Sequence record: PV400810.1
Origin: Pseudomonas phage vB_PaeM_GXNNA8
Reading direction: 5' to 3' (one strand)
Length of the DNA: 64,000 nucleotides
Part shown: in pieces, positions 1 through 64,000 of the stretch
Position numbering within the stretch: the stretch's first letter is position 1
Layout: each line of letters starts with the position of its first letter
Notes under the pieces: generated by a model
What the model saw: only the letters and a program-made list of their open reading frames with translations
Told to the model about the DNA's origin: nothing
Databases searched by the model: none
Program-made: the position numbers and the translations under genes

Positions 1-590
1 AGGTAAATCACCACGATGAACTCAGACACAAGATCATTCAACATGAACTTGGACGGAGCCCATTGGGCGTCACCACGATATGCCACGTGGAATGCCGTCA
101 CAGAGCGTGGAAGGTCCGCACTCCAGTTATTGGTCCACCGACCACCCGCAATGTTGTACTGATTCAACAGAGTGGCCATCCGTTTGGCATAATCCATCGG
201 ATCAGGGGTCATGGGCGGCGGCGCGTCGGTAATATACCGCAGCCAATCCAGCTCTGTGACGCTCCCCACAAACTCCGGTGGACCCGCCCAGATGATGTTC
301 TCATCGGCATTCACGACCGCCGCCATGGGATTGACCAGGGTGGTGTCGTCCAGCGGCTTACGTGCAACACCCGCTTTGTTGACGAAATGCACCACAACCT
401 CACCCGTCACAGGGTCGAGCAGGTCCAGAATGACTTTATCACCATCAACGATGGCTTGGGCTTCCTTGAAGTCTTCCGGTTTCAGGGTGGTTTGATAGAA
501 GGCGTTGGCTATCTCAATTGCCTGACCTGCCGTCATATTCTCAACCAGTGGAAGGTGAACTTCTCCTTTTAGTATGGCTGGGATTTCCAT
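1..590 (-). CDS. hypothetical protein, 5'-partial in window (N-terminal part present, gene runs off the window start)
   Basis: Reverse-strand ATG at ~588-590 (MEIPAILKGEVHLPLVENMTAGQAIEIANAFYQ...) stays open to position 1. Sits directly downstream of the 594..1541 minus gene. Not in the ORF track because it has no in-window stop. Confidence 0.5.
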   Translation of the reverse strand, partial: MEIPAILKGEVHLPLVENMTAGQAIEIANAFYQTTLKPEDFKEAQAIVDGDKVILDLLDPVTGEVVVHFVNKAGVARKPLDDTTLVNPMAAVVNADENIIWAGPPEFVGSVTELDWLRYITDAPPPMTPDPMDYAKRMATLLNQYNIAGGRWTNNWSADLPRSVTAFHVAYRGDAQWAPSKFMLNDLVSEFIVVIY

Positions 591-593
591 GGG

Positions 594-1541
594 TCAGTTT
601 CCTTGTCCAGTTGGGGGTTGAGTTGAATTGGTATGCAAGAGCATGGGTGCGCTTGCACCGTGGTCAAACGCAAGCTGGATCTTGATGTTAGAGAGCGCAT
701 TGCGGCCATCACGTTCAGTCATGTAGTGGGCAAAGACTGCACTCATGACCTCGGTATACTGGATAGTCGCGCCTCCAGCAATCTCCCCACGGAATTGAGT
801 ATCAATCCCATAAGCAACACCCACTTCGTTAATGGATGCGTATCCCGCATCCCCGTAGTAGATTTTGCAGGCTTGTGAAATCTCACGCAAATCAGATTGA
901 GTCAACGAACAGTCCAAAATAGCCGAACTGTTAATGTACTCATTGCTGACAGGAATGTTACCCTCACTGGTAAAGTCAACCGGTTGTGGGTTATCCAGGT
1001 CGTCTTTACGGTGAATGTAAGGTTTAACATCCTCCAGACCGGTTACAGGATCACGAGTGATCTTGTTTTCGGTTGGATTATAGTTATCGAAATTAACCAA
1101 CTTCAACCAATAGAACTCGTAAGGAATACCGTTTCTAGCCTCCACGGTCCTCATACGAAACTTCTCGCGGTTAAGGTTGTCCAAAGGGGCGTCCAAAGGA
1201 CGTGCAATAAAGGGAACGGGTGTAAACAGGTTCATGTCAATCGGTTGGTGTTGGTTCACCTTCAATCGACTGACCCCCCGACTGTCTTTACCATCACAGT
1301 TGGATCCCCTTACACCAATCCCGAAATACTTCAAGTAGAAATCTCGGGAATTCTTACTTCCCAGGGATTCTTCAGCCAGAATACCATAATGCTCATTGAG
1401 CGTGGTGTACTTGGGAATGGTAATCGGTTGACCAGTGACGATACATTTCGCGATCAGATTACCCATGGAGGTATTCGTGGTCGTCTGAGCGGGAACCTCA
1501 GATCGATTCTGATCCTGGAGTTCATTAGCAGAAAGTGCCAT
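594..1541 (-). CDS. hypothetical protein (315 aa)
   Basis: Long ORF tiling the minus strand. No recognisable motif. Confidence 0.6.
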   Translation of the reverse strand: MALSANELQDQNRSEVPAQTTTNTSMGNLIAKCIVTGQPITIPKYTTLNEHYGILAEESLGSKNSRDFYLKYFGIGVRGSNCDGKDSRGVSRLKVNQHQPIDMNLFTPVPFIARPLDAPLDNLNREKFRMRTVEARNGIPYEFYWLKLVNFDNYNPTENKITRDPVTGLEDVKPYIHRKDDLDNPQPVDFTSEGNIPVSNEYINSSAILDCSLTQSDLREISQACKIYYGDAGYASINEVGVAYGIDTQFRGEIAGGATIQYTEVMSAVFAHYMTERDGRNALSNIKIQLAFDHGASAPMLLHTNSTQPPTGQGN

Positions 1542-1549
1542 GGTAATTC

Positions 1550-1948
1550 CTATTTAAAAGCCATCGAAAAGGAGTGCTTAAAGCGCATAGAATCCGTGGA
1601 ACAGATCACTGTTACGCGGTCTCCAATAATGAGTTTACCCACGTCCTGGGGCAGCAGGGATTCGTTCGTATGGGTATTAAACCAAGCGCTGATCATCTCA
1701 GCGTTAATATCAGAACGGTGGAGTTTAAGACTGCTGTCAAGGTCCAGGGAACGATTCAGGGTGTGGGGTGTCAAACTGATGCGTTCGTGCTCATACCGTG
1801 TGCAAGGGATGCCGTCCCCGTGAAGGATGAACATCGCATTGAGGGTGGTGGGATTACGGCCTTGATATTCAATGTTCAAGGCCGTTGCTTTATCTAACCC
1901 GTGAAGACGACAAAAAGACTCCTTAATGAGTCTCAACTCTTTGGTCAT
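1550..1948 (-). CDS. hypothetical protein (132 aa)
   Basis: Minus-strand ORF packed between neighbours. No motif recognised. Confidence 0.5.
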   Translation of the reverse strand: MTKELRLIKESFCRLHGLDKATALNIEYQGRNPTTLNAMFILHGDGIPCTRYEHERISLTPHTLNRSLDLDSSLKLHRSDINAEMISAWFNTHTNESLLPQDVGKLIIGDRVTVICSTDSMRFKHSFSMAFK

Positions 1949-1962
1949 TAGACTCTTCTCCT

Positions 1963-4344
1963 TTAGTCCTTATTAACGTCTTTAAATTGAAGTCTTCCAC
2001 TAGGAGTGACCGCCGTAACCGGCCCTCTTAAGACCAGTCTGCCGTAGTTGGCGGGGTCAATCACCGTCGGGGGACTCAGCTCCTTAAACACAAGGCGGCC
2101 ATAGTCCGCTGGACCTACGAGTGTTTCCTTATGCAGCTCTTTGAATACCAGACGCCCATAATTAGTTTCAGGGAGGCCCATACGATCTGCTGGTAACAGC
2201 CTGAAATAGGAGTCATCGATTATCCGAACTGCATAGTCCAACAGGTTGGTGCTGAGATCCACCCGTTCAAAGATATCATCGCTACGCGCCACCCCATACC
2301 CTTCTGCAATCGCTGCCACCTCAGGGATCATAGGTTCAACCAGGGGATGAACCTCTTCAACGGTACGAACACCATCGAAATGGGTGGGAACATCCATCTG
2401 AACATGGGTGTAATCCCCGAAGGCACCATTTCCCTTCCCAATCCACCGGGGATCCCCAACAAAGATCTCACTGGGGAGCTCCGTTAAGTCCGTACCGTCA
2501 TCGATTTCCTTAATGACCTGGATGGTGTAAGACGACAGCTGCATCATGATATCAATGAGGTTTGACTGTTTAATCCTCAAGGACGGGTTATTGTTGCTGT
2601 CCCAACCCGTGATGCGTTTGAAGATCTCCCAGGCAAAGTTACGGGCTTCTTCCGGGGTGTATTCCGTAAAGTCGAACTCATACCGATTCAAGAGTTGTTG
2701 GTAGGTAGTCAGGTCCGTGATCGTGGCGTTTCCAGACTCGTACATGAACTTCGTGGTGTTCTCCATCCGCGTACGCATGTTCAAGTCGTAGAACTGACTC
2801 GACATCTTCTTGTGTTTCCACATGAGCGCGTAAACTTCTTCAGAATACGCCATGAGGTATTCCGGTGCAATAAAGGTGTTCACCGGAATCCACACGTTAC
2901 GGATGTCATACGCCATAATCGGCGTAATGAACGAAGGACCCCCAATATCAATCAAGGCTTCCAGGGTGGGAGGAACCGCTTTTAATACGTTGTGGTAATA
3001 CGCCGGACAGATGTTGACCGGTTTTTGATCCCTGGCGAAGTCCACCAAGTACCGCCACACGTAGTAGGCATCCCCAACCGGGAGTCTGACCTGTTTACCG
3101 GATTTAGGATCGGTAACCAGAATACGCCCTTTAAAGTACCCCTTAGCGGTTAAGTAAATCCATTCATTAAAGACTACCGACATCTTGGTATCGATGTGAC
3201 GGTTGGTGTAATCCATCATTTTGGATTCCAACGTCTTCGTGGGCAGTTCAGAATGGTTACTGTGTTTCCCTTTCTGCAACGCGTCGTGATAGTACATGGA
3301 CGCTTGATTAGGGTTCTCTTTTGCCAAGGGTTGTTGTTTATCGATCATGTGTCGGGTATCGATAAACGTGGCTTCTCGACCGTAGTCTTCCTGCAAGTTA
3401 AGCTGGAGCCTACGGTACAGGGGATTGGGAACCAATTCTTCCAACTGATTCGCTGTATTCTCCACCATATCAAACTTGGCCAGGGGAATACGAGCGTGGG
3501 TCAGGAGGTTGTCCATCAACTTCCCAAAGGTATACTGCTGACCGGGGTTGTTATCAATCCATGCGATGTTGCGGTACAACCACATGGTTTGATACCGATC
3601 TAAACTTTCCTTGTACTTGGAGAACGCCCCGTAGGAATCAATGTGACTCCAAATATAGAAATCATGAGCATACCGCGTCCCAATGGCTTCATGCCGAATG
3701 GTGCAAATGGCTTTGAACAGGTCAGCATACAGCAACATAATCCCGAAAGGGAGCATCAAGTCATCTGTTAACCGGTATTCGTGACGGAAGACTTGTTCCA
3801 CTTCACTGTAGATCCAAGCTTGGAGTTGAGGGATCAATTGGTCCTCATTCCATTGCACCAAAGCCTTATTGTATTTGAGGATCTTATAGTCCTCAGCCTC
3901 TATGGTCTCCTCGTAGGGGATTGGTGCAATAATGCCGCGAATCAATTCAGCTTGTCCCGGGTACCGTTCGACCAAGCGATTGAACCAATAGCCCCCGGTA
4001 GCATACTCCCTGGCCGTCGCTAAATGGGTCACCAAGTTGTCTTTATTGAAGACAATTTCGTCACCGGTATCAATCGACGTAATAGTCATGATCTGATCAT
4101 TGGGGTGGTAGTCCCCATTCAGGTTCATGTAGTACCGCCAGGTCCTTTTATCCAACCCGACAGGATAACCCGCTTCCTCCAGGACTTTGTTATCCCGTAA
4201 GGCAATGGCTTCTATTTTGATGACCATGGTTCTGACTAGACGAAACACGTCAGTCAGATAAGCATTAAATTCAATATTGTCCATAGTTCGCTCGAAGAGG
4301 TTAAGAATGGTCGATACATCTCGTAGACAGTCCAAGGGTAACAC
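1963..4344 (-). CDS. large hypothetical (virion?) protein with C-terminal triple ~15-aa repeat (D/N)YGRLVFKEL
   Basis: 793-aa ORF (GTG start in track; internal ATG alternatives at ~4284/4227). The C-terminus carries three tandem YGRLV(F/L) repeats. Confidence 0.6.
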   Translation of the reverse strand: MLPLDCLRDVSTILNLFERTMDNIEFNAYLTDVFRLVRTMVIKIEAIALRDNKVLEEAGYPVGLDKRTWRYYMNLNGDYHPNDQIMTITSIDTGDEIVFNKDNLVTHLATAREYATGGYWFNRLVERYPGQAELIRGIIAPIPYEETIEAEDYKILKYNKALVQWNEDQLIPQLQAWIYSEVEQVFRHEYRLTDDLMLPFGIMLLYADLFKAICTIRHEAIGTRYAHDFYIWSHIDSYGAFSKYKESLDRYQTMWLYRNIAWIDNNPGQQYTFGKLMDNLLTHARIPLAKFDMVENTANQLEELVPNPLYRRLQLNLQEDYGREATFIDTRHMIDKQQPLAKENPNQASMYYHDALQKGKHSNHSELPTKTLESKMMDYTNRHIDTKMSVVFNEWIYLTAKGYFKGRILVTDPKSGKQVRLPVGDAYYVWRYLVDFARDQKPVNICPAYYHNVLKAVPPTLEALIDIGGPSFITPIMAYDIRNVWIPVNTFIAPEYLMAYSEEVYALMWKHKKMSSQFYDLNMRTRMENTTKFMYESGNATITDLTTYQQLLNRYEFDFTEYTPEEARNFAWEIFKRITGWDSNNNPSLRIKQSNLIDIMMQLSSYTIQVIKEIDDGTDLTELPSEIFVGDPRWIGKGNGAFGDYTHVQMDVPTHFDGVRTVEEVHPLVEPMIPEVAAIAEGYGVARSDDIFERVDLSTNLLDYAVRIIDDSYFRLLPADRMGLPETNYGRLVFKELHKETLVGPADYGRLVFKELSPPTVIDPANYGRLVLRGPVTAVTPSGRLQFKDVNKD
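2040..2200 (-). repeat. in-frame tandem ~45-bp repeats encoding (D/N)YGRLVFKEL x3 at the C-terminus of the 793-aa protein
   Basis: Protein-level triple repeat ETNYGRLVFKEL / PADYGRLVFKEL / PANYGRLVLRG. Confidence 0.6.
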
Positions 4345-7279
4345 GCAGGTGGATTTTGCTGCTTTGCGTAAATCGTTGACGACTCAAAACCCAGTGGTTG
4401 CAGCGACCCTGCGTAATGCTACGCCTCGTAACGGTTCATCCCCTGAACGGGATGAGATCAACGGTCATCGGACGGTTAACCCTTACAAACTGGAAAAGCT
4501 GAGTAATATCATCAGCAACAACATTAACGCGGCTACTGATTTGCGGTTAATCACGCCGTATATCGACAAAGCCACCTTGATCTGGCAGACGTGTCTACTC
4601 TACCCCAATGGGAAGCAAGACAAAATCCTCACCTACGACACCCAACCGTCCCCTATTAAAAATGCAAAATTGCATGATGAACTCCTCACCATCTGGGATG
4701 GCTACTATACCAATGACTATAAGATCGAGAAAGATTTGAGGGAAATGATCGCGGATATTCTCTTCAATACCGGGAGTTATGTGCTGTTTAACTTGAGTCG
4801 CCCAGGTCTCGATTATTTGATCAACGGTGCGGAGCAATCCGGGGATGTTGCCGGTAACGAACAGTTCATGACCCAGGCTAAAGAGATGCTAAGTCATGAG
4901 TTCGTAGTCGTCAACGGTAAAGTCCGGGTGAAGAACAAAGGTGTCTTTGTCGGTAATAGAACCAGTCATAATACAAATAACACCGTCAGTGGTCTAGAAT
5001 CCCTTTTCCTGAACCCTTCTTCTCAGGATGCTGGAGTGGAATTCAATATCTTTGAAGACGATAAAGACTCTGTCTCGAAGGAATTGGCTCAGCTGATTGA
5101 TATTACCCTGACCGATAACCCAGCGGTCTTGTACCTCCAGAAGTTCGAGGAAAGTAAACGTCGGTCGAATGTTGCCGCGGTAACGGGAGCGGAAGGGTTG
5201 GACCTTATTATCCAAACCGCTCTGGTGGCTCGTACGAACCCTGGAGATGATCAACAGCACTATACGGATGCAGATGGTAAGAAACGCAAACGTAAGAAGC
5301 CTGCTGATCCTCAAGCCACTACCGTTAACTTAACAGAAGGTGAATTGAATGAGTTGAGTAACCGTTTGTTCCCTCAACGGAATCCGGTGAGTCAGATCAT
5401 TCAATTCAGTAAACCCGTCGATGCCTTGAAGATTGCACCCTATGGACGGGGGATTACCTACAAGGTTCCCAGTGAAGCGGTGATTCCGATTCACATTAAC
5501 GGGAGTAATGGAACTCAAACGGACTTTATCCTCCTCACGGATCCTCGGGATGGGAGTTTCCTGAAGAATACGAATGACTTCGAGTACTACCAGAGTAACC
5601 GAAGCAATGCCAGTATGATTGCTAACCGCCCTAAAAACGGTAGTACGAACAACCTGGTTAAACAGCTTCGTCAGATCCAAGAAGGGAAAGAATGTGATTT
5701 CGATATGACCGAGTTCATTGAGATCTCGAAATCGAATATCATTCGACGGTACATGCAGTCAGTCCTCAGTGGTCGCGGGGAGAATATCAGCATTGAAATC
5801 GATGAGGAAGCCAACAAGATCTTCCTGCAACGCATTTTCCGTAGGCAGGGGATTCGGTGTTTGTATGTGCCTGGGGAAGCGATGACCTATATGGCCCTGA
5901 ACTATAACCGTTTAGGGATTGGTCAGTCGTTGACTCAAATGGCTAAAATGCACATTGCTCGTTTAGCGGCCTTAGACCTCGCTGACGCGTTGGCGAACCT
6001 AGAGGCGGCTACACCCCACACCCAAATGACGATTAACCTCCAGGAGAACGACGCAGAGCCTTTTGCGGGTATTGCGGCGACCAGGGCAGCGTTCTTTGAA
6101 GCTAACCCACGGTTGCACAGTATTCTCTCAACATCTCAACTATCAGTCCCCATGATTGTGGATACCTTGAGGGAGAACTCCTTAACAGTTAAAGTCAACG
6201 CGGGTGAGAACCCTTACTTCCCTGCCTCGGATATTCAGCTCGATCAATTGGAAAAGAACATCTTCCGCCCGGTCGATCAGAATAGTCGTACGGAGCTGTT
6301 GAACAAGATCGCCAACTACTTCCACCTGTCTCGGAGTTGGTTGGATGTCAGTGACGATCAGAACAACTTCCAGATTGAGGCCCTGGCTGAACACCAGATG
6401 CTCCTGAACCAAATCGTTAACTGGCAAGAACGCCTGGCAGACTTCATTATTGACTTCGAACGTAAGCATGCTCACGTGAACGGGCCTTTAATGAAGAAGT
6501 TGGTGACCAAGATCTCGGAGAATAAGAAACTCTGGTCACCGGACAGTAAGGAGAAACTGGAAGGGTCTGACGAAGAGATCATTAAAATGATTCTCGTCGA
6601 CTTCTTGACTAACCTTAAAGCCCACTTCCCCATCCCCAGTTCTGTTGAAACGACCGCTAAACTCAAGGACAGTTTGGATACGGTGAGTCAGCTGGTGGAG
6701 TCGTGGGTTGCCATGGCGGGTCATTCGGGTAACCTGAAACAGATTGCTGAGCTCTTGGGTATTCCGGAATCTGATGACGGAGAAGGGAATAACAAGAACC
6801 TGACGGCGATTAACGAGCAAGTGAAGTCAGTGCTCACGGTTGAAGCCTTCAGGCGCTATAACCTCCCGATGCCATTTGACGACATCCTTAACGATGGTAA
6901 GGGTGGTGGTCTTGCTTCCTTGGTGAACGCCGTTGTGAGTCAGCGTCAGAATGTCGGGGAGTTCCTGGCAGCCCTGATTGCAGGGACTCGTGATGCGGAT
7001 GCTAAGGTCATTAAGGCACACGCCAAGAAGATCGATAAGGCTGATAAAGACCTCCAAGAAGCCAGGGATAAGGCGAATCTCCCTGAAGGGGATCAGAACG
7101 CCTTAGAGAATACCCCTCCCGGGGAAGAGGAAGAACCGGAAGGTATAGAGGAAGAGGAAGGTTCTGAAGCAGGTACTGAAGGAGAGGAGGAAGAAGAAAC
7201 CTCTCCTGAGGGTGAAGAAGGCAATGAGGATGGGACCAATCCTGAAGAGAACAGTCCCGATACCAATCCCTTTGCTTAA
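4307..7279 (+). CDS. large hypothetical protein (~990 aa) with poly-acidic C-terminal tail and a basic KKRKRKK patch
   Basis: Track ORF is 4277..7279. I prefer the ATG at 4307, which follows GAGGTTAAGA (RBS-like). The last ~55 aa are very E/D-rich. Followed by the hairpin at 7298-7340. Confidence 0.6.
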   Translation: MVDTSRRQSKGNTQVDFAALRKSLTTQNPVVAATLRNATPRNGSSPERDEINGHRTVNPYKLEKLSNIISNNINAATDLRLITPYIDKATLIWQTCLLYPNGKQDKILTYDTQPSPIKNAKLHDELLTIWDGYYTNDYKIEKDLREMIADILFNTGSYVLFNLSRPGLDYLINGAEQSGDVAGNEQFMTQAKEMLSHEFVVVNGKVRVKNKGVFVGNRTSHNTNNTVSGLESLFLNPSSQDAGVEFNIFEDDKDSVSKELAQLIDITLTDNPAVLYLQKFEESKRRSNVAAVTGAEGLDLIIQTALVARTNPGDDQQHYTDADGKKRKRKKPADPQATTVNLTEGELNELSNRLFPQRNPVSQIIQFSKPVDALKIAPYGRGITYKVPSEAVIPIHINGSNGTQTDFILLTDPRDGSFLKNTNDFEYYQSNRSNASMIANRPKNGSTNNLVKQLRQIQEGKECDFDMTEFIEISKSNIIRRYMQSVLSGRGENISIEIDEEANKIFLQRIFRRQGIRCLYVPGEAMTYMALNYNRLGIGQSLTQMAKMHIARLAALDLADALANLEAATPHTQMTINLQENDAEPFAGIAATRAAFFEANPRLHSILSTSQLSVPMIVDTLRENSLTVKVNAGENPYFPASDIQLDQLEKNIFRPVDQNSRTELLNKIANYFHLSRSWLDVSDDQNNFQIEALAEHQMLLNQIVNWQERLADFIIDFERKHAHVNGPLMKKLVTKISENKKLWSPDSKEKLEGSDEEIIKMILVDFLTNLKAHFPIPSSVETTAKLKDSLDTVSQLVESWVAMAGHSGNLKQIAELLGIPESDDGEGNNKNLTAINEQVKSVLTVEAFRRYNLPMPFDDILNDGKGGGLASLVNAVVSQRQNVGEFLAALIAGTRDADAKVIKAHAKKIDKADKDLQEARDKANLPEGDQNALENTPPGEEEEPEGIEEEEGSEAGTEGEEEEETSPEGEEGNEDGTNPEENSPDTNPFA

Positions 7280-7297
7280 TCAAAAATAAACGTTATA

Positions 7298-7340
7298 CCC
7301 CCTAACCCCTAGCCCCTTTAACAGGGCTAGGGGTTAGGGG
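7298..7340. terminator. bidirectional intrinsic-terminator-like hairpin (CCCCTAACCCCTAGCCCC / GGGCTAGGGGTTAGGGG) between convergent genes
   Basis: Stem of ~17 bp. T-runs on both sides (tttattcag on plus; ggtataacgtttattttt on minus). Confidence 0.7.
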
Positions 7341-7351
7341 TTTATTCAGTG

Positions 7352-7828
7352 TTACTCTTTACTCTCAATGATGTACGGCATGAAGAAGGTCGGACCCAGG
7401 CCTTCCATTGCACGGTAGAAGTTCAGCGAGCGCAGTTCTACCGAGGTTTCAGGATTACCCACCAGGATCGACAGGTTTTTCAGGTCGATCTTCTTGCGTT
7501 TGGCGAATTCCACATAACGCTGTACGGCGACATCGATGTAGTATTCTTCGGGGATAAGACCCGGACGGGTAACCTTACGGACTTCTTCCACCATCTCAAT
7601 AAGGAGTTCTTTATTGAATTCCCCATTGTCATAGAGCGACAGTACATTGATCAGAATGTTGTCGAAGTCCTGGTTATCCTCTTCACTCTCGTCTTTCGAG
7701 GCTTTGGGAGACGTTTGAGGGGTAGCGGGAGCTGGCTGAGCGGGAGGAGTCACCGGAGGGGTGGTTACCGCTTTAGCCTTCTCGTCCTCAGGAGTGGAGG
7801 GGTTCTTCTGATCGTTGTTTTTCGACAT
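7352..7828 (-). CDS. hypothetical protein with N-terminal Pro/Thr/Ala-rich low-complexity linker
   Basis: Track ORF is 7352..7909. The ATG at 7828 is preceded by AAGAGG and gives MSKNNDQKNPSTPEDEK... Confidence 0.55.
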   Translation of the reverse strand: MSKNNDQKNPSTPEDEKAKAVTTPPVTPPAQPAPATPQTSPKASKDESEEDNQDFDNILINVLSLYDNGEFNKELLIEMVEEVRKVTRPGLIPEEYYIDVAVQRYVEFAKRKKIDLKNLSILVGNPETSVELRSLNFYRAMEGLGPTFFMPYIIESKE

Positions 7829-7938
7829 CGCTTTAACCTCTTGGTAAGTCGGGGGATAAGACATAATATTCGTACAGTCTGTATCCGTTAGAAACCGGTC
7901 GAGTAACACGGCATTAAGACAAAAAATAAAAGGAGCGA

Positions 7939-7988
7939 GGGGAGGAGGAACCCACCTGCTTAGAGCCGATGGCTGTCCCTCCTCCCCT
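7939..7988 (-). terminator. GC-rich hairpin (GGGGAGGAGG ... CCTCCTCCCC, ~30-nt loop) followed by a U-tract (TTTTATTTTTT) on the minus strand
   Basis: Ends a ~290-nt non-coding minus-strand segment (7921..8278). Confidence 0.55.
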
Positions 7989-8278
7989 TAACTTGCTAGG
8001 TGTTCAACCAGCGCTAGTTTAGCACCTTCACAAGCCGCCTCACCGTCCGAGAACCTTCCCGCCGACAGCACCGAAAAGGAGACTGAAGTCCAGGTCAATA
8101 GCTCAACAGTGTGACTTGACGATAGCGGCTATACCGTCCATAGGGTTCGGAGTATGAGTTTTGCCAAGCTCATACTCGACGAGTACCACGCCTTATCACC
8201 CTTAAGTTCAGGCGGGACCCGCAGACGCGGATTAATATGACACGTTGTCCGTATATAATACCGTCAACGTGTTAAAAC

Positions 8279-8524
8279 TTACTCTCCGTAATCGAGAGTG
8301 TCGTAAACCATCGACCGAGCCACTTCGGCGATAGTGTCGTCGTCGATCAGACGATGACCGTCCTCATTGCGATCTGCTTTATTCCACGCAGAACTTTCAC
8401 CGAGTGCGTTCACACATATCTTCCCCCGGTAACCCCTGGCGTCGAGGATAAGTCGAGCACGACGAATCACCTCCGTATCGAATTCCCCGTGGGTCTTGAA
8501 CACCTTAAGGTTCTTTTTAGCCAT
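8279..8524 (-). CDS. hypothetical small protein (81 aa)
   Basis: ORF immediately downstream of the repeat protein gene. Followed by a 370-nt non-coding region. Confidence 0.45.
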   Translation of the reverse strand: MAKKNLKVFKTHGEFDTEVIRRARLILDARGYRGKICVNALGESSAWNKADRNEDGHRLIDDDTIAEVARSMVYDTLDYGE

Positions 8525-8535
8525 GATTGACGTCC

Positions 8536-9519
8536 TTAAATTGCCACTAACTCAACATGAGTCAATTGATTGAGATCGGAGGTCAGTTGCTCAGTATAGG
8601 ATACCTGATACGCACCGCCCAGGGTATCGATGTGGAACACAACAGCATCCAAGGCCAGCTTATTCACACGACGTACTTTAACCAGGATTTGCTGATCCTC
8701 AGGCACCGTAAGTTTCACGGTCTCTTTATCGGGTGTCACAGGGGGGTAGAGGGACTCAATGAAGAGTACAGCTTTCTTAGCCTCAAAGACCTGATCAATC
8801 CATTCACTCCCGTTATGAAGCAAACGGTAACCCTTGTCTTCAGATCCCTCAATATGGAAAAAGGGTTTGGGATGTCCTATACCCTTAGTGACCCTTACGA
8901 CCTGGACGTTGATAAGACCTACACCCAATCCTCGGAAGAGTATAGTCACGTGGCCCTCTGTAGAGAATTTTGTCATGGCAATGTCTCCCTTTACGAACTC
9001 GTGGTTTTCATCCAATTGGTAAGGAACGCCAGGTTCGAGACCGTCCTCACCGATATATCCAACTGCTGTGCGGTAACGATTGGCTTCACTGTCGAAGTAC
9101 TGGATGTGGATCTTTCCATTCTTTCCAGCGGACGCAACGCCATCGAGTCCAACGATAGCAGTCCCCCAATCTCCAGCGGTAGCTTTCCCTTTCTTTCCGG
9201 CGGTGGCAGTACCTAAGTATCCGACAGTAGCCGTACTGTAATTTCCGGCGGTGGCGATGCCATGGTCACCAGCGGTGGCGCTGGCGCAATCTCCGGCGAT
9301 AGCCATGCCTTTATTTCCGGCAGAGGCGATACCAAAGCGTTCAACGATGGCTGTCCCATAGTCTCCAGAAACAGCGTGTCCATTGTTCGCAGCGGTGGCG
9401 ACGCTATTTTTTCCAGCGATGGCGGTCCCGTGTTCCCCCACATGGCAAGACCCGTTGTCACCGACTTGAAGGACATGACCACAGCTGGCTCGTTGAAAGG
9501 GTGTTTCTTTATGTTTCAT
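8536..9519 (-). CDS. beta-solenoid octapeptide-repeat protein (ice-nucleation / Hep_Hag-like G-x-A-x-A-G-x-x repeats) with C-terminal globular domain; possible fibre/adhesin-like protein
   Basis: There are 13 consecutive 8-aa repeats (GTAIAGKN SVATAANN ... ATAGNYST ATVGYLGT ATAGKKGK ...). The TAGNYSTAT stretch resembles the InaZ TAGYGSTQT unit. Start at MKHKETPF (9519) follows GGAGAAGG. Track ORF is 8536..9561. Confidence 0.55.
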   Translation of the reverse strand: MKHKETPFQRASCGHVLQVGDNGSCHVGEHGTAIAGKNSVATAANNGHAVSGDYGTAIVERFGIASAGNKGMAIAGDCASATAGDHGIATAGNYSTATVGYLGTATAGKKGKATAGDWGTAIVGLDGVASAGKNGKIHIQYFDSEANRYRTAVGYIGEDGLEPGVPYQLDENHEFVKGDIAMTKFSTEGHVTILFRGLGVGLINVQVVRVTKGIGHPKPFFHIEGSEDKGYRLLHNGSEWIDQVFEAKKAVLFIESLYPPVTPDKETVKLTVPEDQQILVKVRRVNKLALDAVVFHIDTLGGAYQVSYTEQLTSDLNQLTHVELVAI

Positions 9520-9694
9520 GACCTTCTCCAAAATACAGCGATTGGGTATCCAATCTGTCACTCTCGGTAGCTTAAAGGCTAAACGGCTTATTAAGCAAAC
9601 CGCCCGGGTTCTACCGAAAACCCGTTTAAGAAGGGTTGGAGACTACACGTGTGATTTAACGGCGTTTACGTGAGTCCCCTCCTTCACGCAGGGG

Positions 9695-10198
9695 TTATTC
9701 CTTTAAAGACAGAGTGGAGTGGTCTTCAGGTTCAGGGGCATGCAGTACTTCAATGCAACGAAAGACAGCGAATGTAGCGTTATTCTCCGCCCTTAACCTT
9801 TTAGCTTCCGTAATAGCTTTTGCTCTGGAGGAATGTCGGTAAGGTCGAGGTGACATATACACGACACCATTTTCACCTACCCTCCCAATAACGTAACGTC
9901 CAATCGGGTTGGTATAGTGTTCTTGAGTGACGTTATTTTGGAACAGTACGTTATTGTGATAAAATTTGAACCCTCTGAACATCCAGAGGGTTCTCTTATC
10001 TTTGTATTTCCCTTCCTGGTCCTTCTCCAGGTAGATCTCCGCTTTGTTTGTACCCATCACTGGCTGAAGATGTTTTTTCTTCATATGAAACTCAAACTCT
10101 TCACGCAGATTGAGTTTCATATCCTCAGTAACCTTACGGTGATCGTTAGGAGAAGGGGGAGGTGTTTCATTTTGAATTATTCGATCGGTCACTTTCAC
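9695..10198 (-). CDS. hypothetical protein (167 aa)
   Basis: ORF. No motif recognised. Confidence 0.5.
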   Translation of the reverse strand: MKVTDRIIQNETPPPSPNDHRKVTEDMKLNLREEFEFHMKKKHLQPVMGTNKAEIYLEKDQEGKYKDKRTLWMFRGFKFYHNNVLFQNNVTQEHYTNPIGRYVIGRVGENGVVYMSPRPYRHSSRAKAITEAKRLRAENNATFAVFRCIEVLHAPEPEDHSTLSLKE

Positions 10199-10953
10199 AC
10201 CTCCGGGTCGTCGTAATCGTCTTCATAACGGTCATCAAACGACCTGTTGTATTCGAATGCTTCGATCCTGGCCTGACGTTCAGCTTCCTTACGCCGGCTG
10301 GTGCGCGCACGCGGCAGACAACGGTTGAAGATCTTGCGGAACTTCTTCTTACTGATGAGATAATGGCAGTAAGCACCATCACCACAGGAGGTTGCCTGAC
10401 GAATGATATCACCGCACATCAGCGAAATCAACTTATCCATATCGATCAGATGAGTGGCGAAGTTATTTTTATTAACCTCTTCCAATTTTCCGTAGATGAA
10501 ATGATAGATCGAGTCGATGTAGTAGTAGTTGGGGTGTTTGTTGATGGGAAGGTGGGTGTCAGGATCCAGGGGGTGGGTGGCTCTGGTTTTCCACAGACTG
10601 TCCTCCACGTCATTCTCCTCAGCACGGAGAGGACCATCCCCCCGTTTAATGATCTTGCGCGCCCAGTGGACGTTAATCGCCGCACGGTCCTTTAGAACAG
10701 CCACCCAACTGTCCGGCCCATTGGGGACTACACCCTCCACTTCCGCTTCGAACGTTGCGTACCGCTGACCAGGAAACTCACGTTCGTCCTCTTTCAGAAA
10801 ACGCTGGGTTGGGGACTCGAACACCGCGATCGTTCCTTTGGGGAAGTGGGCAGCGCCAAAGGGACATTCGCGTTTCTTTTCTTTACGATTCTGGATGACC
10901 CATTCCAGTCGGTCTTTACTGAGACGTCCAACAGGTACACGAAAAGGTTTCAT
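10195..10953 (-). CDS. hypothetical Cys-rich protein (CGD...SCGDGAYCH...C cluster), acidic C-terminus
   Basis: 252-aa ORF. Overlaps the upstream gene by 4 nt. Possible Zn-binding cluster. Confidence 0.5.
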   Translation of the reverse strand: MKPFRVPVGRLSKDRLEWVIQNRKEKKRECPFGAAHFPKGTIAVFESPTQRFLKEDEREFPGQRYATFEAEVEGVVPNGPDSWVAVLKDRAAINVHWARKIIKRGDGPLRAEENDVEDSLWKTRATHPLDPDTHLPINKHPNYYYIDSIYHFIYGKLEEVNKNNFATHLIDMDKLISLMCGDIIRQATSCGDGAYCHYLISKKKFRKIFNRCLPRARTSRRKEAERQARIEAFEYNRSFDDRYEDDYDDPEV

Positions 10954-11139
10954 AATACTATCCTTCTGTTTAACAGATTGTTTAACAACGGTTTAGTGGA
11001 GATTCTCAACGAAGTGAATATCCCACTGGGTGTATTGGGTTTCCCGCATGAAGAGTTCAACCGCTTCTATCAAGGTCATTTGGTGGGGGGCTTCCCAAGT
11101 GTCCTTGTTGTAACACGTGAATTTCCAAAACATGACCAA

Positions 11140-11694
11140 TTACCCCTGTGCTAGTTCATGAAGACGTCCAGCTGCTTTGAGTTTACGGATTTCACTGATC
11201 GACTTACCGTATTTAGCGGCGAGTTCCCTGACCGTCCCTTCCGGAGCCGGTTTATTCGCAAAGCAGAACTTTTTGGGTGTTTCTTCTCGGCTGACACTCT
11301 GGGAGTGATCAGGGAAACGTCGACTGAGGTCTTCCAGGAATTCCTTAGCTTTGGTGATGTAAACCTTAAGGTAGGCGTGGCCTTCCGAGATATCACTTTC
11401 AGTCAATCGTTGTAACACAACCCTTTCTACGATTCCCTTGGCGGCACTGCCTTCAGTATCGTAGATCATTTTATTTATCAGTCCAACCGCATAACCATTT
11501 ATTGACTCTCCATAACCCTCTATTGACTCTCCAGAGGGCACACTCTTGAAACTGTGCAGCATGTGCTTCAAGTAGATAACATCACCAGTGTGCCCTGTTT
11601 CCATCAGGAATAACGCCACTTCAAATCCGTTGTAACACCCCAGATCCTCTTGACGAGCAACGTCGAGTTCTTCCATTTGTTTTTCAGTAAACAT
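11140..11694 (-). CDS. hypothetical protein with C-terminal helix-turn-helix (possible DNA-binding / sigma-region-4-like regulator)
   Basis: C-terminal TVRELAAKYGKSISEIRKLKAAG is HTH-like. Preceded by a hairpin and a TATTTTAAACCTA motif. Confidence 0.4.
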   Translation of the reverse strand: MFTEKQMEELDVARQEDLGCYNGFEVALFLMETGHTGDVIYLKHMLHSFKSVPSGESIEGYGESINGYAVGLINKMIYDTEGSAAKGIVERVVLQRLTESDISEGHAYLKVYITKAKEFLEDLSRRFPDHSQSVSREETPKKFCFANKPAPEGTVRELAAKYGKSISEIRKLKAAGRLHELAQG

Positions 11695-11759
11695 TGGTTT
11701 ATTCCTCGTGGCTTAATACATCAATAATCTAGGTTTAAAATACGCTATACCGTAATAAA

Positions 11760-11793
11760 CCCTCCTACCTCCCTTCAAAGGGAGGTAGGAGGG
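11760..11793 (-). terminator. hairpin CCCTCCTACCTCCC-ttcaaa-GGGAGGTAGGAGGG
   Basis: Followed by a T-rich run in the minus orientation. Downstream of the 11815..12111 gene. Confidence 0.6.
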
Positions 11794-11814
11794 TATTTAC
11801 ACGGTGTTTACGGG

Positions 11815-12111
11815 TTAGAGCTTAGAAGAGAGTTTGTCTCGGGGGTTCGAGTGGGAAGTACCGGGGAGCAAGGGCTTATTCTTGAGGGTGCCGGAAATGG
11901 TCTTACCGTCCGCATTCACCACGTAAAGATCCCCATCAATCACCCGGAGCAAGGTTCTCCCATCAGCAAACTCGACCGTGAGCTCCCGCCGTTCCTTATG
12001 TGGGTCCCAAGAGATAGCAAACCGATCTCCCTGGCCCACAATAATACCTTCATAGTCACGGGAGGTGCCATTCCCACAGTCCTCTCGCATGACCTTTATA
12101 ATGAACGACAT
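11815..12111 (-). CDS. hypothetical protein (98 aa)
   Basis: ORF downstream of the tRNA and the hairpin at 12149-12185. Confidence 0.45.
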   Translation of the reverse strand: MSFIIKVMREDCGNGTSRDYEGIIVGQGDRFAISWDPHKERRELTVEFADGRTLLRVIDGDLYVVNADGKTISGTLKNKPLLPGTSHSNPRDKLSSKL

Positions 12112-12148
12112 GACGGTATCCTCTGCACATAGCGGATAAAGAAAAGGT

Positions 12149-12185
12149 CCTGTTCCCTACCCCTCTGAGAAAGGTAGGGAACAGG
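12149..12185 (-). terminator. hairpin CCTGTTCCCTACC...GGTAGGGAACAGG downstream of the tRNA
   Basis: 13-bp stem with TTTTCTTTAT after it in the minus orientation. Confidence 0.65.
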
Positions 12186-12328
12186 TACACCGTCACCCCT
12201 GTCAAGAAGCCGCGGTCCATCCTGGAAGAGAGAAGAGAACAGGATGGCTGGCGGAGCGGGACAGTGCAGGGCATTTGGGGGAGGGTAGTGCCGAGCCTGT
12301 GTGTCCCAGTCTTTGGGGTAACGATGTT

Positions 12329-12404
12329 TGGTTCCGTGACCAGGGTTCGAACCCGGGACCTACTGTTTACGAAACAGTTGCTCTACCTACTGAGCTATCA
12401 CGGA
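12329..12404 (-). tRNA. tRNA-Thr (anticodon CGU), 76 nt with encoded CCA
   Basis: Reverse complement is TCCGTGATAGCTCAGTAGGTAGAGCAACTGTTTCGTAAACAGTAGGTCCCGGGTTCGAACCCTGGTCACGGAACCA. It has a 7-bp acceptor stem, a GCTC/GAGC D-stem, an ACTGT/ACAGT anticodon stem with loop TTCGTAA, a TTCGAAC T-loop, discriminator A and CCA. Confidence 0.8.
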
Positions 12405-12745
12405 GTAAACTTAACCTAAATGGATCACCACGATTTCAGTTCCAAAGGTGTCAGCCACCCATTGGTTGAAGTCTTTACGCTTGAGTCCACAGTAGGAGAA
12501 AATAACAGACGAAATTCTACCGGGCGAACCAGTCCAACAAACCGTATTCGTTCATTGTGTTTTTCTTCCAGTGTTACACTTGAATCGAAAGGGGGTCCGT
12601 TCGCCATTGTCATACCTATTCACCCCATCACAAGGAATAGATAGACCTGTACTGTTTTATGCTCTCGGCCACGGACGACTGCGAGTAACCGCTAAGGGTT
12701 ACTGTTACGAGAGCACCCCTTACAAGGGAAAGATTACGGAAACGA

Positions 12746-12937
12746 CTAACTGGACTTGGAAGGGGTCTTTTTCGAAGATTCCGCTTTATCGGAACTGGGG
12801 TCGAACCACCCCGCCTTCTTGTCTTCCTCGTACCAATGCTTAGCCACCTCGTGATCGATACCCACTTTCTTAGCGAACTCAGCGCTGTGGGCGGCGTCTC
12901 GCATAAGGTTGGCTTGTTTACGTGATACACTTGGCAT
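12746..12937 (-). CDS. hypothetical small protein (63 aa)
   Basis: ATG preceded by AGAAGAGG (RBS-like). Lys/Ser-rich C-terminus. Confidence 0.4.
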   Translation of the reverse strand: MPSVSRKQANLMRDAAHSAEFAKKVGIDHEVAKHWYEEDKKAGWFDPSSDKAESSKKTPSKSS

Positions 12938-12994
12938 AGGGTTACCTCTTCTAGAAAAAGAGCGCCCGACATAGATTGGAACGGATGTGGAAGA

Positions 12995-13342
12995 TTAATG
13001 CTGACCCTTTACCTCCGCCCAGAAGGAAGCCTTCAGGTTACAACCCCACGCATAGAACTTGACGTAGTAACGAAGGGTCTCCTCCACCGTTTCAACCAGT
13101 TCTTGGGCGTGTTCAGCGCTCATAACCGATTCCTTAGCCGGTGGGCCCAGGTCTACCCGTTCCTTAAAGGCGGCTGTAAGCACCGGGTAGTTGGCCTCGA
13201 GGGGAAGATCGTTGGTCAGGAAGTACTTGTGGTACAACAAACTCAACCCCGAGCAGACCCCCAGGTAGCGGTCATCGCTGACGGTTTGAAGTTGGAGACA
13301 CTCTTTAACCAATCGAGCCCAATGGACCATTCTCATGTTCAT
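12995..13342 (-). CDS. hypothetical protein (115 aa)
   Basis: ORF. No motif recognised. Confidence 0.45.
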   Translation of the reverse strand: MNMRMVHWARLVKECLQLQTVSDDRYLGVCSGLSLLYHKYFLTNDLPLEANYPVLTAAFKERVDLGPPAKESVMSAEHAQELVETVEETLRYYVKFYAWGCNLKASFWAEVKGQH

Positions 13343-13375
13343 TCTCCCTCGGTGGAATAAGGATTAACGGAATGC

Positions 13376-14182
13376 TCAGTGATGAGCAGACGGTTTGGTG
13401 TTACGCCGGGTGATTTCTTGGTAATGGACCTCCTCCAACGACAGGGAAGGATTGTCATTACGCTTACTCAACACATACCCCAACAGCAGGGGTTGGTGGA
13501 TAACGATTTCCCGGGAAGTGAGAGGGAATTTCTCACTGTAGTACGGCACCCAGCTCTGTTGTTTCAGCAGTTGTTCGATTACCCGGGTTTTCTCATCCTT
13601 AGCGAATTCGATGTTCTCGTGGGTGAATTCGAGCTCATGGGTAATGATGTACCAATGGATCCAAGGATGCGCACCGCCCAAGCGGTCGCAGTAGAAGACA
13701 CTGGGTTCGTTGTCCCCTGGGACGTAGAAGCGTCCGGGGTCGCTCTCTTCAAAATTATCCCCTGTGTGGTATACGATAGAACTGAACTGACCGTTGGGTA
13801 GGGTTTTATTCCGATAGAACTCCACATCCCAACGATCCACCACTTCCATTCGAGGGTCCGAAGGATCCTCCGAATTGCAACGGATAATGTAGATCACGAA
13901 GGTGTAGGACCCATCCGGGTCTACAGGCCGATCCAACCCCGCAGAGCGGAGGTCGTACAATGCCCGATAAGGATCCTTGGAGTACAACCCCTCTTCCTCA
14001 TCAACTATCCGTTTAACCACTTTAACGGCTTCAGGGAGCGTTGTGAAGGCTTTTGCGTCGTACCAGTGGGTCATGTAGCGGGGATGGTCAAACGCCTCAC
14101 CATAAGCGTTATAGAAGCGTGTAACGGCATCTCCTTGGTTATTGAGACGGGAATCAATCCGGATGATGTAGGAAATGGACAT
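13376..14182 (-). CDS. hypothetical protein, paralog A of a duplicated ~265-aa family (conserved GAHPW-WYI--HELEFT, NEPS-FY, VDRW-V-F)
   Basis: Clear sequence paralogy with 15213..15998, about 35% identity by eye. Confidence 0.65.
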   Translation of the reverse strand: MSISYIIRIDSRLNNQGDAVTRFYNAYGEAFDHPRYMTHWYDAKAFTTLPEAVKVVKRIVDEEEGLYSKDPYRALYDLRSAGLDRPVDPDGSYTFVIYIIRCNSEDPSDPRMEVVDRWDVEFYRNKTLPNGQFSSIVYHTGDNFEESDPGRFYVPGDNEPSVFYCDRLGGAHPWIHWYIITHELEFTHENIEFAKDEKTRVIEQLLKQQSWVPYYSEKFPLTSREIVIHQPLLLGYVLSKRNDNPSLSLEEVHYQEITRRNTKPSAHH

Positions 14183-14237
14183 GATGATTTCCTTTTAAGG
14201 GGGGGTAGGGTTGTAGGACGTGGGGAAGAGTATTCCA

Positions 14238-14603
14238 TCAATGGAGGGTGTGTGGGATTTCTTCGACTTCACTCATGTATTCTTCGGCGACACGAAGCAC
14301 GCCTTCCAACGTTTCGCCGCCGTACTTAGCATCTTTGTAGATTCCCATCGACAATTCGCCATCATTGTACATCATGATGACTCCCTGGGGATGGATACCT
14401 TCAACATTTTGAATACGGATTGAGATGATAATCGCAGTTAAGAGGGTGGGTTGATATTTATATCCCTGATGCAGGATGAAATCGACTATTTCGCCGTCAA
14501 TCTCTAAGGTAATACACACCCTCGCGTTAGGACCCTTCAGGCGCTGGATATCTTGAAGATTCTTCGCCATCGATTCAAATACTTCTTTAATCGTTCTTTC
14601 CAT
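14238..14603 (-). CDS. hypothetical protein (121 aa)
   Basis: ORF between the two paralogs. Confidence 0.5.
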   Translation of the reverse strand: MERTIKEVFESMAKNLQDIQRLKGPNARVCITLEIDGEIVDFILHQGYKYQPTLLTAIIISIRIQNVEGIHPQGVIMMYNDGELSMGIYKDAKYGGETLEGVLRVAEEYMSEVEEIPHTLH

Positions 14604-14678
14604 AAATCACCCAAATACGAAATGGAGGGTTGTAGGTTAATCGCCGAACTGATCGTTTTGGGTACCTATAAACTCCTC

Positions 14679-15143
14679 CTAGTTACGGGGTTTTACAGCG
14701 ATAACTTCGAATGCTTCACCGATAGGCTTGTCAGCGTAGAGGGCTCCCAACGGAACGTTAACGTCGAAGTATTTACCAAAAAGGTGAACGAATTCATCCG
14801 CTCCAAAGGTAAACCCCTTATTCTCTCCATTACACACGTTGATTTCCTCCCCACGGAAATCATAGACCCGCCTGGGAGTAACGAGGATAGCGCGTTGTTC
14901 CGCATCCGCAATCAGGCTTTGCCATCCTTCAAGGGTCAAATGGCAGGGGAGGGTCGTCAGTGAATACGCCGCTTTCATGCGTTCGGGGTTGGGTTTCTTG
15001 TAGAACACCGCACAGAGAATCGGTTGGCCTTCAATGGTCGATTCAAACGGGCAGGTGTAAAAGAAGTCGCCCTTTTGGATGTCATTGGTTACCAGCGCGT
15101 ACTGGCGATGACGAATCAACATACATAGAGTTTTTCTAGCCAT
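14679..15143 (-). CDS. hypothetical protein (154 aa)
   Basis: Track ORF is 14679..15176. The ATG at 15143 (MARKTLCML) is preceded by AAGGAA. Confidence 0.5.
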   Translation of the reverse strand: MARKTLCMLIRHRQYALVTNDIQKGDFFYTCPFESTIEGQPILCAVFYKKPNPERMKAAYSLTTLPCHLTLEGWQSLIADAEQRAILVTPRRVYDFRGEEINVCNGENKGFTFGADEFVHLFGKYFDVNVPLGALYADKPIGEAFEVIAVKPRN

Positions 15144-15212
15144 TACAAATTCCTTGACTACTGAAATAACTACCAACAGAGGCCCTGTGAGGCCTCTGTT
15201 GAATGATTGTCT

Positions 15213-15998
15213 TTATTGTTTATCCGAAACACGACGAGACAATTTTTGTTGGTGGATTTCTTCTAGGGTGAGATCGGGGTTCTTATTACGAAGAGCCAGA
15301 ACATCCCCCAGGAGTACTAGATCCCCCACTGCAACCTGATCCCCTGCCTTAGGAAACATCTCGTCATAAAGCTCCACATTGGAACTTTGGTTACTGATCT
15401 TACCGATGACCTTGTCTTTCTCTTCCAAAGCAGTTTTAACTGAAGCGGAAGTGAACTCAAGTTCATGACTGCGGATATACCAGTACACCCACGGGTGAGC
15501 GCCCTCCAATGCCTTGGGGTAGAAGAGACTCGGTTCATTCTTACCCGGCAAGTAGGGCATGTTGGGTTGATCGGGATTCGTTTCGACGCGGTAGAAAGTC
15601 CTGGCGAGTTTATCTCCTCCACCCCATATGAAGTCGACTCCCCAGCGATCAACTGTTTTGACTTTCAAGTCGGAGGGATCGGTGTAGGAGAACTCGACAA
15701 TGGAGAGATCGAACTCGTATTTCGTACCGGGAACAGGTGCGTTGTAATCACGACGCAGTATCCGGAATGTGAGGGGAAGATCGACCGAACCATCACCGAA
15801 GCGGGTGTTCTTATCAGTGAGCATCCGGTTAATGACTTCAGTAGCACTTTCGAGGCTGTGGAAGGTACTACAGTCCATCCAGGACTTGCTGAAATCGGGA
15901 TAACCACGAGAAGAGGGATCCTCGGCATAATACTGAGTGATGGTTCCCGGGTGGGAAGTGGAACGTTGGTCGACTTGAATGATGTAAAACGTGTTCAT
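15213..15998 (-). CDS. hypothetical protein, paralog B of the duplicated ~265-aa family
   Basis: Shares YII-(I/V)D-R, DPSD, VDRWGVDF, KNEPSLFY and EGAHPWVYWYIRSHELEFT with 13376..14182. Confidence 0.65.
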   Translation of the reverse strand: MNTFYIIQVDQRSTSHPGTITQYYAEDPSSRGYPDFSKSWMDCSTFHSLESATEVINRMLTDKNTRFGDGSVDLPLTFRILRRDYNAPVPGTKYEFDLSIVEFSYTDPSDLKVKTVDRWGVDFIWGGGDKLARTFYRVETNPDQPNMPYLPGKNEPSLFYPKALEGAHPWVYWYIRSHELEFTSASVKTALEEKDKVIGKISNQSSNVELYDEMFPKAGDQVAVGDLVLLGDVLALRNKNPDLTLEEIHQQKLSRRVSDKQ

Positions 15999-16015
15999 AC
16001 CACCCCCTCGTCTTG

Positions 16016-16339
16016 TTAAGTCAAAAGGTCACTGAAATTGTCATGTAGGATTTGGGTGAACGGCTCTCCCAAGTCTTCACAACATGGGTCACCTATTCTC
16101 TCGGCCAGATGATCCATGTGTAGATTATCGAGGAATTCCGTGTGTTCTTCCTCGCTGTACCAAGATTCAACGAGATGGTCTAACACACAATAATTGATTT
16201 CCCCGTCGTACTCGATAACTCGATACGTCCCATTCTCCAGGTATTCTTTGTTGTTATGGAAATCAACGGAATCCCGTTCGCCTACGATGGGACTCGACAG
16301 AGGGGTCCGTTCTTTCCCTTCCTTACGAACTGTTGCCAT
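16016..16339 (-). CDS. hypothetical protein (107 aa)
   Basis: ORF. Confidence 0.45.
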   Translation of the reverse strand: MATVRKEGKERTPLSSPIVGERDSVDFHNNKEYLENGTYRVIEYDGEINYCVLDHLVESWYSEEEHTEFLDNLHMDHLAERIGDPCCEDLGEPFTQILHDNFSDLLT

Positions 16340-16363
16340 GGGGGTTACTCCTTCTGAAAGATG

Positions 16364-16846
16364 TTAAAAGTCTTCGACGTAGAAGAGTTTGACCAATTCA
16401 ATATGACGAACCACTTTACCCAGGAGTTCGTCTTTGTAATCCACACCCCCATGCAACAGGTGTTTGTTCTTGAAATCCCGTTCCAGATCTTTCATTCCCC
16501 AGCCCAGGGTCCCTACGGTCAACCCTGCAATGACCCCTTTAGTGTTCCGTACGATCTTAATCCGGAAACGAATGTTCCCTGAATACCCTTCTCCGAAACC
16601 GTGGATAGCACCTTTGTTCCGCTCCTGGTAGATGGTGTGGAGAAAGAAGAAGTCTTCCGTCTTGGCTTCACCCCGGGGTAGGTGATTGAGAATATCCTTA
16701 TCGATAGGGAGTTGGGTGATTACCCGATCGAAGTTGGAGAAGAACACCCCAACTTCCTCGTACCCTTTGTAAATGTCATCCACAACGCCGGGGAGGGGTT
16801 GAGCATTAATGATCATTTCTTGTAGCCGTGATTTAATCGGTAGCAT
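16364..16846 (-). CDS. hypothetical protein (160 aa)
   Basis: ORF. Confidence 0.5.
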   Translation of the reverse strand: MLPIKSRLQEMIINAQPLPGVVDDIYKGYEEVGVFFSNFDRVITQLPIDKDILNHLPRGEAKTEDFFFLHTIYQERNKGAIHGFGEGYSGNIRFRIKIVRNTKGVIAGLTVGTLGWGMKDLERDFKNKHLLHGGVDYKDELLGKVVRHIELVKLFYVEDF

Positions 16847-16970
16847 TTTGGATTACCTCAGGTGTTTGTGAAATTCTAAATGATTCTGGTCAATGTACGT
16901 ATTAGATACACTCAACAGAATAATTTAACCACCGGTAGGTTATCCCTACCGGGGTATTGATGGTGAGGGG

Positions 16971-17438
16971 TTAGTCTTTACCACCTTCAATGACCTTGAA
17001 CGGAGAGGTGTGTCCATTCTGAGGTTTAGGGGCGGAGGATTCTTTCTTATCGTCCTGACCTGGAGGAGTGATTTCACCAGGGGCGAGCATCAGGTGACCA
17101 TCTTCATCCTGACCTACGATTCGACACACCCCACCCAGGTAAATCAAGTCTCTGTTATACCGTACACCCAAGATATCTTCATACTTGATGAAGAGCTCGT
17201 ATACCTTCCCCTGGCAACGGCATTCGAAATGAACGTACTCCTCATGGAAATGAAGGTACTTCACCGCGAACCCTCCGATGTTGAAGAAGACGCTGGGGTT
17301 CCCTTGACCGATTTCTTTCACTTCAGGGCTGGCGTCGGTGTTAACCAGGATGACACACGCACCCGTGGTTTCATTCAGGTAGGTGTACAGGGCTTCCAGG
17401 TGCAGTTTACGGAAGTCCGGTGGCATTTTCTTCGACAT
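16971..17438 (-). CDS. hypothetical protein (155 aa)
   Basis: ORF. The hairpin at 16932-16952 lies downstream. Confidence 0.5.
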   Translation of the reverse strand: MSKKMPPDFRKLHLEALYTYLNETTGACVILVNTDASPEVKEIGQGNPSVFFNIGGFAVKYLHFHEEYVHFECRCQGKVYELFIKYEDILGVRYNRDLIYLGGVCRIVGQDEDGHLMLAPGEITPPGQDDKKESSAPKPQNGHTSPFKVIEGGKD

Positions 17439-17569
17439 AACGGTGTCCTATAAGTGGATTAATGACAAAAGGTTTTTAATCAACGATGGATGGACCCAGT
17501 TTACTCCCTAGGTCAATCCTGTACTGCTTGGCGAATACCTCCTATGAGGCGCCAACATCCAGGTCTTTT

Positions 17570-17821
17570 TCATACGGTTCTCCTGTAGAACAGGTTGTAT
17601 TTAAAGAAGTCTTCAAGGGAATAGATATACCTGGGATCAGTGACCAGCCAGCATTGACCATCCCGAACTTCAACACGACGGGCATGTTGATAGACGTGAT
17701 GATGGTGCGAAGGGGAGGTTACATAAGTCCCATTGGGGAGTTTCCGCAATTCCTCTTGACTCAGAAACTTTCCATTAGGATTTATTCCGGTAGGGTAACA
17801 ACCCTTATTCATTCTAAACAT
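17570..17821 (-). CDS. hypothetical small protein (83 aa, HHHH tract)
   Basis: ORF. Confidence 0.4.
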   Translation of the reverse strand: MFRMNKGCYPTGINPNGKFLSQEELRKLPNGTYVTSPSHHHHVYQHARRVEVRDGQCWLVTDPRYIYSLEDFFKYNLFYRRTV

Positions 17822-17877
17822 ACGTCTTCCTCAAGAAAGTCTCCCCTAAGGAGGGGAGACTGTTTGCCGTTAATCCT

Positions 17878-18309
17878 TTACACTTCGGAGGGAGGAAGGT
17901 TCTGATACGCATTCAACAGAAGCTCACCCACCTCCAAGGCATGGGAATGGGAATACCCCATAACCTGACTGTACCAAGTCACCCACTCAGGAGAGAGCTG
18001 ATTGTCTTCAGTCAAGAGAGGGGGTTGAGGAAGCCCTTGTCCAACGTTCACCCTACCCCCAGAATTCACCCCGACTTGCATCCAACGATTGTACTTCAAG
18101 GAAAGACAATTGGGGAATTCCTTTTTGTACGCATTCAACTTGGTATCCGCCTCTTCCAGGAGAGACATGGATAACGCAAACATCTCCTCACTCCTGTTAA
18201 CATTCGCGGCGGCCGAGACCTTAACCAGAAGCTGATTAGCTTCCGAAATCAGACTAAAGATTTCAGCCACTCTTGCCCGACGTTTCTTCGCTTCATCTGG
18301 CGTTAGCAT
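17878..18309 (-). CDS. hypothetical protein (143 aa)
   Basis: ORF followed by the hairpin at 17838-17861. Confidence 0.5.
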   Translation of the reverse strand: MLTPDEAKKRRARVAEIFSLISEANQLLVKVSAAANVNRSEEMFALSMSLLEEADTKLNAYKKEFPNCLSLKYNRWMQVGVNSGGRVNVGQGLPQPPLLTEDNQLSPEWVTWYSQVMGYSHSHALEVGELLLNAYQNLPPSEV

Positions 18310-18398
18310 GGTATTTCCCTATGTGAAAAATGAAAGAGACGTAAAGAACCCGCCTCCTCATCCCTCTTAAACAGGACAAGGAAGCGGGGGTGGGTTCT

Positions 18399-18563
18399 TC
18401 AGTGTTGGTAGACCAGGATCTCTTGCCCGTTAGGGGCGATGCGATGTCCCAAGATCACCTCTTGAGATTCATCTTCCTGAGTCTCTTGGCCGTAGTTCGC
18501 GTTCACGAACAAGAAGCCGAACATAACACCAACGCACAGAAGAAGCAGGCCGCTGGATTTCAT
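18399..18563 (-). CDS. small secreted peptide precursor (signal peptide MKSSGLLLLCVGVMFGFLFVNA | acidic 33-aa mature part)
   Basis: Classic n-h-c signal peptide with a V-N-A cleavage site. Track ORF is 18399..18596 (TTG start). I prefer the ATG at 18563. Confidence 0.45.
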   Translation of the reverse strand: MKSSGLLLLCVGVMFGFLFVNANYGQETQEDESQEVILGHRIAPNGQEILVYQH

Positions 18564-18638
18564 AATAAACACCTTCCTGGCTGAGTGGGTTACCAAAAAA
18601 GAAGAGGAGAAGGGATAACCTTCTCCTTGGAACAGACG

Positions 18639-18995
18639 TTACTCGCTGGCGCTTGGTAGGGCTTCTTGGGCGGCACCCATTACCGAACCAGCCAGTTCAC
18701 CCGCGGTGATGGCGATCGACGCACCGAGCAGACCCGACCAGGCACTACCCAGAATGGTAGCTGGCGTACCGAGGTGTTGAACAGGGGACACCAGACGACC
18801 CGCCGCCCAACCGACGGTCACACCGGCCGCACCGGCGATCAGGGACGAACCGATGTTTTTGGTGCCATTGAAATGGGCGGCGGCACCCAGGACGCCTCCG
18901 ACGATCCCGGCGACAGTTGTGGCTGCGAAACCTTCCTTGCGCTCACCGGTGAAGGATTTGTTGGTGGTTTTGGCTTTGTCATTGGAAGTGGTCAT
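18639..18995 (-). CDS. glycine-zipper (GxxxG-repeat) membrane protein (118 aa)
   Basis: Multiple G/A-xxx-G/A zippers (VAGIVGGVLGAAA, IAGAAGVTVGWAAG, GLLGASIAITAGELAGSVMGAA) typical of the Gly-zipper 2TM family. Confidence 0.55.
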   Translation of the reverse strand: MTTSNDKAKTTNKSFTGERKEGFAATTVAGIVGGVLGAAAHFNGTKNIGSSLIAGAAGVTVGWAAGRLVSPVQHLGTPATILGSAWSGLLGASIAITAGELAGSVMGAAQEALPSASE

Positions 18996-19126
18996 GGGTG
19001 AGTCCTCGTTCGTGTGTAGGAAATGGGGAGTAAAACAGTTAACAACTAATAGGATTGTTGCTATTCACCCTGATTATTTAGATCTGAAAATAACTGTAAG
19101 TTAAATAAATAAACCAATAAGGAATA

Positions 19127-19156
19127 CCTACCCTAGTGGAGATCCACTAGGGTAGG
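19127..19156 (-). terminator. near-perfect 30-bp palindrome CCTACCCTAGTGGA-GA-TCCACTAGGGTAGG in an AT-rich spacer
   Basis: 14-bp arms. In the minus orientation it is followed by TATTCCTTATTGGTTTATTTATTT. Could also be an operator. Confidence 0.55.
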
Positions 19157-19193
19157 TTAATTGTTTTAATTCAATCGCGATTAAATCAAGTAT

Positions 19194-21539
19194 TCAGAAG
19201 AGATCCAACAGGACCAAGGGACTTCTTCGACTGACCACCCGAAGAGTGGCGACATTCTTATCGACGGCTGAGTAACTGAATAACCAGAGTTGATCACCTC
19301 CGGAGAATTGAATCAGTTTATCAATAACGTCCAGGTTATCCGTCTCTTTCATCGTTCCCTTGAATCCTTTCTCTATGAGATCGAAGTACTCCGGGAATCG
19401 ACTGCGCTTAATGATCAAGGGTTCTCCCGATGGATCCGGCAACGGCCCATTGCGCTTATTGATCACCGTGATGTGGAAGCGGCGTTCCAACGGTAGCTCC
19501 AACTTCTTCTGAGCTTCTTGGATTAGCCCGCCCTCTTCACTTTCTACGCCATCGTATTTCCCATCGGGAACGAACAGTTTCATTTGTTCCGTCAGGTAGT
19601 TACCCGGCCCTCCCGGTTCGTTGAACCGTCGGTACCCTTCAGGATGATCTTCTTCCAGGATCTTATCCAGCTCGTCGAAGTCCTCGACGATGTCGGTTAC
19701 CGACAGATGGTTCCGTGAGCTGGGTAAGCGTTCATACCCCAGGGAACTGACGAACCACGCATTCACCGTTGCGGTCAGACGAGTCCGAATGAACTCACCC
19801 AACTCCTCATCCAGAATCCCTTCATCCAGGTACTCCTTAACCGCTTTCATCCGGTGGTAATACGACGGGGAGTGATCGTCCTCCTTAAAGTCTTTAAACA
19901 GGAACGGGAGATCGTTCTTGAGTCGGATTTTATCCCGAGCGTCGGAACAGGTGAAGGTATCCCAGATCGTAGCAGAGAACGACGTGGCGTTGGTCCCTGG
20001 CATGTTCTTACTCAGGGCGGTGTTGGTCGTCACCACAGCCGCCATCAGCTTCTTAGACGTCGCGCTGACGATACCTTCGGACACCGTAACCACTGGGATC
20101 CCTTCCAATTCTTCACAGGTCTCCAGCGTGATCTCCAGGGACTTGGTATCTTCTACCACCTTCTCCACCGGCAGGACCACCACGTCATTACCGTCTTCCG
20201 TAGCTTCCAGCAACGGCAACAGCTTTTCAGGGCTAGACAGAGCAGTGACCATATCGAGTGTACGACTCCTTACAACAGTGCTGAACCAGCCGTTATCCTT
20301 TTCCAGGTCAATAATCACAATACGGAAACAACCCGGGAGGATACTCTCTTCTTGAGCAGACTGTTCAGGGTGGCGTTTATAAACCTTCTTTATCCGCTTC
20401 CAATCCGTTTCCGGAATCAGATAATGCTTGGGTTTACCGATGTAATGGAAATAACTGGTGAGATCAAACTCATCCTTGTTCTTAACGGTCAGGTTTTCAA
20501 GATCATTCCGGACCTTATTCCAGCGTTGAACTTCTGGGGGTTGGAACCGAGGATCTTCAGGGCGAGTATACCCCTGGTTGTCCCGTCTGGCCAGCTCAGC
20601 CCGTTTCCTCACCATTTCAAAGATGTCTTCAGTGGTTGGATCGTTCTGGGATTCCACGCCGTTGTTCGCTCCAAAGTTAGAATGAAGGAAGGCGGTTTGT
20701 GCTTCGTGGATCAGATGGCTCTCCGTCGTGGTTGGCGTCTTCACCTCGTACACCAGGGACGCATAAGGATTCGTACAACCTAACGTGTTACAGGCGAGGC
20801 TAAACGTATCCTTGAAATGCTCCAGGTTAGCGATCATTTTCTGGATTTCAGGGGTCAACCTATACGTGAACTGTCGGCCTGCCGGACTCTTGCACAACCA
20901 GGAGATCATCTCCATGGTTAAAACCGACCGATAGGCAAAGACTGCGGATCCCATATAGTCCGACGTCGTCAACTCCGAAGACCCTTGTTTACCCAGGACA
21001 ATCAGTCGCTGGACAAACATCGGCACAGAGGCCGTTGAGATAAAGCGGAGGGTTTCAGGGTACTTGTTCAGGTTGTTAACGAATTCATCCCGAATGGGAC
21101 ATTTAACCGGGGTTTTAGGAACAAAACGAAAGTTTTCTAAGGTCTCCCGGTATTCGTTATAGAACGCCCCTTGCCGTCTTCCTAGCTGCTGAATCAATTC
21201 CACCCCAGCACGGGAAAACTTCTCCAAGAAGAGTTGGTTACTATCTATTTCAGAATTCGCATTCTCCCGGATCTCCCGGAGCGCAGCGTCTTCATAGAGG
21301 GAGTTACCGTAGCGTTCCCAATGGATGGAACCCCCACCCCCACCCTGACTATTCCCTTGCAGGCCGTGTTCGAGGACACCACGGAGTTGCATGGACGGTG
21401 ACATCTGGTTGTACATACCTTGACGGGCGCCAAGGCCCATCGCCGTACCAGAAGCCCCGGGGATGGGTGCATTAGGATCTATTGAGACGGTTCCTCGGTT
21501 GACTTGTCCGGATGGACGGAGGATGTTTGCCATGGCCAT
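19194..21539 (-). CDS. large hypothetical virion-type protein (781 aa)
   Basis: Long ORF. No P-loop, so not a terminase. Function unknown (a portal or structural role is possible). Confidence 0.6.
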   Translation of the reverse strand: MAMANILRPSGQVNRGTVSIDPNAPIPGASGTAMGLGARQGMYNQMSPSMQLRGVLEHGLQGNSQGGGGGSIHWERYGNSLYEDAALREIRENANSEIDSNQLFLEKFSRAGVELIQQLGRRQGAFYNEYRETLENFRFVPKTPVKCPIRDEFVNNLNKYPETLRFISTASVPMFVQRLIVLGKQGSSELTTSDYMGSAVFAYRSVLTMEMISWLCKSPAGRQFTYRLTPEIQKMIANLEHFKDTFSLACNTLGCTNPYASLVYEVKTPTTTESHLIHEAQTAFLHSNFGANNGVESQNDPTTEDIFEMVRKRAELARRDNQGYTRPEDPRFQPPEVQRWNKVRNDLENLTVKNKDEFDLTSYFHYIGKPKHYLIPETDWKRIKKVYKRHPEQSAQEESILPGCFRIVIIDLEKDNGWFSTVVRSRTLDMVTALSSPEKLLPLLEATEDGNDVVVLPVEKVVEDTKSLEITLETCEELEGIPVVTVSEGIVSATSKKLMAAVVTTNTALSKNMPGTNATSFSATIWDTFTCSDARDKIRLKNDLPFLFKDFKEDDHSPSYYHRMKAVKEYLDEGILDEELGEFIRTRLTATVNAWFVSSLGYERLPSSRNHLSVTDIVEDFDELDKILEEDHPEGYRRFNEPGGPGNYLTEQMKLFVPDGKYDGVESEEGGLIQEAQKKLELPLERRFHITVINKRNGPLPDPSGEPLIIKRSRFPEYFDLIEKGFKGTMKETDNLDVIDKLIQFSGGDQLWLFSYSAVDKNVATLRVVSRRSPLVLLDLF

Positions 21540-23191
21540 GGTTCTCTTTTCTTGAGGCGTTTATCTGTTCGTTCGTAGAGTTCTTTAAATTGAGGGTCTA
21601 AGCCCGTTGTACGATTATTGATCAGATAAATGCTTGGATTAAGGAATCCCCGTGCATCAGGATTAGGATTCGTAACCCGTAAAAAACTATGAACAAAGGG
21701 AAGCGACGCGTGGGTAAAGGTTGAGCTGTCTGACGTGTCGAAGTCACCCCGTTTACGCTTACCACCACCGGTATAGACCTTGTGTTGGGGCATGCAGCCC
21801 AACCCGTAGTCTACGAACGGATTATCCGTAGGGGTGGGTTCCAGGATAAGGTTGGCGTATTGTGCATTGTCGATCTCCTTAATAGGGAAATTGTGAGTCA
21901 AGAACCTCGCCACCTTTTTCTGGTTGATTTCCGAGTTGTTCTTGATATCGTGCTTGAAGTTATTGGCAGACGTCAGCAGACTGTCCAGCGTGAATTCCAA
22001 ACTGGCCAAGTCTTTATTGAACGCTGACGCACGGTCGGTGGTCTGGACAATCTCACTGCGGTTCGCAATGATGTAGTTGAACAGATCAAACATATTGGTC
22101 ACTACGATCGATTTAGCAGCGAACTTCTTAATCGAATCTTCATCCAGGTACTCCCGGATGGAATCGAAGTGCTCATACATCAAACGCATGATGTACTCGT
22201 CACTGTCACCCGCCTTAACGGAACACCGCCCTATGATCAGCTTCCAATAGTCCGGATCATCCAACCGTTCAATATCAAAGTACGACGAACAACAGTTCGC
22301 AATGAACAATAAAGCACAGCTGTACTGTAACCCGACTGCGCTCAGTTCCTTACGACTGCTAGACTTGTTCCGTACCGCAATACCGATGTCCAAACTGACA
22401 TAATCACCTAACGAAGGTTTATTATCCGAAGCACGCTTAGGACCGGTAAAGACTTCCCACCGGTCTTCTGCCTTGCATTCGTTAAGCAGCGCATCCAGAG
22501 AGCCTATACGGAAGTCACACTCCGCATATTCCTCCATGGCCGTACTGAAGCCCATGTCCGCAAAGATATACCACGCCAACAACGGAACAGGGGTCTTACT
22601 GTCCTTGATCTTCCGGGATTCGGTTGGACTGTAGAAGCGGTTAGCCGCCAGGTTGATGTCCGTGTGACGATGGGTCTCAATCCCTGTGTCGGTAAAGACT
22701 TGACAGAAATTGAAATGCTCGATTCCAATCTTAAACTTGAAACCCAGCACTTTCACGAACAAGGCGTTCTCTTTCGTTACGGGTAGACCCTGTTCAGCGA
22801 GTACGATCTGAGGATTATACAACGATCCCCTCAACCACAGATCCCCGTACTTATTCGTATACGGGAGCATCGTGTAGGTGTAAAAGTCCGTTAACTTACC
22901 CCCTCGGTCCTTATACTGGATCCAGATCTTAACCGGATACAGGCTTTCCTTATGGACATCGAAGACTTTACGACTGCTGTTGATCAAGTAGTCAATGAAC
23001 TCCCGGGGTGAAGCCCGTGTGGTTTTCTTGTAAAAGACACCCCGTTTCTCAACACTTTTCAGAATGGCCCTCATGGAATGATCGAACACTCCTAACGCAT
23101 TACTAAACTCCTTCTGATGAAATCCATCCACCAGTAACTTATTGAACTTCGGCATGGAATTTTCAATGTGTTTAATGAGTTGCCGGTCCAT
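21479..23191 (-). CDS. hypothetical protein (570 aa)
   Basis: Long ORF overlapping the downstream gene by ~60 nt. Confidence 0.6.
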   Translation of the reverse strand: MDRQLIKHIENSMPKFNKLLVDGFHQKEFSNALGVFDHSMRAILKSVEKRGVFYKKTTRASPREFIDYLINSSRKVFDVHKESLYPVKIWIQYKDRGGKLTDFYTYTMLPYTNKYGDLWLRGSLYNPQIVLAEQGLPVTKENALFVKVLGFKFKIGIEHFNFCQVFTDTGIETHRHTDINLAANRFYSPTESRKIKDSKTPVPLLAWYIFADMGFSTAMEEYAECDFRIGSLDALLNECKAEDRWEVFTGPKRASDNKPSLGDYVSLDIGIAVRNKSSSRKELSAVGLQYSCALLFIANCCSSYFDIERLDDPDYWKLIIGRCSVKAGDSDEYIMRLMYEHFDSIREYLDEDSIKKFAAKSIVVTNMFDLFNYIIANRSEIVQTTDRASAFNKDLASLEFTLDSLLTSANNFKHDIKNNSEINQKKVARFLTHNFPIKEIDNAQYANLILEPTPTDNPFVDYGLGCMPQHKVYTGGGKRKRGDFDTSDSSTFTHASLPFVHSFLRVTNPNPDARGFLNPSIYLINNRTTGLDPQFKELYERTDKRLKKREPWPWQTSSVHPDKSTEEPSQ

Positions 23192-23203
23192 CCTACCACC
23201 TTA

Positions 23204-24355
23204 TCAGGAAGTACATAGTTTATACCCCGCAGCAAACACGGTTGCAATCGCCCCGATCGCCTTAGCCACTTCTCCCCAGTTGTTAGCGCTGGCCCGTTGG
23301 CGGGTGAACTCCAGATTCGCCTTACTCAAGGTCTTGTCCATTTCACTCCGTACTTTGGTCGCATCATTGTTGATTTGCAGCCGATTCACCTCCAGTTGAC
23401 GTTCATTTCTCGCTTGCATGAGTTCCAACCGATGAGCACTTTTGAGGTGGGTCAGCTCGATACCCAACTCAACACTCTTACGGACATTCTCGTCTACCAA
23501 GTCCTTCAGTTTGGAAATCTCGTTATTGGCTGAACTCAGTTGTTTATTCAGTTCAACCACTTTCTTCTCGGCAGTCATTGCCCGTTCTGTATTACCCCCC
23601 ATTTCGCATTCCGCTTTGGTCTTAAAGATACCCAGGAAACCCAGGGTTTCATCGCAGAGATGGTCAAAGGTGTAGAATAGCTTCTTCGGTAGTGAATTAC
23701 CGTAGGCCAATCCCACATACAACCCATGATCTTTATTCATCTCCCTGACCGTAGGGACCATTACCGCTTTACCCATGACATTGGTGTACAACGGGTTTTG
23801 AACACTCAGGGGATCGTTCAGATACACGTAGTAATGAAGACCTCCCGGCTCATCACTCTCACTGATCCCCCACTTCATCAGGTCATTGAGGGTGTAGTCT
23901 GGCGTATTCAGGGGATAGAGATCGCTGGTATTCTCTTCCCGGTTATACAACGTGATACCGAGGATATCACTGTGGATCGGTTCACCTTCCAGGTCTTCAA
24001 CCACATCCCTGTTCAGTTTGATCGTGACGCCGAAGTCATGATACTGCCGAATGTCCACGTGCGACTCTTTGCTCGACACAAAGCTCAGGTGAGCTTGGAT
24101 CTTATCAATCAACAGACGATCGAATTTACTCCGCGCTGCTGACTTATCAAAACTGAAATCACCGACATACAGACGATCGAATTTGATGTCAATCATCGCC
24201 CCGGGATACCACGAAGCCTCTAGCGGTTTGCGAATAAGGTAACTCAATCCCCCTTTCGCTTTGACAATAATCTGTTTGCTGCTCATATTAGTGATATCAT
24301 AAGTCAGCCGGAAATGCCGGTAGGGTGAAACATCATTCATGGTGAGGATCCTCAA
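23204..24355 (-). CDS. coiled-coil protein with C-terminal transmembrane anchor (tail-anchored), 383 aa
   Basis: Central heptad-rich segment (KKVVELNKQLSSANNEISKLKDLVDEN...) and a C-terminal hydrophobic AKAIGAIATVFAAGY. Confidence 0.55.
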   Translation of the reverse strand: MRILTMNDVSPYRHFRLTYDITNMSSKQIIVKAKGGLSYLIRKPLEASWYPGAMIDIKFDRLYVGDFSFDKSAARSKFDRLLIDKIQAHLSFVSSKESHVDIRQYHDFGVTIKLNRDVVEDLEGEPIHSDILGITLYNREENTSDLYPLNTPDYTLNDLMKWGISESDEPGGLHYYVYLNDPLSVQNPLYTNVMGKAVMVPTVREMNKDHGLYVGLAYGNSLPKKLFYTFDHLCDETLGFLGIFKTKAECEMGGNTERAMTAEKKVVELNKQLSSANNEISKLKDLVDENVRKSVELGIELTHLKSAHRLELMQARNERQLEVNRLQINNDATKVRSEMDKTLSKANLEFTRQRASANNWGEVAKAIGAIATVFAAGYKLCTS

Positions 24356-24461
24356 GTTAGTGTCAAGATCATCTGGTGCGCGGTCAGATAACCTATTGTC
24401 TTGTACCCAAGGATAATGTAGGTTTAAAATATTCCAATAAACGGTATAACTGCAAATATAA

Positions 24462-24495
24462 CCCTACCCACTCCCCGTTAAGGGAGTGGGTAGGG
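24462..24495 (-). terminator. hairpin CCCTACCCACTCCCC-gttaa-GGGAGTGGGTAGGG downstream of the putative MCP gene
   Basis: Same sequence as the 50288-50323 hairpin. A T-rich run follows in the minus orientation. Confidence 0.7.
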
Positions 24496-24572
24496 CTAAT
24501 GGTACACGCAATTTCCGTGAGGTACCTACTAAGGCAGCTCTGGATACTCAAGCCGCCCGTAATTCGCAGGAC

Positions 24573-26798
24573 TCACGGACCGGCGTTTGGGTCGGGTTTC
24601 GCATCCTTGATGTTCTCAACCTTGACACGTTTGACGGCCAGTTGGTTGATGAGACCTTTGTCGCTCAGCAGGTCTTCAGCATCTTCGATGACCAGAGAAC
24701 CAATGACCACGTTGAGCGGCCAGTGTTTGTAGCTCGGCAGGGTCATCACGACACCGAAGTCGCTGTTGTCACGCGTGATGTTACCCTGTACAACGACGTT
24801 CTCCTTCGATACCAGAACACCAATACCCGCCAGCGGGTTAATGGTTTCGTTGTTGGAATCGTTGGTCGGAACGATGTACATCTTACCGATCATGCTGTCG
24901 AAGTTGGTTTCAACCACTTTCAGGTTGTTGATCGGACCAATGGTCCGTGCATCACCCGAACGGAAGATGAAACGGCTCAAGTTCTGATGGACGACCACCG
25001 TCCAGGCGTTCTTGGTATTACCAGTGCTGTATTCTGCAATGGATGCCAAGCCGGACTTGGTGTTCAGGGCCGCAACGATATCGGCGATCTCGTTGGTAAT
25101 GGCCGATGCCACCGACACGAACACATCCGAAGAACTGTTAGCCGAGATCACATCAGACAGCTTGAAGCTACGGTTGATGGCGATCGGACTCACAAAGTGC
25201 TGACCCGCGAGCACTTCCGAACCTTGGTCGTTGGCAACCACCGGCTGACCAGTAATCGAGGTGACATACTCGATGTGCTTCTCAGCCGCTTGGAAAGCGT
25301 GAGCGGAGCACTGGTTGTTAATCACCACCGACATCTGGCTCAGTGCGAAGTCCAGGCTCGCCTGGTTGACGTCATCAGCCGAGATCGGGTATTTCACCGA
25401 GATCGGGGAACGACGTTTCACCGACAGGTGTTTCTTGGCATCGTACACTTCAATCCGATAACCGAAGTTACCGCGGTTGGTATTCGATACATTCTGGGTG
25501 GTAATAGCGCCGATCAGTTTACCTTCGGTGAAGGAGCGCATCAGAGCCTTAACCGTGCTGTCAGCGAAACCGATCTTGGTGACCACACCGGTGGTGATGT
25601 TGCGAACAGCGGTGATGGTCACAGTACCCGGTTGCAGGTTGAACTCGTTGGTCTGGCGTTGGTAGCTACCAGTCAGGCGGAAGGCCAGCAGCGGTTCGTA
25701 ACCTGCGGACTTGAAGCTGGCGAAAATGGTTTCACCCACCACTTTGCCGTCTTTGTCGCTCACCGAGAAGCCCGGCAGTTGTTTGACTTGCAGGTTCAGT
25801 TGACGCTCATCGCTGGACTGGGTGTTGCCGCCCGGTGCGAAGGTGTTGTTCGACATGGCGCCGGTTTTGATGAAGAACGAAATATCGGTGCCGTCCAACT
25901 TACCGCTCGCGGCGATGAGAGACACGGAGATGGAGTTGGATTCGAGTTCGTCGGTGGAATTCCACGGACGTTGACCTGGCGCTTGGGTCAGGGCGAGCAG
26001 GTTCGGAATCGATACCGGAACCGCCAGCATTTGGGTTTCGTGCTCACCACGACCGTAGGCGTCACCTTGCGGGTATTTCACAGGACGCGGGGCGATGACA
26101 CTGTCAGCAACGAAGAAGGCACGCTCTTCGCTCGCGGTATCTTCCGGGTAAACCGGGTAGACGGCCAGGGCTTCGTCTTTGAACATATCGCCGCTGCGGA
26201 GCAGGCCGAAGATCGGACGCAGTTCCGAAGCCGATTGCCACGGGGTGTTGCCGTACGCGTAGGTACCCAGACCCGCTGCACGAACGATCAGCTCGGCACC
26301 TTCGTCTTGATAACGCACACCGACGGTGGCGAACAGGGCTTCAGCGCCTTCGGTTTGAAGGTGGCTCTGGGCGTTCAGGGTCAGGTTGGCGGCACGGATC
26401 TCTTGCTCACGACCCTCGAAGTTCTGCATCGAGAAGCCTTCAGCACCTTCCACCTTGGCGAAGTTATCACCGGCTTCTTGGAAGATACGAACGCAGTCCA
26501 TGGGGATCAGGTCACGGCTCTTGCGTTCCAGGATACCTTGGACGATGTCGTAAGTAGCCGAGTTGAAGCCCGTGTGCAGGTCCAGGCCCTCGGTACCACT
26601 GACGTTCGGAAGCGAACGACCGATCAGACGGTTGACCAGAAAACCTTCCTGACCACCCGCACTCTGAAGAGTGCTACGGAAGTCTGCGAAGCTCTCGTTA
26701 CCGGTGATGTTGGAAAGACTACCGGCTACCAGGGACTTGCAGACATCGCTGAAAAGATTGTTGTCTCCATTAATGGAGGTTCGTAGTTGCTTTGCCAT
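24573..26798 (-). CDS. putative major capsid protein (jumbo-phage, phiKZ/SPN3US-type large MCP, ~741 aa) with N-terminal propeptide region
   Basis: The ~740-aa size matches the large MCPs of jumbo myoviruses. The gene shows strong codon bias. Several G/A-x-E sites (GNE, GQE, GAEGF, GAEAL) lie in the first ~150 aa, consistent with prohead-protease trimming. The gene is flanked by a hairpin terminator. Start refined to MAKQLRTS (track ORF 24573..26846). Confidence 0.5.
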   Translation of the reverse strand: MAKQLRTSINGDNNLFSDVCKSLVAGSLSNITGNESFADFRSTLQSAGGQEGFLVNRLIGRSLPNVSGTEGLDLHTGFNSATYDIVQGILERKSRDLIPMDCVRIFQEAGDNFAKVEGAEGFSMQNFEGREQEIRAANLTLNAQSHLQTEGAEALFATVGVRYQDEGAELIVRAAGLGTYAYGNTPWQSASELRPIFGLLRSGDMFKDEALAVYPVYPEDTASEERAFFVADSVIAPRPVKYPQGDAYGRGEHETQMLAVPVSIPNLLALTQAPGQRPWNSTDELESNSISVSLIAASGKLDGTDISFFIKTGAMSNNTFAPGGNTQSSDERQLNLQVKQLPGFSVSDKDGKVVGETIFASFKSAGYEPLLAFRLTGSYQRQTNEFNLQPGTVTITAVRNITTGVVTKIGFADSTVKALMRSFTEGKLIGAITTQNVSNTNRGNFGYRIEVYDAKKHLSVKRRSPISVKYPISADDVNQASLDFALSQMSVVINNQCSAHAFQAAEKHIEYVTSITGQPVVANDQGSEVLAGQHFVSPIAINRSFKLSDVISANSSSDVFVSVASAITNEIADIVAALNTKSGLASIAEYSTGNTKNAWTVVVHQNLSRFIFRSGDARTIGPINNLKVVETNFDSMIGKMYIVPTNDSNNETINPLAGIGVLVSKENVVVQGNITRDNSDFGVVMTLPSYKHWPLNVVIGSLVIEDAEDLLSDKGLINQLAVKRVKVENIKDAKPDPNAGP

Positions 26799-26880
26799 GG
26801 ATATAAATCCTGTTCGAGATGAGTAACAAACATGTTTGTTGCGCAATAGAACTGCACATAAAATGTGCGCAGCCTTTTAA

Positions 26881-27426
26881 TCAGGGGTTTTGAAGGTGGA
26901 TCAGCTTGAACACTTCAGCCAGAGTCAATTCCCCTAAACCTGCTTTCGGTACAGGACCGAAATGACTTTCCAAATAACCGACCCTTGCATAAAGTGTTTC
27001 CAATACAGCGGTTGAGATTGTTTTGGCTTGAAGTTTCTCCCAGCTAGCGGTGGCTTTATGTTCCCCTACCTCGACTCCAATGAGAATCACTTGACCATTA
27101 ACCGTCGATCGGAAATGATTGGCGGTACGAAGGAGGGTGGCTATTGCATCACTGTCCACCCCATTAAATGCTTCGGCTACCATCCCCGCATTATACCCAT
27201 GACCAAAGTACGCCGTAGGGTCAGGCATTTCTACACCAAAGACTTTGGCCGCCGCATACTGTAAAGCTACAAAGTTAGCCATTTCACCAAAGGTGATCTT
27301 GTCATGGTATGCAGAAATTTCTTTCAATCCACAGAGCGGGATGGATTGAGCCACCAGGGTGTCAACCAACTCCCCGGTTATCACATACAACTCGAACGGT
27401 AAACCGTTAGGGTATTTAAAAATCAT
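26881..27426 (-). CDS. hypothetical protein (181 aa)
   Basis: ORF divergent from the helicase gene. Confidence 0.5.
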   Translation of the reverse strand: MIFKYPNGLPFELYVITGELVDTLVAQSIPLCGLKEISAYHDKITFGEMANFVALQYAAAKVFGVEMPDPTAYFGHGYNAGMVAEAFNGVDSDAIATLLRTANHFRSTVNGQVILIGVEVGEHKATASWEKLQAKTISTAVLETLYARVGYLESHFGPVPKAGLGELTLAEVFKLIHLQNP

Positions 27427-27451
27427 CTACTTTACACTCTCAGGGGTTAGC

Positions 27452-28984
27452 ATGAACGATTTGCTGGTGTTAGTAAAACTGTTATCAGCAATATATCAGG
27501 CCAAAAAACTAAAAGACACGAACCTGATCGAAGAACTGACAGACTTACTGGAAGAACTCCCAGCCCCAAATCCCGATGTGATGTCTCAAGACCGACGTGT
27601 CAGGGACAGCATCCGGTCTTCAATTAGCTGGCTGCTAGACCAGTCTAATGACGATCCACTTATAAAATCGTTGCTGATGCAGCGGGTAGCGATCTTCTGC
27701 AAGAATGATGACAGTCTCAGGGATGCGGTGAATGTTGGGTTGGAAGACCTGGAAACAGAGGAACTGTCTCGTCGTCTGGTGTATAAACAGATCACAGAGA
27801 TTCGTTCCAGTATGGAAGATGAGGTCTTCGAGAAGCAGTTCAAGAAAGCTATGAAAGAAGTCCTGTACAAGGACCTCGTTGATACCAAACCCGAAGACTT
27901 TGCTAAACTGATTGATTTGATCCAAGAGCGGGTGAATAACGCGTATGGGGAACGTCAATCCGAAGTGGTGAGTTCCGTCAATACGGCTACACCGGAAAGT
28001 ATGCTCGATATCATCGAGATGGCGAAGACGGAGAACAGTTCAGAAGGGATCATTAAAACCGGTATTCAAGGTCTTAATCAAGGATTGGAACCGGATGGAG
28101 GCTTACGTCGAAGTAAGATGTACCTCCTAGAAGCCATGACGAACAGAGGTAAGTCTTTCGGTATGGCTCACCTGATTGCCTCAGCAGGGATGTACAACAA
28201 ACCCATGCTGCGGAATAAGGCTAAGATTCCAACGATCCTGTATGAATCGGCTGAGGATGCCATGGAACTGGTGATTCGTCGGATCTACAAGCTGGCAGTA
28301 ACCACCAAGTACAAAGAAGACCGGGACTTTCAGGTGACTGAAAGCATGGACATTGTAACTGCTATTGCGGATTGCTTCCGGAAGAATGGGTGGTACCTGG
28401 TGATTAACCAGATTGAAGCCCATAAAGACAATCGGGACAAGATGTTCGCTCGTGTACGGCAATTGGAACTCAAAGGCCATGAGATCATCCTGTACGGGTA
28501 TGATTACTTGGCGTTGCAGAATTTCGATAAACTCCCTGGGGAGAATAAGTCCGATAAACTTCAATTACTATTCCGTACTGTCCGGTCATTTATGATTGCC
28601 CGGGGTATTTGTTTCTTAACACCTCACCAGTTGAGTCCTGAAGCTAAGAAACTACTAAAAGAACTGGATGATGAGTCTGAGGTCTACTTCGCTCGGGAAG
28701 TCTCTGGTAAGTCAATGACAGAAACGTCTACGAAGATTACCAACGAAGTGGATGGTGTCATTACCATTCATGTGGCGAAGACGTCCATGAAGAATTACTT
28801 TACCTGTTCCATTGGTAAACAACGGGGTGAAGGGTGTTCACCTGAGAAGCGGTTCTTTATTTATGATCTTGATCCCGTGTTAGGGCTTGTACATGACATT
28901 AATGGTAAACCCGCCTTTAGACGGTCTTTGCAACAACGCTTTAATGAGAATGGTGATGTCGTGAAAGATTGGGACGCCATGTAA
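27452..28984 (+). CDS. DnaB-like (SF4, RecA-fold) replicative helicase
   Basis: Walker-A-like AMTNRGKS, Walker-B-like EIILYGYDYL, H4-like motif FLTPHQLSPE (compare DnaB SQLNR). Track ORF is 27359..28984. The ATG at 27452 follows AGGGG. Confidence 0.5.
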   Translation: MNDLLVLVKLLSAIYQAKKLKDTNLIEELTDLLEELPAPNPDVMSQDRRVRDSIRSSISWLLDQSNDDPLIKSLLMQRVAIFCKNDDSLRDAVNVGLEDLETEELSRRLVYKQITEIRSSMEDEVFEKQFKKAMKEVLYKDLVDTKPEDFAKLIDLIQERVNNAYGERQSEVVSSVNTATPESMLDIIEMAKTENSSEGIIKTGIQGLNQGLEPDGGLRRSKMYLLEAMTNRGKSFGMAHLIASAGMYNKPMLRNKAKIPTILYESAEDAMELVIRRIYKLAVTTKYKEDRDFQVTESMDIVTAIADCFRKNGWYLVINQIEAHKDNRDKMFARVRQLELKGHEIILYGYDYLALQNFDKLPGENKSDKLQLLFRTVRSFMIARGICFLTPHQLSPEAKKLLKELDDESEVYFAREVSGKSMTETSTKITNEVDGVITIHVAKTSMKNYFTCSIGKQRGEGCSPEKRFFIYDLDPVLGLVHDINGKPAFRRSLQQRFNENGDVVKDWDAM

Positions 28985-29003
28985 AGACAAAATGAATAAT
29001 AGA

Positions 29004-29040
29004 CCCCCTACCCCCTAGCCTGAGAGCTAGGGGGTAGGGG
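29004..29040. terminator. bidirectional hairpin CCCCCTACCCCCTAGC-ctgaga-GCTAGGGGGTAGGGG between the helicase (+) and ParB-like (-) genes
   Basis: 15-bp stem. Confidence 0.65.
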
Positions 29041-29049
29041 TATGTCACG

Positions 29050-29409
29050 TTACATAACGCGATTACGGTAACCCTTTACTTTAAAGGGGCTTCCTTTACC
29101 TTTAAACCAGTCCGTTGGAATGACCTTAACGTTCAAGGTGGGTTGTCCTTCCCAATGGGCTTTAAGGAACCGGTGCCAGCCATCAATGATCACCCACTCT
29201 CCTTCCCATTCCGTAATCAGCAACGGAAAGGAATAATCCGCTCGCTTAATCCGGTCCTTGTCCTCTTCAACGGCATGCGCCAGGAGCCATTCAAAGTCCT
29301 TTAAGGGAACCGTTTGAACGGGGAGTGTCTCACTTCGACGGAGGAAGTCGTTGAGGTGGTAGACTTTACCGTCATGAACGAACGTAGATCCATATTCCTG
29401 ATACGCCAT
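29050..29409 (-). CDS. ParB/sulfiredoxin-like nuclease-domain protein
   Basis: VIIDGWHRFLKA matches the ParB-N DGxHR core. Confidence 0.4.
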   Translation of the reverse strand: MAYQEYGSTFVHDGKVYHLNDFLRRSETLPVQTVPLKDFEWLLAHAVEEDKDRIKRADYSFPLLITEWEGEWVIIDGWHRFLKAHWEGQPTLNVKVIPTDWFKGKGSPFKVKGYRNRVM

Positions 29410-30116
29410 TAGTCCCCCTTAATGGGTAGATCCATCCGAACAGTTCGAGTCGGTTGGGTGTAGTCTTCCAACAGGCCCATGAGCTGCTCCCGGAGACGAT
29501 CCCAGCTCGGTTGAGTAATCGTTAGGTTATCCAACTTCAGTCGGATATTCCGAACCTCAGGGTCTGCGAAGACTTCCGTCAACGGGAAATACGCATAGTT
29601 CCGTCCTATTTTAAACCGAACCTTGTATTTCTCGTCAAAGAACTTCAAACTGTGATTCAACCGTTCCAGCAAGATACTCGCCACGTGTTCTTCCGGTAGA
29701 GACAGGTAATAATCCCCGTCTTGGGTAAAGACCAACCCTTCCTTATCGTGGAGGGTGACTTTACCGGCTTCTAATACGGCTTCAAACCGCCCGTCCTTGT
29801 TGTCGTGGAACATCAGGGTATGGGTGCTCCGTCCCATCTTCACCACCCGCTTATTGTGCTTATAGCACGCAATCACCACCAACAACGGTAACGTCTGGTA
29901 ATCATACGAACGATCGCTTAGGTATTCCTCCACTTCCCCCTCGCTGGTTTCACGGATAATCACCAGGTGTTCAGCATACACGTCATACAACACCGATTCG
30001 TTATGATCCAGCAACGTGGTAAAAAACCGTTTGGATTCACCGTTAATGAACAGACCGGTGTCATGTGTATGGGTTTTACCCAATAGGTCTTGTTCAAACA
30101 CCACTTGGTAATGCAT
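29409..30116 (-). CDS. hypothetical protein (235 aa)
   Basis: ORF whose stop overlaps the start of the ParB-like gene. Confidence 0.5.
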   Translation of the reverse strand: MHYQVVFEQDLLGKTHTHDTGLFINGESKRFFTTLLDHNESVLYDVYAEHLVIIRETSEGEVEEYLSDRSYDYQTLPLLVVIACYKHNKRVVKMGRSTHTLMFHDNKDGRFEAVLEAGKVTLHDKEGLVFTQDGDYYLSLPEEHVASILLERLNHSLKFFDEKYKVRFKIGRNYAYFPLTEVFADPEVRNIRLKLDNLTITQPSWDRLREQLMGLLEDYTQPTRTVRMDLPIKGD

Positions 30117-30205
30117 AAACCGAATCTCCTAAATGATCCATTGGGTATAATCACGACGGTAATATAGGTTTGATTTCCCCTTTAGCTTAAATGCGGTATA
30201 ACACC

Positions 30206-30232
30206 CCCTACCTAAGCTCAGCTTAGGTAGGG
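30206..30232 (-). terminator. hairpin CCCTACCTAAGC-tca-GCTTAGGTAGGG
   Basis: 12-bp stem between minus-strand genes. Confidence 0.5.
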
Positions 30233-30282
30233 AGGTCAGTAATGGGGTAGTAAGTGGGTATACCAGTAAACATTTACTGTTT

Positions 30283-30723
30283 TCATGTCTCAAAGTCTAC
30301 AGGGGGAGGAGCAGTCAGCAAGCGATCACCCGCATACACCGCCCCGTAATACCCGGGGCCTTCTTGATACAACGGTTCTGTCTTCGTAAAGGCTAAGAAG
30401 ACATCTTCCAATCCGTCAGGGACTTTACACAACGGAGGATCAGTAGGGGGTTTATCTTGAAGTACTCTGTACGCTTCTGTAAGCTTCCAATAGAGCCGAT
30501 TGTCCTTACCCGCCTCTACCGTACTCCTTTCTACCTGATCGCCTCGCCTAAGCGCTGCTAGACGCCTTACCAGCATCACAAACAACGCATCCGCCTTAGC
30601 AAAGGTAATCTTCGCCTCCCTTTCCAATAACCGTATCAATATCCCCGCATTCGTTTGATCCTCTACACTCACGTGTAAGAGATCAAATGTATTCTTAATT
30701 TCATTAACCCCACGATGCGTCAT
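30283..30723 (-). CDS. hypothetical protein (146 aa)
   Basis: ORF. Confidence 0.5.
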   Translation of the reverse strand: MTHRGVNEIKNTFDLLHVSVEDQTNAGILIRLLEREAKITFAKADALFVMLVRRLAALRRGDQVERSTVEAGKDNRLYWKLTEAYRVLQDKPPTDPPLCKVPDGLEDVFLAFTKTEPLYQEGPGYYGAVYAGDRLLTAPPPVDFET

Positions 30724-30965
30724 TGTTTTTCTTTTCCTTTAACCGTGATGCGTTCACCAAGCAGACCGAGCACACGTTCGTCTTTGCCGTCGTCGAGACA
30801 GGGAATGATATCAGGTAGAGGTTCAGTTGCCCGGAGGCGTTTTCGGATGAGTTTGAGCATTACAGGCCCGGGTATCTCGCTCGTCCGCGTAGTGCCGTAC
30901 AAATGGTAACCTGCCAGTAAGTCTGCCAGTTGACGGTTACTGAAATGGTCGAAATCCCCAGTCAT
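30720..30965 (-). CDS. hypothetical small protein (~81 aa)
   Basis: Track ORF is 30720..31004. I prefer the ATG at 30965 (MTGDFDHF), which follows GGAG. It is the first gene downstream of the ori-like region. Confidence 0.4.
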   Translation of the reverse strand: MTGDFDHFSNRQLADLLAGYHLYGTTRTSEIPGPVMLKLIRKRLRATEPLPDIIPCLDDGKDERVLGLLGERITVKGKEKQ

Positions 30966-31004
30966 GGTATTTACTCCGGTAGTGAATCGGTAATGGCAGA
31001 GCAA

Positions 31005-31320
31005 TCTTCTCAGCTCTGCTTGCTGAATGTATTAATCAGAACGTGTTGGAATACTGATTAACCTACGGTTCTCTCTCCTTTTTCCTCATCCCCCTTCCGG
31101 GGGTATAAGGGGGTATTCCCTCTCTTCCCTTTCTCTTCTCTCTCTGTATTCCGTATAGATCAAAAGAAAGATCTAAAGAGAATAGAGAAAGATCAAAAGA
31201 GAGAACAAGGAAGTCGTAGTTACTCCGTAACTACTCCACTCTTTATTAGGAAATAAACCCCTTTCCCCACTGCTTGTCAGCCAGTTTACAATACAATAAA
31301 TACATTAAGTGATAAATTAC
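31005..31320. promoter_or_regulatory. 315-bp non-coding region: polypyrimidine tract (~31066-31146), polypurine tract with 3 GATC in ~40 bp (31147-31212), inverted repeats TAATCAG/CTGATTA and GTAGTTAC/GTAACTAC; candidate origin of replication or regulatory hub
   Basis: The CT-rich run ctctctcctttttcctcatccccc...ctctcttccctttctcttctctctctg is followed by agatcaaaagaaagatctaaagagaatagagaaagatcaaaagagag (a mirror / inverted-complement relationship). A GGGGGTAT direct repeat is present. The region sits next to the helicase/ParB module. Confidence 0.4.
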
Positions 31321-32664
31321 CTAAGGAGCATCAAATACCCTGTCATTCAAGAAGAGGGTTAAAGCAGAATGTTCCCTGAAGATAATATCTGGACTTTCCG
31401 TATCCTTCATGAGTTCAGTACGAGCACCAATCAAAGTACCCTCCTTGTACTTCAAGCGATCATCCCCACTCATAAAGAAGAACCGTACAGGCATACCCGG
31501 TTCTAGTAAGTCCCTGTTCGAGTTATTCCACTGGATCGTTTCCAATGTCCCATCATTGTAAGCATTCACGGATAAGTGCTTACAGAGGTTATTGGTAGGA
31601 GTCGGTTCAAAGGGTATAATCTCCTCCCCACTGCTCCGCTTAGCGGTTTGGTATTCGGAGAGGGAATCAGGACGGGTAGATGCTGACTGACCCTTAGCGT
31701 AGTAGTTGCCCACTTCACCCATGACCGCGTCCGAACTGATCAACCGTTTACCCGTACCCTCATTCTGACGGTCAATGTCAGCCCCATCCACATGTCGACC
31801 TGTACCGGTTGCCAAGATCGTTGTAACCCGGTCTTGGGTAAAGTACGTGGCGTGGAGGGTAGGGACTGCATCAGGGGGTAGTCGATAAATACTCAGTACC
31901 CGTTTACCGTTCTCATACCGACCGATCTTGAAGAGCGGGTAAATCATCCAAAGGCCTTTCTGGTAATACATCCCAAAGCCTTTGGTATAGATCCCAAACT
32001 CCTCATGGGTCTGCATCCACATCCCTAACTGGGGTAAAGGCACCGCAGACGGTATATCGATCAACTTAAAGACCCGAGGGTTATCAATAGGGCGTTCAAT
32101 GTCCACCCCTCTAAAGGCATCCTTACCCGTCAACTGAAGTTGCTTACCGTATTTGGTGAGTTGGTAGTGGAGCGCGTCATCCAAGGTGGTCATTAAGTGT
32201 TTGTCAGACACCATCTCATTCTTCAGCAAAGCGTACCCCAGTTCAATCATCTGGAACTTAACCGTTATCAGGTTAATACTGTCCTTACCTTCCAGGTGAG
32301 CCAAATGGACGCTGTTACCGGCCATCTCAGGGTTCGAGTCACTCAAGGGGATACACCGGAACCGACTCATGGTTTGATGAAGACCTTGGCGTTCGACCAC
32401 TTCAATAAAGAGATTGTCCTTATAGGGCAGGATTCGGTTCAGGTAAACCCCGGGTTGCAAGTTGCCCTGAATACGCCAGTCATCGGAACAGTTCGCTGAA
32501 TACATCGACAACCGAGCCATCCCCGTGGGGATAATCAGTTCAATCTGTTCAACCGGAGTAATGATCGTTGCAAACAGTCGGATCTTCTTATCCGACCGTT
32601 GCGTATTCACCGAGTTTGCTAAGGCGATTAAGTTAGCTAATGGACGTGGTAATTCCATACTCAC
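31321..32664 (-). CDS. hypothetical (structural?) protein (447 aa)
   Basis: First gene of a translationally coupled minus-strand operon (31321..37026). Confidence 0.55.
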   Translation of the reverse strand: MSMELPRPLANLIALANSVNTQRSDKKIRLFATIITPVEQIELIIPTGMARLSMYSANCSDDWRIQGNLQPGVYLNRILPYKDNLFIEVVERQGLHQTMSRFRCIPLSDSNPEMAGNSVHLAHLEGKDSINLITVKFQMIELGYALLKNEMVSDKHLMTTLDDALHYQLTKYGKQLQLTGKDAFRGVDIERPIDNPRVFKLIDIPSAVPLPQLGMWMQTHEEFGIYTKGFGMYYQKGLWMIYPLFKIGRYENGKRVLSIYRLPPDAVPTLHATYFTQDRVTTILATGTGRHVDGADIDRQNEGTGKRLISSDAVMGEVGNYYAKGQSASTRPDSLSEYQTAKRSSGEEIIPFEPTPTNNLCKHLSVNAYNDGTLETIQWNNSNRDLLEPGMPVRFFFMSGDDRLKYKEGTLIGARTELMKDTESPDIIFREHSALTLFLNDRVFDAP

Positions 32665-33395
32665 AGTAATCCTGTCGGTTTATTGAACAACCAAGGACCG
32701 AGATCCTCAGGTGTATCATGCGTGGCTAAACTATCCGCTACAGCTTTGTTCGTGATATACGGCTGTTCACTGAGTGAGAGACCCGGGTTCAACGTATCGT
32801 CCCCGAAGAGTTCATCCAAATGACTGACGAAACTGATCTCAGCTTTGGGGGTTCCCATGGCGTTGATACTAAACAGCGCTGACAACTGCATTAGGTTCCG
32901 TTTATCGGTCTCTTGAACATCACCCCCCAGTTCCCGTAGTTTCTTCTTATCCAAGTACGGTTTAATCCGTTTGTAGAAGTTAAAGAGGGTATACGCCAGG
33001 AGTTCCAGCTTACGAAGTTCATCAATGGAGGGTGTTGGAAACTCCGGTGCTTTCTTAAAGAGTTCACACCAGAGACAAATGTACTCCTGAATGGATTCGT
33101 AGATCAACGGAATCACAATCTGAGGTTCCCTGAATCCCAAATCCTTCTCACTGGACAAGTTAGGCAGGATATCGATGATCCTGGGAACACTCATCCGTCG
33201 AACTTGGTATTCGTTGTAGTAATTCGGATCTCCAACGAACCCCTCCTGGGAGTATTCTTCCCGATCCCGGAGTTCTTCCAAACTCATGAGCATTGCGGGC
33301 GTTACCCACACATCGAAGGACCGGTTATTCAGAATGTTGTAGAGTTCGATTAGTCGGGTGCGTATGGTGTTATACCGACTTAAGGGCATGCTCAT
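32661..33395 (-). CDS. hypothetical protein (244 aa)
   Basis: 4-nt overlaps with both neighbours. Confidence 0.55.
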   Translation of the reverse strand: MSMPLSRYNTIRTRLIELYNILNNRSFDVWVTPAMLMSLEELRDREEYSQEGFVGDPNYYNEYQVRRMSVPRIIDILPNLSSEKDLGFREPQIVIPLIYESIQEYICLWCELFKKAPEFPTPSIDELRKLELLAYTLFNFYKRIKPYLDKKKLRELGGDVQETDKRNLMQLSALFSINAMGTPKAEISFVSHLDELFGDDTLNPGLSLSEQPYITNKAVADSLATHDTPEDLGPWLFNKPTGLL

Positions 33396-34687
33396 AGCGG
33401 ACCTCCAAATTTACGCGCGTACTTCAGCAGCATCAGCAGAATAGCCCCTTCGTACAGTTGTTCTACCGGTTCCTTATCAAAGTACCCTTCGCAATAGGCT
33501 AAGAGTTCTTTATGATCCGTGACTTTCGTGGTAAGGGTTCGGTACAGGAGGTTCTCAAAGGCGCCTTCGGGTTTCCCTTGGTAAAAGCCTTGACTAAAGA
33601 GGTACGTAATGTCCTCTTGTTTCCCGGGAATAACAATGGGATACCCGTCCATATTGAAGTGAACCCGATACGCAATGAAGTCCTTAGGGTTGGTGGTCAC
33701 GAACCACCGGATCTTACTCGACGACAGGTTACCGTACAACCGGCTGTTCATTAAGCGGGTTACTTCCACCAAGGCGGCTTTGTTGTCGCACACCTTCAAG
33801 AGATTCAAATCCCCCCTCAACAACACTTCCCAAATGTTGTTCGTTCCCCACCGGCTGTACTCCAATCCCCCGTACTGAACCGAGAACTGGTTAATGGGTG
33901 GGTAGTTCTGTCGCATGTCCGGGGTAATGAACGCAGACAGGAAGTTCACCAGATAAGGGTCATACACCTTATCCTTCTCATTGGTCCCCTTCTTATCGAA
34001 CACGATGGTGCGTTCGGGGTTCCAGTAGAACCGTTTCAGGATATGACTGGCGATGGTTTGATTCCACTGGAAGAGTTTCTGTCCAACCTCCTCTTCCCCT
34101 TTAGTAATCAGGGAAGCCCCTCCATGGAGTACAGAATCTTTGGAATACACCCGGTGTTGGACCACCCGTCCTTGGAGAATGGTATCCGTCTCCTGGTCCA
34201 GGATACCCCTCAATACCGCGGTAACGAAGTACACCTTATTTGCGGTGAAATTACGAATTTCCGGTTGTTCCGTACACGCAAAGAGCCCTGCTCGACCATC
34301 CCCAATGTCCACAATAAACACATCATGGCGAATAGGGTTGGCATCGGTGGTAAACCAGAAGTTAAAGATCTTGGTGGATTCACCGGTCTGAGGATCAAAG
34401 TTAAACGTCTCATCCCCATCGATCTTGAGGGGTAACCGGTCAATACGCACGTAACTCTGGTACGTATCGGTGTTTCCAGGGTAGAAGGGTTTTGGTTCTT
34501 CACCTGGATTCAGGAATTGACGGAAGTACTGACAGAGACGAGGACGTCCTTCAACTTCAGAGAGCAGGCTCTGTTCGGGTTGCCAAACGGAATCCACAAT
34601 GGAATGCCGATACGTCTCGCTGTAGATCCGGGGCGTTTCAGGTTCAATCGGAATATCCCTTCCGATAGGGTTAATATCCAGAGACAT
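33392..34687 (-). CDS. hypothetical protein (431 aa)
   Basis: Coupled ORF. Confidence 0.55.
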   Translation of the reverse strand: MSLDINPIGRDIPIEPETPRIYSETYRHSIVDSVWQPEQSLLSEVEGRPRLCQYFRQFLNPGEEPKPFYPGNTDTYQSYVRIDRLPLKIDGDETFNFDPQTGESTKIFNFWFTTDANPIRHDVFIVDIGDGRAGLFACTEQPEIRNFTANKVYFVTAVLRGILDQETDTILQGRVVQHRVYSKDSVLHGGASLITKGEEEVGQKLFQWNQTIASHILKRFYWNPERTIVFDKKGTNEKDKVYDPYLVNFLSAFITPDMRQNYPPINQFSVQYGGLEYSRWGTNNIWEVLLRGDLNLLKVCDNKAALVEVTRLMNSRLYGNLSSSKIRWFVTTNPKDFIAYRVHFNMDGYPIVIPGKQEDITYLFSQGFYQGKPEGAFENLLYRTLTTKVTDHKELLAYCEGYFDKEPVEQLYEGAILLMLLKYARKFGGPL

Positions 34688-34702
34688 GGTTTCATTTCCT
34701 TC

Positions 34703-36211
34703 TTAATCGTTCCGGTAGGCCCACAGGCCAAAGCCCATCTCATATCGGTTAAAGCGCTCGGTCCAACGACCCCATCCCTTATGGATGTGTTTCCGGAGGT
34801 AGTTGATGTGTAAGTACCACGGTTCAGGTACTTCACTGAAATCGAACCAATCAAAGATCTGAGGCAAAATACCCCAGTCTTCAGGATGATCGATTAAATC
34901 GCTCCAGAATGCGTCAGAATAGTCTCTTATCGCATAGTCGAGGGTTACCACTACTCGATACGTTTTGTTTAAAACAGGCCTGCTGTGGAGCGTTATAGAC
35001 CCCTTCTCATCCAGGGTCAGGTGTTCGGGGGCAATTAACTGGTCATTTTCAAAGACTTGAATCAGAAAAGGGGTTTCAAAATGCTGGAAGGCAACCGCAT
35101 GACGACGAAGTAAATACGCCTTAGCATTGTCGTACCAAACAAAGTCAGGAATATCAAATAGGTTACAAAGTACCTGAGTGGGTTCATCCTCGACTTTGAG
35201 TCGTGCTTGGATCACCGGTTGCATCCAATCGAAGTTAGGCCACGCCCAAGGATCGTGCTTAGGCAGCTTCAAATAGAAGGGGGTGTGTCTGAACCCTTCC
35301 GGGAACATAATCTCCCGACCGGCTTCTACTTCAGGAGCGGCTTTAATGAACTCCGGTAATTCATGTTGAGGTTGGACTCTCGGAATATACTGACTGGGTA
35401 TTTCATCCTGATAAATGTTCAGGGGATACTCAAACTCCCACCCAATGAAATCATTGAAGAAGAAGCTGTACGTAAACTCCACTTCCCACCGACCATAAGT
35501 CGCGCTCTTATTCGTCTTCGCTACAAAGGGTTCGGAGAACTGAATACCAACTCGGTTCTGTTTAAGCGGGATAACTACCCGTTTGTGGTTACCCGCTACG
35601 TTACTGATCACACGCACCGGAAATTGCCACATCTCACCCAGCCATTCAGACGGGTCGGGTACCGACGGGTTGTTCTTCTTCAAGAGGTCGTAAATCACCT
35701 CCAGGAATTCCATAATAGGAGGATTAATGACCATATGAGTCGTTGGGGAGAAGGTGAAGTCAACGACTTGGTTCTCCTTGAGCCGGTTCATACGGTCTTT
35801 CATCTGACGAGCGGTGTTCTCCGAGTTGAACATCGACACGACTTTGACATCAATCCGTTTGTTCTCAAACGTAGGGCACAACAGGATACCCGGTTCCTTG
35901 TTGTACAGTACGGGTCGTTCTACCATCTGACGACGGTTCGTCCAAGCTTCACTACGGTTCACCTCAGGAACAATAAAGATCTTGTTCCTGAAAATCCCAT
36001 CTGTGTACCGATCTGCATGAGGGCCGTCACTCATATTGCTCCCTACGGTCTTCGCAATCTCATTCTCACCGTTGTAGTAAATGGCGGTGGCGGAGTCTAG
36101 CCCGTAGAAGTTCAATACAGCCTTAATGGAATCATAAATCGCAGGACGCAAATAAGCGTCGTAGTTTTCTTCGCATTCAACAAAAGTTTTAAGCATATTC
36201 ACTGCCTGCAC
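34703..36211 (-). CDS. hypothetical protein (502 aa)
   Basis: Long ORF. Confidence 0.55.
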   Translation of the reverse strand: MQAVNMLKTFVECEENYDAYLRPAIYDSIKAVLNFYGLDSATAIYYNGENEIAKTVGSNMSDGPHADRYTDGIFRNKIFIVPEVNRSEAWTNRRQMVERPVLYNKEPGILLCPTFENKRIDVKVVSMFNSENTARQMKDRMNRLKENQVVDFTFSPTTHMVINPPIMEFLEVIYDLLKKNNPSVPDPSEWLGEMWQFPVRVISNVAGNHKRVVIPLKQNRVGIQFSEPFVAKTNKSATYGRWEVEFTYSFFFNDFIGWEFEYPLNIYQDEIPSQYIPRVQPQHELPEFIKAAPEVEAGREIMFPEGFRHTPFYLKLPKHDPWAWPNFDWMQPVIQARLKVEDEPTQVLCNLFDIPDFVWYDNAKAYLLRRHAVAFQHFETPFLIQVFENDQLIAPEHLTLDEKGSITLHSRPVLNKTYRVVVTLDYAIRDYSDAFWSDLIDHPEDWGILPQIFDWFDFSEVPEPWYLHINYLRKHIHKGWGRWTERFNRYEMGFGLWAYRND

Positions 36212-36270
36212 GATGTGGTCTAGGAGGGAGAGGGGTTCCCCCCTTCTCCCTCCCCAGTACCAGACGTTGG

Positions 36271-37026
36271 TTATTCCGGGTCTACGTCACCGGGCGATGG
36301 TTGGGGATCTTCTTCCCCTTCGGAACGGTACCGAATAAACAGATGAGGACCCTCCTCAAGCTTAATGATCACCAAGCCTGAGAAACAATCCGATACGTTA
36401 TCGATCAGTTCTCCCCCTTTCAACCGATCCACCGTAACCGACTGGATCTTAACGGAGTTCAGGTAATCCACCACCTGCTGACAGAAAGTGTCAGACAACC
36501 GAGACCGGTTCTCCGTAAAGAGGTTCCCATTCCCCTGGAAGATTTTAGAACTTAACGCCATCTGGAGACGAGGGGTATCCAAGTCGGTGGCTTTAAGAAT
36601 CCCTGAAGGCCCTAAGCGGGCTTTATTGAGCAGTTTAAGGATCAGGCGCCCTTTCCACAGGATACTGGTCGGAGCGATCTCCAGGGTGACCATCTGGAAA
36701 GGAGAAGGTGCATTCTTGGGCAGGTCTACTTTCCCTTCTGGAACCGTATAGTCCACCCCTTCCACGAGGAAGAGTTTAAACGTGTTACTGAGCCGTTTAA
36801 ACACCTGAGCCAACGGTTCTTGGTCAGCCACCGGGAGCTCAGGAATACTGACCCCCATGTAATCCCCAATATCCTTCTTTGGAATAGGGAGTATGGTTTC
36901 GTCGTTATTCAACTGAACCACCACATACCCGACGTCTTCATCTCCAGGTTGAGTACCCAGGATAACGCTGTCTTTGGGCAGCTGTGTTTGGATCTGTTCC
37001 AAGACACGTGGATGGAGTGTTTTCAT
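36271..37026 (-). CDS. hypothetical protein (251 aa)
   Basis: ORF. Hairpin at ~36224-36254 lies downstream. Confidence 0.5.
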   Translation of the reverse strand: MKTLHPRVLEQIQTQLPKDSVILGTQPGDEDVGYVVVQLNNDETILPIPKKDIGDYMGVSIPELPVADQEPLAQVFKRLSNTFKLFLVEGVDYTVPEGKVDLPKNAPSPFQMVTLEIAPTSILWKGRLILKLLNKARLGPSGILKATDLDTPRLQMALSSKIFQGNGNLFTENRSRLSDTFCQQVVDYLNSVKIQSVTVDRLKGGELIDNVSDCFSGLVIIKLEEGPHLFIRYRSEGEEDPQPSPGDVDPE

Positions 37027-38432
37027 GTGTTCGTACCCCCAGTGTTCCCACCCTCTTTAATAAAGATGTGGGGTGTAATACCTTTAATGGCTTTACGAAG
37101 ACCTTTAACCAACTTATCGTGCTCACCAATCTTCTTCTTGGCCTCCGCAACGGCTTCTTTAGCAGCTTTAACCGTTTCCTGTACTGCTGCCTTAGCCGCA
37201 CTAACCGCTTCTTTGTCTTCATCATTCCCACTGGTCTGCTGAGAGGCTTTCCTCAATTCAGCCAGGGTGGTATCAACCGCTTTCTTATCAGCCCGGAGTT
37301 TCTCACCGTTGACTTCTTCTTTCTTAAGAAGACCCAACAGTCCATCGATTACACCCCCTACGTCCGTGGGTGTCCGAAGCCGATTCACAACCTGAGACAT
37401 TGCCCCAGAGACATCCACCTTCTCCGCTAGGGTCTTAATCCCCTCACGTGCCTTGTCGTTGATGCTGACATTCTTGGTGGGCATGGATTGGACCGCTTTC
37501 TTATTGTCCTCCCCAGTCTTTGCTACGGCATCGTTGTCGGCTTTCTCTTTCTCAGACGACTCGTACCAAGCTTTCAGTTGTTCCCAGCCACTCAAAGCCG
37601 CTTGGTAGGCGTTCCGAGCAACCGCTTTAATGGAGTCAAAGACTTGACCCTCACTCCCTTCAATGGAACGGAGTTTAACCCCGTTCATTTCAGCAACAGT
37701 CATGAAATAATCACGGTCGGTGCTTTGAATACCATCCAGGTAATCTTCCAGACCCTGGAGAACATGCAATGGGTGGTCGAGCACACACCCGCATTCACAG
37801 GTATCACCTCCCGCACACTCCAACCCAGGAACCCCCCAATGATTGACCTCAATCGGATGGAGGTAGGTGTAGTCCATCGGCGCATACTCTTCCAAGCCCG
37901 CCAACAGCCCCTGACGAGAGGTTACGAAGATGTCCACCAAACTCAGAATCTTGTCAATGTATTCCAGTTTACGCGCGGTAGCGGAATACACTTCAGCTGG
38001 GGTGAGCTTCAGACTATCCTCATCCTGTTCCAGCAGGTAATTGACCAACCCTTTACCCTTGCTGATCAGTGCACCTACTCCTTCCGCCTCCGTAAATGCA
38101 CCACCCTTATTCCCCAACGAACAAATCAGCATGGAAATGTCCCGAGGGAATTGATAGATTCCGTTCTCAATACTACTCAGGGTTTCCTTCAGGTAACGGT
38201 CCAGGACAGCATTCACTTTCAACTCACTGGCGTCGTAATAGTCAAACTCACGACTGATAATATTCAGTGTGTTGACAATCTGACCCATGATGTGTTCTTC
38301 AGTTAATTGACTAATCCCATGTTTCTCCAGGTAGCTAATCAATTCAGGGGTCTTCTCCTCGGAGAGAACGTCCTTACCCACTTCCCCCAGGATCATCCCC
38401 AGCAAACCTAAACGATAGGCTGCGTTCATCAT
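37023..38432 (-). CDS. alpha-helical head/internal-protein-family paralog (TEAE|GVGALISKGKGL motif)
   Basis: Track ORF is 37023..38495. The ATG pair at 38432 follows AAGGGGA. Helical, with a G-x-E-type site near the N-terminus. Confidence 0.5.
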   Translation of the reverse strand: MMNAAYRLGLLGMILGEVGKDVLSEEKTPELISYLEKHGISQLTEEHIMGQIVNTLNIISREFDYYDASELKVNAVLDRYLKETLSSIENGIYQFPRDISMLICSLGNKGGAFTEAEGVGALISKGKGLVNYLLEQDEDSLKLTPAEVYSATARKLEYIDKILSLVDIFVTSRQGLLAGLEEYAPMDYTYLHPIEVNHWGVPGLECAGGDTCECGCVLDHPLHVLQGLEDYLDGIQSTDRDYFMTVAEMNGVKLRSIEGSEGQVFDSIKAVARNAYQAALSGWEQLKAWYESSEKEKADNDAVAKTGEDNKKAVQSMPTKNVSINDKAREGIKTLAEKVDVSGAMSQVVNRLRTPTDVGGVIDGLLGLLKKEEVNGEKLRADKKAVDTTLAELRKASQQTSGNDEDKEAVSAAKAAVQETVKAAKEAVAEAKKKIGEHDKLVKGLRKAIKGITPHIFIKEGGNTGGTNT

Positions 38433-38439
38433 CGTCCCC

Positions 38440-38925
38440 TTACTTAACCTTAACGGTGACATTACCCTTGTAAATCGTCGAGTAACGTGCGTCAATTATG
38501 AGAGTGTCGTTAACCAGGCCCAAGTCGACTTCGTGACGGTAGAGACCGGGTAACCCTACAAAACTCCGCCAGAGTTCAAAGTACGTGGTATGAGGATCAT
38601 CCTCCTTGAGGACGAGGGGGGTGCTGGGTTGAACAATCGGTTCCTGTTCCTCTGGGATCACCCCCAGCTTTTCCTGGAGAAGACTCACAACGATCTCAGG
38701 CGTTTCCTTATAAGTCACCTGGCTAATGTCCTGGGGAATCCCCTTTAGGAACTCTCCGAGATCCAAGCGTTCAATCAGGACACCCTGACGCAGTTCTCCA
38801 TGGGGGATGTATTTGAACACCGCATCGTTAACCCTCGTAGTAATCCCAAACCGAGGGTTAATGTCAGTGTAACCACCCAATGCGGCTTTCACCACAACAG
38901 ATTGATTCAATAAGCTAAGCTGCAT
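38440..38925 (-). CDS. hypothetical protein (161 aa)
   Basis: ORF within the head-protein cluster. Confidence 0.5.
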   Translation of the reverse strand: MQLSLLNQSVVVKAALGGYTDINPRFGITTRVNDAVFKYIPHGELRQGVLIERLDLGEFLKGIPQDISQVTYKETPEIVVSLLQEKLGVIPEEQEPIVQPSTPLVLKEDDPHTTYFELWRSFVGLPGLYRHEVDLGLVNDTLIIDARYSTIYKGNVTVKVK

Positions 38926-38930
38926 AGCCT

Positions 38931-39998
38931 TTAGCTCCTTCTCTTCACAGCGGCTTCCAACACCGCGTAAACAGCGTTAGCACTCCGGTACACTTCCGTC
39001 TCCATGACTTTAAGACTCGCCATGGCATTACGAATCACGGCTTTCATTTCCTTGATGACAACCTGAGCTTCAGGAGACGCCTCTTTAACGTTCAGACTTG
39101 CCATTAACGCCGTTACAAAGTCATTCTCCAACGAATGGACCTTAGTGTTCATGTCCTTGAGGGATTCTGTTAGACGATTGTGCTTGACCAGGAGTTCACG
39201 TACCTGGGAGACATTGGTCTTAAAGGTCGCGTTCTTCACTCGATCATTCGACAAGACACCCAGTTCCCGCGTCAGGTTAATCGTCACGTCCACGGTGTTC
39301 TTACCCACGACCAGGTCATCTTTAAACACCAGTGTGGCTTCCTGGTTCGCATTCACCCCTAACAGACCCTTAACCTCTTGGTAGAAGGCATTCCCCTTGG
39401 TACTGAATTCCGTGTATTTCGAATGGTCAATCAGACGACCCAATTCCTTACAGAAGTTCCCTACACTCGAACTGTACCGTTCAATCGTCTTAATCCCACG
39501 CTCAATATCCCCGATGACGGTACCTACCCACCCCACATTCGACGGTAACCTGCCCGTTTTAGGGAAGATATAAAAGGCGGCTTTGGGATACGGAATGTCA
39601 TCCTCCCGTACACCGTTGGCTTTAAGAGCGACCTCCAGTTCATCTCCTTTGTCTTTCAGGGCTTTCCCTTTGGTCCCAAAGAAACTCCAGATCCACTTAA
39701 AGAAATCCTTAACCACTTGAATGAGTTTACCGATACCGTGTTTAACGGAATCAATAAACCCCTCAGTACCGGTCGAAGCAGTCAACCGATTCTGATGTCG
39801 GTGGAGAACGTAGTTGTAGACACTTTCTAATCCACTGATCTTGTCGTTCTCTCTGGAGAGTGCAACCATAGTCGTTTCGTCGTTGACTAGATCATAACCC
39901 TCCCTATCCTCCTCATACTCTTCATACACCGTCGGTGAATTCACGTATCGGAGGGGTGCTACAGGATGCGTATTCATCGTTAACAACCTAATAGTCAA
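38931..39998 (-). CDS. head/internal-protein-family paralog (GTE|GFIDSVKHGIGKLIQVVKDFF)
   Basis: Shares the conserved N-terminal motif with 40105, 51062 and 56337. Confidence 0.55.
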   Translation of the reverse strand: MTIRLLTMNTHPVAPLRYVNSPTVYEEYEEDREGYDLVNDETTMVALSRENDKISGLESVYNYVLHRHQNRLTASTGTEGFIDSVKHGIGKLIQVVKDFFKWIWSFFGTKGKALKDKGDELEVALKANGVREDDIPYPKAAFYIFPKTGRLPSNVGWVGTVIGDIERGIKTIERYSSSVGNFCKELGRLIDHSKYTEFSTKGNAFYQEVKGLLGVNANQEATLVFKDDLVVGKNTVDVTINLTRELGVLSNDRVKNATFKTNVSQVRELLVKHNRLTESLKDMNTKVHSLENDFVTALMASLNVKEASPEAQVVIKEMKAVIRNAMASLKVMETEVYRSANAVYAVLEAAVKRRS

Positions 39999-40041
39999 GT
40001 TGAGTACATAGCATCGAAATTACAGTATTGCGACATAAAGG

Positions 40042-40073
40042 CTACAGGTAGGGGGATATCCCCCTACCTGTAG
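40042..40073 (-). terminator. perfect 32-nt palindrome CTACAGGTAGGGGGATATCCCCCTACCTGTAG downstream of the GC-rich acidic-propeptide gene
   Basis: 14-bp stem with an ATAT loop. Confidence 0.6.
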
Positions 40074-40104
40074 TACCTCTAGGAATAGATCCTAACACTC
40101 GACC

Positions 40105-41361
40105 TTACAGGTGAGCCGCAACCAGATCCAGCGATTGCTTGGCTTGGTAAGCCAGCAGACGGTTGACCGACTGGGTCAGGCTCGCACCGGTGCTGTACAG
40201 CGCGCGCACCAGTTTGATCGCCTTGTCAGCATCACCCTTGGCGTCTTTGTCACCACCTTTGGCGTTCAGGGTGCCGACGACACGGTCACGTTCAGCCTTG
40301 GAGAACTTCTGGCTGATCTTGCTGTCTTTCAGAACGAATACAGTAGCGCTCACAGTTTTCAGCAGGCTTTCCAGTTGTGCTTTGGTTGCCTTGACAGCCA
40401 CTTCACCTTTGGCGAACTCGGCAGCGTCCTTGTTCTTGCCGAAGGACAGCTTGACGGAACGCGCGGCAGCCAGGACTTCTTCATCGGTATCGACCTTCTC
40501 TTCGTAGGTCAGGTAGATACCGAAGCCGGCACGTGCAGCCAGGACTTGACGCTTGTCACCGGAACCTTTCTCAGTGGCATTGCCACCGGTTTCTTTCACA
40601 ACGGCTTTGACGTCAGCGACCAGGCTGTTGTACGCAGTCTTGAACTGGGAGGCGTTGACACCGTCGAGGTTCTTGCCGATGTCGATGAAGGCCGGCAGGG
40701 ATTCGCTCAGGACTTTGGTAAACGGACCTTTGTCCAGGATGTCCGCGCCGTTCTTGGCATAGTCGACACCGATGTTCCATTTGCCCAGCTTGACTTTCTC
40801 TTTCAGCTTGTCGGCTTTACCGAGTTTGTCGGCGAGCTGAGCACGACGACGGTCGATACCGGCAGCGGTGCTGAACAGACCCACGAAGAAGTTGATGACG
40901 GTGTTGAAGATCGCCTTGATGAACTCGGCGGCTTTCTTACCGGCATTCTTCACGGTGTCCATGAAGGCTTCAACGCCGGTCACCGAAGCGATCTTGGCGG
41001 TGGCAGCGTCGGAGATGGATTCCGCACCCAGGCGTTCGAAGGATTGGCCGCCCAGCTTGGCGTTCAGACGCAGGGCCTTGTTGTAGCTGTGAGCGAAACC
41101 AACGGAGCTGAACTGACCCGAGCTCAGCATGCTTTCCAGGCCTTCGACTTCTTCAGCCAGTTCTTCGACGACTTCTTCGTGCTCTTCCAGGTCATCACGC
41201 AGTTCTTCGACTTCAGCCGCGACCTGTTCTACCTCTGCCACAACCTCGGCGATGTCAGCACGCACTTCTTCGACAGCGGCTTCGGTCACACCATCTTCGA
41301 GGTTGTCCGCGCCGTTCTCCAGAAGCTCTTCCATGCCAGTGTAGCGATCGAGAATACTCAT
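40105..41361 (-). CDS. head/internal-protein-family paralog with ~110-aa poly-acidic coiled-coil propeptide (GVE|AFMDTVKNAGKKAAEFIKAIF); compositionally GC-rich, probably very highly expressed (scaffold/internal core-like)
   Basis: Track ORF is 40105..41469. The ATG at 41361 follows AAGGAAA. The N-terminus is E-rich (EVEELRDDLEEHEEVVEELAEEVEG). The gene is visibly more GC-rich than its neighbours and is followed by the 32-nt palindrome at 40042-40073. Confidence 0.55.
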   Translation of the reverse strand: MSILDRYTGMEELLENGADNLEDGVTEAAVEEVRADIAEVVAEVEQVAAEVEELRDDLEEHEEVVEELAEEVEGLESMLSSGQFSSVGFAHSYNKALRLNAKLGGQSFERLGAESISDAATAKIASVTGVEAFMDTVKNAGKKAAEFIKAIFNTVINFFVGLFSTAAGIDRRRAQLADKLGKADKLKEKVKLGKWNIGVDYAKNGADILDKGPFTKVLSESLPAFIDIGKNLDGVNASQFKTAYNSLVADVKAVVKETGGNATEKGSGDKRQVLAARAGFGIYLTYEEKVDTDEEVLAAARSVKLSFGKNKDAAEFAKGEVAVKATKAQLESLLKTVSATVFVLKDSKISQKFSKAERDRVVGTLNAKGGDKDAKGDADKAIKLVRALYSTGASLTQSVNRLLAYQAKQSLDLVAAHL

Positions 41362-41413
41362 GAGTTGTTTCCTTTGTTTCGTTAACGAAATGAAATGATT
41401 GTTTATAAACAAA

Positions 41414-42427
41414 TCAAGCGAATACCCCAAGTACACCATGAATGTACTTATCGGTATAACCGACCACACGAGGAGTGAATCCGCTATAAAATGCGAGCGC
41501 TCCCATGTTTCCAGCCATCAGCTTCTCAGCTTCGCCTATTACCGTCTTACTCACTTGATCCAATTGACTCAAGTTACCATCAACACCTTTGACCATTTCT
41601 GCCCAAGATTTGATGAATCCGAGATAACTCTCATACGATGCCTTAACCCGCAAGTGCAACGCATTGACCTTCCCGAGTTTATTCAGGATGTCAGTGACCT
41701 CGGTTTTAGACAGGTTCAGGGTCACCCCTTCCCCTTCATGCGGTTCACCCCCAATGGAATACACCGCAGGTTTATCGTCTTCTTCCTGTTTGAAGAGGAA
41801 GAAACGACCACCCGGTAGCACCTCAGACTTATACGCCTTATCCAACCGGTCAGCGAACTTCATAACGGGATATTCCAACCCGTTGAACGCATCAATGACC
41901 TTGTGAATGTCTTCGGACTTCTTAGCCGATTTCAACTGCTTCAAGGTCACCAATTCACGGTCCAAGAACCCCATCAGGTCTTTGGCGTGTTGTTCAACGA
42001 CTTCGAGGTCCTTAACCAGAAGATCCATGTCGTGGAGAATACGGTCAGGGTTACCCGTCGCAGTAATCAGTCCAATCTTCTTGCCAGTAACCTGAATATC
42101 TTTGTCAGCCACCTTACCAGCGTCTTTAAGGACATTTTTAATAAGTCCTTGATTGTCATTGAAACTCTTATTCAGTTGATTACCTGCGGTCGTCATACCA
42201 CGAATAAAGCCATCAATCGCTTTACCCCCGACCCATTTACTCACACTGAACAAACCCCGACCCACCGAAGACAAGCTGTCCATGGCGGCTTCTTTCAACG
42301 CCTCACTGCCCTCGACATCATCCATTCCCATGATACTGCCCAACTCAAGGAGTTCTGAGTGAGCCTGCATCAGGTCCTGGTGTTGTTCGAGGGCATCAAC
42401 GTATTGGCTTTTATAACCCGCGCTCAT
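41414..42427 (-). CDS. head/internal-protein-family paralog (alpha-helical)
   Basis: Track ORF is 41414..42505 (TTG start). I prefer the ATG at 42427 (MSAGYKS). Confidence 0.5.
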   Translation of the reverse strand: MSAGYKSQYVDALEQHQDLMQAHSELLELGSIMGMDDVEGSEALKEAAMDSLSSVGRGLFSVSKWVGGKAIDGFIRGMTTAGNQLNKSFNDNQGLIKNVLKDAGKVADKDIQVTGKKIGLITATGNPDRILHDMDLLVKDLEVVEQHAKDLMGFLDRELVTLKQLKSAKKSEDIHKVIDAFNGLEYPVMKFADRLDKAYKSEVLPGGRFFLFKQEEDDKPAVYSIGGEPHEGEGVTLNLSKTEVTDILNKLGKVNALHLRVKASYESYLGFIKSWAEMVKGVDGNLSQLDQVSKTVIGEAEKLMAGNMGALAFYSGFTPRVVGYTDKYIHGVLGVFA

Positions 42428-42440
42428 ACCCTCACCCCGC

Positions 42441-43751
42441 TTAGTCCAGGCTTTCTTCGTAAAGCCCAATGGAATCGTTACAGATAGACACCATCCCGTT
42501 GACAATCAGAGTGAGGTAGTTCGAGACCTCAGCGCGAATACCCAAGAGCTCGGTTTGGTTCTTACGAACGACTTTAGCGAACGTCTTCGACAACACCGTC
42601 TTCGCCTCATCACTGATATCGGCTTCCAGGAAACCTTTAATGATGTCGTTGTAATCCGAATCCGTTACGCGGTAGGTCTCCGCCATCTCAAAGACCTTAC
42701 CCCAGTCTTTCAAGAGCTGGCGCAGGAGTTTGATGACGGTCTTAATGTCTTCACTCGACAACGCCTTCACTTCAGCCCCAACATCCCGAAGGGTATACTC
42801 TTCGTTGTTATCGAAACCGGTGTGATCAATTTCAGTGTAACGGATCACAAAGTCTTGAATGTCGTCAGGGTTCTTCAGGATCACCGGTTTAACGGTACTG
42901 CGAACATCGTAGAAGTATGCACCGCCCATCAGCTCGACCGACCGTTTAGCCACCACGTTAGGTCCCGAACGGCGTTTATCCGGATAAGTACATTCCTTAA
43001 ACGGCGTTGATGGCAGACTCACCGGCATCATGCAGAGGCGTTCATCCACTTCCACTTGGGTCAGACCTGAGAACCCACCGAAGTAACTGAACGATGCCGC
43101 CAACGCATTCTTGCTGTTGAGGTAGTAGTTATTACTCAGACCCGACAGGGTTTGATTGAGCTTGGTCAGGTTACCCACCCAGTTCTCATCCACTTTACCG
43201 TTGATCTTAAACCGGTTAAAGAGACGGTGACCCAGGATAAAGGTACCTTGACTCCCAAACTTCTCAACAGAGGACAACCGGGTTTCCAGCAGGTCAATCT
43301 GCTTACTCAGACTCTCCTGGGATTCCATAAAGAGAACGTACGAATCCCGGAAGAAGGTCCCAATCAAACTGACTACTTCCCGGGAGCTCTTAAAGAAGTC
43401 GCTCAGGAAGCTCTCACAGCCCGCTAGACGCGTTGCAAGGTACGCCTTAGGGAGAAGGGTAAGCCCCAAGGCTTCCGCCCCTTCTACGGCCTCTGGGAGG
43501 GCTTCTGCGGCAATCAGGTCTTTATCGAGCTGTTCAGCCAGCTCCGGCGTCACCTCGTGGGCTTCCAGGGTGTTCAACGTGCGTTGGACTTCAATCACGC
43601 GATCGAACAGATCATCGAGGCTGTTCTGGTACTCCGACAGTTCCGCCGTGGAACGGGCGGCTTCCACGATCTCCTGGGATTTGACTGCACTGACCGCAGC
43701 CATTTCAGCAGCCAACGTCTTTTCATCATCATTCATTGCACTCTTCTCCAC
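42441..43751 (-). CDS. head/internal-protein-family paralog (alpha-helical; GAE|ALGL site)
   Basis: 436-aa ORF. Confidence 0.5.
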   Translation of the reverse strand: MEKSAMNDDEKTLAAEMAAVSAVKSQEIVEAARSTAELSEYQNSLDDLFDRVIEVQRTLNTLEAHEVTPELAEQLDKDLIAAEALPEAVEGAEALGLTLLPKAYLATRLAGCESFLSDFFKSSREVVSLIGTFFRDSYVLFMESQESLSKQIDLLETRLSSVEKFGSQGTFILGHRLFNRFKINGKVDENWVGNLTKLNQTLSGLSNNYYLNSKNALAASFSYFGGFSGLTQVEVDERLCMMPVSLPSTPFKECTYPDKRRSGPNVVAKRSVELMGGAYFYDVRSTVKPVILKNPDDIQDFVIRYTEIDHTGFDNNEEYTLRDVGAEVKALSSEDIKTVIKLLRQLLKDWGKVFEMAETYRVTDSDYNDIIKGFLEADISDEAKTVLSKTFAKVVRKNQTELLGIRAEVSNYLTLIVNGMVSICNDSIGLYEESLD

Positions 43752-43758
43752 CTAAGGG

Positions 43759-44271
43759 TCAGCTGTAGTAATTCTCACCGCCCAGTAGCAACAAGGTCCG
43801 CCCTACATTGGAAGGACTGATACCGGACATTAGGCGATAGAGATCGTAGTCGTGGACGATGTAGCCGTCTTCCAGGAGCGGAAGCGGACTGCCCGTGGTT
43901 TGGGTTTGGCGGTAGGTCGCTTTACGTACTTTCGACGCACTCAGGAGTTTACGCTCCTCAATACGAAGCGACGTAATCAGCGAGTGGTGACCCATACGCC
44001 CATTGAGGTAATGAACAATGTCTTTGATCAATCCTGCAATAGGTCCACGGCCACTGTCGTAGTTGGCTTCCATGAACTGACGGAAACTGGGACCCACCAA
44101 CCGAGTGACATCCCGAATGGTTTCAATGGCCACATGACCTTTGATGACCAATTCGAAATCACTGTACGCATCCTTCCGGAGGAGATTGAGGTTAGTAAAG
44201 GCCTCCGTCATCTCCGCATCCGTCAGCTTTGCGTTCACAAACCCATTGGGGGAGCGACGAAAACTATTCAT
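43759..44271 (-). CDS. hypothetical protein (~170 aa)
   Basis: Track ORF is 43759..44364. The ATG at 44271 gives an 8-nt overlap with the upstream stop. Confidence 0.45.
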   Translation of the reverse strand: MNSFRRSPNGFVNAKLTDAEMTEAFTNLNLLRKDAYSDFELVIKGHVAIETIRDVTRLVGPSFRQFMEANYDSGRGPIAGLIKDIVHYLNGRMGHHSLITSLRIEERKLLSASKVRKATYRQTQTTGSPLPLLEDGYIVHDYDLYRLMSGISPSNVGRTLLLLGGENYYS

Positions 44272-45148
44272 AGCGTCTCTCGATGGTTTCAATGGTGTTA
44301 ACGTTCTTGATGATCTCGTCCTGAAGCACCTCGATCTGACGATCGATTTCAGCATCGTTGACACCGTTCTTCATGTTCACGGCTTTCGAGATCTTCATGG
44401 CGAAGAGTTCGTTGTCCCGACGCATCTTCTCGATACGTGCAATGTTCAGGTTCATGTTCGCCAAACTGATCCAATACTTCGGATTCAGCAAATGGACCCC
44501 AAAGCCTCGCTTCAGGTAATCCGGAGCGGCTTTAGGGTCAGTGGCTTCCAGAACAGCCAACGAGGTTTCATTGACTTCCACGTCCGGAAGATCATCCAGA
44601 CCCTCCAGGAGACGACGAGAGCCTTTCAGGAGGTCCAAGGTAACCGACTTGTAGAACTCCAGGGTCCCATTCACCAGTTTCAAGTCGGCCTTATCCAAGG
44701 CCTTCTCAGGGGTGGTGACCGACTGGTTGTTCAAGTCCAGCAGAACATTGTAGACCATATTGGTGTATTTCAACCAATACTCCATGTGTTCCATCAGGTT
44801 CAGGATATTGACTTGACGCAAGGTCAGGAGCTTACCGTCCCAGACTTCGTCTTTATACCCATTCACCCGTTTCGTTAACTCGGGGACCAAACTGATAATC
44901 GTTTCACACGATCCCCGGGTAGCACCCACCAAGCCTACACCCCGGTACCCGTTATTGTCCAGTTCACGAACAATACTCTTGGTAATCACCCACTGATTGA
45001 TTTCATGGCTCAAATCCACCTTATTCGCCACCATTCGTTCGAGGTTCGAAATCAGGTCGTTACTGGCCACCGTGAGGGTAGTGAGTTTGGTTATCAGTTC
45101 GTTCTTCTTGAACGTCTTAACACCCTTCACGTATTCAAAGATATTCAT
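44264..45148 (-). CDS. hypothetical protein (294 aa)
   Basis: ORF. Confidence 0.55.
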   Translation of the reverse strand: MNIFEYVKGVKTFKKNELITKLTTLTVASNDLISNLERMVANKVDLSHEINQWVITKSIVRELDNNGYRGVGLVGATRGSCETIISLVPELTKRVNGYKDEVWDGKLLTLRQVNILNLMEHMEYWLKYTNMVYNVLLDLNNQSVTTPEKALDKADLKLVNGTLEFYKSVTLDLLKGSRRLLEGLDDLPDVEVNETSLAVLEATDPKAAPDYLKRGFGVHLLNPKYWISLANMNLNIARIEKMRRDNELFAMKISKAVNMKNGVNDAEIDRQIEVLQDEIIKNVNTIETIERRYE

Positions 45149-46242
45149 TAGAGACCCCCGTTGAGCAATTTAACGAGATCTTGTAGCGTGTTCGCAGAGC
45201 CTTCTTTCTTGGACTTAACGGACAAGTCTCGACGTGTGTAAACTTCCGGCATGGTTTGACCATCGGTGTAGAACGTGAAAATACCCCGGTCATCATTCAC
45301 GATAACGAGGGTATTCGCCGAAATACTCTCGAAGATTTTTTCACGGCTAACCGGGTCCGCAAACTTACGACCGATTTCCAGTTCGAGCTGAGTCGCCGTA
45401 TCCTGAGTGATGATGACCGTGTTCGCCATGGAGTTCATGCTAATGATACCCGTGCGAATCGCTTCCAGCTTATTCTGGGTATCCCGCTTCATGGCTTCCT
45501 TGTAATACCCAGAGGTATCACCCATCTTCGCTTTAAAACGGGCTTTAACGATGTCACTACCATCAAACCACTGAGGCGTGGTGATCTCGCCACTCTTCTT
45601 CATGATCCACCGCATCTTCAACCCTTCATCGGGTTTAGCGGCAGAGAAGAGGGTCACCAGGTTCTCATGGGTCACCGGGATCGGGATCTGACGGATAGTA
45701 AGGGGAACTTCGATCTTGTTACCATTCGCTCCGTAGAGCGTGGCGTTCACCACTTTACCCACCGCCAGGGGGGTGAACTCCATCAGTTCACTGTAGGTCT
45801 TGCCATTGACTTGAACTTGGTTCGGGGTAGCCGGGTCTTTGGGTTTGATGTTGTTATCCATCGCTTCCAGTCCCGAGAAGAGACTCATCATCCCACCGCG
45901 GTTGGGACTGATGCTCCCGATGAGGTTCTCTACCTTAACCCCCACTTCCACGGAATTCTGCAACGCGAGGTGAGTCAGTGTTGCGGTAATATCCCGTAGG
46001 GTCACCACTGTCATGAGATCCGGGGTGTATTCCTGGTGGATAAGGGACCCCTCAATGGCGACCATCGGATTCAAAATAGTGCGGGCTGCACTACGTTGTA
46101 CCGAGCTCGTGGAAATCACATTGTATGAATGTTTGGCCCGGTCCGTTACTTGGGCCGCCGAGGCAATATCCTTGCTCTCAGGATACAGCTGCTTGGCGAT
46201 GTCCAAGAAGAAGGAACCTAGAGACAATACTTGTCCTATCAT
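45148..46242 (-). CDS. hypothetical virion-type protein (364 aa)
   Basis: ORF. Divergent from the 46276 plus-strand island. Confidence 0.55.
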   Translation of the reverse strand: MIGQVLSLGSFFLDIAKQLYPESKDIASAAQVTDRAKHSYNVISTSSVQRSAARTILNPMVAIEGSLIHQEYTPDLMTVVTLRDITATLTHLALQNSVEVGVKVENLIGSISPNRGGMMSLFSGLEAMDNNIKPKDPATPNQVQVNGKTYSELMEFTPLAVGKVVNATLYGANGNKIEVPLTIRQIPIPVTHENLVTLFSAAKPDEGLKMRWIMKKSGEITTPQWFDGSDIVKARFKAKMGDTSGYYKEAMKRDTQNKLEAIRTGIISMNSMANTVIITQDTATQLELEIGRKFADPVSREKIFESISANTLVIVNDDRGIFTFYTDGQTMPEVYTRRDLSVKSKKEGSANTLQDLVKLLNGGL

Positions 46243-46275
46243 GATAAACCCCTGATCACTTTAAGGTAATAAACA

Positions 46276-47349
46276 ATGGCTGAAGACCCGAATAATTACG
46301 ACGCTTGGTTGGACAGAACACCTGGGAATACGCCACCCGGCAGAGAAGTCACGAAAGAAACCATCCTGGAATGGTGGAATTACGCGTTCCGTGAGAATGG
46401 CGGTCCTGGTTTTGATAACGCCTTGACAAACCTGTTACGTGGATTTCGTATTCTAGGGCCTGGCAATCAGTTAGCGCCCATCCCAGACGACACCATAGGA
46501 TTAGCGTTTATGTCGCGTCCCATGCTGAATCTGTCGGATGAGAATGTAATCCTCCATCCTCAATTGGTCTCCTTGTACCGTCCTCAACGGAACAGTTTGA
46601 ACGCGTACGTAAAAGGGTTACTGGATCCGGTTTGGGGAGCGGCGAATGCGAATGATGTTACTCCCCTGGATCCCTTGAACCCCTGGATACCTCCCGCAAC
46701 GAACTTTCTTAAAGTCAGTTCAGGGTTTCCTGATCTTTCGTTACCGTCGGGCAAAAGTGAACCTGGGTTCCGTAAAGAAGTGTATGCGTGGGTCGATGGG
46801 GTCTTGAAAGTCAACTACGACTATACCCTAAGACAAACCTATCACGGTATTAAACACAACGTATTGGCGTATATGTACGAAGTGTGGGTTCACTACATTG
46901 AAGCGGTGACCCTCGGGGATGAAGGGATGGAACCGTACCCCAATGCGTTGTTCCAGAACTATAAGGACTACACCACCCGTATTTACCACCTCATCATGAA
47001 CAAGAACATGCGGAATATCGAATGGATCTTCTGCTGTGGGGGTGGGTGGCCTACGACCTTCCCGTCGGGGGCGTACAGTACCATTGACCGTACTCAGAAC
47101 AGTCTGAGGGGTCAAGGGGTTGATGAACTGGATATCTCCTTTGATTGTCAGGGATTCCGGTTTAACAATATCCAAATTGCAGATGCCTTTAACCGTACTA
47201 CGTTGAGGGTCAACCCTAACCTGCACCCTCGGGTCAGGAATCAGTATTACTACAAACTTCCGTTCAGGGAACGGTACTTGTCGGGTTACGGCTCGTATCC
47301 CTGGATTAACCTGGCGACTATGGAACTGGAATTGTGGGGTAAACGCTAA
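46276..47349 (+). CDS. hypothetical protein (357 aa)
   Basis: ORF with a TAATG stop-start overlap with the next gene. Confidence 0.55.
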   Translation: MAEDPNNYDAWLDRTPGNTPPGREVTKETILEWWNYAFRENGGPGFDNALTNLLRGFRILGPGNQLAPIPDDTIGLAFMSRPMLNLSDENVILHPQLVSLYRPQRNSLNAYVKGLLDPVWGAANANDVTPLDPLNPWIPPATNFLKVSSGFPDLSLPSGKSEPGFRKEVYAWVDGVLKVNYDYTLRQTYHGIKHNVLAYMYEVWVHYIEAVTLGDEGMEPYPNALFQNYKDYTTRIYHLIMNKNMRNIEWIFCCGGGWPTTFPSGAYSTIDRTQNSLRGQGVDELDISFDCQGFRFNNIQIADAFNRTTLRVNPNLHPRVRNQYYYKLPFRERYLSGYGSYPWINLATMELELWGKR

Positions 47350-50279
47350 TGGCTATTAGTCAAGATGAATTGGAACGTATTGCAAACAACCCCATTCGGG
47401 GTATTAACCTCGTTGTGAATGAGATCGAGAATAACTGGTTCAATGGGACCGTTAAACTCAACAGTAAGAGTCACCCCTTTGTCCTGGCCATGGATTTGAT
47501 CCTAGGTACCTCGCACGGCTTCATTAACCGCCTCTTGGATGTCAACAGCCGTAAGTTCCTGCTGCACGCTCGGAATGTCAGTGAGCTGAGCATGAACATG
47601 TCGGATGAAGAGCGGTTTGGGTTGTTTGCGAATCCCTCGACTTCAGTGATGATTCTCACCATGGATATTGAGAACTTCTTGAAAATTGCTGTGGATCGTC
47701 GGCAAACCGTCGGTAAGAACACCGTGGTCTATAAAGAGATCCTCGTACCCAAGGATACCATCTTGAATGTCAACGGATATGACTTCTGGGTCGTCAATGG
47801 GATACGGATCCAGTACAACGAACGGAATGGGTGGAAGATCGTTTACGACGACAGTTCGCCTAACCCCTTTATTCCTATTTCCACGAACCTCTTGGACCGT
47901 ACCTTCAAACAAGTGGATAACCGTCGGTATGTGATGGTATCGATTCCCGTGGCTCAATTGAGCTGTAAGGCCACAGAGAATCTCACGTCTAACGAAGCCT
48001 CTGGCTGTCGGGGGATTATTGAGTACACGGACAACCTGTATGGGGTTCGTGCGATGTTGCAACGGAATGGGGAACTGAAAGAGATCCGGGTGTCCTACGA
48101 CCAAGATGTCTTTGATCCGTTGAATGTAACCCTAGCCCTCAGTATCGATACCGTGAATAAACGGTTCTCGTATGAGATCCCAGATGTGTACATTACGTCA
48201 GGGAATGACATTGGTCGGGGTATTATCAACATCTACACGTATACCACCAAAGGGGCGTTAACCAAAGACCTTACCACGGTGTCCCCGATGGACATTAAAC
48301 CCGCCTATCGGGACTATCGGTATGGGTCTGATAAGTTGGATCCCTATTCAGTCCCTCTGGTGAATGCGGGGGGTATTGCCTGGAAGATGGATGCGATTGT
48401 CTCGGGTGGTACAGATCCTATTCCCTTTACGGAAATTAAACAACGGGTAATTGATGGTCGTCAACAACGCACCCTCCCGATCACTGAAAACAACCTGAAA
48501 GGAGCGGCAGAGAACCGCGGGTACAGTTCGGTTAAGGTCATTGACTACATGACGAAGCGTTCCTTTGCATTAACGAAGGAATTGCCTATTCAGGATAACA
48601 AAGGCTTCTACGCGCCGATGGCGTGTTACGTGGGAAGCTATTTGGCGTCAGTCGAAGACCTGGTGGCTAGCGGGGTGGTATTGGACAACGGGGAACGGGT
48701 GACTATTCCTCACAATGTGTTGTTCAACATCAATAAGCCCACCAGTGTTCTGGTGAACAAGTTGACTCGGGATGCCTACTTCAACATGACCCCTGAACAG
48801 CAGGTGGACATGATGGCGGAGAATACCCTGGTATATACCCCTTTCTACTACGTGCTGGATACCACGAACAAGCAAGCCGTCCTCAGGACCTATCATTTGG
48901 ACTCTCCGATGATTCGGTATCAAACCTTTGTGGACGACAACGCGGCATTGGGTCTGGAACTGGGAGTGGGGCAAATCACCATTGAACACCGAGAAACCGG
49001 GTATCTCATTACCTTGGTGACTCAATCGGGGGATTCGTATAAGGAACTGCCGAATACCAGCGTGGGGGTCCAACTGTCCATTAACCCGCTGGACAGTAAC
49101 AGTCTGGCCAGTGTAGCTGGTAAACTGGTGGGTGTGCTGCCCAATAAGGAACGGGTCTGGGAGTTCACCTTAAACACCCAGTTTGATGTGGATGTGGCGG
49201 ACGTCTTGTACTTTACTAACTTCTGGCAGTTTGGAAGTCAGCAGAGTAAGACCGGCAGTGAACTGACCACAGATGTTACCTTTATCTTTACCCGCGCGGG
49301 GGATAAAGAGGTGACTCAGTCTCAAATCGATGACAAGATTGATGAGACCATCTTTGATATCCCGATGGTGGGGGTGATTGAAACCCATTACAAAGTTGAG
49401 TTCGGTCGTCGGTTGGGTAACCTGTACAGTCGGATTCGTCCCCTGGTGGGTGAAGCCCAGTACAAGCACTACGAAGCGGATGTCCCGGAACGGTATGAGA
49501 CTACCCAGGTGAAACGGGAGAATGGTCAGATTGTGTTCGACAGTGAAGGGAAACCAGTGATCGAACATAAGGCGGGTGACATCGTCTATAACCCGGATGG
49601 TACAATGCGGTTGCTGTACCGGAGGGGGATTGATATCGTTTACGAGAATGGTGTTCCGGTTGAGTTGGAACCCCGTAAGCTGAAGTACTATTGGGACTTC
49701 ATTGCCTTCGATGCGAACTATCAGTTCAGCAAAGACGAATATGATATCCAATTTGCTAAATACACGAAGGACTTCTTTGTCAACGGTATTAACCAAGACA
49801 TGCTGGCCTTTAGCTCGGAAGCGATTGACCAGACCGACCTGTTCTACCAACCTCGGAGTAAGCTGGGGTATCAGCGGGTGGTGATTAACAGTAACTATGA
49901 ATCCACCCTTCGGCAGGATCTGGCGTTCTCGGTCACCTACTACCTCACGGAAAATGGCTACCGTAACCCCAACCTACGTGCAGCCTTGGAGGAGAGCACT
50001 CCTCGCCAACTCAATATGGCGTTGTTTGATAAGACAACAGTCAGTACCTTAGACCTTGCAGAAGCCTTAAAGGAGAATGTGAGTGAAGAGGTGGTGAGTG
50101 TTAAGTTGAGTGCGTTTGCGGGCGACAGTACCGTGGATGTCATCAGTAACTTGGATGACCTCACCGGGTTCAGTATTCGTAAACGACTCGCCTTAACCAG
50201 CGATGGACTGGTATCGATACAGGAAGCCATTGATATCATCTTCCAACCCCATGACGTCAGAATGACGACCACCATTTAA
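47349..50279 (+). CDS. large hypothetical structural-type protein (976 aa)
   Basis: Long ORF followed by the hairpin at 50288-50323. Confidence 0.6.
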   Translation: MAISQDELERIANNPIRGINLVVNEIENNWFNGTVKLNSKSHPFVLAMDLILGTSHGFINRLLDVNSRKFLLHARNVSELSMNMSDEERFGLFANPSTSVMILTMDIENFLKIAVDRRQTVGKNTVVYKEILVPKDTILNVNGYDFWVVNGIRIQYNERNGWKIVYDDSSPNPFIPISTNLLDRTFKQVDNRRYVMVSIPVAQLSCKATENLTSNEASGCRGIIEYTDNLYGVRAMLQRNGELKEIRVSYDQDVFDPLNVTLALSIDTVNKRFSYEIPDVYITSGNDIGRGIINIYTYTTKGALTKDLTTVSPMDIKPAYRDYRYGSDKLDPYSVPLVNAGGIAWKMDAIVSGGTDPIPFTEIKQRVIDGRQQRTLPITENNLKGAAENRGYSSVKVIDYMTKRSFALTKELPIQDNKGFYAPMACYVGSYLASVEDLVASGVVLDNGERVTIPHNVLFNINKPTSVLVNKLTRDAYFNMTPEQQVDMMAENTLVYTPFYYVLDTTNKQAVLRTYHLDSPMIRYQTFVDDNAALGLELGVGQITIEHRETGYLITLVTQSGDSYKELPNTSVGVQLSINPLDSNSLASVAGKLVGVLPNKERVWEFTLNTQFDVDVADVLYFTNFWQFGSQQSKTGSELTTDVTFIFTRAGDKEVTQSQIDDKIDETIFDIPMVGVIETHYKVEFGRRLGNLYSRIRPLVGEAQYKHYEADVPERYETTQVKRENGQIVFDSEGKPVIEHKAGDIVYNPDGTMRLLYRRGIDIVYENGVPVELEPRKLKYYWDFIAFDANYQFSKDEYDIQFAKYTKDFFVNGINQDMLAFSSEAIDQTDLFYQPRSKLGYQRVVINSNYESTLRQDLAFSVTYYLTENGYRNPNLRAALEESTPRQLNMALFDKTTVSTLDLAEALKENVSEEVVSVKLSAFAGDSTVDVISNLDDLTGFSIRKRLALTSDGLVSIQEAIDIIFQPHDVRMTTTI

Positions 50280-50287
50280 GACGTATA

Positions 50288-50323
50288 CCCCTACCCACTC
50301 CCCGTTAAGGGAGTGGGTAGGGG
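50288..50323. terminator. bidirectional hairpin CCCCTACCCACTCCCC-gttaa-GGGAGTGGGTAGGGG (copy of the 24462 element)
   Basis: Between convergent 47349..50279 (+) and 50334..51065 (-). Confidence 0.7.
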
Positions 50324-50333
50324 TACCTTTACG

Positions 50334-51065
50334 TTACTCGGTGTCTTTAGAGGGAAGATTACCTTCAATCAACTCGTCCAAGAAACACGAGAACAACTTA
50401 GCCAACCGCACCCGAACACCGAGTTGTTGGGTGTAGTAATCGATACCGGCCAGAGATTGCTCTTTGATCGAAGAGGGTGAGAGGTAATACTGGTAGAAGT
50501 TCTCCTTGACCTGCTTCAATTCGAAGTCATAGTCATCCAGAAGGAGGTAATCCCCGTCATCCACACAGCGGGCTTGATCACGCAGTTGAGTCCAACAGGT
50601 AATCTCGCCATCTGCGACCTTCTCTTTCCCTTCGAAAAACCCGTTAGCGAAGTATTCAAAGAACCGGGCGGGTTCCTTACGGAGTTCGTTGTACTTCTCC
50701 AGGGCGACGGGGTCATTCAGGTCCGCTCGGTTAATAGACGAGAACACCTGTTCCAGTCGACCCCCGATCCTGGGGAACGCCACCGCAAAGAAGGCCTTGG
50801 TAGCTCCCAAAGCCAGGATATAACCAGCCTGCTCACCCAACGACGTGCAGAGGATAATACCTCCGTTGTCCTTAGGGAACTGAGCCGTAACACGAACTTT
50901 CATTTTTTCCGCCTGTTCACCAGACCAGTACCGGTCAATGATGGCGTAAGCGGCTTCAGGTCCTATCCCTTCTTTCAGCAGAGCGAGGTCGTCCTCACTG
51001 GTCTTACGGATCAATTCCAGTTCGTGCAGGGCTTTAATACCCAGTTCACACACTTCACGATTCAT
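50334..51065 (-). CDS. hypothetical protein (~243 aa)
   Basis: Track ORF is 50334..51080. The ATG at 51065 gives an ATGA overlap with the upstream stop. Confidence 0.5.
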   Translation of the reverse strand: MNREVCELGIKALHELELIRKTSEDDLALLKEGIGPEAAYAIIDRYWSGEQAEKMKVRVTAQFPKDNGGIILCTSLGEQAGYILALGATKAFFAVAFPRIGGRLEQVFSSINRADLNDPVALEKYNELRKEPARFFEYFANGFFEGKEKVADGEITCWTQLRDQARCVDDGDYLLLDDYDFELKQVKENFYQYYLSPSSIKEQSLAGIDYYTQQLGVRVRLAKLFSCFLDELIEGNLPSKDTE

Positions 51066-52579
51066 ACGGGTCTCCCCCATCCAGTTTGTCGTGCCAAGGC
51101 ATTGTACTTGGAACGAAGCTCACCAATGTCGTTTTCAATCACGATTTTCATCGTCCCACTCATCTTCTCCAGGAAGGTCTTTGCATCCGCTTCCGGAATA
51201 AAATCCAACGCCAATGTCGGATAACCCTCCGCATTCGCCACAGGAGAGTGCCCCGCCTCGCGAGCTTGGATATTGATTTCACGAAGCTTTTCAATGTCAT
51301 CCAGCAGACCATGGTAATACCACATGTGAGAACGGTGATACCAACCCACCAACGCTGCTACTTGGTTTTCAACCGCCAACAGCTGACTGGTTACAGATTG
51401 GCAATATTGGCTGAAGTTACGCATGGCAACCGCCACGCCCTGGTAATCACTGAGGAGTCCAGGGACTTGGTAGTATCCCGCAATGCTCTTGACCTTCTCG
51501 GCATCGGTTACATCCACCAGATTACCCAACTCACTCAGACGAATCCGAGACATGTCGATCGCCTTATCCGAGATCGTCATATACGCCGCGTTGAGCTGCT
51601 GAACGAGGTCCATGATCACCGGAGTGTTCACCCGGGTCAACTTCACCCGTTGAGCCTGAATGTTCTCTTTAAGGGTCTCCCGGACGGTATGGAACCCTTC
51701 ATTCAACGCCTCGTTTTCGAACTTCACCTTGTAGAGGGTTTCCAGGAGCTGACCGATTTGTTCTACTAAACCATCCGGTTTAACGAAGGTCAGGGTTTCC
51801 AACACCGCTTTCTGGACTCGGTTAACCTCAGGGGAGTTCGCACCGTCTACGTACTCTCGGAGGTGAGCTCGACCCCGGGTAGCGTTGTATTCGTTACGGA
51901 TGGTCCTTTTAAGGTTTTCAGACGCACGTATTGCTTTGTCGGAAGCCTCCGTTAGTTTACCGATAATTTGTTCGAAGAGTGGGAAGACTTTACGAAGGGC
52001 CTCGATGCTCTCTTCATCGGTTTCGAACTTTGTGCGGAGGATCGTCAGTTGACCAATGCGGTCAGTGGCATTAGGGAACTCCCCAATGAACTTCTCCAGG
52101 TTGTAATTCGCCCCTGGGAAGCCCAGACCGTTCAAGGTCTGACGGAACTCCTCCCGGAGGTTCTCAAAGGAGTCATTAATCGCCTGGTTAATACGCGCGC
52201 TCTTACGGAAGCCCAGGAGACCTTTAATGTGTTCCATAACCCATTTAAAGGCCATCTTGATGTACTTGATGATCCCTTCAATGAACTTTTTGAACCCTTC
52301 CGTAATGGTAGAGATAAACCCTTCCGCTCCCATTACAGCATTACGCTCCGTTGGGAAAGGATCCATTTCGTACGCATTCTTCAGTTTGAGTTGGATAGCA
52401 ATGTCCCGAGAGAAGCGATTGAGCGCGAGGCTCTCACTCCCTTGGACCATGGCGTCCACCACGGGTTGACCGGTTTCTTCGTAGTACTCGTCCAGATCAA
52501 TGAGTTGTTTATCATCACCTGGGAGCACGCCGTCAACCGGATCACTCAATTGGAAATACGAACTCACCGGATTACTCAT
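51062..52579 (-). CDS. head/internal-protein-family paralog (GAE|GFISTITEGFKKFIEGIIKYIKMAFKWV)
   Basis: Shares the N-terminal motif with 38931, 40105 and 56337. Alpha-helical, 505 aa. Confidence 0.55.
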   Translation of the reverse strand: MSNPVSSYFQLSDPVDGVLPGDDKQLIDLDEYYEETGQPVVDAMVQGSESLALNRFSRDIAIQLKLKNAYEMDPFPTERNAVMGAEGFISTITEGFKKFIEGIIKYIKMAFKWVMEHIKGLLGFRKSARINQAINDSFENLREEFRQTLNGLGFPGANYNLEKFIGEFPNATDRIGQLTILRTKFETDEESIEALRKVFPLFEQIIGKLTEASDKAIRASENLKRTIRNEYNATRGRAHLREYVDGANSPEVNRVQKAVLETLTFVKPDGLVEQIGQLLETLYKVKFENEALNEGFHTVRETLKENIQAQRVKLTRVNTPVIMDLVQQLNAAYMTISDKAIDMSRIRLSELGNLVDVTDAEKVKSIAGYYQVPGLLSDYQGVAVAMRNFSQYCQSVTSQLLAVENQVAALVGWYHRSHMWYYHGLLDDIEKLREINIQAREAGHSPVANAEGYPTLALDFIPEADAKTFLEKMSGTMKIVIENDIGELRSKYNALARQTGWGRPV

Positions 52580-53018
52580 TGCCTTTCACCAATTCATTGT
52601 AGAGGAAATGAACCAGCTCACAGAACAGATCATTGTCCGTGGCGTCGAGTTTATCCACCGTGGTATCGCCCGACTCGGGACAGGTGCGTTTCACATCCAG
52701 ATACACATCGAATTCCGCATTACCGGGCGTTTTACCTTCTTTCATCAGACAGCCGCGAATACGGGTCAGACGGAGTTTAACCGATTCCACAATGAAGGAA
52801 GCATTAATCGGATACACTGAATTCCACTTATCGAGCTGCACCCAGATGCTATTCTCTTCGTCTTCTCCCAGGGTGAAACTGTCCTGGGAACGAGCATGGC
52901 GCTTGAGAATGGCGCGGATGTAGGCTTCCTGGCAGGCTGTGTTCAACGCATACGGGCAGGTAACCCCTTGACTGGTAAGATAACCCCGGTAATCGTTTAC
53001 ATGGGCGAGGTGAGACAT
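52572..53018 (-). CDS. hypothetical protein (148 aa)
   Basis: ORF. Confidence 0.5.
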   Translation of the reverse strand: MSHLAHVNDYRGYLTSQGVTCPYALNTACQEAYIRAILKRHARSQDSFTLGEDEENSIWVQLDKWNSVYPINASFIVESVKLRLTRIRGCLMKEGKTPGNAEFDVYLDVKRTCPESGDTTVDKLDATDNDLFCELVHFLYNELVKGNE

Positions 53019-53028
53019 TATAAACTCC

Positions 53029-54390
53029 TTAGAGCGTCTTCAGTTGACTGGACAAGACTGCCAGTTCATGGTTATTAAGGGATTGAGTAAAGTGTTCGAT
53101 TTCTTGCTTACGGAAATCGCTGCCTGAGAAAATCCAACCAATAAAGCGATAGAGGACGGTGTTGTCGTACCAGGGTTTAAGTTTCTTAACCGCTTCCAGG
53201 GCTTTGGTGATGTCATCAATCAACCGCACCCGTTCCTCACCGGGAACGGTTTTACTGGCTTTCAGTTTAGCAATCAATTGGCGCAGGGCATCTTCCATAC
53301 GGCGGTGGTCGGAATTGTAGGCACCGGAATACCCGGCTTGGAAATACGCAAAGGCTGAACTGAGGGCAAAGACCCCCCACAACATACCCCCCAGCGCCGA
53401 GGTTCCCCCGGTAACAATGATGGTGACAGCGGCTGTAGGCCAAAACAAGAAGAGGGTTGCAACGGCACCGAACAGGAAGGTCTCTGTCGCAATGGTAAAG
53501 ACACCACGGTCCACCAAAGCACTGATCCCAGCGATCACTTCCTTACTGAAGCCCATACGAATGGCGTACATATCCGCAATCACTTCACTGGTCATCTCGG
53601 GAACCCCAACAGACAGTGACCGACGACTGTTCCGTTGAGAGAGCAGTTTGGTGTAGTACAGGAGGTAGTTCTCTTCATCTTCCTGGGTGGCAAAGCTTTT
53701 CAATTCCTCCAATTTGGCTTCTGGGACATCCAGAATAGCAGCGGTGTCTTTCAGGATAATCACCCGTTCTTCTGCTTTGGTGGCTTTACGGTACTGATCC
53801 AAGCCTGCTCGGGCTACCAGGTTGTCTTCCAGGTGAGTCAGCAGGAGTGCGCACCCCCCAAAGGCATGTCCCAGTTCGTGAGCGATACCGCCTGCTAGCG
53901 CACCTCCCATGGAGACTTTCCATTTGGTGATCTTATCCAACGGGAAGAACTGATGCAGGTTGACGTTGATCCCAATAGTCAAGGGAACGTCTTGGAACGA
54001 ACCGGTCACTTTACCGGAGCGGTAATCAACACCTCCTTTAAAGATCTTGTTCTTGTTCTCCACAAACCACCGATACAGGGTAGTCTTAGAGGCTGGAATC
54101 AACACATCAGTACCCGTGTTGTTCAGAACATGGTTCGGGGAGAAATACCCCGCGTCGATGTACAGGTTACCACTGTCGTTCAACTCCAGCTTTATGTTGC
54201 TAAAGCCAGTGTGTTTCTTAATGAGTCCCAGTACGTCCACTTGGCAGTCAGGGGACAACACCACCCGCTTATCGGTAATCGTAATGTATTGATCCAAGCA
54301 AGCGGTTAATTCGTCTTTAAAGGTAGCATTCTGGAACTCAATGAACTCCGTACCCGCTACCTTTCGGGTAATAAAACTCATGTCCAACAT
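53029..54390 (-). CDS. M48/HtpX-like zinc metalloprotease with C-terminal transmembrane helices
   Basis: HEXXH within GGIAHELGHAFGG, and about 95 aa downstream an E-V-I-A-D-M-Y-A (ExxADxxA) third-ligand motif. Two or three hydrophobic helices follow (FLFGAVATLFLFWPTAAVTIIV; LGGMLWGVFALSSAFAYF). Confidence 0.5.
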   Translation of the reverse strand: MLDMSFITRKVAGTEFIEFQNATFKDELTACLDQYITITDKRVVLSPDCQVDVLGLIKKHTGFSNIKLELNDSGNLYIDAGYFSPNHVLNNTGTDVLIPASKTTLYRWFVENKNKIFKGGVDYRSGKVTGSFQDVPLTIGINVNLHQFFPLDKITKWKVSMGGALAGGIAHELGHAFGGCALLLTHLEDNLVARAGLDQYRKATKAEERVIILKDTAAILDVPEAKLEELKSFATQEDEENYLLYYTKLLSQRNSRRSLSVGVPEMTSEVIADMYAIRMGFSKEVIAGISALVDRGVFTIATETFLFGAVATLFLFWPTAAVTIIVTGGTSALGGMLWGVFALSSAFAYFQAGYSGAYNSDHRRMEDALRQLIAKLKASKTVPGEERVRLIDDITKALEAVKKLKPWYDNTVLYRFIGWIFSGSDFRKQEIEHFTQSLNNHELAVLSSQLKTL

Positions 54391-54474
54391 TAACGGGTTA
54401 CTCCTACTGTAAATACCGACCTATACCCCTATTGGTATAGTCTCCAAAGCAATCATAAAATGCAGGGTTAAGGA

Positions 54475-56280
54475 ATGGTCGAGAATACTTCACCCATTGT
54501 CGCTAAAGTCTGCAAACACAGTAATTACTCGGTCAGCAGGTTCAACAGGGGCAGTGATTTAACGTGTGTTAAGATCACCAATATTCATGAAGATGGTGGT
54601 CGAAGTCAATCGTTTATTTCGATTAAGGATTATAAGCAACCGTACTACATTGTTAAAGAGAACAAACGGAAGTACAAACAGCATAAAGATTACATTGAGG
54701 AATCTTGGTGTCGGGAGTACAAGGCTCCCCGTGCACAGATTGCCTTTAATGTGATTAAACAGCTCTATGGGCGAGCGGATTATAAAGCCAGTCTAGCGGA
54801 AGCTAAAGAAAGTCCTTACGTCTTCGGCTTAGACCAAACCCCTCCAGTGCACATTAAACACCAGTTTTTTAAGAAGTATGGAGAACATCAGGAGAAGGAA
54901 CCGTATACCGTAGCGCCGTATGACGTTGAGACGGATATGTTCCATCCGGATAACCCCATTATGATGGCATCGGTTACCATGAAGCGTAAGGCGTATTTTG
55001 CAGCCGTACGGAGTTGGTTTAAAGAACCGGATGACGCCACGATCCTTAAGCACCTTAAAGACGCCGAAGACAAGTGGTTGAGTGAACACCTTAAACGGCG
55101 TCAGTGTGTGGTTCAATACGAACTCTTTGATACCCCAGGCCAAGTGGTGGTGGCGTGCATTAACAAGATGCACGAATGGCAACCGGACTGGGTTGCCAGT
55201 TGGCATGCGGAATACGACATGACCAAGAATGAGGAAGCCCTTAGGAATGAAGGGTATCGATTGGAGGATGTGTACAGCGATCCCAGTATTCCTAAGGAAT
55301 TTCGGTATTACAAGCTGGACTTAGGGAGAACCCACAAAGTCAAGGAAGACGGTTCTAAAATGCCGTTGGAACCTCAAGAGAAATGGCCTACCGTGCGAAC
55401 TATGGCCACTTGGCAATGGTTAGACGCGATGTCGTTCTTCTGTATTAAGCGTCAACCGTCTGAAGGTAAACTTCCCGATGTTTCGTTAGAAGGGGCGGCG
55501 AAGCATGTGAATGTGCCGGGTAAACTGTATACCGAAGAAGGCGCTCATATCCGACCGGGTACACCTCAGTGGCACCGTTACATGCAAAAGGAATGGCCTT
55601 ATCTGTACTGCATGTACAACATTGCAGATAATTTCGTTATTGAAGAGATCAATGAGAAGACCAATGACTTGTCATTGTCACTTCCTATGTTGTTGAAGTA
55701 TTCGGAGTATTTTAACTACGTCTCTCAACCCAAGTTGGTCAGTGATACCTTGAGTTTCTTTGCACGCCGGTATGGGTTTGTGTGGGGGAGTACCCCTCGT
55801 GAACGTGATCAATCCATTATTGATAAGCTACCTCCGTTGTCAAACTGGATTGCGTTACTCGATACCGAGAAGAATGCGGATGTCGGCGCTCAGCTCTTCC
55901 ATGGACTCGCTGATGTGTATAGTACCGGGCGTACAGATTCATCCGATATCGATGTTGAAGGTGCGTACCCTCACGCGACCTTGGCATTGAACGTCGGGAA
56001 TCGTACCACACAAATGGAAGTGTTTCGGATTCAAGGCGCTGACGGCAATAAGTTCAGACAGATTGGGGTGAACTTTGCGAGCAGTGCAGAAGCGAACGCC
56101 ATTGGATTATGCCATGATTTGTTTAGATTCCCTCAGTTAGATCAATTGAAGGATGAGTTTGAGCGGTTAATGGTGGAAACAGGCCAAGAGGAACTGCTAA
56201 AGGAAATGCAAGCGAACGCTCGTAACCGTAAATCTCGTATTAACATCGATACGGAAGAACCTGTGCGAGACACCGCATAA
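54475..56280 (+). CDS. DnaQ/family-B-polymerase-like 3'-5' exonuclease domain protein (probable N-terminal fragment of a split DNA polymerase)
   Basis: Exo I-like VAPYDVETD and Exo II-like YNIADNF. No polymerase motifs (DxxSLYPS, YGDTDS) in the ORF. AAGGA RBS. Confidence 0.35.
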   Translation: MVENTSPIVAKVCKHSNYSVSRFNRGSDLTCVKITNIHEDGGRSQSFISIKDYKQPYYIVKENKRKYKQHKDYIEESWCREYKAPRAQIAFNVIKQLYGRADYKASLAEAKESPYVFGLDQTPPVHIKHQFFKKYGEHQEKEPYTVAPYDVETDMFHPDNPIMMASVTMKRKAYFAAVRSWFKEPDDATILKHLKDAEDKWLSEHLKRRQCVVQYELFDTPGQVVVACINKMHEWQPDWVASWHAEYDMTKNEEALRNEGYRLEDVYSDPSIPKEFRYYKLDLGRTHKVKEDGSKMPLEPQEKWPTVRTMATWQWLDAMSFFCIKRQPSEGKLPDVSLEGAAKHVNVPGKLYTEEGAHIRPGTPQWHRYMQKEWPYLYCMYNIADNFVIEEINEKTNDLSLSLPMLLKYSEYFNYVSQPKLVSDTLSFFARRYGFVWGSTPRERDQSIIDKLPPLSNWIALLDTEKNADVGAQLFHGLADVYSTGRTDSSDIDVEGAYPHATLALNVGNRTTQMEVFRIQGADGNKFRQIGVNFASSAEANAIGLCHDLFRFPQLDQLKDEFERLMVETGQEELLKEMQANARNRKSRINIDTEEPVRDTA

Positions 56281-56285
56281 TAGAC

Positions 56286-56325
56286 CTTACTACCCCTCTC
56301 CCTTCACGGGGAGAGGGGTAGTAAG
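56286..56325. terminator. bidirectional hairpin CTTACTACCCCTCTCC...GGAGAGGGGTAGTAAG
   Basis: 16-bp stem between convergent genes. Confidence 0.65.
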
Positions 56326-56336
56326 GGTTACCAGGG

Positions 56337-57422
56337 TTACAGCCCGAAGACACCATTAAAGGCTTTCTGGAGCTTTACACTGTCTTCAATGATGTTAGTA
56401 ATGCATTTACCACATTTAACCAGGAAGTTCATGATCTTGCGGAGTTCATCCAACGCTGCTTGAGTCGCTTTGGTATCACCTCCACCTTTAGCCACCTCAG
56501 CCAATTGCTGTTCGACGGTCTTAATCATGTCAGCCATTTTGCTGCGAACACTCTGTACAGCCTGAGCAGCATTCTTAAAGGTATCGATCTCTTTAATAAC
56601 ACCGTTCATGACGTTGTGAACAGCCGTCAGGTCTTTGACGTCTTTCACTCGACTCAGCTGCTCGGTAGACTGATAGACATTGGTGCGGAGGAGTTTCATG
56701 GAGTCCGTTACCCGCATCAGGTTTTCATTCAGGGTTTCCCGGGCTTCTTTATCGGCGACATCAATCACACTGACCAAATATTGCTGGGTTTTGATCATCC
56801 GCTCAATGACACCTTGGAGGCGTTTCTTACCCCGAGTGTTGACCTTGGGAAGCTCTCGAGCCAGGGTCTTAACCGCGGCTTTCTTCTCTTCATGGGTAGC
56901 AGAGGTCTTCGCCTGTTTCTCCACCCATTCTTCTGCGTCTACCCCGTCGATCTTAAAGCCAGATTGGGCCTGTTCCTTAACCTGGGCCTTCATGGAGTGC
57001 AGGGCTTCCTGGGTTTCCGCTTCCGTCTTACCCCCGGTCTGAACCACCTCCAGTTTTGTCTGGAGATCATCAATCTCCTTCTTAGCATCCGAGGTCTTCT
57101 GAGAGACATCACGCTTAAAGAAGAAGTCCCAGAGGCTCTTGAACATCTTCACCACGTACTCATACGCGGCTTTAAGGCCTGCGCCGATATTGGCCATAAA
57201 GCCTTCGTTACCGGTCACCGAGTAACCGGGTCGGTTCGCGACGAGTGCGCCTACCAGGTACTGTTGGGAGGCGGTCAGACTTTCCGTACCTGCAACACCC
57301 CGATCCACTTGATCCAGGGTATCGTTAAGCGCATCATACACAATCCCGATGTGAGGGAGATCCGGGATTTCATAACCGTTACCGTCTTCTTCGGTAAGTA
57401 CAACACTGTCCATTGGAAGCAT
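56337..57422 (-). CDS. head/internal-protein-family paralog (GNE|GFMANIGAGLKAAYEYVVKMFKSLWDFFFK)
   Basis: Shares the N-terminal motif. Coiled-coil rich. Confidence 0.55.
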   Translation of the reverse strand: MLPMDSVVLTEEDGNGYEIPDLPHIGIVYDALNDTLDQVDRGVAGTESLTASQQYLVGALVANRPGYSVTGNEGFMANIGAGLKAAYEYVVKMFKSLWDFFFKRDVSQKTSDAKKEIDDLQTKLEVVQTGGKTEAETQEALHSMKAQVKEQAQSGFKIDGVDAEEWVEKQAKTSATHEEKKAAVKTLARELPKVNTRGKKRLQGVIERMIKTQQYLVSVIDVADKEARETLNENLMRVTDSMKLLRTNVYQSTEQLSRVKDVKDLTAVHNVMNGVIKEIDTFKNAAQAVQSVRSKMADMIKTVEQQLAEVAKGGGDTKATQAALDELRKIMNFLVKCGKCITNIIEDSVKLQKAFNGVFGL

Positions 57423-57448
57423 TCCTTGGATAAAGAGTCTAAGGGAAA

Positions 57449-58057
57449 TTAAACGTTTTGCAGCTTATTAAAGTACTGGGTGACGTTCTCTTTGCCCTTA
57501 CGAGGAAGATCGCGGATAGCCGTTCCCAGATCAATGATGCGGTTAAGACGATGACGAGCTTCCCAGTTACCCGCGATGAACGTCAGGAAGGTCATGTAGG
57601 TGTGATAGAGTTTAACGTTCTCCATCGGGTACTCCTTACGGAGTTTGTAGGTAAAGCGGAATGCTGTACCGTTGGCAAAGATTTCCCGGTTCTCCCGGAT
57701 AACCGCCAACAGGTAGTCAGTAACGATGACGTACTGGGGAAACGGAAGGGTCAGCGTAGAACCAATGATCTCGATAAAGGAGGTTTGTTCATCCTCCCGT
57801 TCACTATCACTGGTGAAACCTTTCTTACCGGCCAGGTAGGTCAGGTGACGGTCAATCCGTTCTTTCATGATATCCGTGACCGCAGTACCTTTACCATTGA
57901 CCATTTGGCCAATGCCAATACGGAGAGGTACGGGTTCGAATTTAGCACCCTGGGCCTTAGCCACCGTATTGGGGATGGAAGGCGTAGGTTGGGTCTTCGG
58001 ACTTTCTTCTTTCTTACCGAGGTCATCGACCTCAGGTGCTTTGTAATCGTTGGACAT
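57449..58057 (-). CDS. hypothetical protein (~202 aa)
   Basis: Track ORF is 57449..58117. I prefer the ATG at 58057 because the hairpin at 58122-58150 sits immediately upstream of 58117. Confidence 0.45.
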   Translation of the reverse strand: MSNDYKAPEVDDLGKKEESPKTQPTPSIPNTVAKAQGAKFEPVPLRIGIGQMVNGKGTAVTDIMKERIDRHLTYLAGKKGFTSDSEREDEQTSFIEIIGSTLTLPFPQYVIVTDYLLAVIRENREIFANGTAFRFTYKLRKEYPMENVKLYHTYMTFLTFIAGNWEARHRLNRIIDLGTAIRDLPRKGKENVTQYFNKLQNV

Positions 58058-58121
58058 TAGGAGGGCCCTTTTCAGTTGGACAGCGGTATAGAGACGAGGT
58101 GTCACCATGTATGTCATAAGA

Positions 58122-58150
58122 TAACCTGGGGGCTCTAAGCCCCCAGGTTA
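58122..58150 (-). terminator. hairpin TAACCTGGGGGC-tctaa-GCCCCCAGGTTA
   Basis: 12-bp stem between minus-strand genes. Confidence 0.5.
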
Positions 58151-58159
58151 CCCATTCTC

Positions 58160-58534
58160 TTAACGAAGTTTAGACAATTGATCTAGTAATGCATCCATAG
58201 AAACCGACTCCGAGGCGGTTCGTTTACCCCCACTCTTCGCCTGTTTCTCTTCCTCTTCCTTCAGATGTTCTTTCTCCATTACCAACCGTTTTTCCCGTCC
58301 CTTTTGAACGGCCTTAATCAACGTGTCTGCACAGTTAGCGGGCAATTCCAAGTAATCCTTTAAGGGCAGGTATTCATCCAGCCGAAAAGTCCCGTAATAC
58401 TCTCCTATGCTCTCATACGAGAAGGGGTGGTAATATCGGACTTCAGACGGAAAGAACTTAATCGATTGGTGAGGGGGGAGATTACGGGGTGAGACATATC
58501 CCATGTTGATGTCATGCAACGCTTGGTTGTTCAA
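58160..58534 (-). CDS. hypothetical protein (124 aa)
   Basis: ORF. Confidence 0.5.
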   Translation of the reverse strand: MNNQALHDINMGYVSPRNLPPHQSIKFFPSEVRYYHPFSYESIGEYYGTFRLDEYLPLKDYLELPANCADTLIKAVQKGREKRLVMEKEHLKEEEEKQAKSGGKRTASESVSMDALLDQLSKLR

Positions 58535-58629
58535 CAGGATAGTCTCTTCCTTGAGACCACTGAGATCTTGCTTCTGGAGGTTTAAGTAAACCGCCGAGAA
58601 CTCCGGATTGTGAATCGCTTTACCGCCAA

Positions 58630-60354
58630 TCAGGAGAGGGCTTCGTTGTTTACCTTTTGACGCTCCATCGCCAGATTCATCAACATCAGCTGGGAATGGA
58701 TAAAAAAACTCATAAAGGCATCGATCGGGGTATACCCGAGTTTACGATCTTCTTGGTGAGCATCCGACTCCGTACCGCACTTCGGACACACGAAGTTACG
58801 GACACCAATAAAGGTCCGGGTCAGATAAGGCGCCTTATTGTAGACGAACAACACCAAGTTCTTATTCATCACCTCATCGGTCAGCAGGGAGTCCATAAGG
58901 CCTTTATTGAACTCGTTAGGGTCTTCCTTGGCTCGTTTAATGACCTGGGGTTCACTGTCTTCGCCCGGAGGTGGCATAATAGCGAACTCTTCCACCCAGT
59001 GCATGTACTCCGCTCCACTCAAGCTGTTAAGCAGAAGGAGACGTTGCTCTTCCAGGTCTTGTTCCGTGTTGACCTTGTTGCTAATATCCGCCAACTGCTT
59101 ATCCACCCGCCCTACGAAATAGTCGAAGGTAGCGAAGGCATCCGACAGACTGGGAGGTCCTACTTTCAGACGAATGGACTGATCCTCGTTGTACACGTAC
59201 CGATTGTCCATCCCGTAGGTGGACTGTTCGATCATCTTGAGGATTTCATCAACGGTGTGTTGTTCACGCCCACTGAAGATATTACCAAAGAAAGCGGCTT
59301 CTTCATCGGTTTCAATCGACGGACGGCGCTGCACCAACTTAGTCGGATCGATGAGATCGAACTGATACCAGTCACAGCTGGGGTTCATGCAGCGGAGGTC
59401 CATTTGGACGCCGTCATCCGTAATCGACGCCAAGAGACCTGCACAGATCACCGGCATGTCCGTAATACGGATCACCTTGCTGAGGTCATCGAAATCCGCC
59501 AGGCCTTTGACACTGCTGCTGACCAAACGGGGCTTCAACCAATCCCAGATCTCAATATACCCCGCAATGTAAGACAACGCCATGGCGTTCCCACCGACCC
59601 GCCGTACATACCCCCGAATACGGCGGTTAATGTTGTTGATGAGATCAGCGACTTCCAGTTTCTGAGGACGTTCCCACGTAATACTCAGGAACGAATTACG
59701 CAGCAGTTGGTTATACTGGTATACACCCCCCGACGAACGAATGGTCGAGCGAATCATGCGATCTGCAATACTCAACCCTTTCTTATTCACTGACGGGGTC
59801 TTACCCACGATATCGGTCGTGGTGAGTTTATCACACCGGCGCGAGGCGTTGGTAATATTCTCTTCCCGCACCATGCGGGTACGAAGTTGGAGGTTCTCCT
59901 GAAGACTGTTCATGAACTTGAACAGATCACTAGCGGTCTTCTCCAACTCATTGGGATTCACATCCGGGTAGTTCTCTTGAACAAAGGCATCCCAGTCTTG
60001 CTTAGCCGATGCAAAGACTGTTGGGGAAACCTCCCCTACCTTATTCAATTCTTTGAACGTGTTCCATGCACTCCAGTTGGTAATCAGTTCAGCCGCTTTC
60101 TCATTCTCTTCTTTACCAACCCCCAGGAAGATACTGGTGAACCCCTTAGCTCGATCGTCTTCAACCAGTTCTTTGGTAATGGGGTTGAGCGGCTCCACCA
60201 CCTCCTTCATGGGTGTATTCTGAGGCGTGTGGGTATCCATGAAGCCAAAGTGGCTGGAAGGCTCCGTTTTGGGAATCGTTTGTTCAACGGCTTTGCTCAA
60301 CTCCGAAGGGGGAGTCAGTTCAGGGTTTTCGTTCGGGGTTACATTCTCAGACAT
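58630..60354 (-). CDS. hypothetical protein (574 aa) with ~60-aa disordered Pro/Thr/Glu-rich N-terminus and Cys clusters (C..C....CPKCG)
   Basis: Long ORF. Possible Zn-ribbon near the C-terminus. Confidence 0.55.
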   Translation of the reverse strand: MSENVTPNENPELTPPSELSKAVEQTIPKTEPSSHFGFMDTHTPQNTPMKEVVEPLNPITKELVEDDRAKGFTSIFLGVGKEENEKAAELITNWSAWNTFKELNKVGEVSPTVFASAKQDWDAFVQENYPDVNPNELEKTASDLFKFMNSLQENLQLRTRMVREENITNASRRCDKLTTTDIVGKTPSVNKKGLSIADRMIRSTIRSSGGVYQYNQLLRNSFLSITWERPQKLEVADLINNINRRIRGYVRRVGGNAMALSYIAGYIEIWDWLKPRLVSSSVKGLADFDDLSKVIRITDMPVICAGLLASITDDGVQMDLRCMNPSCDWYQFDLIDPTKLVQRRPSIETDEEAAFFGNIFSGREQHTVDEILKMIEQSTYGMDNRYVYNEDQSIRLKVGPPSLSDAFATFDYFVGRVDKQLADISNKVNTEQDLEEQRLLLLNSLSGAEYMHWVEEFAIMPPPGEDSEPQVIKRAKEDPNEFNKGLMDSLLTDEVMNKNLVLFVYNKAPYLTRTFIGVRNFVCPKCGTESDAHQEDRKLGYTPIDAFMSFFIHSQLMLMNLAMERQKVNNEALS

Positions 60355-60366
60355 ACAAACAGTCCC

Positions 60367-61236
60367 TTACTGGGGGTTAATGACAGGATCGTTGGAAATA
60401 GCGATGAATTCACCGACCTCTTCCTTCTCAGGGAAGGGGAGGTTATCACCCGGGATCTCTTCAGGGGAATCTGGGAGTTCCTGCTCCAGGGTGTGCAATT
60501 CGTTAAAGACGTCATTCAGCCGGCTCTCACCGTACAGCTGTTGGATAACCGTAATACGTTCACTGTGAAGTTGACACATGTAATCGTAGACAGACAGGCC
60601 TTCAGGTTTGTGTTCAACGGCATAGGCTTCGATCAGATCGCCCTGTTGGGTAATGATAGCCAGAACCGGTTCCCCAAACTCCTCACTGAGGGCTGCCATG
60701 ACATCAGCCAGGTTAAGGACGACTTCAAAGTAATCCTCGGGTTGTTGACCCGCTTCATGCAGGGTCGTGACGACTGAGACATCTTCCGCAAACTCCACCA
60801 CTTTGCGTTCGTAGTTCTCCAGTAAGGTACGGTCGTCCTCACTGATATCGAAGCGGTGTTCTTCAACCAGACGGTTGTACACGATCACCCCACTGTGGAG
60901 CTTAATGGTGACGGTAATCATGTCGTTGATGGCATTGAGGAGTTCTTCCCCACTGAAGAGCTGGGGGATGTCCTCATCACCCGTCAGCTTCATCTGTTCA
61001 GCCAGCTCAGCCAGACGTTGACGGTTATTAATAAGGTCACGCACCGAGAAGGCTTTGTTTTCACCCCTGACCTTATCGTACAAGGCATCTTTACTCAGGA
61101 CCTCCCCCTGGTAGCCTTTACCAAAGTCCTGTCGGAGGTAAGCGTCCTGGATGTTCTTAGCCCGTTGTTTTTGTTTACTCACTTGCTTGCGCTTATTGAG
61201 TTTCTTAACCCGACGCTGTTGCTGTTTAGTCGACAT
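60367..61236 (-). CDS. hypothetical protein with highly basic N-terminus (KKLNKRKQVSKQKQRAKN), possible nucleic-acid binding
   Basis: 289-aa ORF. Confidence 0.5.
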   Translation of the reverse strand: MSTKQQQRRVKKLNKRKQVSKQKQRAKNIQDAYLRQDFGKGYQGEVLSKDALYDKVRGENKAFSVRDLINNRQRLAELAEQMKLTGDEDIPQLFSGEELLNAINDMITVTIKLHSGVIVYNRLVEEHRFDISEDDRTLLENYERKVVEFAEDVSVVTTLHEAGQQPEDYFEVVLNLADVMAALSEEFGEPVLAIITQQGDLIEAYAVEHKPEGLSVYDYMCQLHSERITVIQQLYGESRLNDVFNELHTLEQELPDSPEEIPGDNLPFPEKEEVGEFIAISNDPVINPQ

Positions 61237-61251
61237 ATGCTATGATTCCCT

Positions 61252-62181
61252 TTGGAAACGCACTTTACGAGAGTTAACCCAATGATTATTGAGCATGAAG
61301 AATCTGTTACCCTGGAAGAGGGCGTGTACCTGGCTGACACCCTGGTAGGGGGTCTCTGGTCAGAACTCCGGAACACCATACCCGCCAATCAGGCTAAAGA
61401 ATTGGACGAATCGTTTAATTTAATTATGCTCAGTCAACCTGAGTCCTTGATGCCCAGTCAACTGACTGATCTGTTGATTAATGAAGCTTTGGATATCCCG
61501 ACTAAGAAGCATCAGGTGTATTTGATCCTAACGACCAATATAATCGATGTGCTGGAACAGCTAGGGTTCGTTTTCAATCACGATTTCCTGGGTGAAGACA
61601 ACCTCCCTGCTTTAACTCGGTTGTTGTCGTTCTTTATGGAGTTGCAGGAGTACGAAGACCTGATTGGTCTTAAACACGTCTTGGAGGCGTATGACATCCC
61701 CCCTGTGAACCGACTGTTCCTGGTGATGCAACTCTACCTGGGTGAAGACCTCGATCTGTCAGAGTACGAAACCTTTATTGAGGATGTTTCAGAAGTCACC
61801 CTTAAAGCCATTAAGGACGCTCTCTTTAACCCCGAGGAGATTGAGAACGTTCCTACCCCTATTGAACAGCGTATTCGGGCGAATGCAACCCTTATTGAAG
61901 GAACTCTGGCTTTTGAGCACGTTAAGAAGAACGGGCAACTGGGAGGGAGTGTAAAGAGCTTCCTGAGCTTCTACAGACGTAACCTGGAGGTTCTCCTGGC
62001 CCAACAAACGGAAGACAGCACCCTTCAGTATGCCAAGGAGGTCATTGGGTTCTTCCTGGTGTCTGAAATCAATAACGAATGGCTTAAGGATAAGATGACC
62101 CAATACCTCTATTCGGTCATTGAAGACCCTCTGACGTTGACCCGTATTGAAGACCTTATTCAGCGAGTGGAACTCCCATGA
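61252..62181 (+). CDS. hypothetical protein (309 aa; alternative ATG at 61282)
   Basis: TTG start in track. ATGA overlap with the next gene. Confidence 0.5.
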   Translation: METHFTRVNPMIIEHEESVTLEEGVYLADTLVGGLWSELRNTIPANQAKELDESFNLIMLSQPESLMPSQLTDLLINEALDIPTKKHQVYLILTTNIIDVLEQLGFVFNHDFLGEDNLPALTRLLSFFMELQEYEDLIGLKHVLEAYDIPPVNRLFLVMQLYLGEDLDLSEYETFIEDVSEVTLKAIKDALFNPEEIENVPTPIEQRIRANATLIEGTLAFEHVKKNGQLGGSVKSFLSFYRRNLEVLLAQQTEDSTLQYAKEVIGFFLVSEINNEWLKDKMTQYLYSVIEDPLTLTRIEDLIQRVELP

Positions 62182-63479
62182 CTAAACTCGACTACCTTAA
62201 ACTCTTTCTGAATAACCGAGCCTATAACGAAAAGGCGGCTATTCAATCGATTATTACAATTCAGTTTGAAGACGAAGACTCCTCTGGACAGTTCAAGAAA
62301 TACCCCTATGCTGTCTTTGTGGAAAATAATCGGTTCAATGTCGTAGTAGAGGGTTCTACTCATACCGTGAATGGGGAGGTGAATGAACCCCTGTTCTACA
62401 TGGATGAAATCCTGGAACTCCCGGGAGACTTCCATCCCGTGTTGCAAGGTAAAGCGGTCACGACTACCTTTGGACTCTTACTCTTCAACGTTATCCTCTT
62501 CTGGGAATGCTTTGGGAAGACCCAACCCTACCTTAACCAGGAGTTCACCAAACCGGTTATCTTGAAGATCTTGGAAACTCTCATGGTGGATAATCCACCA
62601 CCAGGGGAAGCGGTACCTGAAGGGAAAGCCAGTGTAGACCAGTGTTTGAAGTTCTCCCATAACTGCCAGTTCCTGGAAGGGTTGGGGTCTCACTTCATTA
62701 AACCGGGTGGCGTAGATGCCCTAACGGTGAGTCCTGAGGTCATTAAACTCAGGGATCGTCTCTTTAAAGAGCATAAAGACGAACTCAATGATCCGGTTGT
62801 TGCCACCTCGATTATTGATCAGTGTGTGGCGCTGGACATGAAGATCGTGATGTCTGGTCCTAGTCGTAAGTTCTTTATTGCAAAGAAGTTTATCGACAAC
62901 TCGCGTAAACGGATGTTCATTTCCTTCGGTATTGAACCCAATGCCTCAGGAGACGGCTGGGTACTACTCCCTAACTCCCTGGCAGAGGGTTGGGATCCGA
63001 ACTTCTTGGCGGACTACATTAATACGGCCGTAGAGGGCTCTTACAGCCGTTCTATGTCCACCGGTGAAGGTGGGGCTAGGGTTAAGGAAACGTTGCGTCT
63101 AATAGGCCGTACGGCCGTTAGCGAGGATATCGTGGATTGCGGTACTCCGGTGACCGAAACCGTTACGATCCTACCAACCAATAAAGGATACTGGGTAGGA
63201 TCGTGGATCCAGGATGGGAAAGTCCTGATACAGCTCACCGCTGAAAACCTGGATCGTTACGTTAATAAGCCCGTACAAGCCAGAGTCCCTCAGTTCTGTA
63301 CCCTAAAGGACGGTTACTATTGTAAGACCTGTTGTGGGGAAGGTCTAGGAGCCTTAGGGCATCGTCTCAGCTCTGAGGTGGTCTTGATTCCTACTCGCTT
63401 CATGCTAGCTCGTATGAAGGCCCATCACACTGCAGGGAGTAAAACGAACCTGCTGGATTTGGAAGTAGCGCTTAAATAA
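62178..63479 (+). CDS. hypothetical protein (433 aa), Cys-rich C-terminal segment (CTLKDGYYCKTCCGEG)
   Basis: ORF followed by the hairpin at 63499-63532. Confidence 0.55.
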   Translation: MTKLDYLKLFLNNRAYNEKAAIQSIITIQFEDEDSSGQFKKYPYAVFVENNRFNVVVEGSTHTVNGEVNEPLFYMDEILELPGDFHPVLQGKAVTTTFGLLLFNVILFWECFGKTQPYLNQEFTKPVILKILETLMVDNPPPGEAVPEGKASVDQCLKFSHNCQFLEGLGSHFIKPGGVDALTVSPEVIKLRDRLFKEHKDELNDPVVATSIIDQCVALDMKIVMSGPSRKFFIAKKFIDNSRKRMFISFGIEPNASGDGWVLLPNSLAEGWDPNFLADYINTAVEGSYSRSMSTGEGGARVKETLRLIGRTAVSEDIVDCGTPVTETVTILPTNKGYWVGSWIQDGKVLIQLTAENLDRYVNKPVQARVPQFCTLKDGYYCKTCCGEGLGALGHRLSSEVVLIPTRFMLARMKAHHTAGSKTNLLDLEVALK

Positions 63480-63498
63480 ACCGAAAATAACACCCTAA

Positions 63499-63532
63499 AC
63501 CCCTTCCTCTCCGATTAGGGAGAGGAAGGGGG
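63499..63532. terminator. bidirectional hairpin CCCCTTCCTCTCC-gatta-GGGAGAGGAAGGGG
   Basis: Between convergent 62178..63479 (+) and 63545.. (-). TATTTCGG follows. Confidence 0.6.
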
Positions 63533-63544
63533 GGGGTATTTCGG

Positions 63545-63988
63545 TTATGATGTTAAGAGTTCTTGAGTCCAGGAATACCCTCCACTGGAACGAGTTAATC
63601 CCAAGATGTTGTTACGTATTGCGTTGATGTTAAACCCTTTCGCCTTAGCCTCCGCAGGGCTGTGAATAACGATCGTCTCACCGGTCTTTAGATTCGTTCC
63701 AATAAACCGGTACTTGATCCAAGGGGAAACATCCTTGAGTTCTTTAACAATCTCTTCAGGAATGCTGTGAGGAAGGTTCTGGATATCCTCTTCACTGGCA
63801 AAACACCATTCGCAGTTCCCATGTGACTTCAGGTTACTATTAGCAGCATTACTAACGGCTGCTTGGTCAAATCCATACTCTTCTAGATTTCTTCCTCCAA
63901 AGAGTACAAACTCGTAACCAATATGGTTCCCTCTGATCACTTTACCCTTAACAGGTTTGGTATCCCGATGTTCCTTACCAGACACCAT
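63545..63988 (-). CDS. hypothetical protein (147 aa; may extend beyond window end)
   Basis: ORF at the window edge. Contains HGNCEWC. Confidence 0.4.
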   Translation of the reverse strand: MVSGKEHRDTKPVKGKVIRGNHIGYEFVLFGGRNLEEYGFDQAAVSNAANSNLKSHGNCEWCFASEEDIQNLPHSIPEEIVKELKDVSPWIKYRFIGTNLKTGETIVIHSPAEAKAKGFNINAIRNNILGLTRSSGGYSWTQELLTS

Positions 63989-64000
63989 AAGACCTGTGTC

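Follow-up and report, generated by a model that had tools for sequence, protein, structure and literature searches.

Intergenic hairpins with a shared stem core in an EL-like Pseudomonas jumbo phage as probable, sequence-constrained transcription terminators

The DNA analysed here is a 64,000-nucleotide stretch (the window) of Pseudomonas phage vB_PaeM_GXNNA8, sequence record PV400810.1. The window is 97–98% identical to EL and MIZ-Pa99, which makes its source an EL-like Pseudomonas jumbo phage (Elvirus). EL encodes several RNA polymerase (RNAP) beta-like subunits, a nuclear shell protein and PhuZ. A preliminary description of the window had listed intergenic inverted repeats at 15 sites, and folding gives a strong hairpin at all 15. 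Perfect inverted repeats with stems of at least 9 bp number 21 in the window, compared to 1–4 in ten dinucleotide shuffles, and of the 15 segments of 48 nt with a folding energy of -25 kcal/mol or lower, 13 are listed sites. The hairpins usually lie 5–30 nt past a stop codon.

Five hairpins occupy convergent gene junctions, and four of these are putative bidirectional terminators. Between the gp103-like (+) and gp102-like (-) genes, 7299..7340 has a 17-bp stem, an 8-nt loop, the variant core CCTAACC/CCTAGCC, a folding energy of -38 kcal/mol and a TTAT tail on both sides; its loop is inverted between strains. The others are 29005..29040 (DnaB-like helicase (+)/gp075-like (-); 15-bp stem CCCCTACCCCCTAGC), 50286..50325 (gp056-like (+)/gp055-like (-); 17-bp stem) and 56285..56326 (DNA polymerase (+)/gp050-like (-); 18-bp stem CCTTACTACCCCTCTCCC, -39 kcal/mol). 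The fifth junction, RNAP beta-like (+)/gp043-like (-), carries a hairpin without the core at 63500..63531 (13-bp stem CCCCTTCCTCTCC), and the EL hairpin at this junction differs (TACTACCTCCCTTCC).

The remaining hairpins belong to minus-strand genes. Five are putative terminators with the core, and two of these are followed by a promoter. Specifically, 11759..11794 lies 20 nt past the gp097-like stop codon (16-bp stem with CCTCCTACCTCC; sense tail TTATTACGG), and directly downstream is a putative EL-type phage promoter, ATTTTAAACCTAGATTATT, at 11723..11741 (-), with one mismatch to WTTTYAAACCTACATTATY; the homologous EL site is annotated ‘putative phage promoter’. Together they may form a terminator-promoter module. 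Similarly, 24462..24495 lies 77 nt past the major head protein gene (CCCTACCCACTCCC-loop-GGGAGTGGGTAGGG; sense tail TTATATTTGC), with a second putative EL-type promoter, ATTTTAAACCTACATTATC, 31 nt downstream at 24412..24430 (-); this one has 0 mismatches and is annotated in EL. Early-type EL promoters are thus found 17–31 nt past two window hairpins. RisingSun has the same hairpin-then-promoter order after its major head gene, and FishSpeaker and Aphrodite1 have similar promoters. The other three putative terminators follow the gp081-like gene (19126..19157; 14-bp stem ACCTACCCTAGTGG, sense tail ATTCCTTATT), the gp073-like gene (30206..30232; 12-bp stem CCCTACCTAAGC, sense tail GGTGTTATACC) and the internal head protein gene (40042..40073; 14-bp stem CTACAGGTAGGGGG with the core order reversed, sense tail CCTTTATGTC).

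Two further minus-strand hairpins carry the core. The first, 12149..12185 (13-bp stem, CCCTACC core), falls within a short reading frame annotated in EL as ORF096, with tRNA-Thr 144 nt upstream of the hairpin and the gp097-like start 37 nt downstream; the 11-nt hairpin loop is inverted in HHBS47_1. The second, 16932..16952, is a short CCGGTAGG-TTATC-CCTACCGG hairpin with reversed core order, 3' of the gp086-like gene, and its loop is also inverted in HHBS47_1. Gene-end hairpins without the core, again on the minus strand, are 15174..15201 (11 bp; 3' of the gp089-like gene, sense tail GTAGTTATTT), 17838..17861 (10 bp, AGTCTCCCCT; no TTAT tail was found in its flank), 18605..18627 (9 bp, then a sense-strand T-run), 36223..36251 (about 13 bp with GGAGGGAGAGGGG first on the plus strand, -31 kcal/mol; unchanged across five genomes) and 58122..58150 (13 bp, TAACCTGGGGGCT; sense tail TCTTATGACA). 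The loop of 15174..15201 is inverted in the window with respect to all four relatives, and that of 58122..58150 is inverted in phiRU.

This placement extends to the complete EL genome, where 54 of 65 perfect hairpins fall within the 7.6% of the DNA that is non-coding, mostly 5–30 nt past a stop codon. The preliminary description held that every convergent junction of the window carries one of the core hairpins. All five junctions do carry a perfect hairpin (13–18 bp), but only two have the exact CCTACC; in EL, 15 of 16 convergent junctions have a hairpin. Among the 16 hairpins at EL convergent junctions, arm order is C-first in 11, G-first in two and neutral in three, whereas in unidirectional contexts G-first hairpins (15) outnumber C-first ones (9). 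Bacterial terminators usually favour G in the 5' arm and C in the 3' arm, and the C-first order seen here is the opposite. With the C-rich arm first, transcripts from both sides of a convergent junction run through C-rich arm, loop and G-rich arm.

The flanking T-runs noted earlier are also real in part. A hairpin-plus-T-run scan recovers about 10 of 17 hairpins, but what typically follows on the sense side is a short TTAT. Specifically, TTAT occurs within 14 nt of unidirectional window hairpins in 9/12 cases on the sense side and in 0/12 on the antisense side (P=0.0003); in EL, the tail accompanies 47% of unidirectional and 41% of convergent hairpins, against a background of 9.7%. Two window hairpins have neither TTAT nor a T-run, and a simple intrinsic-terminator rule (a T-rich tail) is satisfied by only about half of the hairpins.

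The number of hairpins given earlier as sharing a CC(C)TACC/GGTAGG(G) core, at least 14, proved too high. The exact CCTACC/GGTAGG pair is present in 9 of 15 (listed at 11760, 12149, 16932, 19127, 24462, 29004, 30206, 40042 and 50288; GGTAGG comes first at 16932 and 40042), two have near-variants (7298, given above, and 56286, with ACTACC), and four have no core (17838, 36224, 58122 and 63499). The enrichment nevertheless holds. CCTACC occurs in 8 of 17 GC-rich window hairpins where arm shuffles give 0.5; the window contains 48 copies of the word against 29 expected, the hairpin arms account for the surplus, and beyond the hairpins it stays at background level. The genome-wide search proposed at the outset bears this out: among 54 intergenic EL hairpins, CCTACC is found in 16 (1.4 expected from arm shuffles) and CTAC in 26 (5.5 expected), observed values that 0/2000 shuffles reach, and 55 hairpin pairs have a common word of at least 8 nt against 7.8 expected. 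Overall, the core is about 10 times as frequent as composition would predict.

The core is not confined to Pseudomonas phages. Jumbo phages of Erwinia, Shewanella and Vibrio also have it in their hairpins, and it is likewise enriched in those of RisingSun and FishSpeaker. One hairpin, (ATAAC)CCTACCTCC-TTAACG-GGAGGTAGG(GTTAT), occurs in pTD1, VP4B, 2 TSL-2019, RisingSun, EL and metagenomic jumbo contigs, and hairpins syntenic to 29005..29040 are present in RisingSun, FishSpeaker and Aphrodite1. At the major-head-gene site, syntenic in four genera, CTACCC/GGGTAG (six core pairs) is invariant, while five flanking pairs have changed on both sides. The question raised earlier, whether stems in related phages covary or are strictly conserved, is at this site answered by both: the core is strictly kept and the neighbouring pairs change in a compensatory manner. 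Retention of the core in phages of other bacterial genera suggests that sequence counts besides shape, and its constancy amid covariation elsewhere in the stem points to selection on that segment beyond pairing.

Close strains add a further level of resolution. Across five near-identical genomes the stems are retained, with three compensatory double changes; at 50286..50325, HHBS47_1 has two compensatory pair changes. With just five genomes compared, at about 97% identity, small loop inversions already affect about 7 of the 17 hairpins, and because loops flip so freely between strains, loop identity is not essential. Hairpin-associated small inversions (loop flip-flop) are known from plastid non-coding DNA. 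The phage loops behave alike, in that near-identical genomes differ by exact reverse complementation of loops of 3–11 nt on unchanged stems, but here the elements are putative terminators of a lytic phage. The exact duplicate reported earlier was confirmed, with the second coordinates corrected by one: 34 nt are identical between 24462-24495 and 50289-50322 (the inner part of the hairpin at 50286..50325), in unrelated flanks. The loops of this pair agree between its two sites in the window, and the four other strains differ at one of them (site A), as if one of the two hairpins had been overwritten by conversion from the other. Core enrichment, cross-genus conservation with covarying neighbouring pairs and this apparent conversion support the earlier view that the hairpins form a sequence family and are not independent of one another.

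The closest known systems are found in other jumbo phages. For phiKZ, ONT-cappable-seq has mapped 61 3' ends that have in common a C-rich/G-rich hairpin with TTAT behind it, with the consensus 5'-BCCYCCCCHWWDGGGRRGGBYTTATKYYGT-3' (Putzeys et al. 2024, PMC10914365). Like EL, phiKZ is a nucleus-forming jumbo phage with its own RNA polymerases, and in both phages the gene-end hairpins have a 5' arm rich in pyrimidines or C, a G-rich 3' arm and TTAT a few nucleotides past the stem, are used bidirectionally between convergent genes and form a family with conserved sequence instead of an arbitrary set. Yet the literal consensus, which has five matches in phiKZ, has none in the window (up to three mismatches), and the CCCTACC/GGTAGGG core is absent from all 28 hairpins of a 50-kb phiKZ sample. 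EL stems are also longer (12–18 bp versus 7–9 bp), EL also has many G-first hairpins, whose T-tracts are more canonical, and the EL 3' ends are predicted from sequence. In 201phi2-1, terminators carry motifs A–E, one of them similar to the phiKZ motif, and co-occurrence of two motifs gives longer stems and stronger termination in a Pseudomonas terminator trap (PMC11512511). EL likewise has several sequence motifs common to its putative terminators, a likeness drawn from description rather than motif sequences, and its hairpins resemble an inner CTCCC...GGGAG plus an outer CCTACC...GGTAGG part, comparable, by description, to that co-occurrence. Bacterial Rho-independent terminators share the GC-rich hairpin just past the stop codon and, in many copies, the U-rich 3' flank, and bidirectional ones also serve convergent genes with one hairpin. 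However, the EL-type U-tract is short or interrupted (TTAT) and missing in some copies, and the stems are unusually long and perfect, with a specific word conserved across genera.

Taken together, the hairpins probably serve a nucleus-forming, EL-like jumbo phage as transcription terminators, with a sequence-constrained stem core. The terminator reading of the preliminary description is upheld by their position just past stop codons and at all convergent junctions, the sense-specific TTAT and the architecture shared with mapped phiKZ and 201phi2-1 terminators. In the proposed mechanism, genome transcription relies on the phage's own multisubunit RNA polymerases; each element would form a long (12–18 bp), perfect RNA hairpin, usually with UUAU or a short U-rich stretch within about 10 nt, and hairpin plus tail would release the polymerase. 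At convergent junctions one hairpin, usually with the C-rich arm first, would serve both directions. The elements would not be separate inventions: roughly one-third to one-half carry the CCCTACC/GGTAGGG (minimally CTAC/GTAG) duplex segment, with occasional ectopic conversion between hairpins as a secondary source of likeness. Weighing against this reading are the T-rich tails of no more than about half of the hairpins, the lack of a literal phiKZ consensus match in the window, the free flipping of loops and the placing of the core, which lies in either arm relative to transcription. Together with the many G-first hairpins of unidirectional contexts in EL, this last point does not sit easily with a single-stranded RNA word being recognized.

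Alternatively, the hairpins might act in the processing or stability of RNA 3' ends, or be bound by a phage RNA-binding factor (such as an anti-terminator or nuclease), and would then mark points where transcripts are cut or protected rather than points where the polymerase stops. A purely thermodynamic terminator needs no conserved core duplex, several hairpins are without a U-rich tail, EL has genes for a ribonuclease, an RNA ligase and a DHH phosphoesterase, and phiKZ 3'-end mapping alone cannot tell termination from processing; anti-termination was also raised for long-stem terminators by the 201phi2-1 authors (PMC11512511). We consider this unlikely. The sense-specific TTAT is a feature of the mapped phiKZ terminator motif, the 201phi2-1 long-stem, motif-bearing terminators also work in uninfected Pseudomonas without phage factors (PMC11512511), and the analysis yielded no candidate factor. 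Moreover, the core is present in both polarities relative to the loop.

A REP-like origin, with mobile palindromic repeats spreading in intergenic DNA and terminator-like placement as a by-product of tolerated insertion, had been offered earlier as one option and is not borne out; we regard it as very improbable. The hairpins are, like REP elements, short multicopy palindromes after genes, and identical copies in unrelated flanks, the apparent loop conversion and the surplus of common 8–13 nt words would all fit. Bacterial REPs also have a conserved GTAG/CTAC tetranucleotide, which resembles the core. In the phage, however, CTAC/GTAG is paired within the stem on both arms instead of forming an unpaired 5' tetranucleotide, what the copies have in common is limited to about 8 nt of core, whose place in the stem varies, and there are no conserved flanks and neither tandem nor clustered arrangements. 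The same syntenic junctions are occupied in phages of different genera, which argues for vertical retention, not insertion. The sole annotated EL transposase, gp037, is TnpB (OrfB_IS605 plus a Cas12f-like TNB domain), with no Y1/RAYT enzyme among the annotated transposases, and the sense-specific tail would be left unexplained.

Equally remote is a function at the DNA level, with cruciforms or protein-binding sites (a polar or bipolar transcription or replication roadblock, or a recombination hot spot) and CCTACC as the recognition word. The core is a duplex word in both polarities, as for a double-stranded DNA site; frequent loop inversion and arm conversion show that arms do interact as DNA, and EL has an SbcD-like palindrome nuclease subunit. 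Against this, the two core copies are 5 to 20 nt apart, which argues against a dimeric protein of fixed geometry, CCTACC is not elevated outside hairpins, compensatory changes preserve pairing, stable loops of RNA type recur (UUCG- and GNRA-like, or U-NNNN-G) and the tail motif is strand-specific. A comparison of G-U with A-C mismatches, which bears on RNA- versus DNA-level function, had only two informative cases. Least credible of all are ordinary, independently evolved terminators with the core as a by-product of base composition or chance: C-rich/G-rich arms alone make short common words likely, and CCCC is not enriched in EL hairpin arms over arm shuffles, but the shuffle enrichment of the core (in EL, the window and two other genera), the shared-word surplus and the invariance of the core at a syntenic site where neighbouring pairs covary contradict it.

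For the preferred reading as terminators, the agent selecting the core would most likely be the phage polymerase or a termination/processing factor. Conservation of the core would fit a phage factor that recognizes it for processing or anti-termination, as proposed earlier, and would fit the phage RNA polymerase itself equally well. The hairpins would represent a clade-specific, sequence-constrained form of the known chimallivirus terminator family.

Strong hairpins lie at gene ends in the window. Stable folding was confirmed at all 15 sites listed in the preliminary description, and 13 of these belong to the 15 segments of 48 nt whose folding energy is -25 kcal/mol or lower. Only this set stands out, as sliding-window folding at -18 kcal/mol was not discriminating (101 peaks vs 72 in a shuffle). 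Perfect inverted repeats (stem of at least 9 bp, loop of 3-12 nt) number 21, against 1-4 in ten dinucleotide shuffles. The hairpins have perfect stems of 8-18 bp and energies of -19 to -39 kcal/mol, the stable, GC-rich form expected of an intrinsic terminator. As had been proposed, each of the five convergent junctions (7299, 29005, 50286, 56285 and 63500) carries a perfect hairpin of 13-18 bp. A similar picture comes from phage EL, whose whole genome was assembled with its annotation for a hairpin census: 54 of its 65 perfect hairpins fall in the 7.6% of the DNA that is non-coding, mostly 5-30 nt 3' of a stop codon, and 15 of 16 convergent junctions have one. An Rfam scan of the window at gathering thresholds matched a tRNA only, and no family covers the hairpins. 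Two further, imperfect gene-end hairpins, absent from the preliminary description, lie at 18349-18388 (minus strand) and 7939-7986; the former needs G-U pairs and has TTCTTTAC after it on the sense strand.

By sequence, the window belongs to the Elvirus group of Pseudomonas aeruginosa jumbo phages (97-98% megablast identity over 10 kb to MIZ-Pa99, EL, HHBS47_1, HHBS8_1 and phiRU). It runs antiparallel to about 51-115 kb of EL, and its minus strand holds most of the genes. EL is nucleus-forming and encodes the nuclear shell protein, PhuZ and several RNAP beta-like subunits; transcription of its genes by a phage polymerase is therefore expected. Matches to sigma-70-like promoters in three stretches of the window (17, 6 and 10) are no more frequent than chance (shuffles about 18-19 each), and are below the shuffles at 25001-45000 (6 vs 18.0, sd 4.7) and 45001-64000 (10 vs 19.3, sd 5.5). 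This scarcity would be expected if the phage is not dependent on the host RNAP. ARAGORN and Rfam both find a tRNA-Thr (anticodon CGT) at 12329-12404 on the minus strand, equivalent to EL 102946-103021 (2946-3021 of the EL stretch L004), where the annotation tables returned for EL, MIZ-Pa99 and HHBS47_1 have no feature. Hairpin 12149 lies 144 nt 3' of this tRNA and within the short ORF096 of the EL annotation, and in this context ORF096 may not be a real gene.

Many of these hairpins share a sequence core. The preliminary description had placed it in at least 14 of them, which overstates its extent: the exact CCTACC/GGTAGG pair is present in 9 of the 15 listed sites (two in reversed order), two more carry near-variants (CCTAACC/CCTAGCC at 7298, ACTACC at 56286), and four (17838, 36224, 58122 and 63499) are without it. 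Even so, a genome-wide motif search put the core far above what composition predicts. When each arm of the 54 EL hairpins was shuffled 2000 times with its composition kept, CCTACC was expected in 1.4 hairpins and observed in 16, CTACC in 2.6 and observed in 20, and CTAC in 5.5 and observed in 26; no shuffle matched any of these counts. The word CCCC was not enriched (21 of 54, 17.5 expected). In an unbiased count of 5-mers, CTACC and CCTAC were the most widely shared among the EL hairpins, and 55 hairpin pairs had a common word of at least 8 nt (7.8 expected; no more than 16 in any of 200 shuffles), giving an actual core close to CCCCTACCY. Within the window alone, 8 of 17 GC-rich hairpins contain CCTACC (0.5 expected), and outside its hairpins the word is at about background level. 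One CCTACC...GGTAGG pair lies in coding DNA at 63170-63199 (plus strand; GATCCTACC ... GGTAGGATC), in the RNAP beta-like gene at 62178-63479; it has a large loop and about -20 kcal/mol, and may be due to chance or be an internal attenuator.

The core is also conserved across genera. Judged by the major head protein, the nearest outgroups are Erwinia phage RisingSun (57% identity), Shewanella phage FishSpeaker (46%) and a Vibrio group (about 40%), and hairpins were sampled from about 42 kb around the major head gene of each phage. Core-bearing gene-end hairpins were found in RisingSun (CCCTACCTTCCC, TACTCCTACCTCC, ACTCCTGCTACCC and CCCTACTGCC), FishSpeaker (CCTACCCCTTCTGG, TACTACCCTCTCCTCCC, TAACTACTCCTGCCC and ATAACCTACCCTACTCC) and Aphrodite1 (AACTACCCCTCCTGC and ATAACTCCCTACCC). 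Enrichment of CTAC was significant in RisingSun (4 of 6, 0.8 expected) and FishSpeaker (4 of 8, 0.65 expected), not significant in the Aphrodite1 sample and absent from a 50-kb sample of phiKZ. When IMG/VR was searched for the pattern CCTACC-N-TTAACG-N-GGTAGG, 49 loci matched. Among these, near-identical hairpins of the form (ATAAC)CCTACCTCC-TTAACG-GGAGGTAGG(GTTAT) occur in pTD1, VP4B, Vibrio phage 2 TSL-2019, RisingSun and EL (two sites), as well as in several metagenomic contigs of 180-240 kb from IMG/VR. We considered whether UUAACG is the constant reading of the loop in sense transcripts. All four annotated cases agree, the ORF context of the IMG/VR loci was ambiguous and one case (VP4B, locus L049) seems to be the opposite, and the rule was dropped. 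The hairpin at the syntenic site 3' of the major head gene was aligned in six sequences (three EL-like strains, RisingSun, FishSpeaker and Aphrodite1). The six base pairs of CTACCC/GGGTAG do not vary, and at five further positions both partners have changed with pairing retained. The stem is therefore under structural selection, with the core additionally under selection for its sequence. Core enrichment and this cross-genus conservation with covariation bear out the suggestion of a sequence family over that of independent hairpins.

Their placement at gene ends and at every convergent junction, a strand-specific tail and the precedent of phiKZ and 201phi2-1 suggest that these hairpins terminate transcription, as first proposed. 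All 12 unidirectional hairpins of the window lie between minus-strand genes. Nine of them have TTAT within 14 nt of the stem in the sense direction, and none has it in the antisense direction (Fisher P=0.0003); the first 10 nt contain on average 5.1 T in the sense flank and 3.3 in the antisense flank. Across the EL genome, TTAT follows 47% of unidirectional hairpins and 41% of convergent sides, compared to an intergenic background of 9.7%. Flanking T-runs had been described as frequent; by a rule of at least 5 T in a stretch of 8 nt, some 10 of 17 hairpins in the window have one and the others do not, and 17838 and 36223 lack TTAT as well. At the convergent junctions, where the hairpins would act in both directions, TTAT is found on both sides of 7299, on one side of 29005, 56285 and 63500, and on neither side of 50286. 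The arms are mostly ordered with the C-rich one 5' and the G-rich one 3' (10 C-first and 2 G-first in the window). The convergent junctions of EL follow suit, with 11 C-first and 2 G-first hairpins among 16. The unidirectional hairpins of EL are mixed (15 G-first, 9 C-first), and more canonical T-tracts tend to come after those that are G-first.

Sequence-conserved terminator hairpins in chimalliviruses have been known since 2024 from phiKZ and 201phi2-1. ONT-cappable-seq of phiKZ revealed 133 termination regions, 61 of which share the motif 5'-BCCYCCCCHWWDGGGRRGGBYTTATKYYGT-3' (C-rich arm, loop, G-rich arm, TTAT), and six of which are bidirectional regions between convergent genes (PMC10914365). 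A similar main motif occurs in 59 terminators of 201phi2-1, where terminators with two motifs have longer stems and, when assayed by terminator trap in Pseudomonas without infection, were stronger than those with one motif (PMC11512511). The window hairpins have this architecture in common with the phiKZ motif, including TTAT a few nucleotides 3' of the stem. They are not strict members of it: the published consensus has no match in the window with up to 3 mismatches, compared to 5 in a 50 kb phiKZ control. Moreover, phiKZ stems are short (7-9 bp, with tetraloops), whereas EL-type stems have 12-18 bp and loops of 3-11 nt, and CTACC is in none of 28 phiKZ hairpins. Many EL hairpins combine a phiKZ-like inner CTCCC...GGGAG with an added outer CCTACC...GGTAGG. 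A literature search, whose scope did not extend to the original EL genome paper (PubMed 16256135), found neither a description of this long-stem, core-bearing form nor mapped transcript ends for EL.

Two of the hairpins, 11759 and 24462 (3' of the major head protein gene), are followed 17-31 nt downstream by the EL phage promoter WTTTYAAACCTACATTATY. The promoter copies, on the minus strand at 11723-11741 and 24412-24430, are of the EL early type ATTTTAAACCTACATTATY, which belongs to a class described as early in OBP (PMC7058600). Each pair thus forms a putative terminator-promoter module. The order of major head gene, hairpin and promoter is kept in RisingSun with an exact promoter match, and similar promoters are present in FishSpeaker and Aphrodite1 (positions 22347, 22332 and 22240 of sequence loci L007, L014 and L015 from these other genera). 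The EL early promoter AAACCTACATTAT itself includes CCTAC. A link between core and promoter was considered, but in the Vibrio phage the promoter has CTAT instead and the terminator core persists; we treat the shared CCTAC as an unexplained coincidence.

How the hairpins evolve can be seen among close strains, where 16 of them were compared in five genomes about 97% identical. Variable columns make up 3.7% of the stems, 5.2% of the flanks (60 nt on each side) and 46% of the loops, which are far more variable than the flanks (P ~1e-25). A large share of the loop variation is exact inversion (the reverse complement) with unaltered stems, as seen at 7299-7340 (CTTTAACA vs TGTTAAAG), 12149-12185 (CCTCTGAGAAA vs TTTCTCAGAGG), 15174-15201 (CTGTGA vs TCACAG), 16932-16952 (TTATC vs GATAA), 19126-19157 (AGAT vs ATCT), 58122-58150 (CTA vs TAG) and, between EL and HHBS47_1, 24462-24495. 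Such exact flips imply that the two arms (12-17 bp) often recombine or undergo template switching with each other. Three stem changes, all in HHBS47_1, are fully compensatory: T-A to C-G in the hairpin at 24462-24495 (site A), and C-G to A-T and C-G to T-A in the one at 50289-50322 (site B, the inner 34 nt of 50286-50325). Sites A and B are the pair reported as exact duplicates, and they are indeed identical 34-mers with unrelated flanks. In the window both have the loop CGTTAA; in the four other strains the loop of A is GGTTAG or its inverse, and that of B is CGTTAA or CGCTAA. The simplest account is that A was probably converted ectopically by B, which would account for their identity in this phage. 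Part of the family resemblance would then be concerted evolution, a process that cannot account for the conservation of the core across genera. Together, loop flip-flops and hairpin-to-hairpin conversion point to these short palindromes as hot spots of recombination or template switching in phage genomes. At the junction of the RNAP beta-like and gp043-like genes, the window (63500-63531, CCCCTTCCTCTCC) and EL (51511-51544, TACTACCTCCCTTCC) have unrelated hairpins; the surrounding region is diverged, and only MIZ-Pa99 gives a partial match.

Other roles have to be weighed against termination. A role in RNA processing, stability or factor binding is a live alternative, or an additional function, and is compatible with both the sequence-conserved core and the copies without a U-rich tail. 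A site bound by a protein at the DNA level is unlikely: loop inversions show that the arms do interact as DNA, yet the two core copies can lie anywhere from 5 to 20 nt apart, compensatory changes keep the pairing and the tail is strand-specific. Comparing G-U with A-C mismatches, which bears on RNA- versus DNA-level function, yielded two informative cases only. The REP-like mobile repeats suggested in the preliminary description are not supported. The copies are single, one per junction, without conserved flanks or clusters, and their positions are syntenic across genera. CTAC/GTAG is paired inside perfect stems, at variable positions and in both arms, rather than forming an unpaired foot tetranucleotide. 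Nor is there a Y1 (RAYT/TnpA) enzyme among the annotated transposases; the only one in EL, gp037 (EL 41045-42187, in stretch L002, outside the window), is of TnpB type (OrfB_IS605, a Cas12f-like TNB domain and an HTH). Chance or base composition as the source of the core is excluded by its enrichment, the shared words and its syntenic invariance beside covarying pairs.

The core would be read by the phage polymerase or by a factor. Tentatively, the core duplex, in many cases combined with a UUAACG loop and followed by a UUAU tail, might be a sequence-specific termination signal, read by the non-canonical multisubunit RNAP of the EL/RisingSun/FishSpeaker/Vibrio jumbo-phage clade or by a dedicated factor, co-evolved with this clade and distinct from the phiKZ signal. 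We regard this specific proposal as possible rather than probable. The invariant CTACC/GGTAG of the hairpins beside covarying pairs allows sequence and structure constraints to be separated without experiment, and defines precise mutants. From an applied perspective, the hairpins offer Pseudomonas synthetic biology ready candidates for strong terminators, perhaps active in both directions. Little is understood of how transcription by the unusual RNAPs of nucleus-forming jumbo phages comes to an end, and sequence-conserved terminators have so far been mapped only in phiKZ and 201phi2-1. The hairpins described here add a second, deep clade with a different and longer form, comprising EL-like Pseudomonas phages, Erwinia RisingSun, Shewanella FishSpeaker and the Vibrio pTD1/VP4B group. 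If the proposed signal is real, there would be clade-specific terminator 'dialects', offering a handle on termination by sigma-less, alpha-less phage RNAPs.

Follow-up and report, generated by a model that had tools for sequence, protein, structure and literature searches.

Phage T7 processes its early and late mRNAs at intercistronic RNase III hairpins (e.g. R1.1), which are long imperfect duplexes with internal loops; the upstream message keeps a 3′ hairpin and the fates of the flanking cistrons are separated. Origins built of iterons and AT-rich DNA are known from lambda ori, P1 oriR and oriC with GATC clusters. In phiKZ-like giant phages, intrinsic terminators consist of a GC-rich hairpin followed by TTAT; conditional termination in phiKZ yields short RNAs derived from 5′-UTRs, its intergenic RNAs of 71 and 141 nt, both short and abundant, end at a terminator upstream of a gene, and 32 of its 149 transcription start sites (about a fifth) have no recognisable motif (PMC10914365).

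The window, the whole 64,000-nucleotide stretch analysed here, was 96.8-97.6% identical to Pseudomonas jumbo phage EL and its relatives, and judged by this identity its source is an EL-like giant Pseudomonas phage. A sequence-only reading had described a replication module composed of a DnaB-like helicase, a ParB-like protein and an ori-like non-coding region. The helicase call was borne out: the ORF at 27452..28984 (plus strand), a homolog of EL gp76 convergent to the minus-strand genes, codes for a protein containing the Walker A motif AMTNRGKS and FLTPHQLSPE, and matched Pfam PF20307 ('divergent DnaB-like ATPase', E 2.9e-107) and phrog_3213 (E 1.6e-169). Its position and orientation were the same in 11 of the 12 uncultured relatives, in Miami and in AhC3_1, which share the order gp66-71, gap, island, convergent helicase, gp77 and MCP; the exceptions were VP4B, where gp71 is followed by many genes, and L019, a truncated contig that stops just past gp71. 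Because the same convergent, capsid-adjacent placement was found in every relative covering the helicase, its linkage to the region represents conserved core synteny and not a local module. The gp71 homolog (31321..32664, minus strand), last gene of the gp66-71 block, codes for a virion-associated protein that is conserved in phiKZ-like jumbo phages; it matched phrog_3245 and, by tblastn, 276 phage records, in many cases with the annotation virion structural protein, and was found in 74 uncultured clusters at 36-99% identity. In the relatives, gp71 is followed by a gap of 50-280 nt and then by 0-9 unrelated small genes before the helicase, and the comparison of loci identifies gp72-gp75 as a hypervariable accessory-gene island ending at the convergent helicase.

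Within the island, gp72 (30720-30965) and gp73 (30283-30723), two small accessory genes of the minus strand overlapping by 4 nt, had no family match in Pfam or PHROG and occur as such only in the EL lineage; gp73 showed partial similarity to island genes of the relatives L020 and L023, and gp72 had no match in the relatives' loci. The gp72 start, an ATG at 30965 with a GGAG ribosome-binding site, agrees with the EL annotation. A canonical hairpin terminator, read from the sequence as CCCTACCTAAGC-TGAG-CTTAGGTAGGG followed by GGTGTTATACC, was located after gp73 (30196..30232, minus strand), its form matching other EL and phiKZ terminators. The promoter-like motif core CTATATTAC (30159..30167, minus strand), 40 nt upstream of the gp74 start codon, belongs to an exact copy of the phage motif TTAA-N19-CTATATTAC-N4-GTG, which is enriched in EL intergenic DNA (6 intergenic copies) and comes after terminators in VP4B, L022 and L029. 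The gp74 homolog (29409..30116, minus strand), intact in the ORF list with 235 aa, had no match in Pfam or PHROG and is also present in the island of L022. The small DGWHR protein, the 119-aa homolog of EL gp75 (29050..29409, minus strand) with IIDGWHRF in its translation, had been called ParB/Srx-like, and at profile level its place in the ParB/Srx fold superfamily holds: a profile of 40 homologs, in which D76, G77, H79 and R80 are invariant, gave E values of 9e-7 for the SbnI N-domain, 0.1 for ParB and 0.15 for sulfiredoxin. Pfam ParB_N was not reached, the protein carries neither an HTH nor a dimerisation domain, and its single-sequence AF2 model was poor (pLDDT 63). A strong GC-rich hairpin terminator (29005..29040; 16-bp stem with 11 GC pairs, then GTCTATTATT) is common to the helicase on the plus strand and the gp74-75 unit on the minus strand.

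The gene-free region, given earlier as 315 bp at 31005..31320, is real; since the gp72 ATG lies at 30965, it extends over 30966..31320, that is 355 nt from the gp71 stop to the gp72 start, both flanking genes lying on the minus strand, which is taken as sense. Gaps of this length had been called rare, and this one is the 9th of 173 in EL. The nucleotide diversity (pi) of the spacer was 0.0157 versus 0.072 at four-fold sites of neighbouring genes (5 genomes, 2111 four-fold sites); the spacer is thus under constraint, with variation 4.6-fold below that of synonymous sites. Of its quarters, the one by the gp71 stop (31238-31320) varies least (0.007), the proximal 96 nt next to gp72 gave 0.019, and the pyrimidine and purine tracts were low too (0.015-0.022). 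No Rfam family matched the spacer, and the three EL promoter motif classes were all missing from it, with best PWM scores of 0.9, -6.7 and 7.3 versus at least 24 for true sites. Given the 32 of 149 phiKZ start sites that are motif-less (PMC10914365), an unrecognised promoter inside the spacer is possible. The spacer contains no canonical GC-rich terminator; such terminators follow gp73 and gp75.

Alignment of 12 loci identifies the ~120 nt that directly follow the gp71 stop (31202..31320, minus strand) as an ancestral non-coding module common to this lineage and an uncultured EL-like clade. Its motifs are collinear in the 12 loci and comprise an invariant TAT box, the G-rich block GGGGAAAGGGG (31259-31269), TTTATT-TCCT-AATAAA (31242-31257), the hairpin H1 and the tail CTTCCTTGTTCT. 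An nhmmer profile built solely on non-coding DNA of 5 uncultured relatives found 31202-31271(-) at E 4.2e-4, its sole significant match in the window, and the syntenic EL site at E 2e-3; the module motifs had no other occurrence in EL intergenic DNA. H1 (31216..31234, minus strand) reads GTAGTTAC-GGA-GTAACTAC on the sense strand, the inverted repeat being exact at 31216-23/31227-34 as previously described. It has a positional homolog in all relatives: a fully paired stem of 6-16 bp was found in 13 loci, with basal stem positions just 34% identical between loci, G.U pairs on the sense strand in three stems and A.C in none. H1 of the EL lineage is AU-rich, 8 bp long and weak (-6.8 kcal/mol) and its tail is 47% T, so that it may not terminate at all. 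In two relatives, L022 and L029, a canonical terminator and a promoter come after the module, which therefore does more than simply terminate.

The pyrimidine tract of the sense strand (31157..31213, minus strand) is a degenerate 12-nt tandem array (TRF: period 12, 4.6 copies, 69% matches) with the units CTTCCTTGTTCT, CTCTTTTGATCT, TTCTCTATT, CTCTTTAGATCT and TTCTTTTGATCT. In L019 and L026 the tail is single-copy, CTTCCTTCTATG-CTTTTGATCT, and corresponds to the first two units; from these alignments the array is the module's pyrimidine tail, amplified in the EL lineage, and the polypyrimidine tract and its three GATC sites both result from this amplification. The homology to be sought in related phages was found for the 120-nt module, and the array and the purine tract are absent at 58-72% gp71 identity. 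The polypyrimidine run, announced as about 80 nt, is in fact two blocks of ~30 and 39 nt split by a CCCCC-TTCC-GGGGG hairpin and G5 runs, and the ~65-nt polypurine run is present with 57 nt and about 82% purine. The pyrimidine block at 31113-31156 holds one of the three 40-nt windows with at least 88% purine/pyrimidine in the 64 kb, the other two being inside coding ORFs.

The array forms the 5′ arm of a long predicted hairpin whose 3′ arm is the purine tract ACAGAGAGAGAAGAGAAAGGGAAGAGAGGGAA (31117..31148, minus strand). Their partial complementarity was correctly noticed and exceeds chance: the core hairpin reached -38.5 kcal/mol versus -27.0 ± 3.7 for tract-composition-preserving shuffles, of which 3/500 folded as well. 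The mirror symmetry did not exceed chance, the best mirror repeat within the tracts having 8-nt arms that were equalled in 15/300 within-tract shuffles. From the suggested hairpin, cruciform or H-DNA, the long RNA hairpin is retained and the potential for H-DNA or a cruciform is weak; folded as DNA, the structure reached no more than -30 and -27 kcal/mol, and the centroids contained short hairpins only. The direct repeat GGGGGTAT does occur twice. Across 7 EL-like genomes, substitutions in predicted helices keep pairing, with one exception in a long-range helix, and indels fall in loops; those of the purine tract, a (GA)n length polymorphism, measure 7-10 nt, are not multiples of three and lie within an internal loop. 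No double compensatory changes were found in the long hairpin among close relatives. The short GC hairpin CCCCC-GGAA-GGGGG of the sense strand (31090..31103, minus strand) varies in loop length among close relatives, with a 5-A insertion in EL and phiRU. As sense RNA the whole spacer folds at -118.5 kcal/mol (z -5.1), and in EL the GC-adjusted 120-nt window takes rank 13 of 7004 for the sense strand and rank 2248 for the antisense. An equally large sense-over-antisense excess was obtained in 133/500 shuffles; composition predicts the asymmetry, which is thus not independent evidence for a role at the RNA level. Next to gp72, an EL-lineage-specific proximal leader (30996..31061, minus strand) contains a hairpin, GCAGAGC-N10-GCTCTGC (30996-31019), and a palindrome, TTAATCAG-N14-CTGATTAA (31032-31061), whose arms were confirmed as exact (31032-39/31054-61). 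The leader stems are invariant in the 7 EL-like genomes, the sole change (G/T) being in a loop, and the GGAG site (about 30974-30977) lies downstream of both on the sense strand.

We lean, with some reserve, towards reading the spacer as a transcribed, folded boundary or leader RNA on the minus strand between the virion-gene operon and the accessory island, resting on a conserved hairpin element with an amplified tail. It lies between the late virion-gene block gp66-gp71 upstream and gp72-gp75 downstream. The weak AU-rich H1 with its U/C tail may act as a leaky terminator, an attenuator or a 3′-end stabiliser for the structural operon, and RNA polymerase would read through into gp72-73, which has no recognisable promoter of its own, up to the canonical terminator, after which gp74-75 would use a separate promoter. 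Pairing of the pyrimidine array with the purine tract is predicted to give the read-through RNA an imperfect duplex of roughly 35 bp, which would most likely serve as an RNase III-type processing or stability site, or to uncouple accessory from structural gene expression; the two invariant hairpins by the ribosome-binding site may adjust how gp72 is translated or be bound by a regulator. In EL, processing, 3′ ends and read-through are all predictions. The fallback of the sequence-only reading, a major regulatory element, fits a spacer that is constrained and partly conserved in distant relatives.

An independent small RNA gene, which we consider unlikely, would use the TAT box, 35-45 nt after the gp71 stop, as a late-type (TATG-like) promoter and H1 with its U/C tail as terminator, giving a clade-conserved RNA of ~80 nt with the G-rich block. 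All 12 loci have the TAT, in most cases after T-rich sequence, TTTTATG is found at EL late genes, and the module is unique in the genome, is conserved upstream of the hairpin unlike ordinary terminators and in L022 and L029 precedes a distinct canonical terminator; the phiKZ 71- and 141-nt RNAs provide a precedent (PMC10914365). However, in the window the box is TATT and gets no score from the late-promoter PWM, Rfam gave no match, the EL-lineage hairpin is weak, and the proposed helix between G-rich block and tail lacks covariation, cognate and non-cognate duplexes having equal energies (p 0.39). Somewhat less probable again is a DNA-level site, with an unrecognised promoter for gp72-73, the leader palindrome as operator for a dimeric protein and incidental pyrimidine and purine tracts. 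The perfect 8-bp arms, which lie about 70-95 nt before the gp72 ATG and do not vary among 7 genomes, the constraint on the proximal 96 nt (pi 0.019) and the want of another recognisable gp72-73 promoter agree with it, but the palindrome is single, with no second copy in EL, and folds equally well as an RNA hairpin; Pfam and PHROG searches detected no DNA-binding domain in neighbouring proteins, and, the proximal part being lineage-specific, the relatives have nothing comparable. We give still less credit to non-functional low-complexity DNA, a scar of island-turnover recombination with microsatellite-like expansion and possible H-DNA or cruciform that survived by chance. Although the spacer sits at the edge of a hypervariable island, shows (GA)n and loop-length polymorphism and derives in part from tandem repeats, its diversity is 4.6-fold below the synonymous level and low within the tracts too, the complementarity of the arms beats composition-matched shuffles, and DNA structure and mirror symmetry are as limited as described above.

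A replication origin appears very improbable. The 12-nt repeats would be iterons, the AT-rich 40 nt by gp71 (31280-31320) an unwinding element and the GATC sites marks, with the DnaB-like helicase loaded there; three degenerate direct repeats AGATCWAAAGA and the constraint on the spacer are compatible with this, and a review of nucleus-forming phages is silent on replication origins, so no competing site is known. The three GATC sites are present at 31158, 31170 and 31191, all within the array, but such a cluster is at chance level: from the 369 sites of the window, a Poisson estimate gives about 6.7 triplets spanning <=33 nt, and three other triplets spanning <=35 nt were found. Nor is it conserved, one site being lost in 4/7 genomes ~97% identical overall, and two of the three being missing, together with the array and the purine tract, from the relatives of 58-72% gp71 identity that have the same helicase synteny. 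To our knowledge, P. aeruginosa has no Dam methylase. The repeats, spaced by 12 and 21 nt, are not helically phased, Pfam and PHROG searches of the neighbours found no adjacent initiator-like gene, and EL replication genes other than the helicase are dispersed across the genome. The cumulative GC skew, proposed earlier as a check, was computed for the window and the whole EL genome; it has no extremum at this locus, position 31 kb of the former and 84 kb of the latter, and tracks gene strand. None of the tests run supported an origin at the spacer, and the replication module with an ori-like region comes down to core synteny, chance GATC sites and lineage-specific repeats, with neither skew extremum nor initiator.

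Compared with the described systems, the spacer resembles iteron origins in its short direct repeats by an AT-rich stretch, with GATC inside and a replicative helicase gene nearby. It differs from them in that it has no adjacent initiator gene and no skew signal, its repeats are 69% alike, unphased and lineage-specific, and its GATC sites are neither significant nor conserved. With the phiKZ 5′-UTR RNAs it shares a structured non-coding stretch upstream of a gene, a hairpin end and the choice between short RNA and read-through; there is no homology, and start site and termination in the spacer are putative. H1 and its homologs are like phiKZ-like terminators in their place at an operon 3′ end, in pairing kept despite stem change and in a U/C-rich tail. 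Yet H1 of the window is AU-rich (8 bp, -6.8 kcal/mol) and 47% of its tail is T; sequence conservation extends over about 70 nt on the upstream side of the hairpin, which is not so in ordinary terminators, and in two relatives the module is succeeded by a canonical terminator distinct from it. Canonical phiKZ-like terminators stand 800 nt and 2 kb downstream of H1 on the sense strand (30196-30232 and 29005-29040). The T7 RNase III sites have no sequence relationship to the spacer, whose duplex consists of a pyrimidine array and a purine tract instead of a mixed-sequence hairpin; cleavage here is putative, and during infection by a nucleus-forming phage the RNA would need to be exported before the host enzyme could reach it. 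Like the T7 sites, the spacer would put an imperfect RNA duplex, long and interrupted by internal loops, between phage genes transcribed together, so that the upstream message would keep a 3′ hairpin and the flanking cistrons would have separate fates.

The 5.4 kb around the locus are 96.8-97.6% identical to Pseudomonas phage EL, a phiKZ-like phage of ~211 kb with a nuclear shell protein and the tubulin PhuZ in its RefSeq annotation, and to seven close relatives; the EL record runs antiparallel to the window. Named after their EL homologs, the genes are the helicase gene gp76 (27452-28984, plus strand) and, all on the minus strand, gp75 (29050-29409), coding for a 119-aa DGWHR protein, gp74 (29409-30116), gp73 (30283-30723), gp72 (30720-30965) and gp71 (31321-32664). 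The gp72 start is the ATG at 30965, preceded by GGAG, and not an upstream TTG, so that the gene-free spacer between gp72 and gp71 covers 355 nt (30966-31320). As the genes on either side are read from the minus strand, this is the sense strand of the spacer. A sequence-only reading of 27452-31320 had proposed a replication module with a DnaB-like helicase, a ParB-like protein and an ori-like non-coding region. Its gene-free region is real, but extends to the gp72 ATG instead of ending at 31005. The helicase call holds: the gp76 homolog matched PF20307 (E 2.9e-107, residues 148-502) and phrog_3213, and its translation carries a GKS Walker A motif, profile and motif together making a DnaB-like replicative helicase a solid prediction.

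The helicase gene is convergent to the virion-gene block gp66-71 and has gp77 and the major capsid gene as neighbours in 11 of 12 uncultured relatives (contig L019 ends too early to show the helicase), in Klebsiella phage Miami and in Aeromonas phage AhC3_1. Nothing but a bidirectional terminator parts gp71 from the helicase in AhC3_1; a long gene run follows gp71 in VP4B. As this gene order is kept across relatives, we read the helicase neighbourhood as part of a conserved syntenic core with a variable stretch inserted into it, and not as a replication module. The relatives' loci L003-L005 and L020-L030 hold 0 to 9 small genes, mostly unrelated, in the interval from the gp71 homolog to the convergent helicase. 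Partial similarity to gp73 was seen in island genes of L020 and L023, and a gp74 homolog in the L022 island; gp72 and gp75 had no match among L003-L005 and L020-L030. The gp74 ORF is intact (235 aa) in the window, MIZ-Pa99 and HHBS8_1, whereas EL RefSeq has only a 143-aa ORF and a 444-bp 'gap', probably a frameshift or annotation gap.

The 119-aa DGWHR protein has no Pfam match of its own. Its family, collected by an exhaustive HMMER search, comprises 505 representatives at E<=1e-3, and D76, G77, H79 and R80 are invariant across 40 homologs. The profile of these 40 sequences matched the SbnI N-domain (E 9e-7), then ParB (0.1) and sulfiredoxin (0.15), with alignments all spanning the motif, which places the protein, at profile level, in the ParB/Srx fold superfamily. 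The ParB-like label is thus kept for the fold and dropped for the function: ParB_N (PF02195) was below the Pfam threshold, touched by just 1 of the 40 homologs (E 0.0034), and 119 aa leave no room for the HTH and C-terminal dimerisation domains of a partition ParB. A single-sequence AlphaFold model was too low in confidence for use, fold search included, and a word-indexed homolog search returned only the protein's own cluster. Members of the domain family are either stand-alone (about 115 aa) or fused, the largest protein having 1670 aa; the matches in phages RP12 and vB_Pa-PAC2 lie within genes that carry the annotation RNA polymerase beta'.

A metagenome scan and protein search gave gp71 homologs in 74 clusters of uncultured relatives, with 36-99% identity and many on contigs of 210-240 kb. 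This uncultured EL-like jumbo-phage clade is sizeable (proteins P0003-P0075, loci L019-L030, gp71 44-72% identical). Matches in the phage record collection are at >=95% identity (EL group) and then at <60%, the best sampled non-EL record standing at about 37%. Twelve fetched loci served for the distant comparison, and all 12 have a gap of 130-280 nt after the gp71 homolog. In most of them the gap carries a set of elements collinear with the initial ~120 nt of the window spacer (31202-31320). On the sense strand an invariant TAT stands about 35-45 nt past the gp71 stop. The G-rich block reads TGGGGA(A/T)AGGGG in one of two subgroups, while the other has a hairpin with a GAAA loop and, after it, GGG..GGG. 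The set further includes TTATTTT, a short AU hairpin and another hairpin, H1 (31216-31234), of the form GTAGTTAC-GGA-GTAACTAC in the window, and is completed by a pyrimidine-rich tail, CTTCCTTGTTCT or a near variant. A non-coding profile of five relatives found a sole match in the window, at 31202-31271 on the minus strand (E 4.2e-4), and a sole match in EL, at the same site (E 2e-3); elsewhere in the intergenic DNA of EL the module motifs are absent.

MAFFT and RNAalifold misaligned the variable stems of the module, and the H1 hairpins were therefore tabulated by hand. H1 is fully paired in 13 of 13 loci, with stems of 6-16 bp whose basal positions are just 34% identical between loci, and three stems contain G.U pairs on the sense strand. 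A hairpin at the 3' end of an operon whose pairing is kept while its sequence changes is one mark of an intrinsic terminator, and H1 is such a hairpin. In the window its stem is AU-rich (-6.8 kcal/mol), its tail GACTTCCTTGTTCTCTC is 47% T, and the terminator scan did not call it; the H1 of L019 and L026 is canonical-like (-20 kcal/mol, tail 59% T). The sequence conservation upstream of H1, in the TAT box and the G-rich block, exceeds the needs of an ordinary terminator. Two relatives (L022, L029) have a canonical terminator and a promoter 3' of the module. A long-range helix between G-rich block and pyrimidine tail, attractive in single folds, was rejected because it had no cognate-specific support (p 0.39). 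No Rfam family reached its gathering threshold in the spacer (the best, SNORD97 with 28 bits against 45, and mir-2574 were at chance level) or in the 12 relatives, and an E-value scan of L023 gave none. The 3' half of H1 with its loop (CGGAGTAACTAC, 31215-31227) repeats the gp72 ribosome-binding region (30966-30978), exactly in EL and phiRU and with one mismatch in the window, which may be chance or a trace of duplication.

Downstream of H1 the tail is amplified. Tandem Repeats Finder reported 4.6 copies of a 12-nt unit at 31157-31208, the sense-strand units being CTTCCTTGTTCT, CTCTTTTGATCT, TTCTCTATT, CTCTTTAGATCT and TTCTTTTGATCT, and the first two are counterparts of the tail that L019 and L026 have as a single copy, CTTCCTTCTATG-CTTTTGATCT. 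From this periodicity and match, we read the polypyrimidine tract and the GATC cluster as a lineage-specific amplification of the module tail. The relatives have no counterpart of the purine tract (31117-31148), the C5/G5 hairpin, the TTAATCAG palindrome or the GCAGAGC hairpin. The tracts described at the outset do exist, as do the inverted repeats, the GGGGGTAT repeat and the three GATC sites; the pyrimidine 'run', however, is two blocks split by the G5/C5 hairpin, and the purine run is 57 nt long and about 82% purine. The strongest purine run of the window lies elsewhere, at 7121-7250 (plus), and comes from the Glu-rich acidic C-terminal tail of a 1000-aa ORF, which is followed by a canonical hairpin terminator at about 7296-7338. 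As for symmetry, the complementarity of the tracts goes beyond composition, their pairing giving -38.5 kcal/mol versus -27.0 +/- 3.7 in composition-matched shuffles (3 of 500 as good), whereas the best mirror repeat has arms of only 8 nt, equalled in 15 of 300 within-tract shuffles. The predicted product is an imperfect RNA duplex of about 35 bp, long enough for a putative RNase III site (at least about 20 bp). Ranked genome-wide in EL with GC correction, the 120-nt segment on the sense strand came 13th of 7004. Composition alone predicts the greater stability of the sense over the antisense strand, and this asymmetry was not counted as evidence of selection on the RNA.

The spacer is constrained. 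Among five EL-like genomes its nucleotide diversity is 0.0157, versus 0.072 at 2111 four-fold degenerate sites of fourteen neighbouring genes, and the 83 nt adjoining gp71 are its least variable part (0.007). Against the seven-genome consensus fold, substitutions fall in unpaired positions or are one-sided changes that keep the pair, with a sole exception in a long-range helix; no double compensatory change occurs within this fold. Low diversity and fold-compatible substitutions together indicate that the spacer is functional at some level. Among the seven genomes the (GA)n of the purine tract varies by 7-10 nt and one hairpin loop by 5 nt. A 33-aa ORF annotated in MIZ-Pa99 and a 38-aa plus-strand ORF of other records were rejected because indels of 7-10 nt break their frames and the spacer, compared by blastx with the island proteins of the relatives, gave chance-level matches only. 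As a BLAST query against phage records the spacer returned only eight EL-like records (94-98% identical), and IMG/VR searches, with protein and with exact DNA as query, returned EL itself only. A search for a second copy in EL (14-mers, 2 mismatches allowed) gave noise, and the only tRNA found by ARAGORN is a distant tRNA-Thr gene (anticodon CGU, 12329-12404, minus).

Three promoter-like classes were defined in EL from words enriched in upstream regions: ATTTTAAACCTACATTATY, the sole class annotated in EL RefSeq; TTAA-N19-CTATATTAC-N4-GTG; and a late-type TTTTATG. A motif of the CTATATTAC class lies at 30159-30167 (minus), directly past a canonical terminator (30196-30232) and with the gp74 start codon 40 nt further on, and a strong terminator at 29005-29040 closes the island of accessory genes. 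By the placement of these signals, the minus-strand units are read as gp66-71, spacer, gp72-73, terminator, promoter, gp74-75, terminator. TTAA-N18/19-(A/G)N-CTATATTAC-N4-GTG occurs between genes of EL at 41006, 84865, 149106, 164550, 165839 and 206530, where EL carries no such annotation, and the motif also stands past terminators in distant relatives (L005, L022 and L029, Vibrio phage VP4B included). Upstream of the major capsid gene, at about 26800-26893 (minus), a late promoter and 5' leader, TATTTTATG-TGCAGTTCTATTGCGCAA, are nearly invariant across relatives whose gp71 is only about 50-70% identical to that of the window. This suggests that the capsid message has a strongly constrained leader RNA and that such leaders are typical of EL-like phages.

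The spacer is real and looks unusual, but the origin reading is not supported, and we find it hardly credible. The 12-nt units are only 69% alike and the GATC-bearing copies lie 12 and 21 nt apart, without the conservation and phasing of iterons. The array and the purine tract are missing from uncultured relatives with 51-72% gp71 identity, which share the hairpin module alone. No replication-initiator match (Pfam, PHROG) was found in gp70-gp75; the EL 'putative replication protein' gp25 is about 54 kb distant, and it is dispersed genome-wide together with the polymerases, second helicase, ligase and RNase H. GC skew, a weak test for phages, was negative on either side in the window, and in the EL sequence, joined from five fetched pieces, the cumulative skew climbs steadily through 84 kb; in both it tracks gene orientation and has no extremum at the locus. 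With 369 GATC sites in 64 kb, about 6.7 equally tight triplets are expected and three besides that of the spacer occur; 4 of 7 EL-like genomes have GATT at the third site, and a Dam/SeqA-type cluster was rejected. The suggested H-DNA would require mirror arms of roughly 10 nt or more, longer than those present. A cruciform fares no better: folded as DNA the spacer gives -30.4 and -27.4 kcal/mol with centroids of short hairpins only, and about 5 of 26 pairs of the long stem are G.U, which are mismatches in DNA.

Neutral low-complexity DNA would fit the repetitive tracts and their length variation, but its diversity would not be expected to lie so far below that of four-fold sites, and we consider it very unlikely. 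A DNA operator or promoter would be compatible with such constraint, and is quite unlikely. The spacer contains none of the three EL promoter-like classes, and a sigma-70 scan gave fewer matches than shuffles; as far as we know, phiKZ-like phages do without the host polymerase. A small RNA with a transcript of its own, extending from the TAT box to the hairpin, would take in the conserved elements upstream of H1, and faces the lack of a promoter-like motif; it is unlikely.

The best class for the spacer is that of a conserved RNA element at an operon boundary, elaborated in a lineage-specific way; its interest is modest. A bolder proposal, possible rather than probable, is that the module may be a structured RNA of EL-like nucleus-forming phages not described before, acting either as a small RNA or on the fate of the mRNA (by 3'-end protection, export or attenuation), at the border of the late virion operon and the accessory island. 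In the EL lineage, tail amplification and a complementary purine tract would then have built a long duplex, through which the read-through transcript is switched or processed. If the module is such an RNA, it would join a small number of known cis-acting RNA elements from nucleus-forming phages, in which transcription is physically apart from translation. The analysis removes a false origin candidate from a phage group without described origins, as far as we found in the literature, and illustrates that an 'ori-like' look of repeats, GATC and purine/pyrimidine tracts can come from a tandem-amplified short tail beside a hairpin. For the uncultured clade it establishes a non-coding element that is conserved, unique in the genome and fixed to one operon boundary; it also maps local transcription units and promoter-like motif classes, and marks the stretch between gp71 and the helicase as a turnover hot spot for accessory genes. 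We rate the significance as moderate, barring an unusual mechanism.

The mechanism that we on balance favour takes up the operon-end hairpin module, the amplified tail, the specific complementarity of the tracts and the constraint on a spacer that carries no known promoter or canonical terminator signal. The weak H1 with its U/C tail would terminate or stabilise a fraction of the late transcripts, and the others would continue into gp72-73. In the read-through RNA the two tracts would pair as a ~35-bp duplex, open to RNase III-type cutting that would uncouple the fates of the adjacent cistrons, and the invariant hairpins by the ribosome-binding site may adjust gp72 expression. The duplex predicted here would in this respect resemble those of T7, in which RNase III-cut duplexes likewise split the fates of neighbouring cistrons.

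Follow-up and report, generated by a model that had tools for sequence, protein, structure and literature searches.

What the shared cassette is and where it lies

Several genes in the window, by which we mean the whole 64-kb stretch of DNA analysed (64,000 nucleotides), encode proteins in which a Gly-x-Glu tripeptide (G-x-E) is followed directly by a similar block of residues. This raises the questions of whether the proteins are related, whether they are cut at the tripeptide and what the block does in the mature protein. The window corresponds to part of a Pseudomonas phage EL-like genome in reverse complement, with 97-98.5% identity to EL-like phages, and its genes are named here after their EL homologues. 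The gene order is that of the SPN3US gp45-gp54 and phiKZ gp84-gp96 head-protein clusters. The genes gp61-gp64 and gp66 come after the equivalents of gp58-gp60, which is the location of the inner-body cluster (compare SPN3US gp50-gp54 and phiKZ gp89-gp96), and gp50 and gp54 lie 7-13 kb from the gp61-gp66 group, within the same head-gene block. The four ORFs for which the initial annotation had described an alignable N-terminal block (38931..39998, 40105..41361, 51062..52579 and 56337..57422) were confirmed on the minus strand, together with their peptide strings. The cassette genes, their predicted cleavage sites (↓, cut; the codon given is that of the site) and their blocks are as follows.

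37023..38432, minus strand: gp66 homologue, 469 aa; phrog_35992 cross-hit common to gp64 and gp50, block HMM E 0.17
37650-37652, minus strand: codon of gp66 site EGSE261↓GQVFDSIK; site and block conserved in homologue L012 (45% identity)
37554-37649, minus strand: gp66 block
38931..39977, minus strand: gp64 homologue, 348 aa; putative divergent internal head protein with cassette and PF12699-like fold
39666..39827, minus strand: gp64 cassette core, from the 38-homologue alignment and the AF2 model
39825-39827, minus strand: codon of gp64 upstream site SGLE51↓SV
39762-39764, minus strand: codon of gp64 maturation site TGTE72↓GF
39666-39761, minus strand: gp64 block, residues 73-104
40105..41361, minus strand: gp63 homologue, 418 aa; full-length PF12699 internal head protein, E 6.7e-47, 161 bits
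40873..41022, minus strand: gp63 cassette core, from an HMM trained without gp63 and the SPN3US alignment
41020-41022, minus strand: codon of gp63 site LGAE114↓SI
40969-40971, minus strand: codon of gp63 site TGVE131↓AF
40873-40968, minus strand: gp63 block, residues 132-163
41414..42427, minus strand: gp62 homologue, 337 aa; mainly the PF12699 C-terminal domain
42302-42304, minus strand: codon of gp62 single conserved site EGSE42↓AL
42206-42301, minus strand: gp62 degenerate block
42441..43751, minus strand: gp61 homologue, 431 aa from the ATG at 43736; full-length PF12699, E 4e-48, 165 bits
43473-43475, minus strand: codon of gp61 site EGAE88↓AL
43413-43415, minus strand: codon of gp61 site AGCE108↓SF
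43317-43412, minus strand: gp61 diverged block, block HMM E 0.5, in register
51062..52579, minus strand: gp54 homologue, 505 aa; cassette and unrelated C-terminal region, from a 23-homologue alignment
52433-52435, minus strand: codon of gp54 site QGSE49↓SL
52322-52324, minus strand: codon of gp54 site MGAE86↓GF
52226-52321, minus strand: gp54 block
56337..57422, minus strand: gp50 homologue, 361 aa; cassette and all-helical C-terminal domain, not demonstrably PF12699
57282-57284, minus strand: codon of gp50 site AGTE47↓SL
57204-57206, minus strand: codon of gp50 site TGNE73↓GF
57108-57203, minus strand: gp50 block

Homology of the cassette

The alignable block common to gp64, gp63, gp54 and gp50 covers about 30-35 residues directly after G-x-E, with the pattern GF.....G.KK......K.F..W.FF., and is longer than initially described. 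An all-against-all BLASTP of the 119 window ORFs aligned gp64 with gp50 (E 0.003) and with gp63 (E 0.009), both at the motif, and found no other similarity among the cassette genes. Pairwise values as modest as these would suit a similarity due to chance, or to the composition of helical Lys/Glu/Ala-rich proteins, but that explanation was refuted by profile comparisons and by the invariant columns of the alignments, and we give it practically no credence. When HMMs of the 37-residue block were built with one protein left out and run against all window ORFs, the omitted protein was the top non-training match every time (E 1e-4 to 1e-7; next ORF E > 0.4), and it still ranked first when G-x-E was removed from the models (E 0.05 to 2e-4); this test is partly circular, since its four proteins were picked by eye. 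An independent HMM, trained only on homologues of gp50, gp54 and gp64 from metagenomes, retrieved gp63 at E 2.4e-9, exactly in register, and a fifth protein, EL gp165, encoded outside the window, at E 1e-14. With hhalign, the gp64 and gp50 families matched at a probability of 98.4% (E 4e-15) over the propeptide, both sites and the block, the gp50 and gp54 families at E 1.4e-8 and the gp64 and gp54 families at E 4.7e-8. PHROG cross-hits at the motif region also connect the gp64, gp63, gp50, gp66 and gp54 families.

Independent alignments of the gp50 (29 sequences), gp54 (23) and gp64 (38) families show no variation at G-x-E or at the aromatic positions, which occupy the same register in all three. 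In gp64 the invariant positions include G49, E51, G70, E72, F92 and F93, and in gp50 G45, E47, G71, N72, E73, F75, F100-102, R104 and D105. G-x-E is also invariant among the six orthologues of gp61 (at both sites) and gp62, taken from five diverged contigs. On these comparisons, the cassette is homologous across gp61, gp62, gp63, gp64, gp66, gp54 and gp50 (n=7 in the window) and EL gp165. Similarity beyond composition, which the initial annotation had proposed to look for by alignment and HMM, is hence present in its four main ORFs. Its three weaker matches fared less evenly: gp61 is in register, with FF at +20/21 of the block, and fits PF12699 in full, but is marginal for the block HMM; in gp62 the conserved G-x-E is retained next to a degenerate block that the block HMM did not detect; and gp66 is again marginal for the block HMM, with site and block nevertheless retained in its homologue. 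The layout of gp66 is an acidic N-terminal part of 261 aa, the site, the block and a Lys/Ala/Glu-rich helical tail of 208 aa.

Relationship to the PF12699 internal head proteins

PF12699 (phiKZ_IP), the Pfam family of phiKZ-like internal head or inner-body proteins, includes phiKZ gp92-97, gp162 and gp163, Goslar gp53-58 and the 'paralog family A' of SPN3US, gp53 and gp54. With the Pfam gathering score of 27 bits as the cutoff for membership, gp63 and gp61 belong to it and fit the full model, and gp62 (24.9 bits) falls under the cutoff. The L007 orthologue of gp62 scores 44 bits over profile positions 142-364, so that mainly the C-terminal domain is kept. The opposite is seen in gp54, gp50, gp66 and gp165, which have the cassette only (profile positions ~46-135) joined to non-matching C-terminal regions; the gp54 orthologue P0054, for instance, scores 35.6 bits at positions 46-132, within the cassette. 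The PF12699 model gave no match to the window copies of gp64, gp54, gp50 or gp66.

The fold predicted for PF12699 proteins combines a long bundle of helices with a small sheet. The AF2 model of gp64 (pLDDT 82) matches it: a Foldseek search of BFVD returned virion and internal head proteins of 201phi2-1, Noxifer, Psa21 and RisingSun (E to 8e-9, TM 0.5-0.6), and the gp64 sequence matches phrog_5750 at E 2e-6. In contrast, no significant match to this fold was found by Foldseek for the gp50 model (pLDDT 86.6). The structural comparison with inner-body proteins suggested at the outset was positive for gp64 and not for gp50. A paralogous family is demonstrated for the N-terminal cassette only, and similarity of gp50 and gp54 to PF12699 could be shown for no more than that part.

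The cassette proteins resemble PF12699 proteins in further respects: the same syntenic cluster beside an HExxH protein, tail genes and a DNA polymerase; long N-terminal propeptides with several S/A/G-x-E sites; and a maturation cut that directly precedes an amphipathic helix, the arrangement also seen at (E)GWKETLK in gp53 and (E)SLWDDIK in gp54 of SPN3US (PMC10052503). They differ in that the EL clade has Gly at P3 in every predicted site, with G/S/A and then F/L after the cut. In RefSeq, gp63 is an 'internal head protein' and 'virion structural protein' is the label of both gp61 and gp54, and the RisingSun homologue of gp63 was the second most recovered protein in lysate mass spectrometry (PMC6034870). 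The lack of a RefSeq virion label on gp50, gp62, gp64 and gp66 counts against an internal-head reading, as does the far greater divergence of the block in the phiKZ paralogues, where P1' is D/E and P2' lacks an aromatic. On balance, the window genes are very probably the inner-body or ejection-protein set of an EL-type jumbo phage, with a common, protease-cut N-terminal cassette. The family itself is already known as PF12699; what is new is a few unannotated members, not a new kind of system.

Predicted cleavage sites and the head protease

In SPN3US, cleavage sites have been mapped experimentally from semi-tryptic peptides by mass spectrometry (PMC10052503). The EL gp63 site TGVE↓AFMDTVK aligns with AQE125↓GWKETLK of SPN3US gp53 and ARE137↓SLWDDIK of gp54, and AGTE↓F of EL gp52 aligns with ASE20↓S of SPN3US gp45. 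The motif G.E[GSA][FLMIWY] occurs 19 times in the 59 CDS, compared to 4.7 +/- 2.2 times in shuffles, an enrichment of about 4-fold, and 18 of the 19 occurrences fall within proteins of the capsid, virion or head cluster; gp57 has the remaining one. A further site in gp63, EGLE76↓SM, lies upstream of LGAE114↓SI. The prohead protease that the initial annotation had proposed to search for was found outside the window: in EL-like genomes a match to SPN3US gp245 lies at ~204-206 kb (32% identity, E 2e-14), and EL gp192 carries the annotation 'head maturation protease'. We infer that the EL-type phage cleaves at the predicted G-x-E residues, and the preference of the EL-clade protease can be stated, as predicted from these sites, as G-x-E, then G/S/A, then F/L. 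The proposal of protease-processed head or internal proteins is thus supported by PF12699, the gp64 fold, the gene order, the SPN3US-aligned sites and the protease homologue.

Predicted sites of the same type occur in three window proteins that have no block.

45148..46242, minus strand: gp58 homologue, in the position of SPN3US gp50; predicted substrate, site SGLE126↓AM, codon 45865-45867
53029..54390, minus strand: gp52 homologue, the SPN3US gp45 equivalent; predicted substrate, site AGTE15↓FI, codon 54346-54348
24573..26798, minus strand: major capsid protein (MCP; gp78 homologue), site EGAE120↓GF, codon 26439-26441

G-x-E is invariant among the six orthologues of both gp58 and gp52. The segment after the gp58 site is not amphipathic, and in SPN3US gp50 the cut is at ATE-127 (PMC10052503). 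The gp52 homologue also has a conserved HExxH motif. The MCP has four G-x-E↓[GSA][FL] motifs within its first 153 residues, and that of SPN3US is cleaved at ATE-130 (PMC10052503). The GAE↓GF reported earlier at about residue 118 of the MCP is indeed there, with its Glu at 120, but is of the cleavage type only, with no amphipathic block behind it. Since the MCP, gp58 and gp52 are predicted substrates that have G-x-E and lack the block, the block would not be needed for cleavage.

Properties and possible role of the retained helix

The propeptides are acidic (net charge -7 to -25) and 42-261 residues long, and the flexible linker of each cassette holds between one and three G-x-E sites. The block behind them is a cationic, aromatic-rich amphipathic helix, with a net charge of mostly +2 to +3 and a hydrophobic moment of 0.5-0.68 that ranks among the highest 5% of windows within each protein; 5-8 aromatics are present in its first 30 residues in 6 of the 7 window proteins, and 2 in gp62. 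In the three family alignments, the best-conserved 30-residue window begins at the cleavage site or falls inside the block. In the AF2 models of gp64 and gp50, the site is in or beside a low-confidence linker (residues 61-70 in gp64) and the block opens a 51-residue helix (71-121 in gp64) that runs directly into the helical bundle, with a pLDDT of 82-93.

As the prohead matures, EL gp192, a head protease of the T4 gp21-like type, would cut after the Glu of G-x-E; the acidic pieces would exit the head, and the mature protein would keep the helix as its new N-terminus. As a tentative preference, held at a little under an even chance, we suggest that the helix and propeptide dock otherwise different proteins onto a common, putative prohead-core partner, and that after cleavage the retained helix may hold the internal protein mass together. 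Once the protein has been ejected, the helix could also possibly act on the early infection vesicle, at its membrane.

An alternative reading is that the folded mature domain just begins with the block as its first helix, conserved for packing in the bundle, the cut marking the end of a disordered propeptide. The continuous AF2 helix agrees with this, and strict family-specific invariance (FFFKRD in gp50) suits fixed intramolecular contacts; however, the block is common to proteins otherwise without detectable similarity (gp50 and gp63 align over 36 columns only), the gp50 model has no significant PF12699-type match, gp54 orthologues match PF12699 at profile positions 46-132 only, and the block is conserved above the remaining domain in each family, which leaves this reading rather doubtful. 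It is unlikely, to a slightly greater degree, that the block is a membrane-active helix, masked by the acidic propeptide and unmasked by the cut, which binds the putative inner-membrane-derived early phage infection vesicle. Its cationic, aromatic-rich and amphipathic character behind an acidic propeptide would fit, the equivalent mature segment of SPN3US gp47 is hydrophobic enough for a transmembrane helix (KD 2.6; PMC5694885), and the injected PF12699 proteins of phiKZ co-localise with the lipid vesicle, gp93 pulling down membrane proteins (bioRxiv 10.1101/2024.03.24.586471). Yet the invariance within families exceeds generic membrane-binding needs, and the phiKZ blocks are Lys-rich, without aromatics.

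That the block is instead an exosite, by which the head protease recognises its substrates on the prime side, and so a processing signature with no function in the mature protein, appears very unlikely: it lies directly behind the scissile bond, and all predicted sites have G/S/A at P1' and F/L at P2', but no amphipathic block follows the conserved G-x-E↓[GSA][FL] of the MCP, gp58, gp52 and gp103 or the upstream G-x-E sites of the cassette proteins, and a preference of the protease is apparent in the first two residues only. The docking reading can be extended to a portable 'load, cut and unmask' module, in which the cassette, joined to unrelated C-terminal domains (gp50, gp54, gp66, gp165), would load diverse proteins into the prohead, and the exposed helix would then anchor them to one another in the head and later to the vesicle membrane. 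We consider this extension improbable as a whole; if true, it would give a first mechanistic handle on the function of PF12699-type proteins, a matter described as a key unsolved mystery in a 2026 preprint on the Goslar structure.

Comparison with SPN3US gp47 and the T4 targeting sequence

SPN3US gp47 is essential, present in the head at low copy and presumed to be ejected, and EL gp54 occupies the same slot, between the gp46 and gp48 equivalents. Both have two sites about 36 residues apart (AVE-75 and ALE-111 in gp47, PMC10052503; GSE-49 and GAE-86 in gp54) and, once mature, begin with a helix that is hydrophobic or amphipathic; it is predicted to be transmembrane in gp47 and is amphipathic in gp54. 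With hhalign, no sequence similarity between gp47 and the gp54 family was detectable (probability 0.5%). In T4, the N-terminal capsid-targeting sequence (CTS) of the ejected internal proteins IPI-III and Alt is likewise removed after Glu by a gp21-type prohead protease (PMC7411985, PMC5694885). The CTS, however, has 10-20 residues and is wholly removed, whereas the EL propeptides are far longer, acidic and cut at several positions, and their best-conserved element remains on the mature protein; we therefore rejected a short, fully removed targeting sequence of the T4 type.

Consequences for annotation

The 'hypothetical' EL-clade genes gp50, gp62, gp64, gp66 and gp165 become readable as probable processed internal head proteins. 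PF12699 appears to consist of two separable parts, of which the cleavage cassette with its retained helix is the better conserved and is also found on proteins outside the family. A short, conserved and mutable helix at the mature N-terminus offers a handle on the packaging, injection and vesicle localisation of abundant injected chimallivirus proteins. Finally, the gp64 ORF extends to a TTG at 39998 and its homologues favour the ATG at 39977, suggesting that the annotated start of EL gp64 probably needs correcting.

An N-terminal cassette shared by probable internal head proteins of the EL type

Eight proteins of the Pseudomonas phage EL type (gp50, gp54, gp61-gp64, gp66 and gp165; gene numbers are those of EL) carry a common N-terminal cassette, which consists of an acidic propeptide, one or more G-x-E sites and, directly after the predicted maturation site, a block of ~30-35 residues that is predicted to form an amphipathic helix. 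Positions 37000-44000 of the window are 97-98.5% identical to EL and its close relatives, and the entire window corresponds to about 51-115 kb of EL in reverse complement. Every gene of the finding lies on the minus strand, in an order that corresponds to SPN3US gp44-gp54 and phiKZ gp82-gp96:

37023-38432, minus strand, gp66 (RefSeq 'hypothetical')
38931-39977, minus strand, gp64 (RefSeq 'hypothetical')
40105-41361, minus strand, gp63 (RefSeq 'internal head protein')
41414-42427, minus strand, gp62 (RefSeq 'hypothetical')
42441-43751, minus strand, gp61 (RefSeq 'virion structural protein')
51062-52579, minus strand, gp54 (RefSeq 'virion structural protein')
56337-57422, minus strand, gp50 (RefSeq 'hypothetical')
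24573-26798, minus strand, gp78, the major capsid protein (MCP)

For gp64, the RefSeq EL start (312 aa) lies 3′ of the conserved N-terminus (window 39870-39998, minus strand); the ATG at 39977 (348 aa) is backed by 38 homologues and gives the protein back its acidic propeptide and first G-x-E site.

The initial annotation had listed four ORFs (gp64, gp63, gp54 and gp50) with similar peptide strings after a G-x-E tripeptide, and all four strings are present. An all-against-all BLASTP of the 119 ORFs with 100 aa or more linked only gp64 with gp50 (E 0.003) and gp64 with gp63 (E 0.009), both at the motif. In leave-one-out HMMs of a 37-residue segment, the left-out protein always came first among the non-training ORFs (E 1e-4 to 1e-7; next-best ORF, E > 0.4), and omitting the G-x-E did not change the ranking. 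Since the four members had been chosen by eye, an independent HMM was trained, solely on metagenomic homologues of gp50, gp54 and gp64. This model recovered gp63 in the exact register (E 2.4e-9) and, in the whole EL genome, a fifth protein, gp165 (E 1e-14), with the site VAGNE↓GFLSSIGEGIKKAWEYIKNLFKSIF (arrows mark predicted cuts). The similarity that had been proposed among these ORFs is thus significant, and the block is real but longer than first described (~30-35 residues), with an aromatic cluster at its end (KDFFKWIWSFF, KAIFNTVINFF, KMAFKWVMEHI, KMFKSLWDFFF).

In profile comparisons, the gp64 and gp50 families aligned over 102 columns that take in propeptide and block together with the two sites (probability 98.4%, E 4e-15), the gp54 family matched those of gp50 (E 1.4e-8) and gp64 (E 4.7e-8), and gp63 aligned with the gp64 family over 77 columns and with the gp50 family over only 36, the site and the block. 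PHROG profiles of the gp64, gp63, gp50, gp66 and gp54 families also cross-match at the motif region. When the short block alignment was searched against an index of 5.8 billion proteins, 24 candidates had words in common with it and none scored; this reflects how the word index works and is no sign of absence.

We then examined conservation in alignments of 29 gp50, 23 gp54 and 38 gp64 homologues (25-57% identical to the window proteins). Two invariant G-x-E sites, 20-37 residues apart, are present in every family (gp50, G45/E47 and G71-N72-E73; gp54, G47/E49 and G84/E86; gp64, G49/E51 and G70/E72), and the aromatic positions of the block are invariant within each. In all three, the block is more conserved than the propeptide, which in turn exceeds the remainder of the protein; for gp50 and gp64 the top-conserved 30-residue window runs from the second site on, and for gp54 it is located within the block. 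In distant jumbo phages (Aeromonas, Photobacterium, Serratia and OBP), tblastn matches of gp63 are confined to residues ~77-172; this segment, which contains the sites and the block, is therefore the family's conserved core.

Relation to phiKZ-like internal head proteins

PF12699, the Pfam family of phiKZ-like internal head proteins, matches gp63 and gp61 over their full length (E about 1e-47), and gp62 falls slightly below the cutoff (24.9 bits). Pfam scans of relatives showed that the model has two parts: gp54 orthologues match positions 46-132 only (35.6 bits for one of them), gp165 positions 92-150 only and a gp62 orthologue positions 142-364 only. The AlphaFold2 models of gp64 (pLDDT 82) and gp50 (pLDDT 86.6) are confident, and in both the block is the start of a ~51-residue helix; the second G-x-E site of gp64 lies within a low-confidence linker, and in gp50 confidence drops around the site too (block means 67 and 59). 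The gp64 model resembles predicted structures of virion or internal head proteins from 201phi2-1, Noxifer, Psa21, RisingSun and others. The gp50 model matches only uncharacterised EL-clade proteins (201phi2-1 proteins being non-significant, E 0.07-0.12). Sequence searches of the PDB with gp63 and with the gp54 family profile found no relatives.

Taken together, the fold, Pfam and profile results limit the claim to a shared N-terminal cassette. The proposed paralogous family holds at this level, and full-length paralogy is confined to gp61, gp62, gp63 and gp64. The paralogue family, S/A/G-x-E proteolysis and ejection are established for phiKZ, 201phi2-1, SPN3US and Goslar (PMC5694885; PMC10052503; bioRxiv 10.64898/2026.04.21.720040), and the genes described here are the EL form of this phiKZ/SPN3US-type system. 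What is added here is the assignment of gp50, gp62, gp64 and gp66 (unannotated), gp54 and gp165 to the family or its cassette, the EL-clade use of Gly at P3 in all predicted sites, and the helix predicted to be retained as the best-conserved element, which also occurs apart from the PF12699 C-terminal domain. In the literature we found no statement of the helix as a best-conserved, detachable element, the main phiKZ proteolysis papers lying outside that scope.

Predicted processing by the prohead protease

In SPN3US, cleavage sites have been mapped by mass spectrometry: gp53 is cut at ARE-12, AQE-95 and AQE-125, and its mature form starts (E)GWKETLKDLFER; gp54, cut at AQE-124 and ARE-137, starts (E)SLWDDIK. 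Sites were also mapped in gp47 (AVE-75 and ALE-111), gp45 (ASE-20), gp50 (ATE-127) and the MCP (ATE-130) (PMC10052503). By pairwise alignment, EL gp63 TGVE↓AFMDTVK lines up with SPN3US gp53 AAQE↓GWKETLK and gp54 VARE↓SLWDDIK, and EL gp52 AGTE↓FIEF with gp45 VASE↓SIGF. When the EL MCP and gp58 were each globally aligned with the corresponding SPN3US protein, the pairwise alignment was too poor for residue-level site matching; the case for the gp58 site is its position (about residue 126, against 127 in SPN3US) and its invariance. In five diverged metagenomic contigs the G-x-E is invariant at gp61 (both sites), gp62, gp58 (~126) and gp52 (15). The 59 CDS of the region contain 19 instances of the pattern G.E[GSA][FLMIWY], compared to 4.7 ± 2.2 after shuffling (maximum 12 in 500 shuffles), and its carriers are gp50, gp54, gp58, gp61-64, the MCP (four), gp103 (two) and gp57 (one). 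As for the prohead protease sought elsewhere in the genome, EL-like genomes encode a homologue of the SPN3US protease gp245, annotated as EL gp192, outside the window.

With aligned, enriched and invariant sites and a protease homologue, cleavage in this phage is strongly implied. The initial reading of protease-processed internal head proteins is hence supported by the PF12699 matches, the SPN3US site alignment, synteny and the protease homologue. Whereas proteolysis in the known systems falls at S/A/G-x-E, the predicted sites of the EL clade have Gly at P3 throughout.

Two sites in the gp103 homologue (4277-7279, plus strand), a 990-aa virion structural protein, VAGNE↓QFMTQ and VTGAE↓GL at ORF residues ~190-310, are possible internal or late head-protease sites.

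Possible role of the helix predicted to be retained

The propeptides have a net charge of -7 to -25. Among the strong members (gp64, gp63, gp54 and gp50), the first 32 post-cut residues carry +2 or +3. The helical hydrophobic moment of the block is 0.5-0.68; no window scores higher in gp63 or gp54, and for the other proteins it falls in the top 5%. The first 30 post-cut residues hold five to eight aromatics, except in gp62 (two). The phiKZ equivalents are recognisable yet diverged (gp93, ISLE156↓DLKEKLKEAGKKALEIIKKIV; gp86, ISQE116↓AVMATIINTLKTWFEKL). Most likely, the precursors would be loaded into the prohead, where the head protease would cut the flexible linker at G-x-E, often with a second cut upstream in the propeptide, as in SPN3US; the acidic fragments would exit and the helix would remain as the mature N-terminus.

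The block could in principle be a protease exosite. This is very improbable, because the MCP, gp58 and gp52 have a predicted site followed by no amphipathic segment (moment 0.26-0.34), so that the block is unnecessary for cleavage; any protease preference looks limited to the first two post-cut residues, small and then F/L. We tentatively favour a protein-protein role, in which the helix would dock to a common prohead-core partner and pack the internal protein mass, since it is found on unrelated C-terminal parts and its conservation (the invariant FFFKRD of gp50) is stricter than generic lipid binding needs. The same strictness counts against a membrane-binding helix, unmasked by cleavage and acting at the early infection vesicle, even though phiKZ injects its PF12699 proteins, which co-localise with the lipid vesicle (bioRxiv 10.1101/2024.03.24.586471), and the corresponding segment of gp47 in SPN3US has enough hydrophobicity for a membrane span (PMC5694885). 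We consider this unlikely, and a purely structural, intramolecular helix only a little less so.

Individual members and neighbouring genes

The gp54 family showed no similarity to SPN3US gp47 in hhalign and a weak match to phiKZ gp86 in the cassette only (E 0.002, probability 15%); its putative orthology to these proteins is a matter of gene position. For gp66, no homologue was found in isolated phages beyond EL-like ones, and one metagenomic homologue (45% identical) was found via its gp64 neighbour. The N-terminal 261 residues of gp66 (37653-38432, minus strand) contain a Cys cluster, CAGGDTCECGC, and three more G-x-E tripeptides, around positions 181, 205 and 229, all kept in that homologue; they may thus form a domain in their own right and not just a propeptide.

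The fifth strong cassette protein, gp165, lies outside the window (EL NC_007623 166529-167584, minus strand; 1529-2584 of the extracted locus L015) and adjoins gp166, whose annotation is DarB-like antirestriction; phage P1 packages and injects proteins of this type. In two related metagenomic phage contigs (L007 4056-6197 and L011 3982-6205), a tandem pair of genes that are gp50-sized by length alone (347-357 aa) is found, compared to one gene in EL; if both are gp50-like, the copy number of cassette proteins differs among relatives.

Two ORFs of unknown function at 13376-14182 and 15213-15998 (both minus strand), in the EL gp92 and gp89 positions, are paralogues (34% identity over 262 residues, E 1.5e-50) with no relation to the cassette.

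The gp52 homologue (53029-54390, minus strand) has no Pfam match and carries a conserved HExxH (GGIAHELGHAFGG, residue 171) and a hydrophobic segment near residues 306-330. The HExxH is kept in five metagenomic orthologues, in phiKZ gp84 (HEIGH) and in SPN3US gp45 (HEVGH), a head protein of unknown function cut at ASE-20, and the gp52 homologue could be a packaged zinc metallopeptidase.
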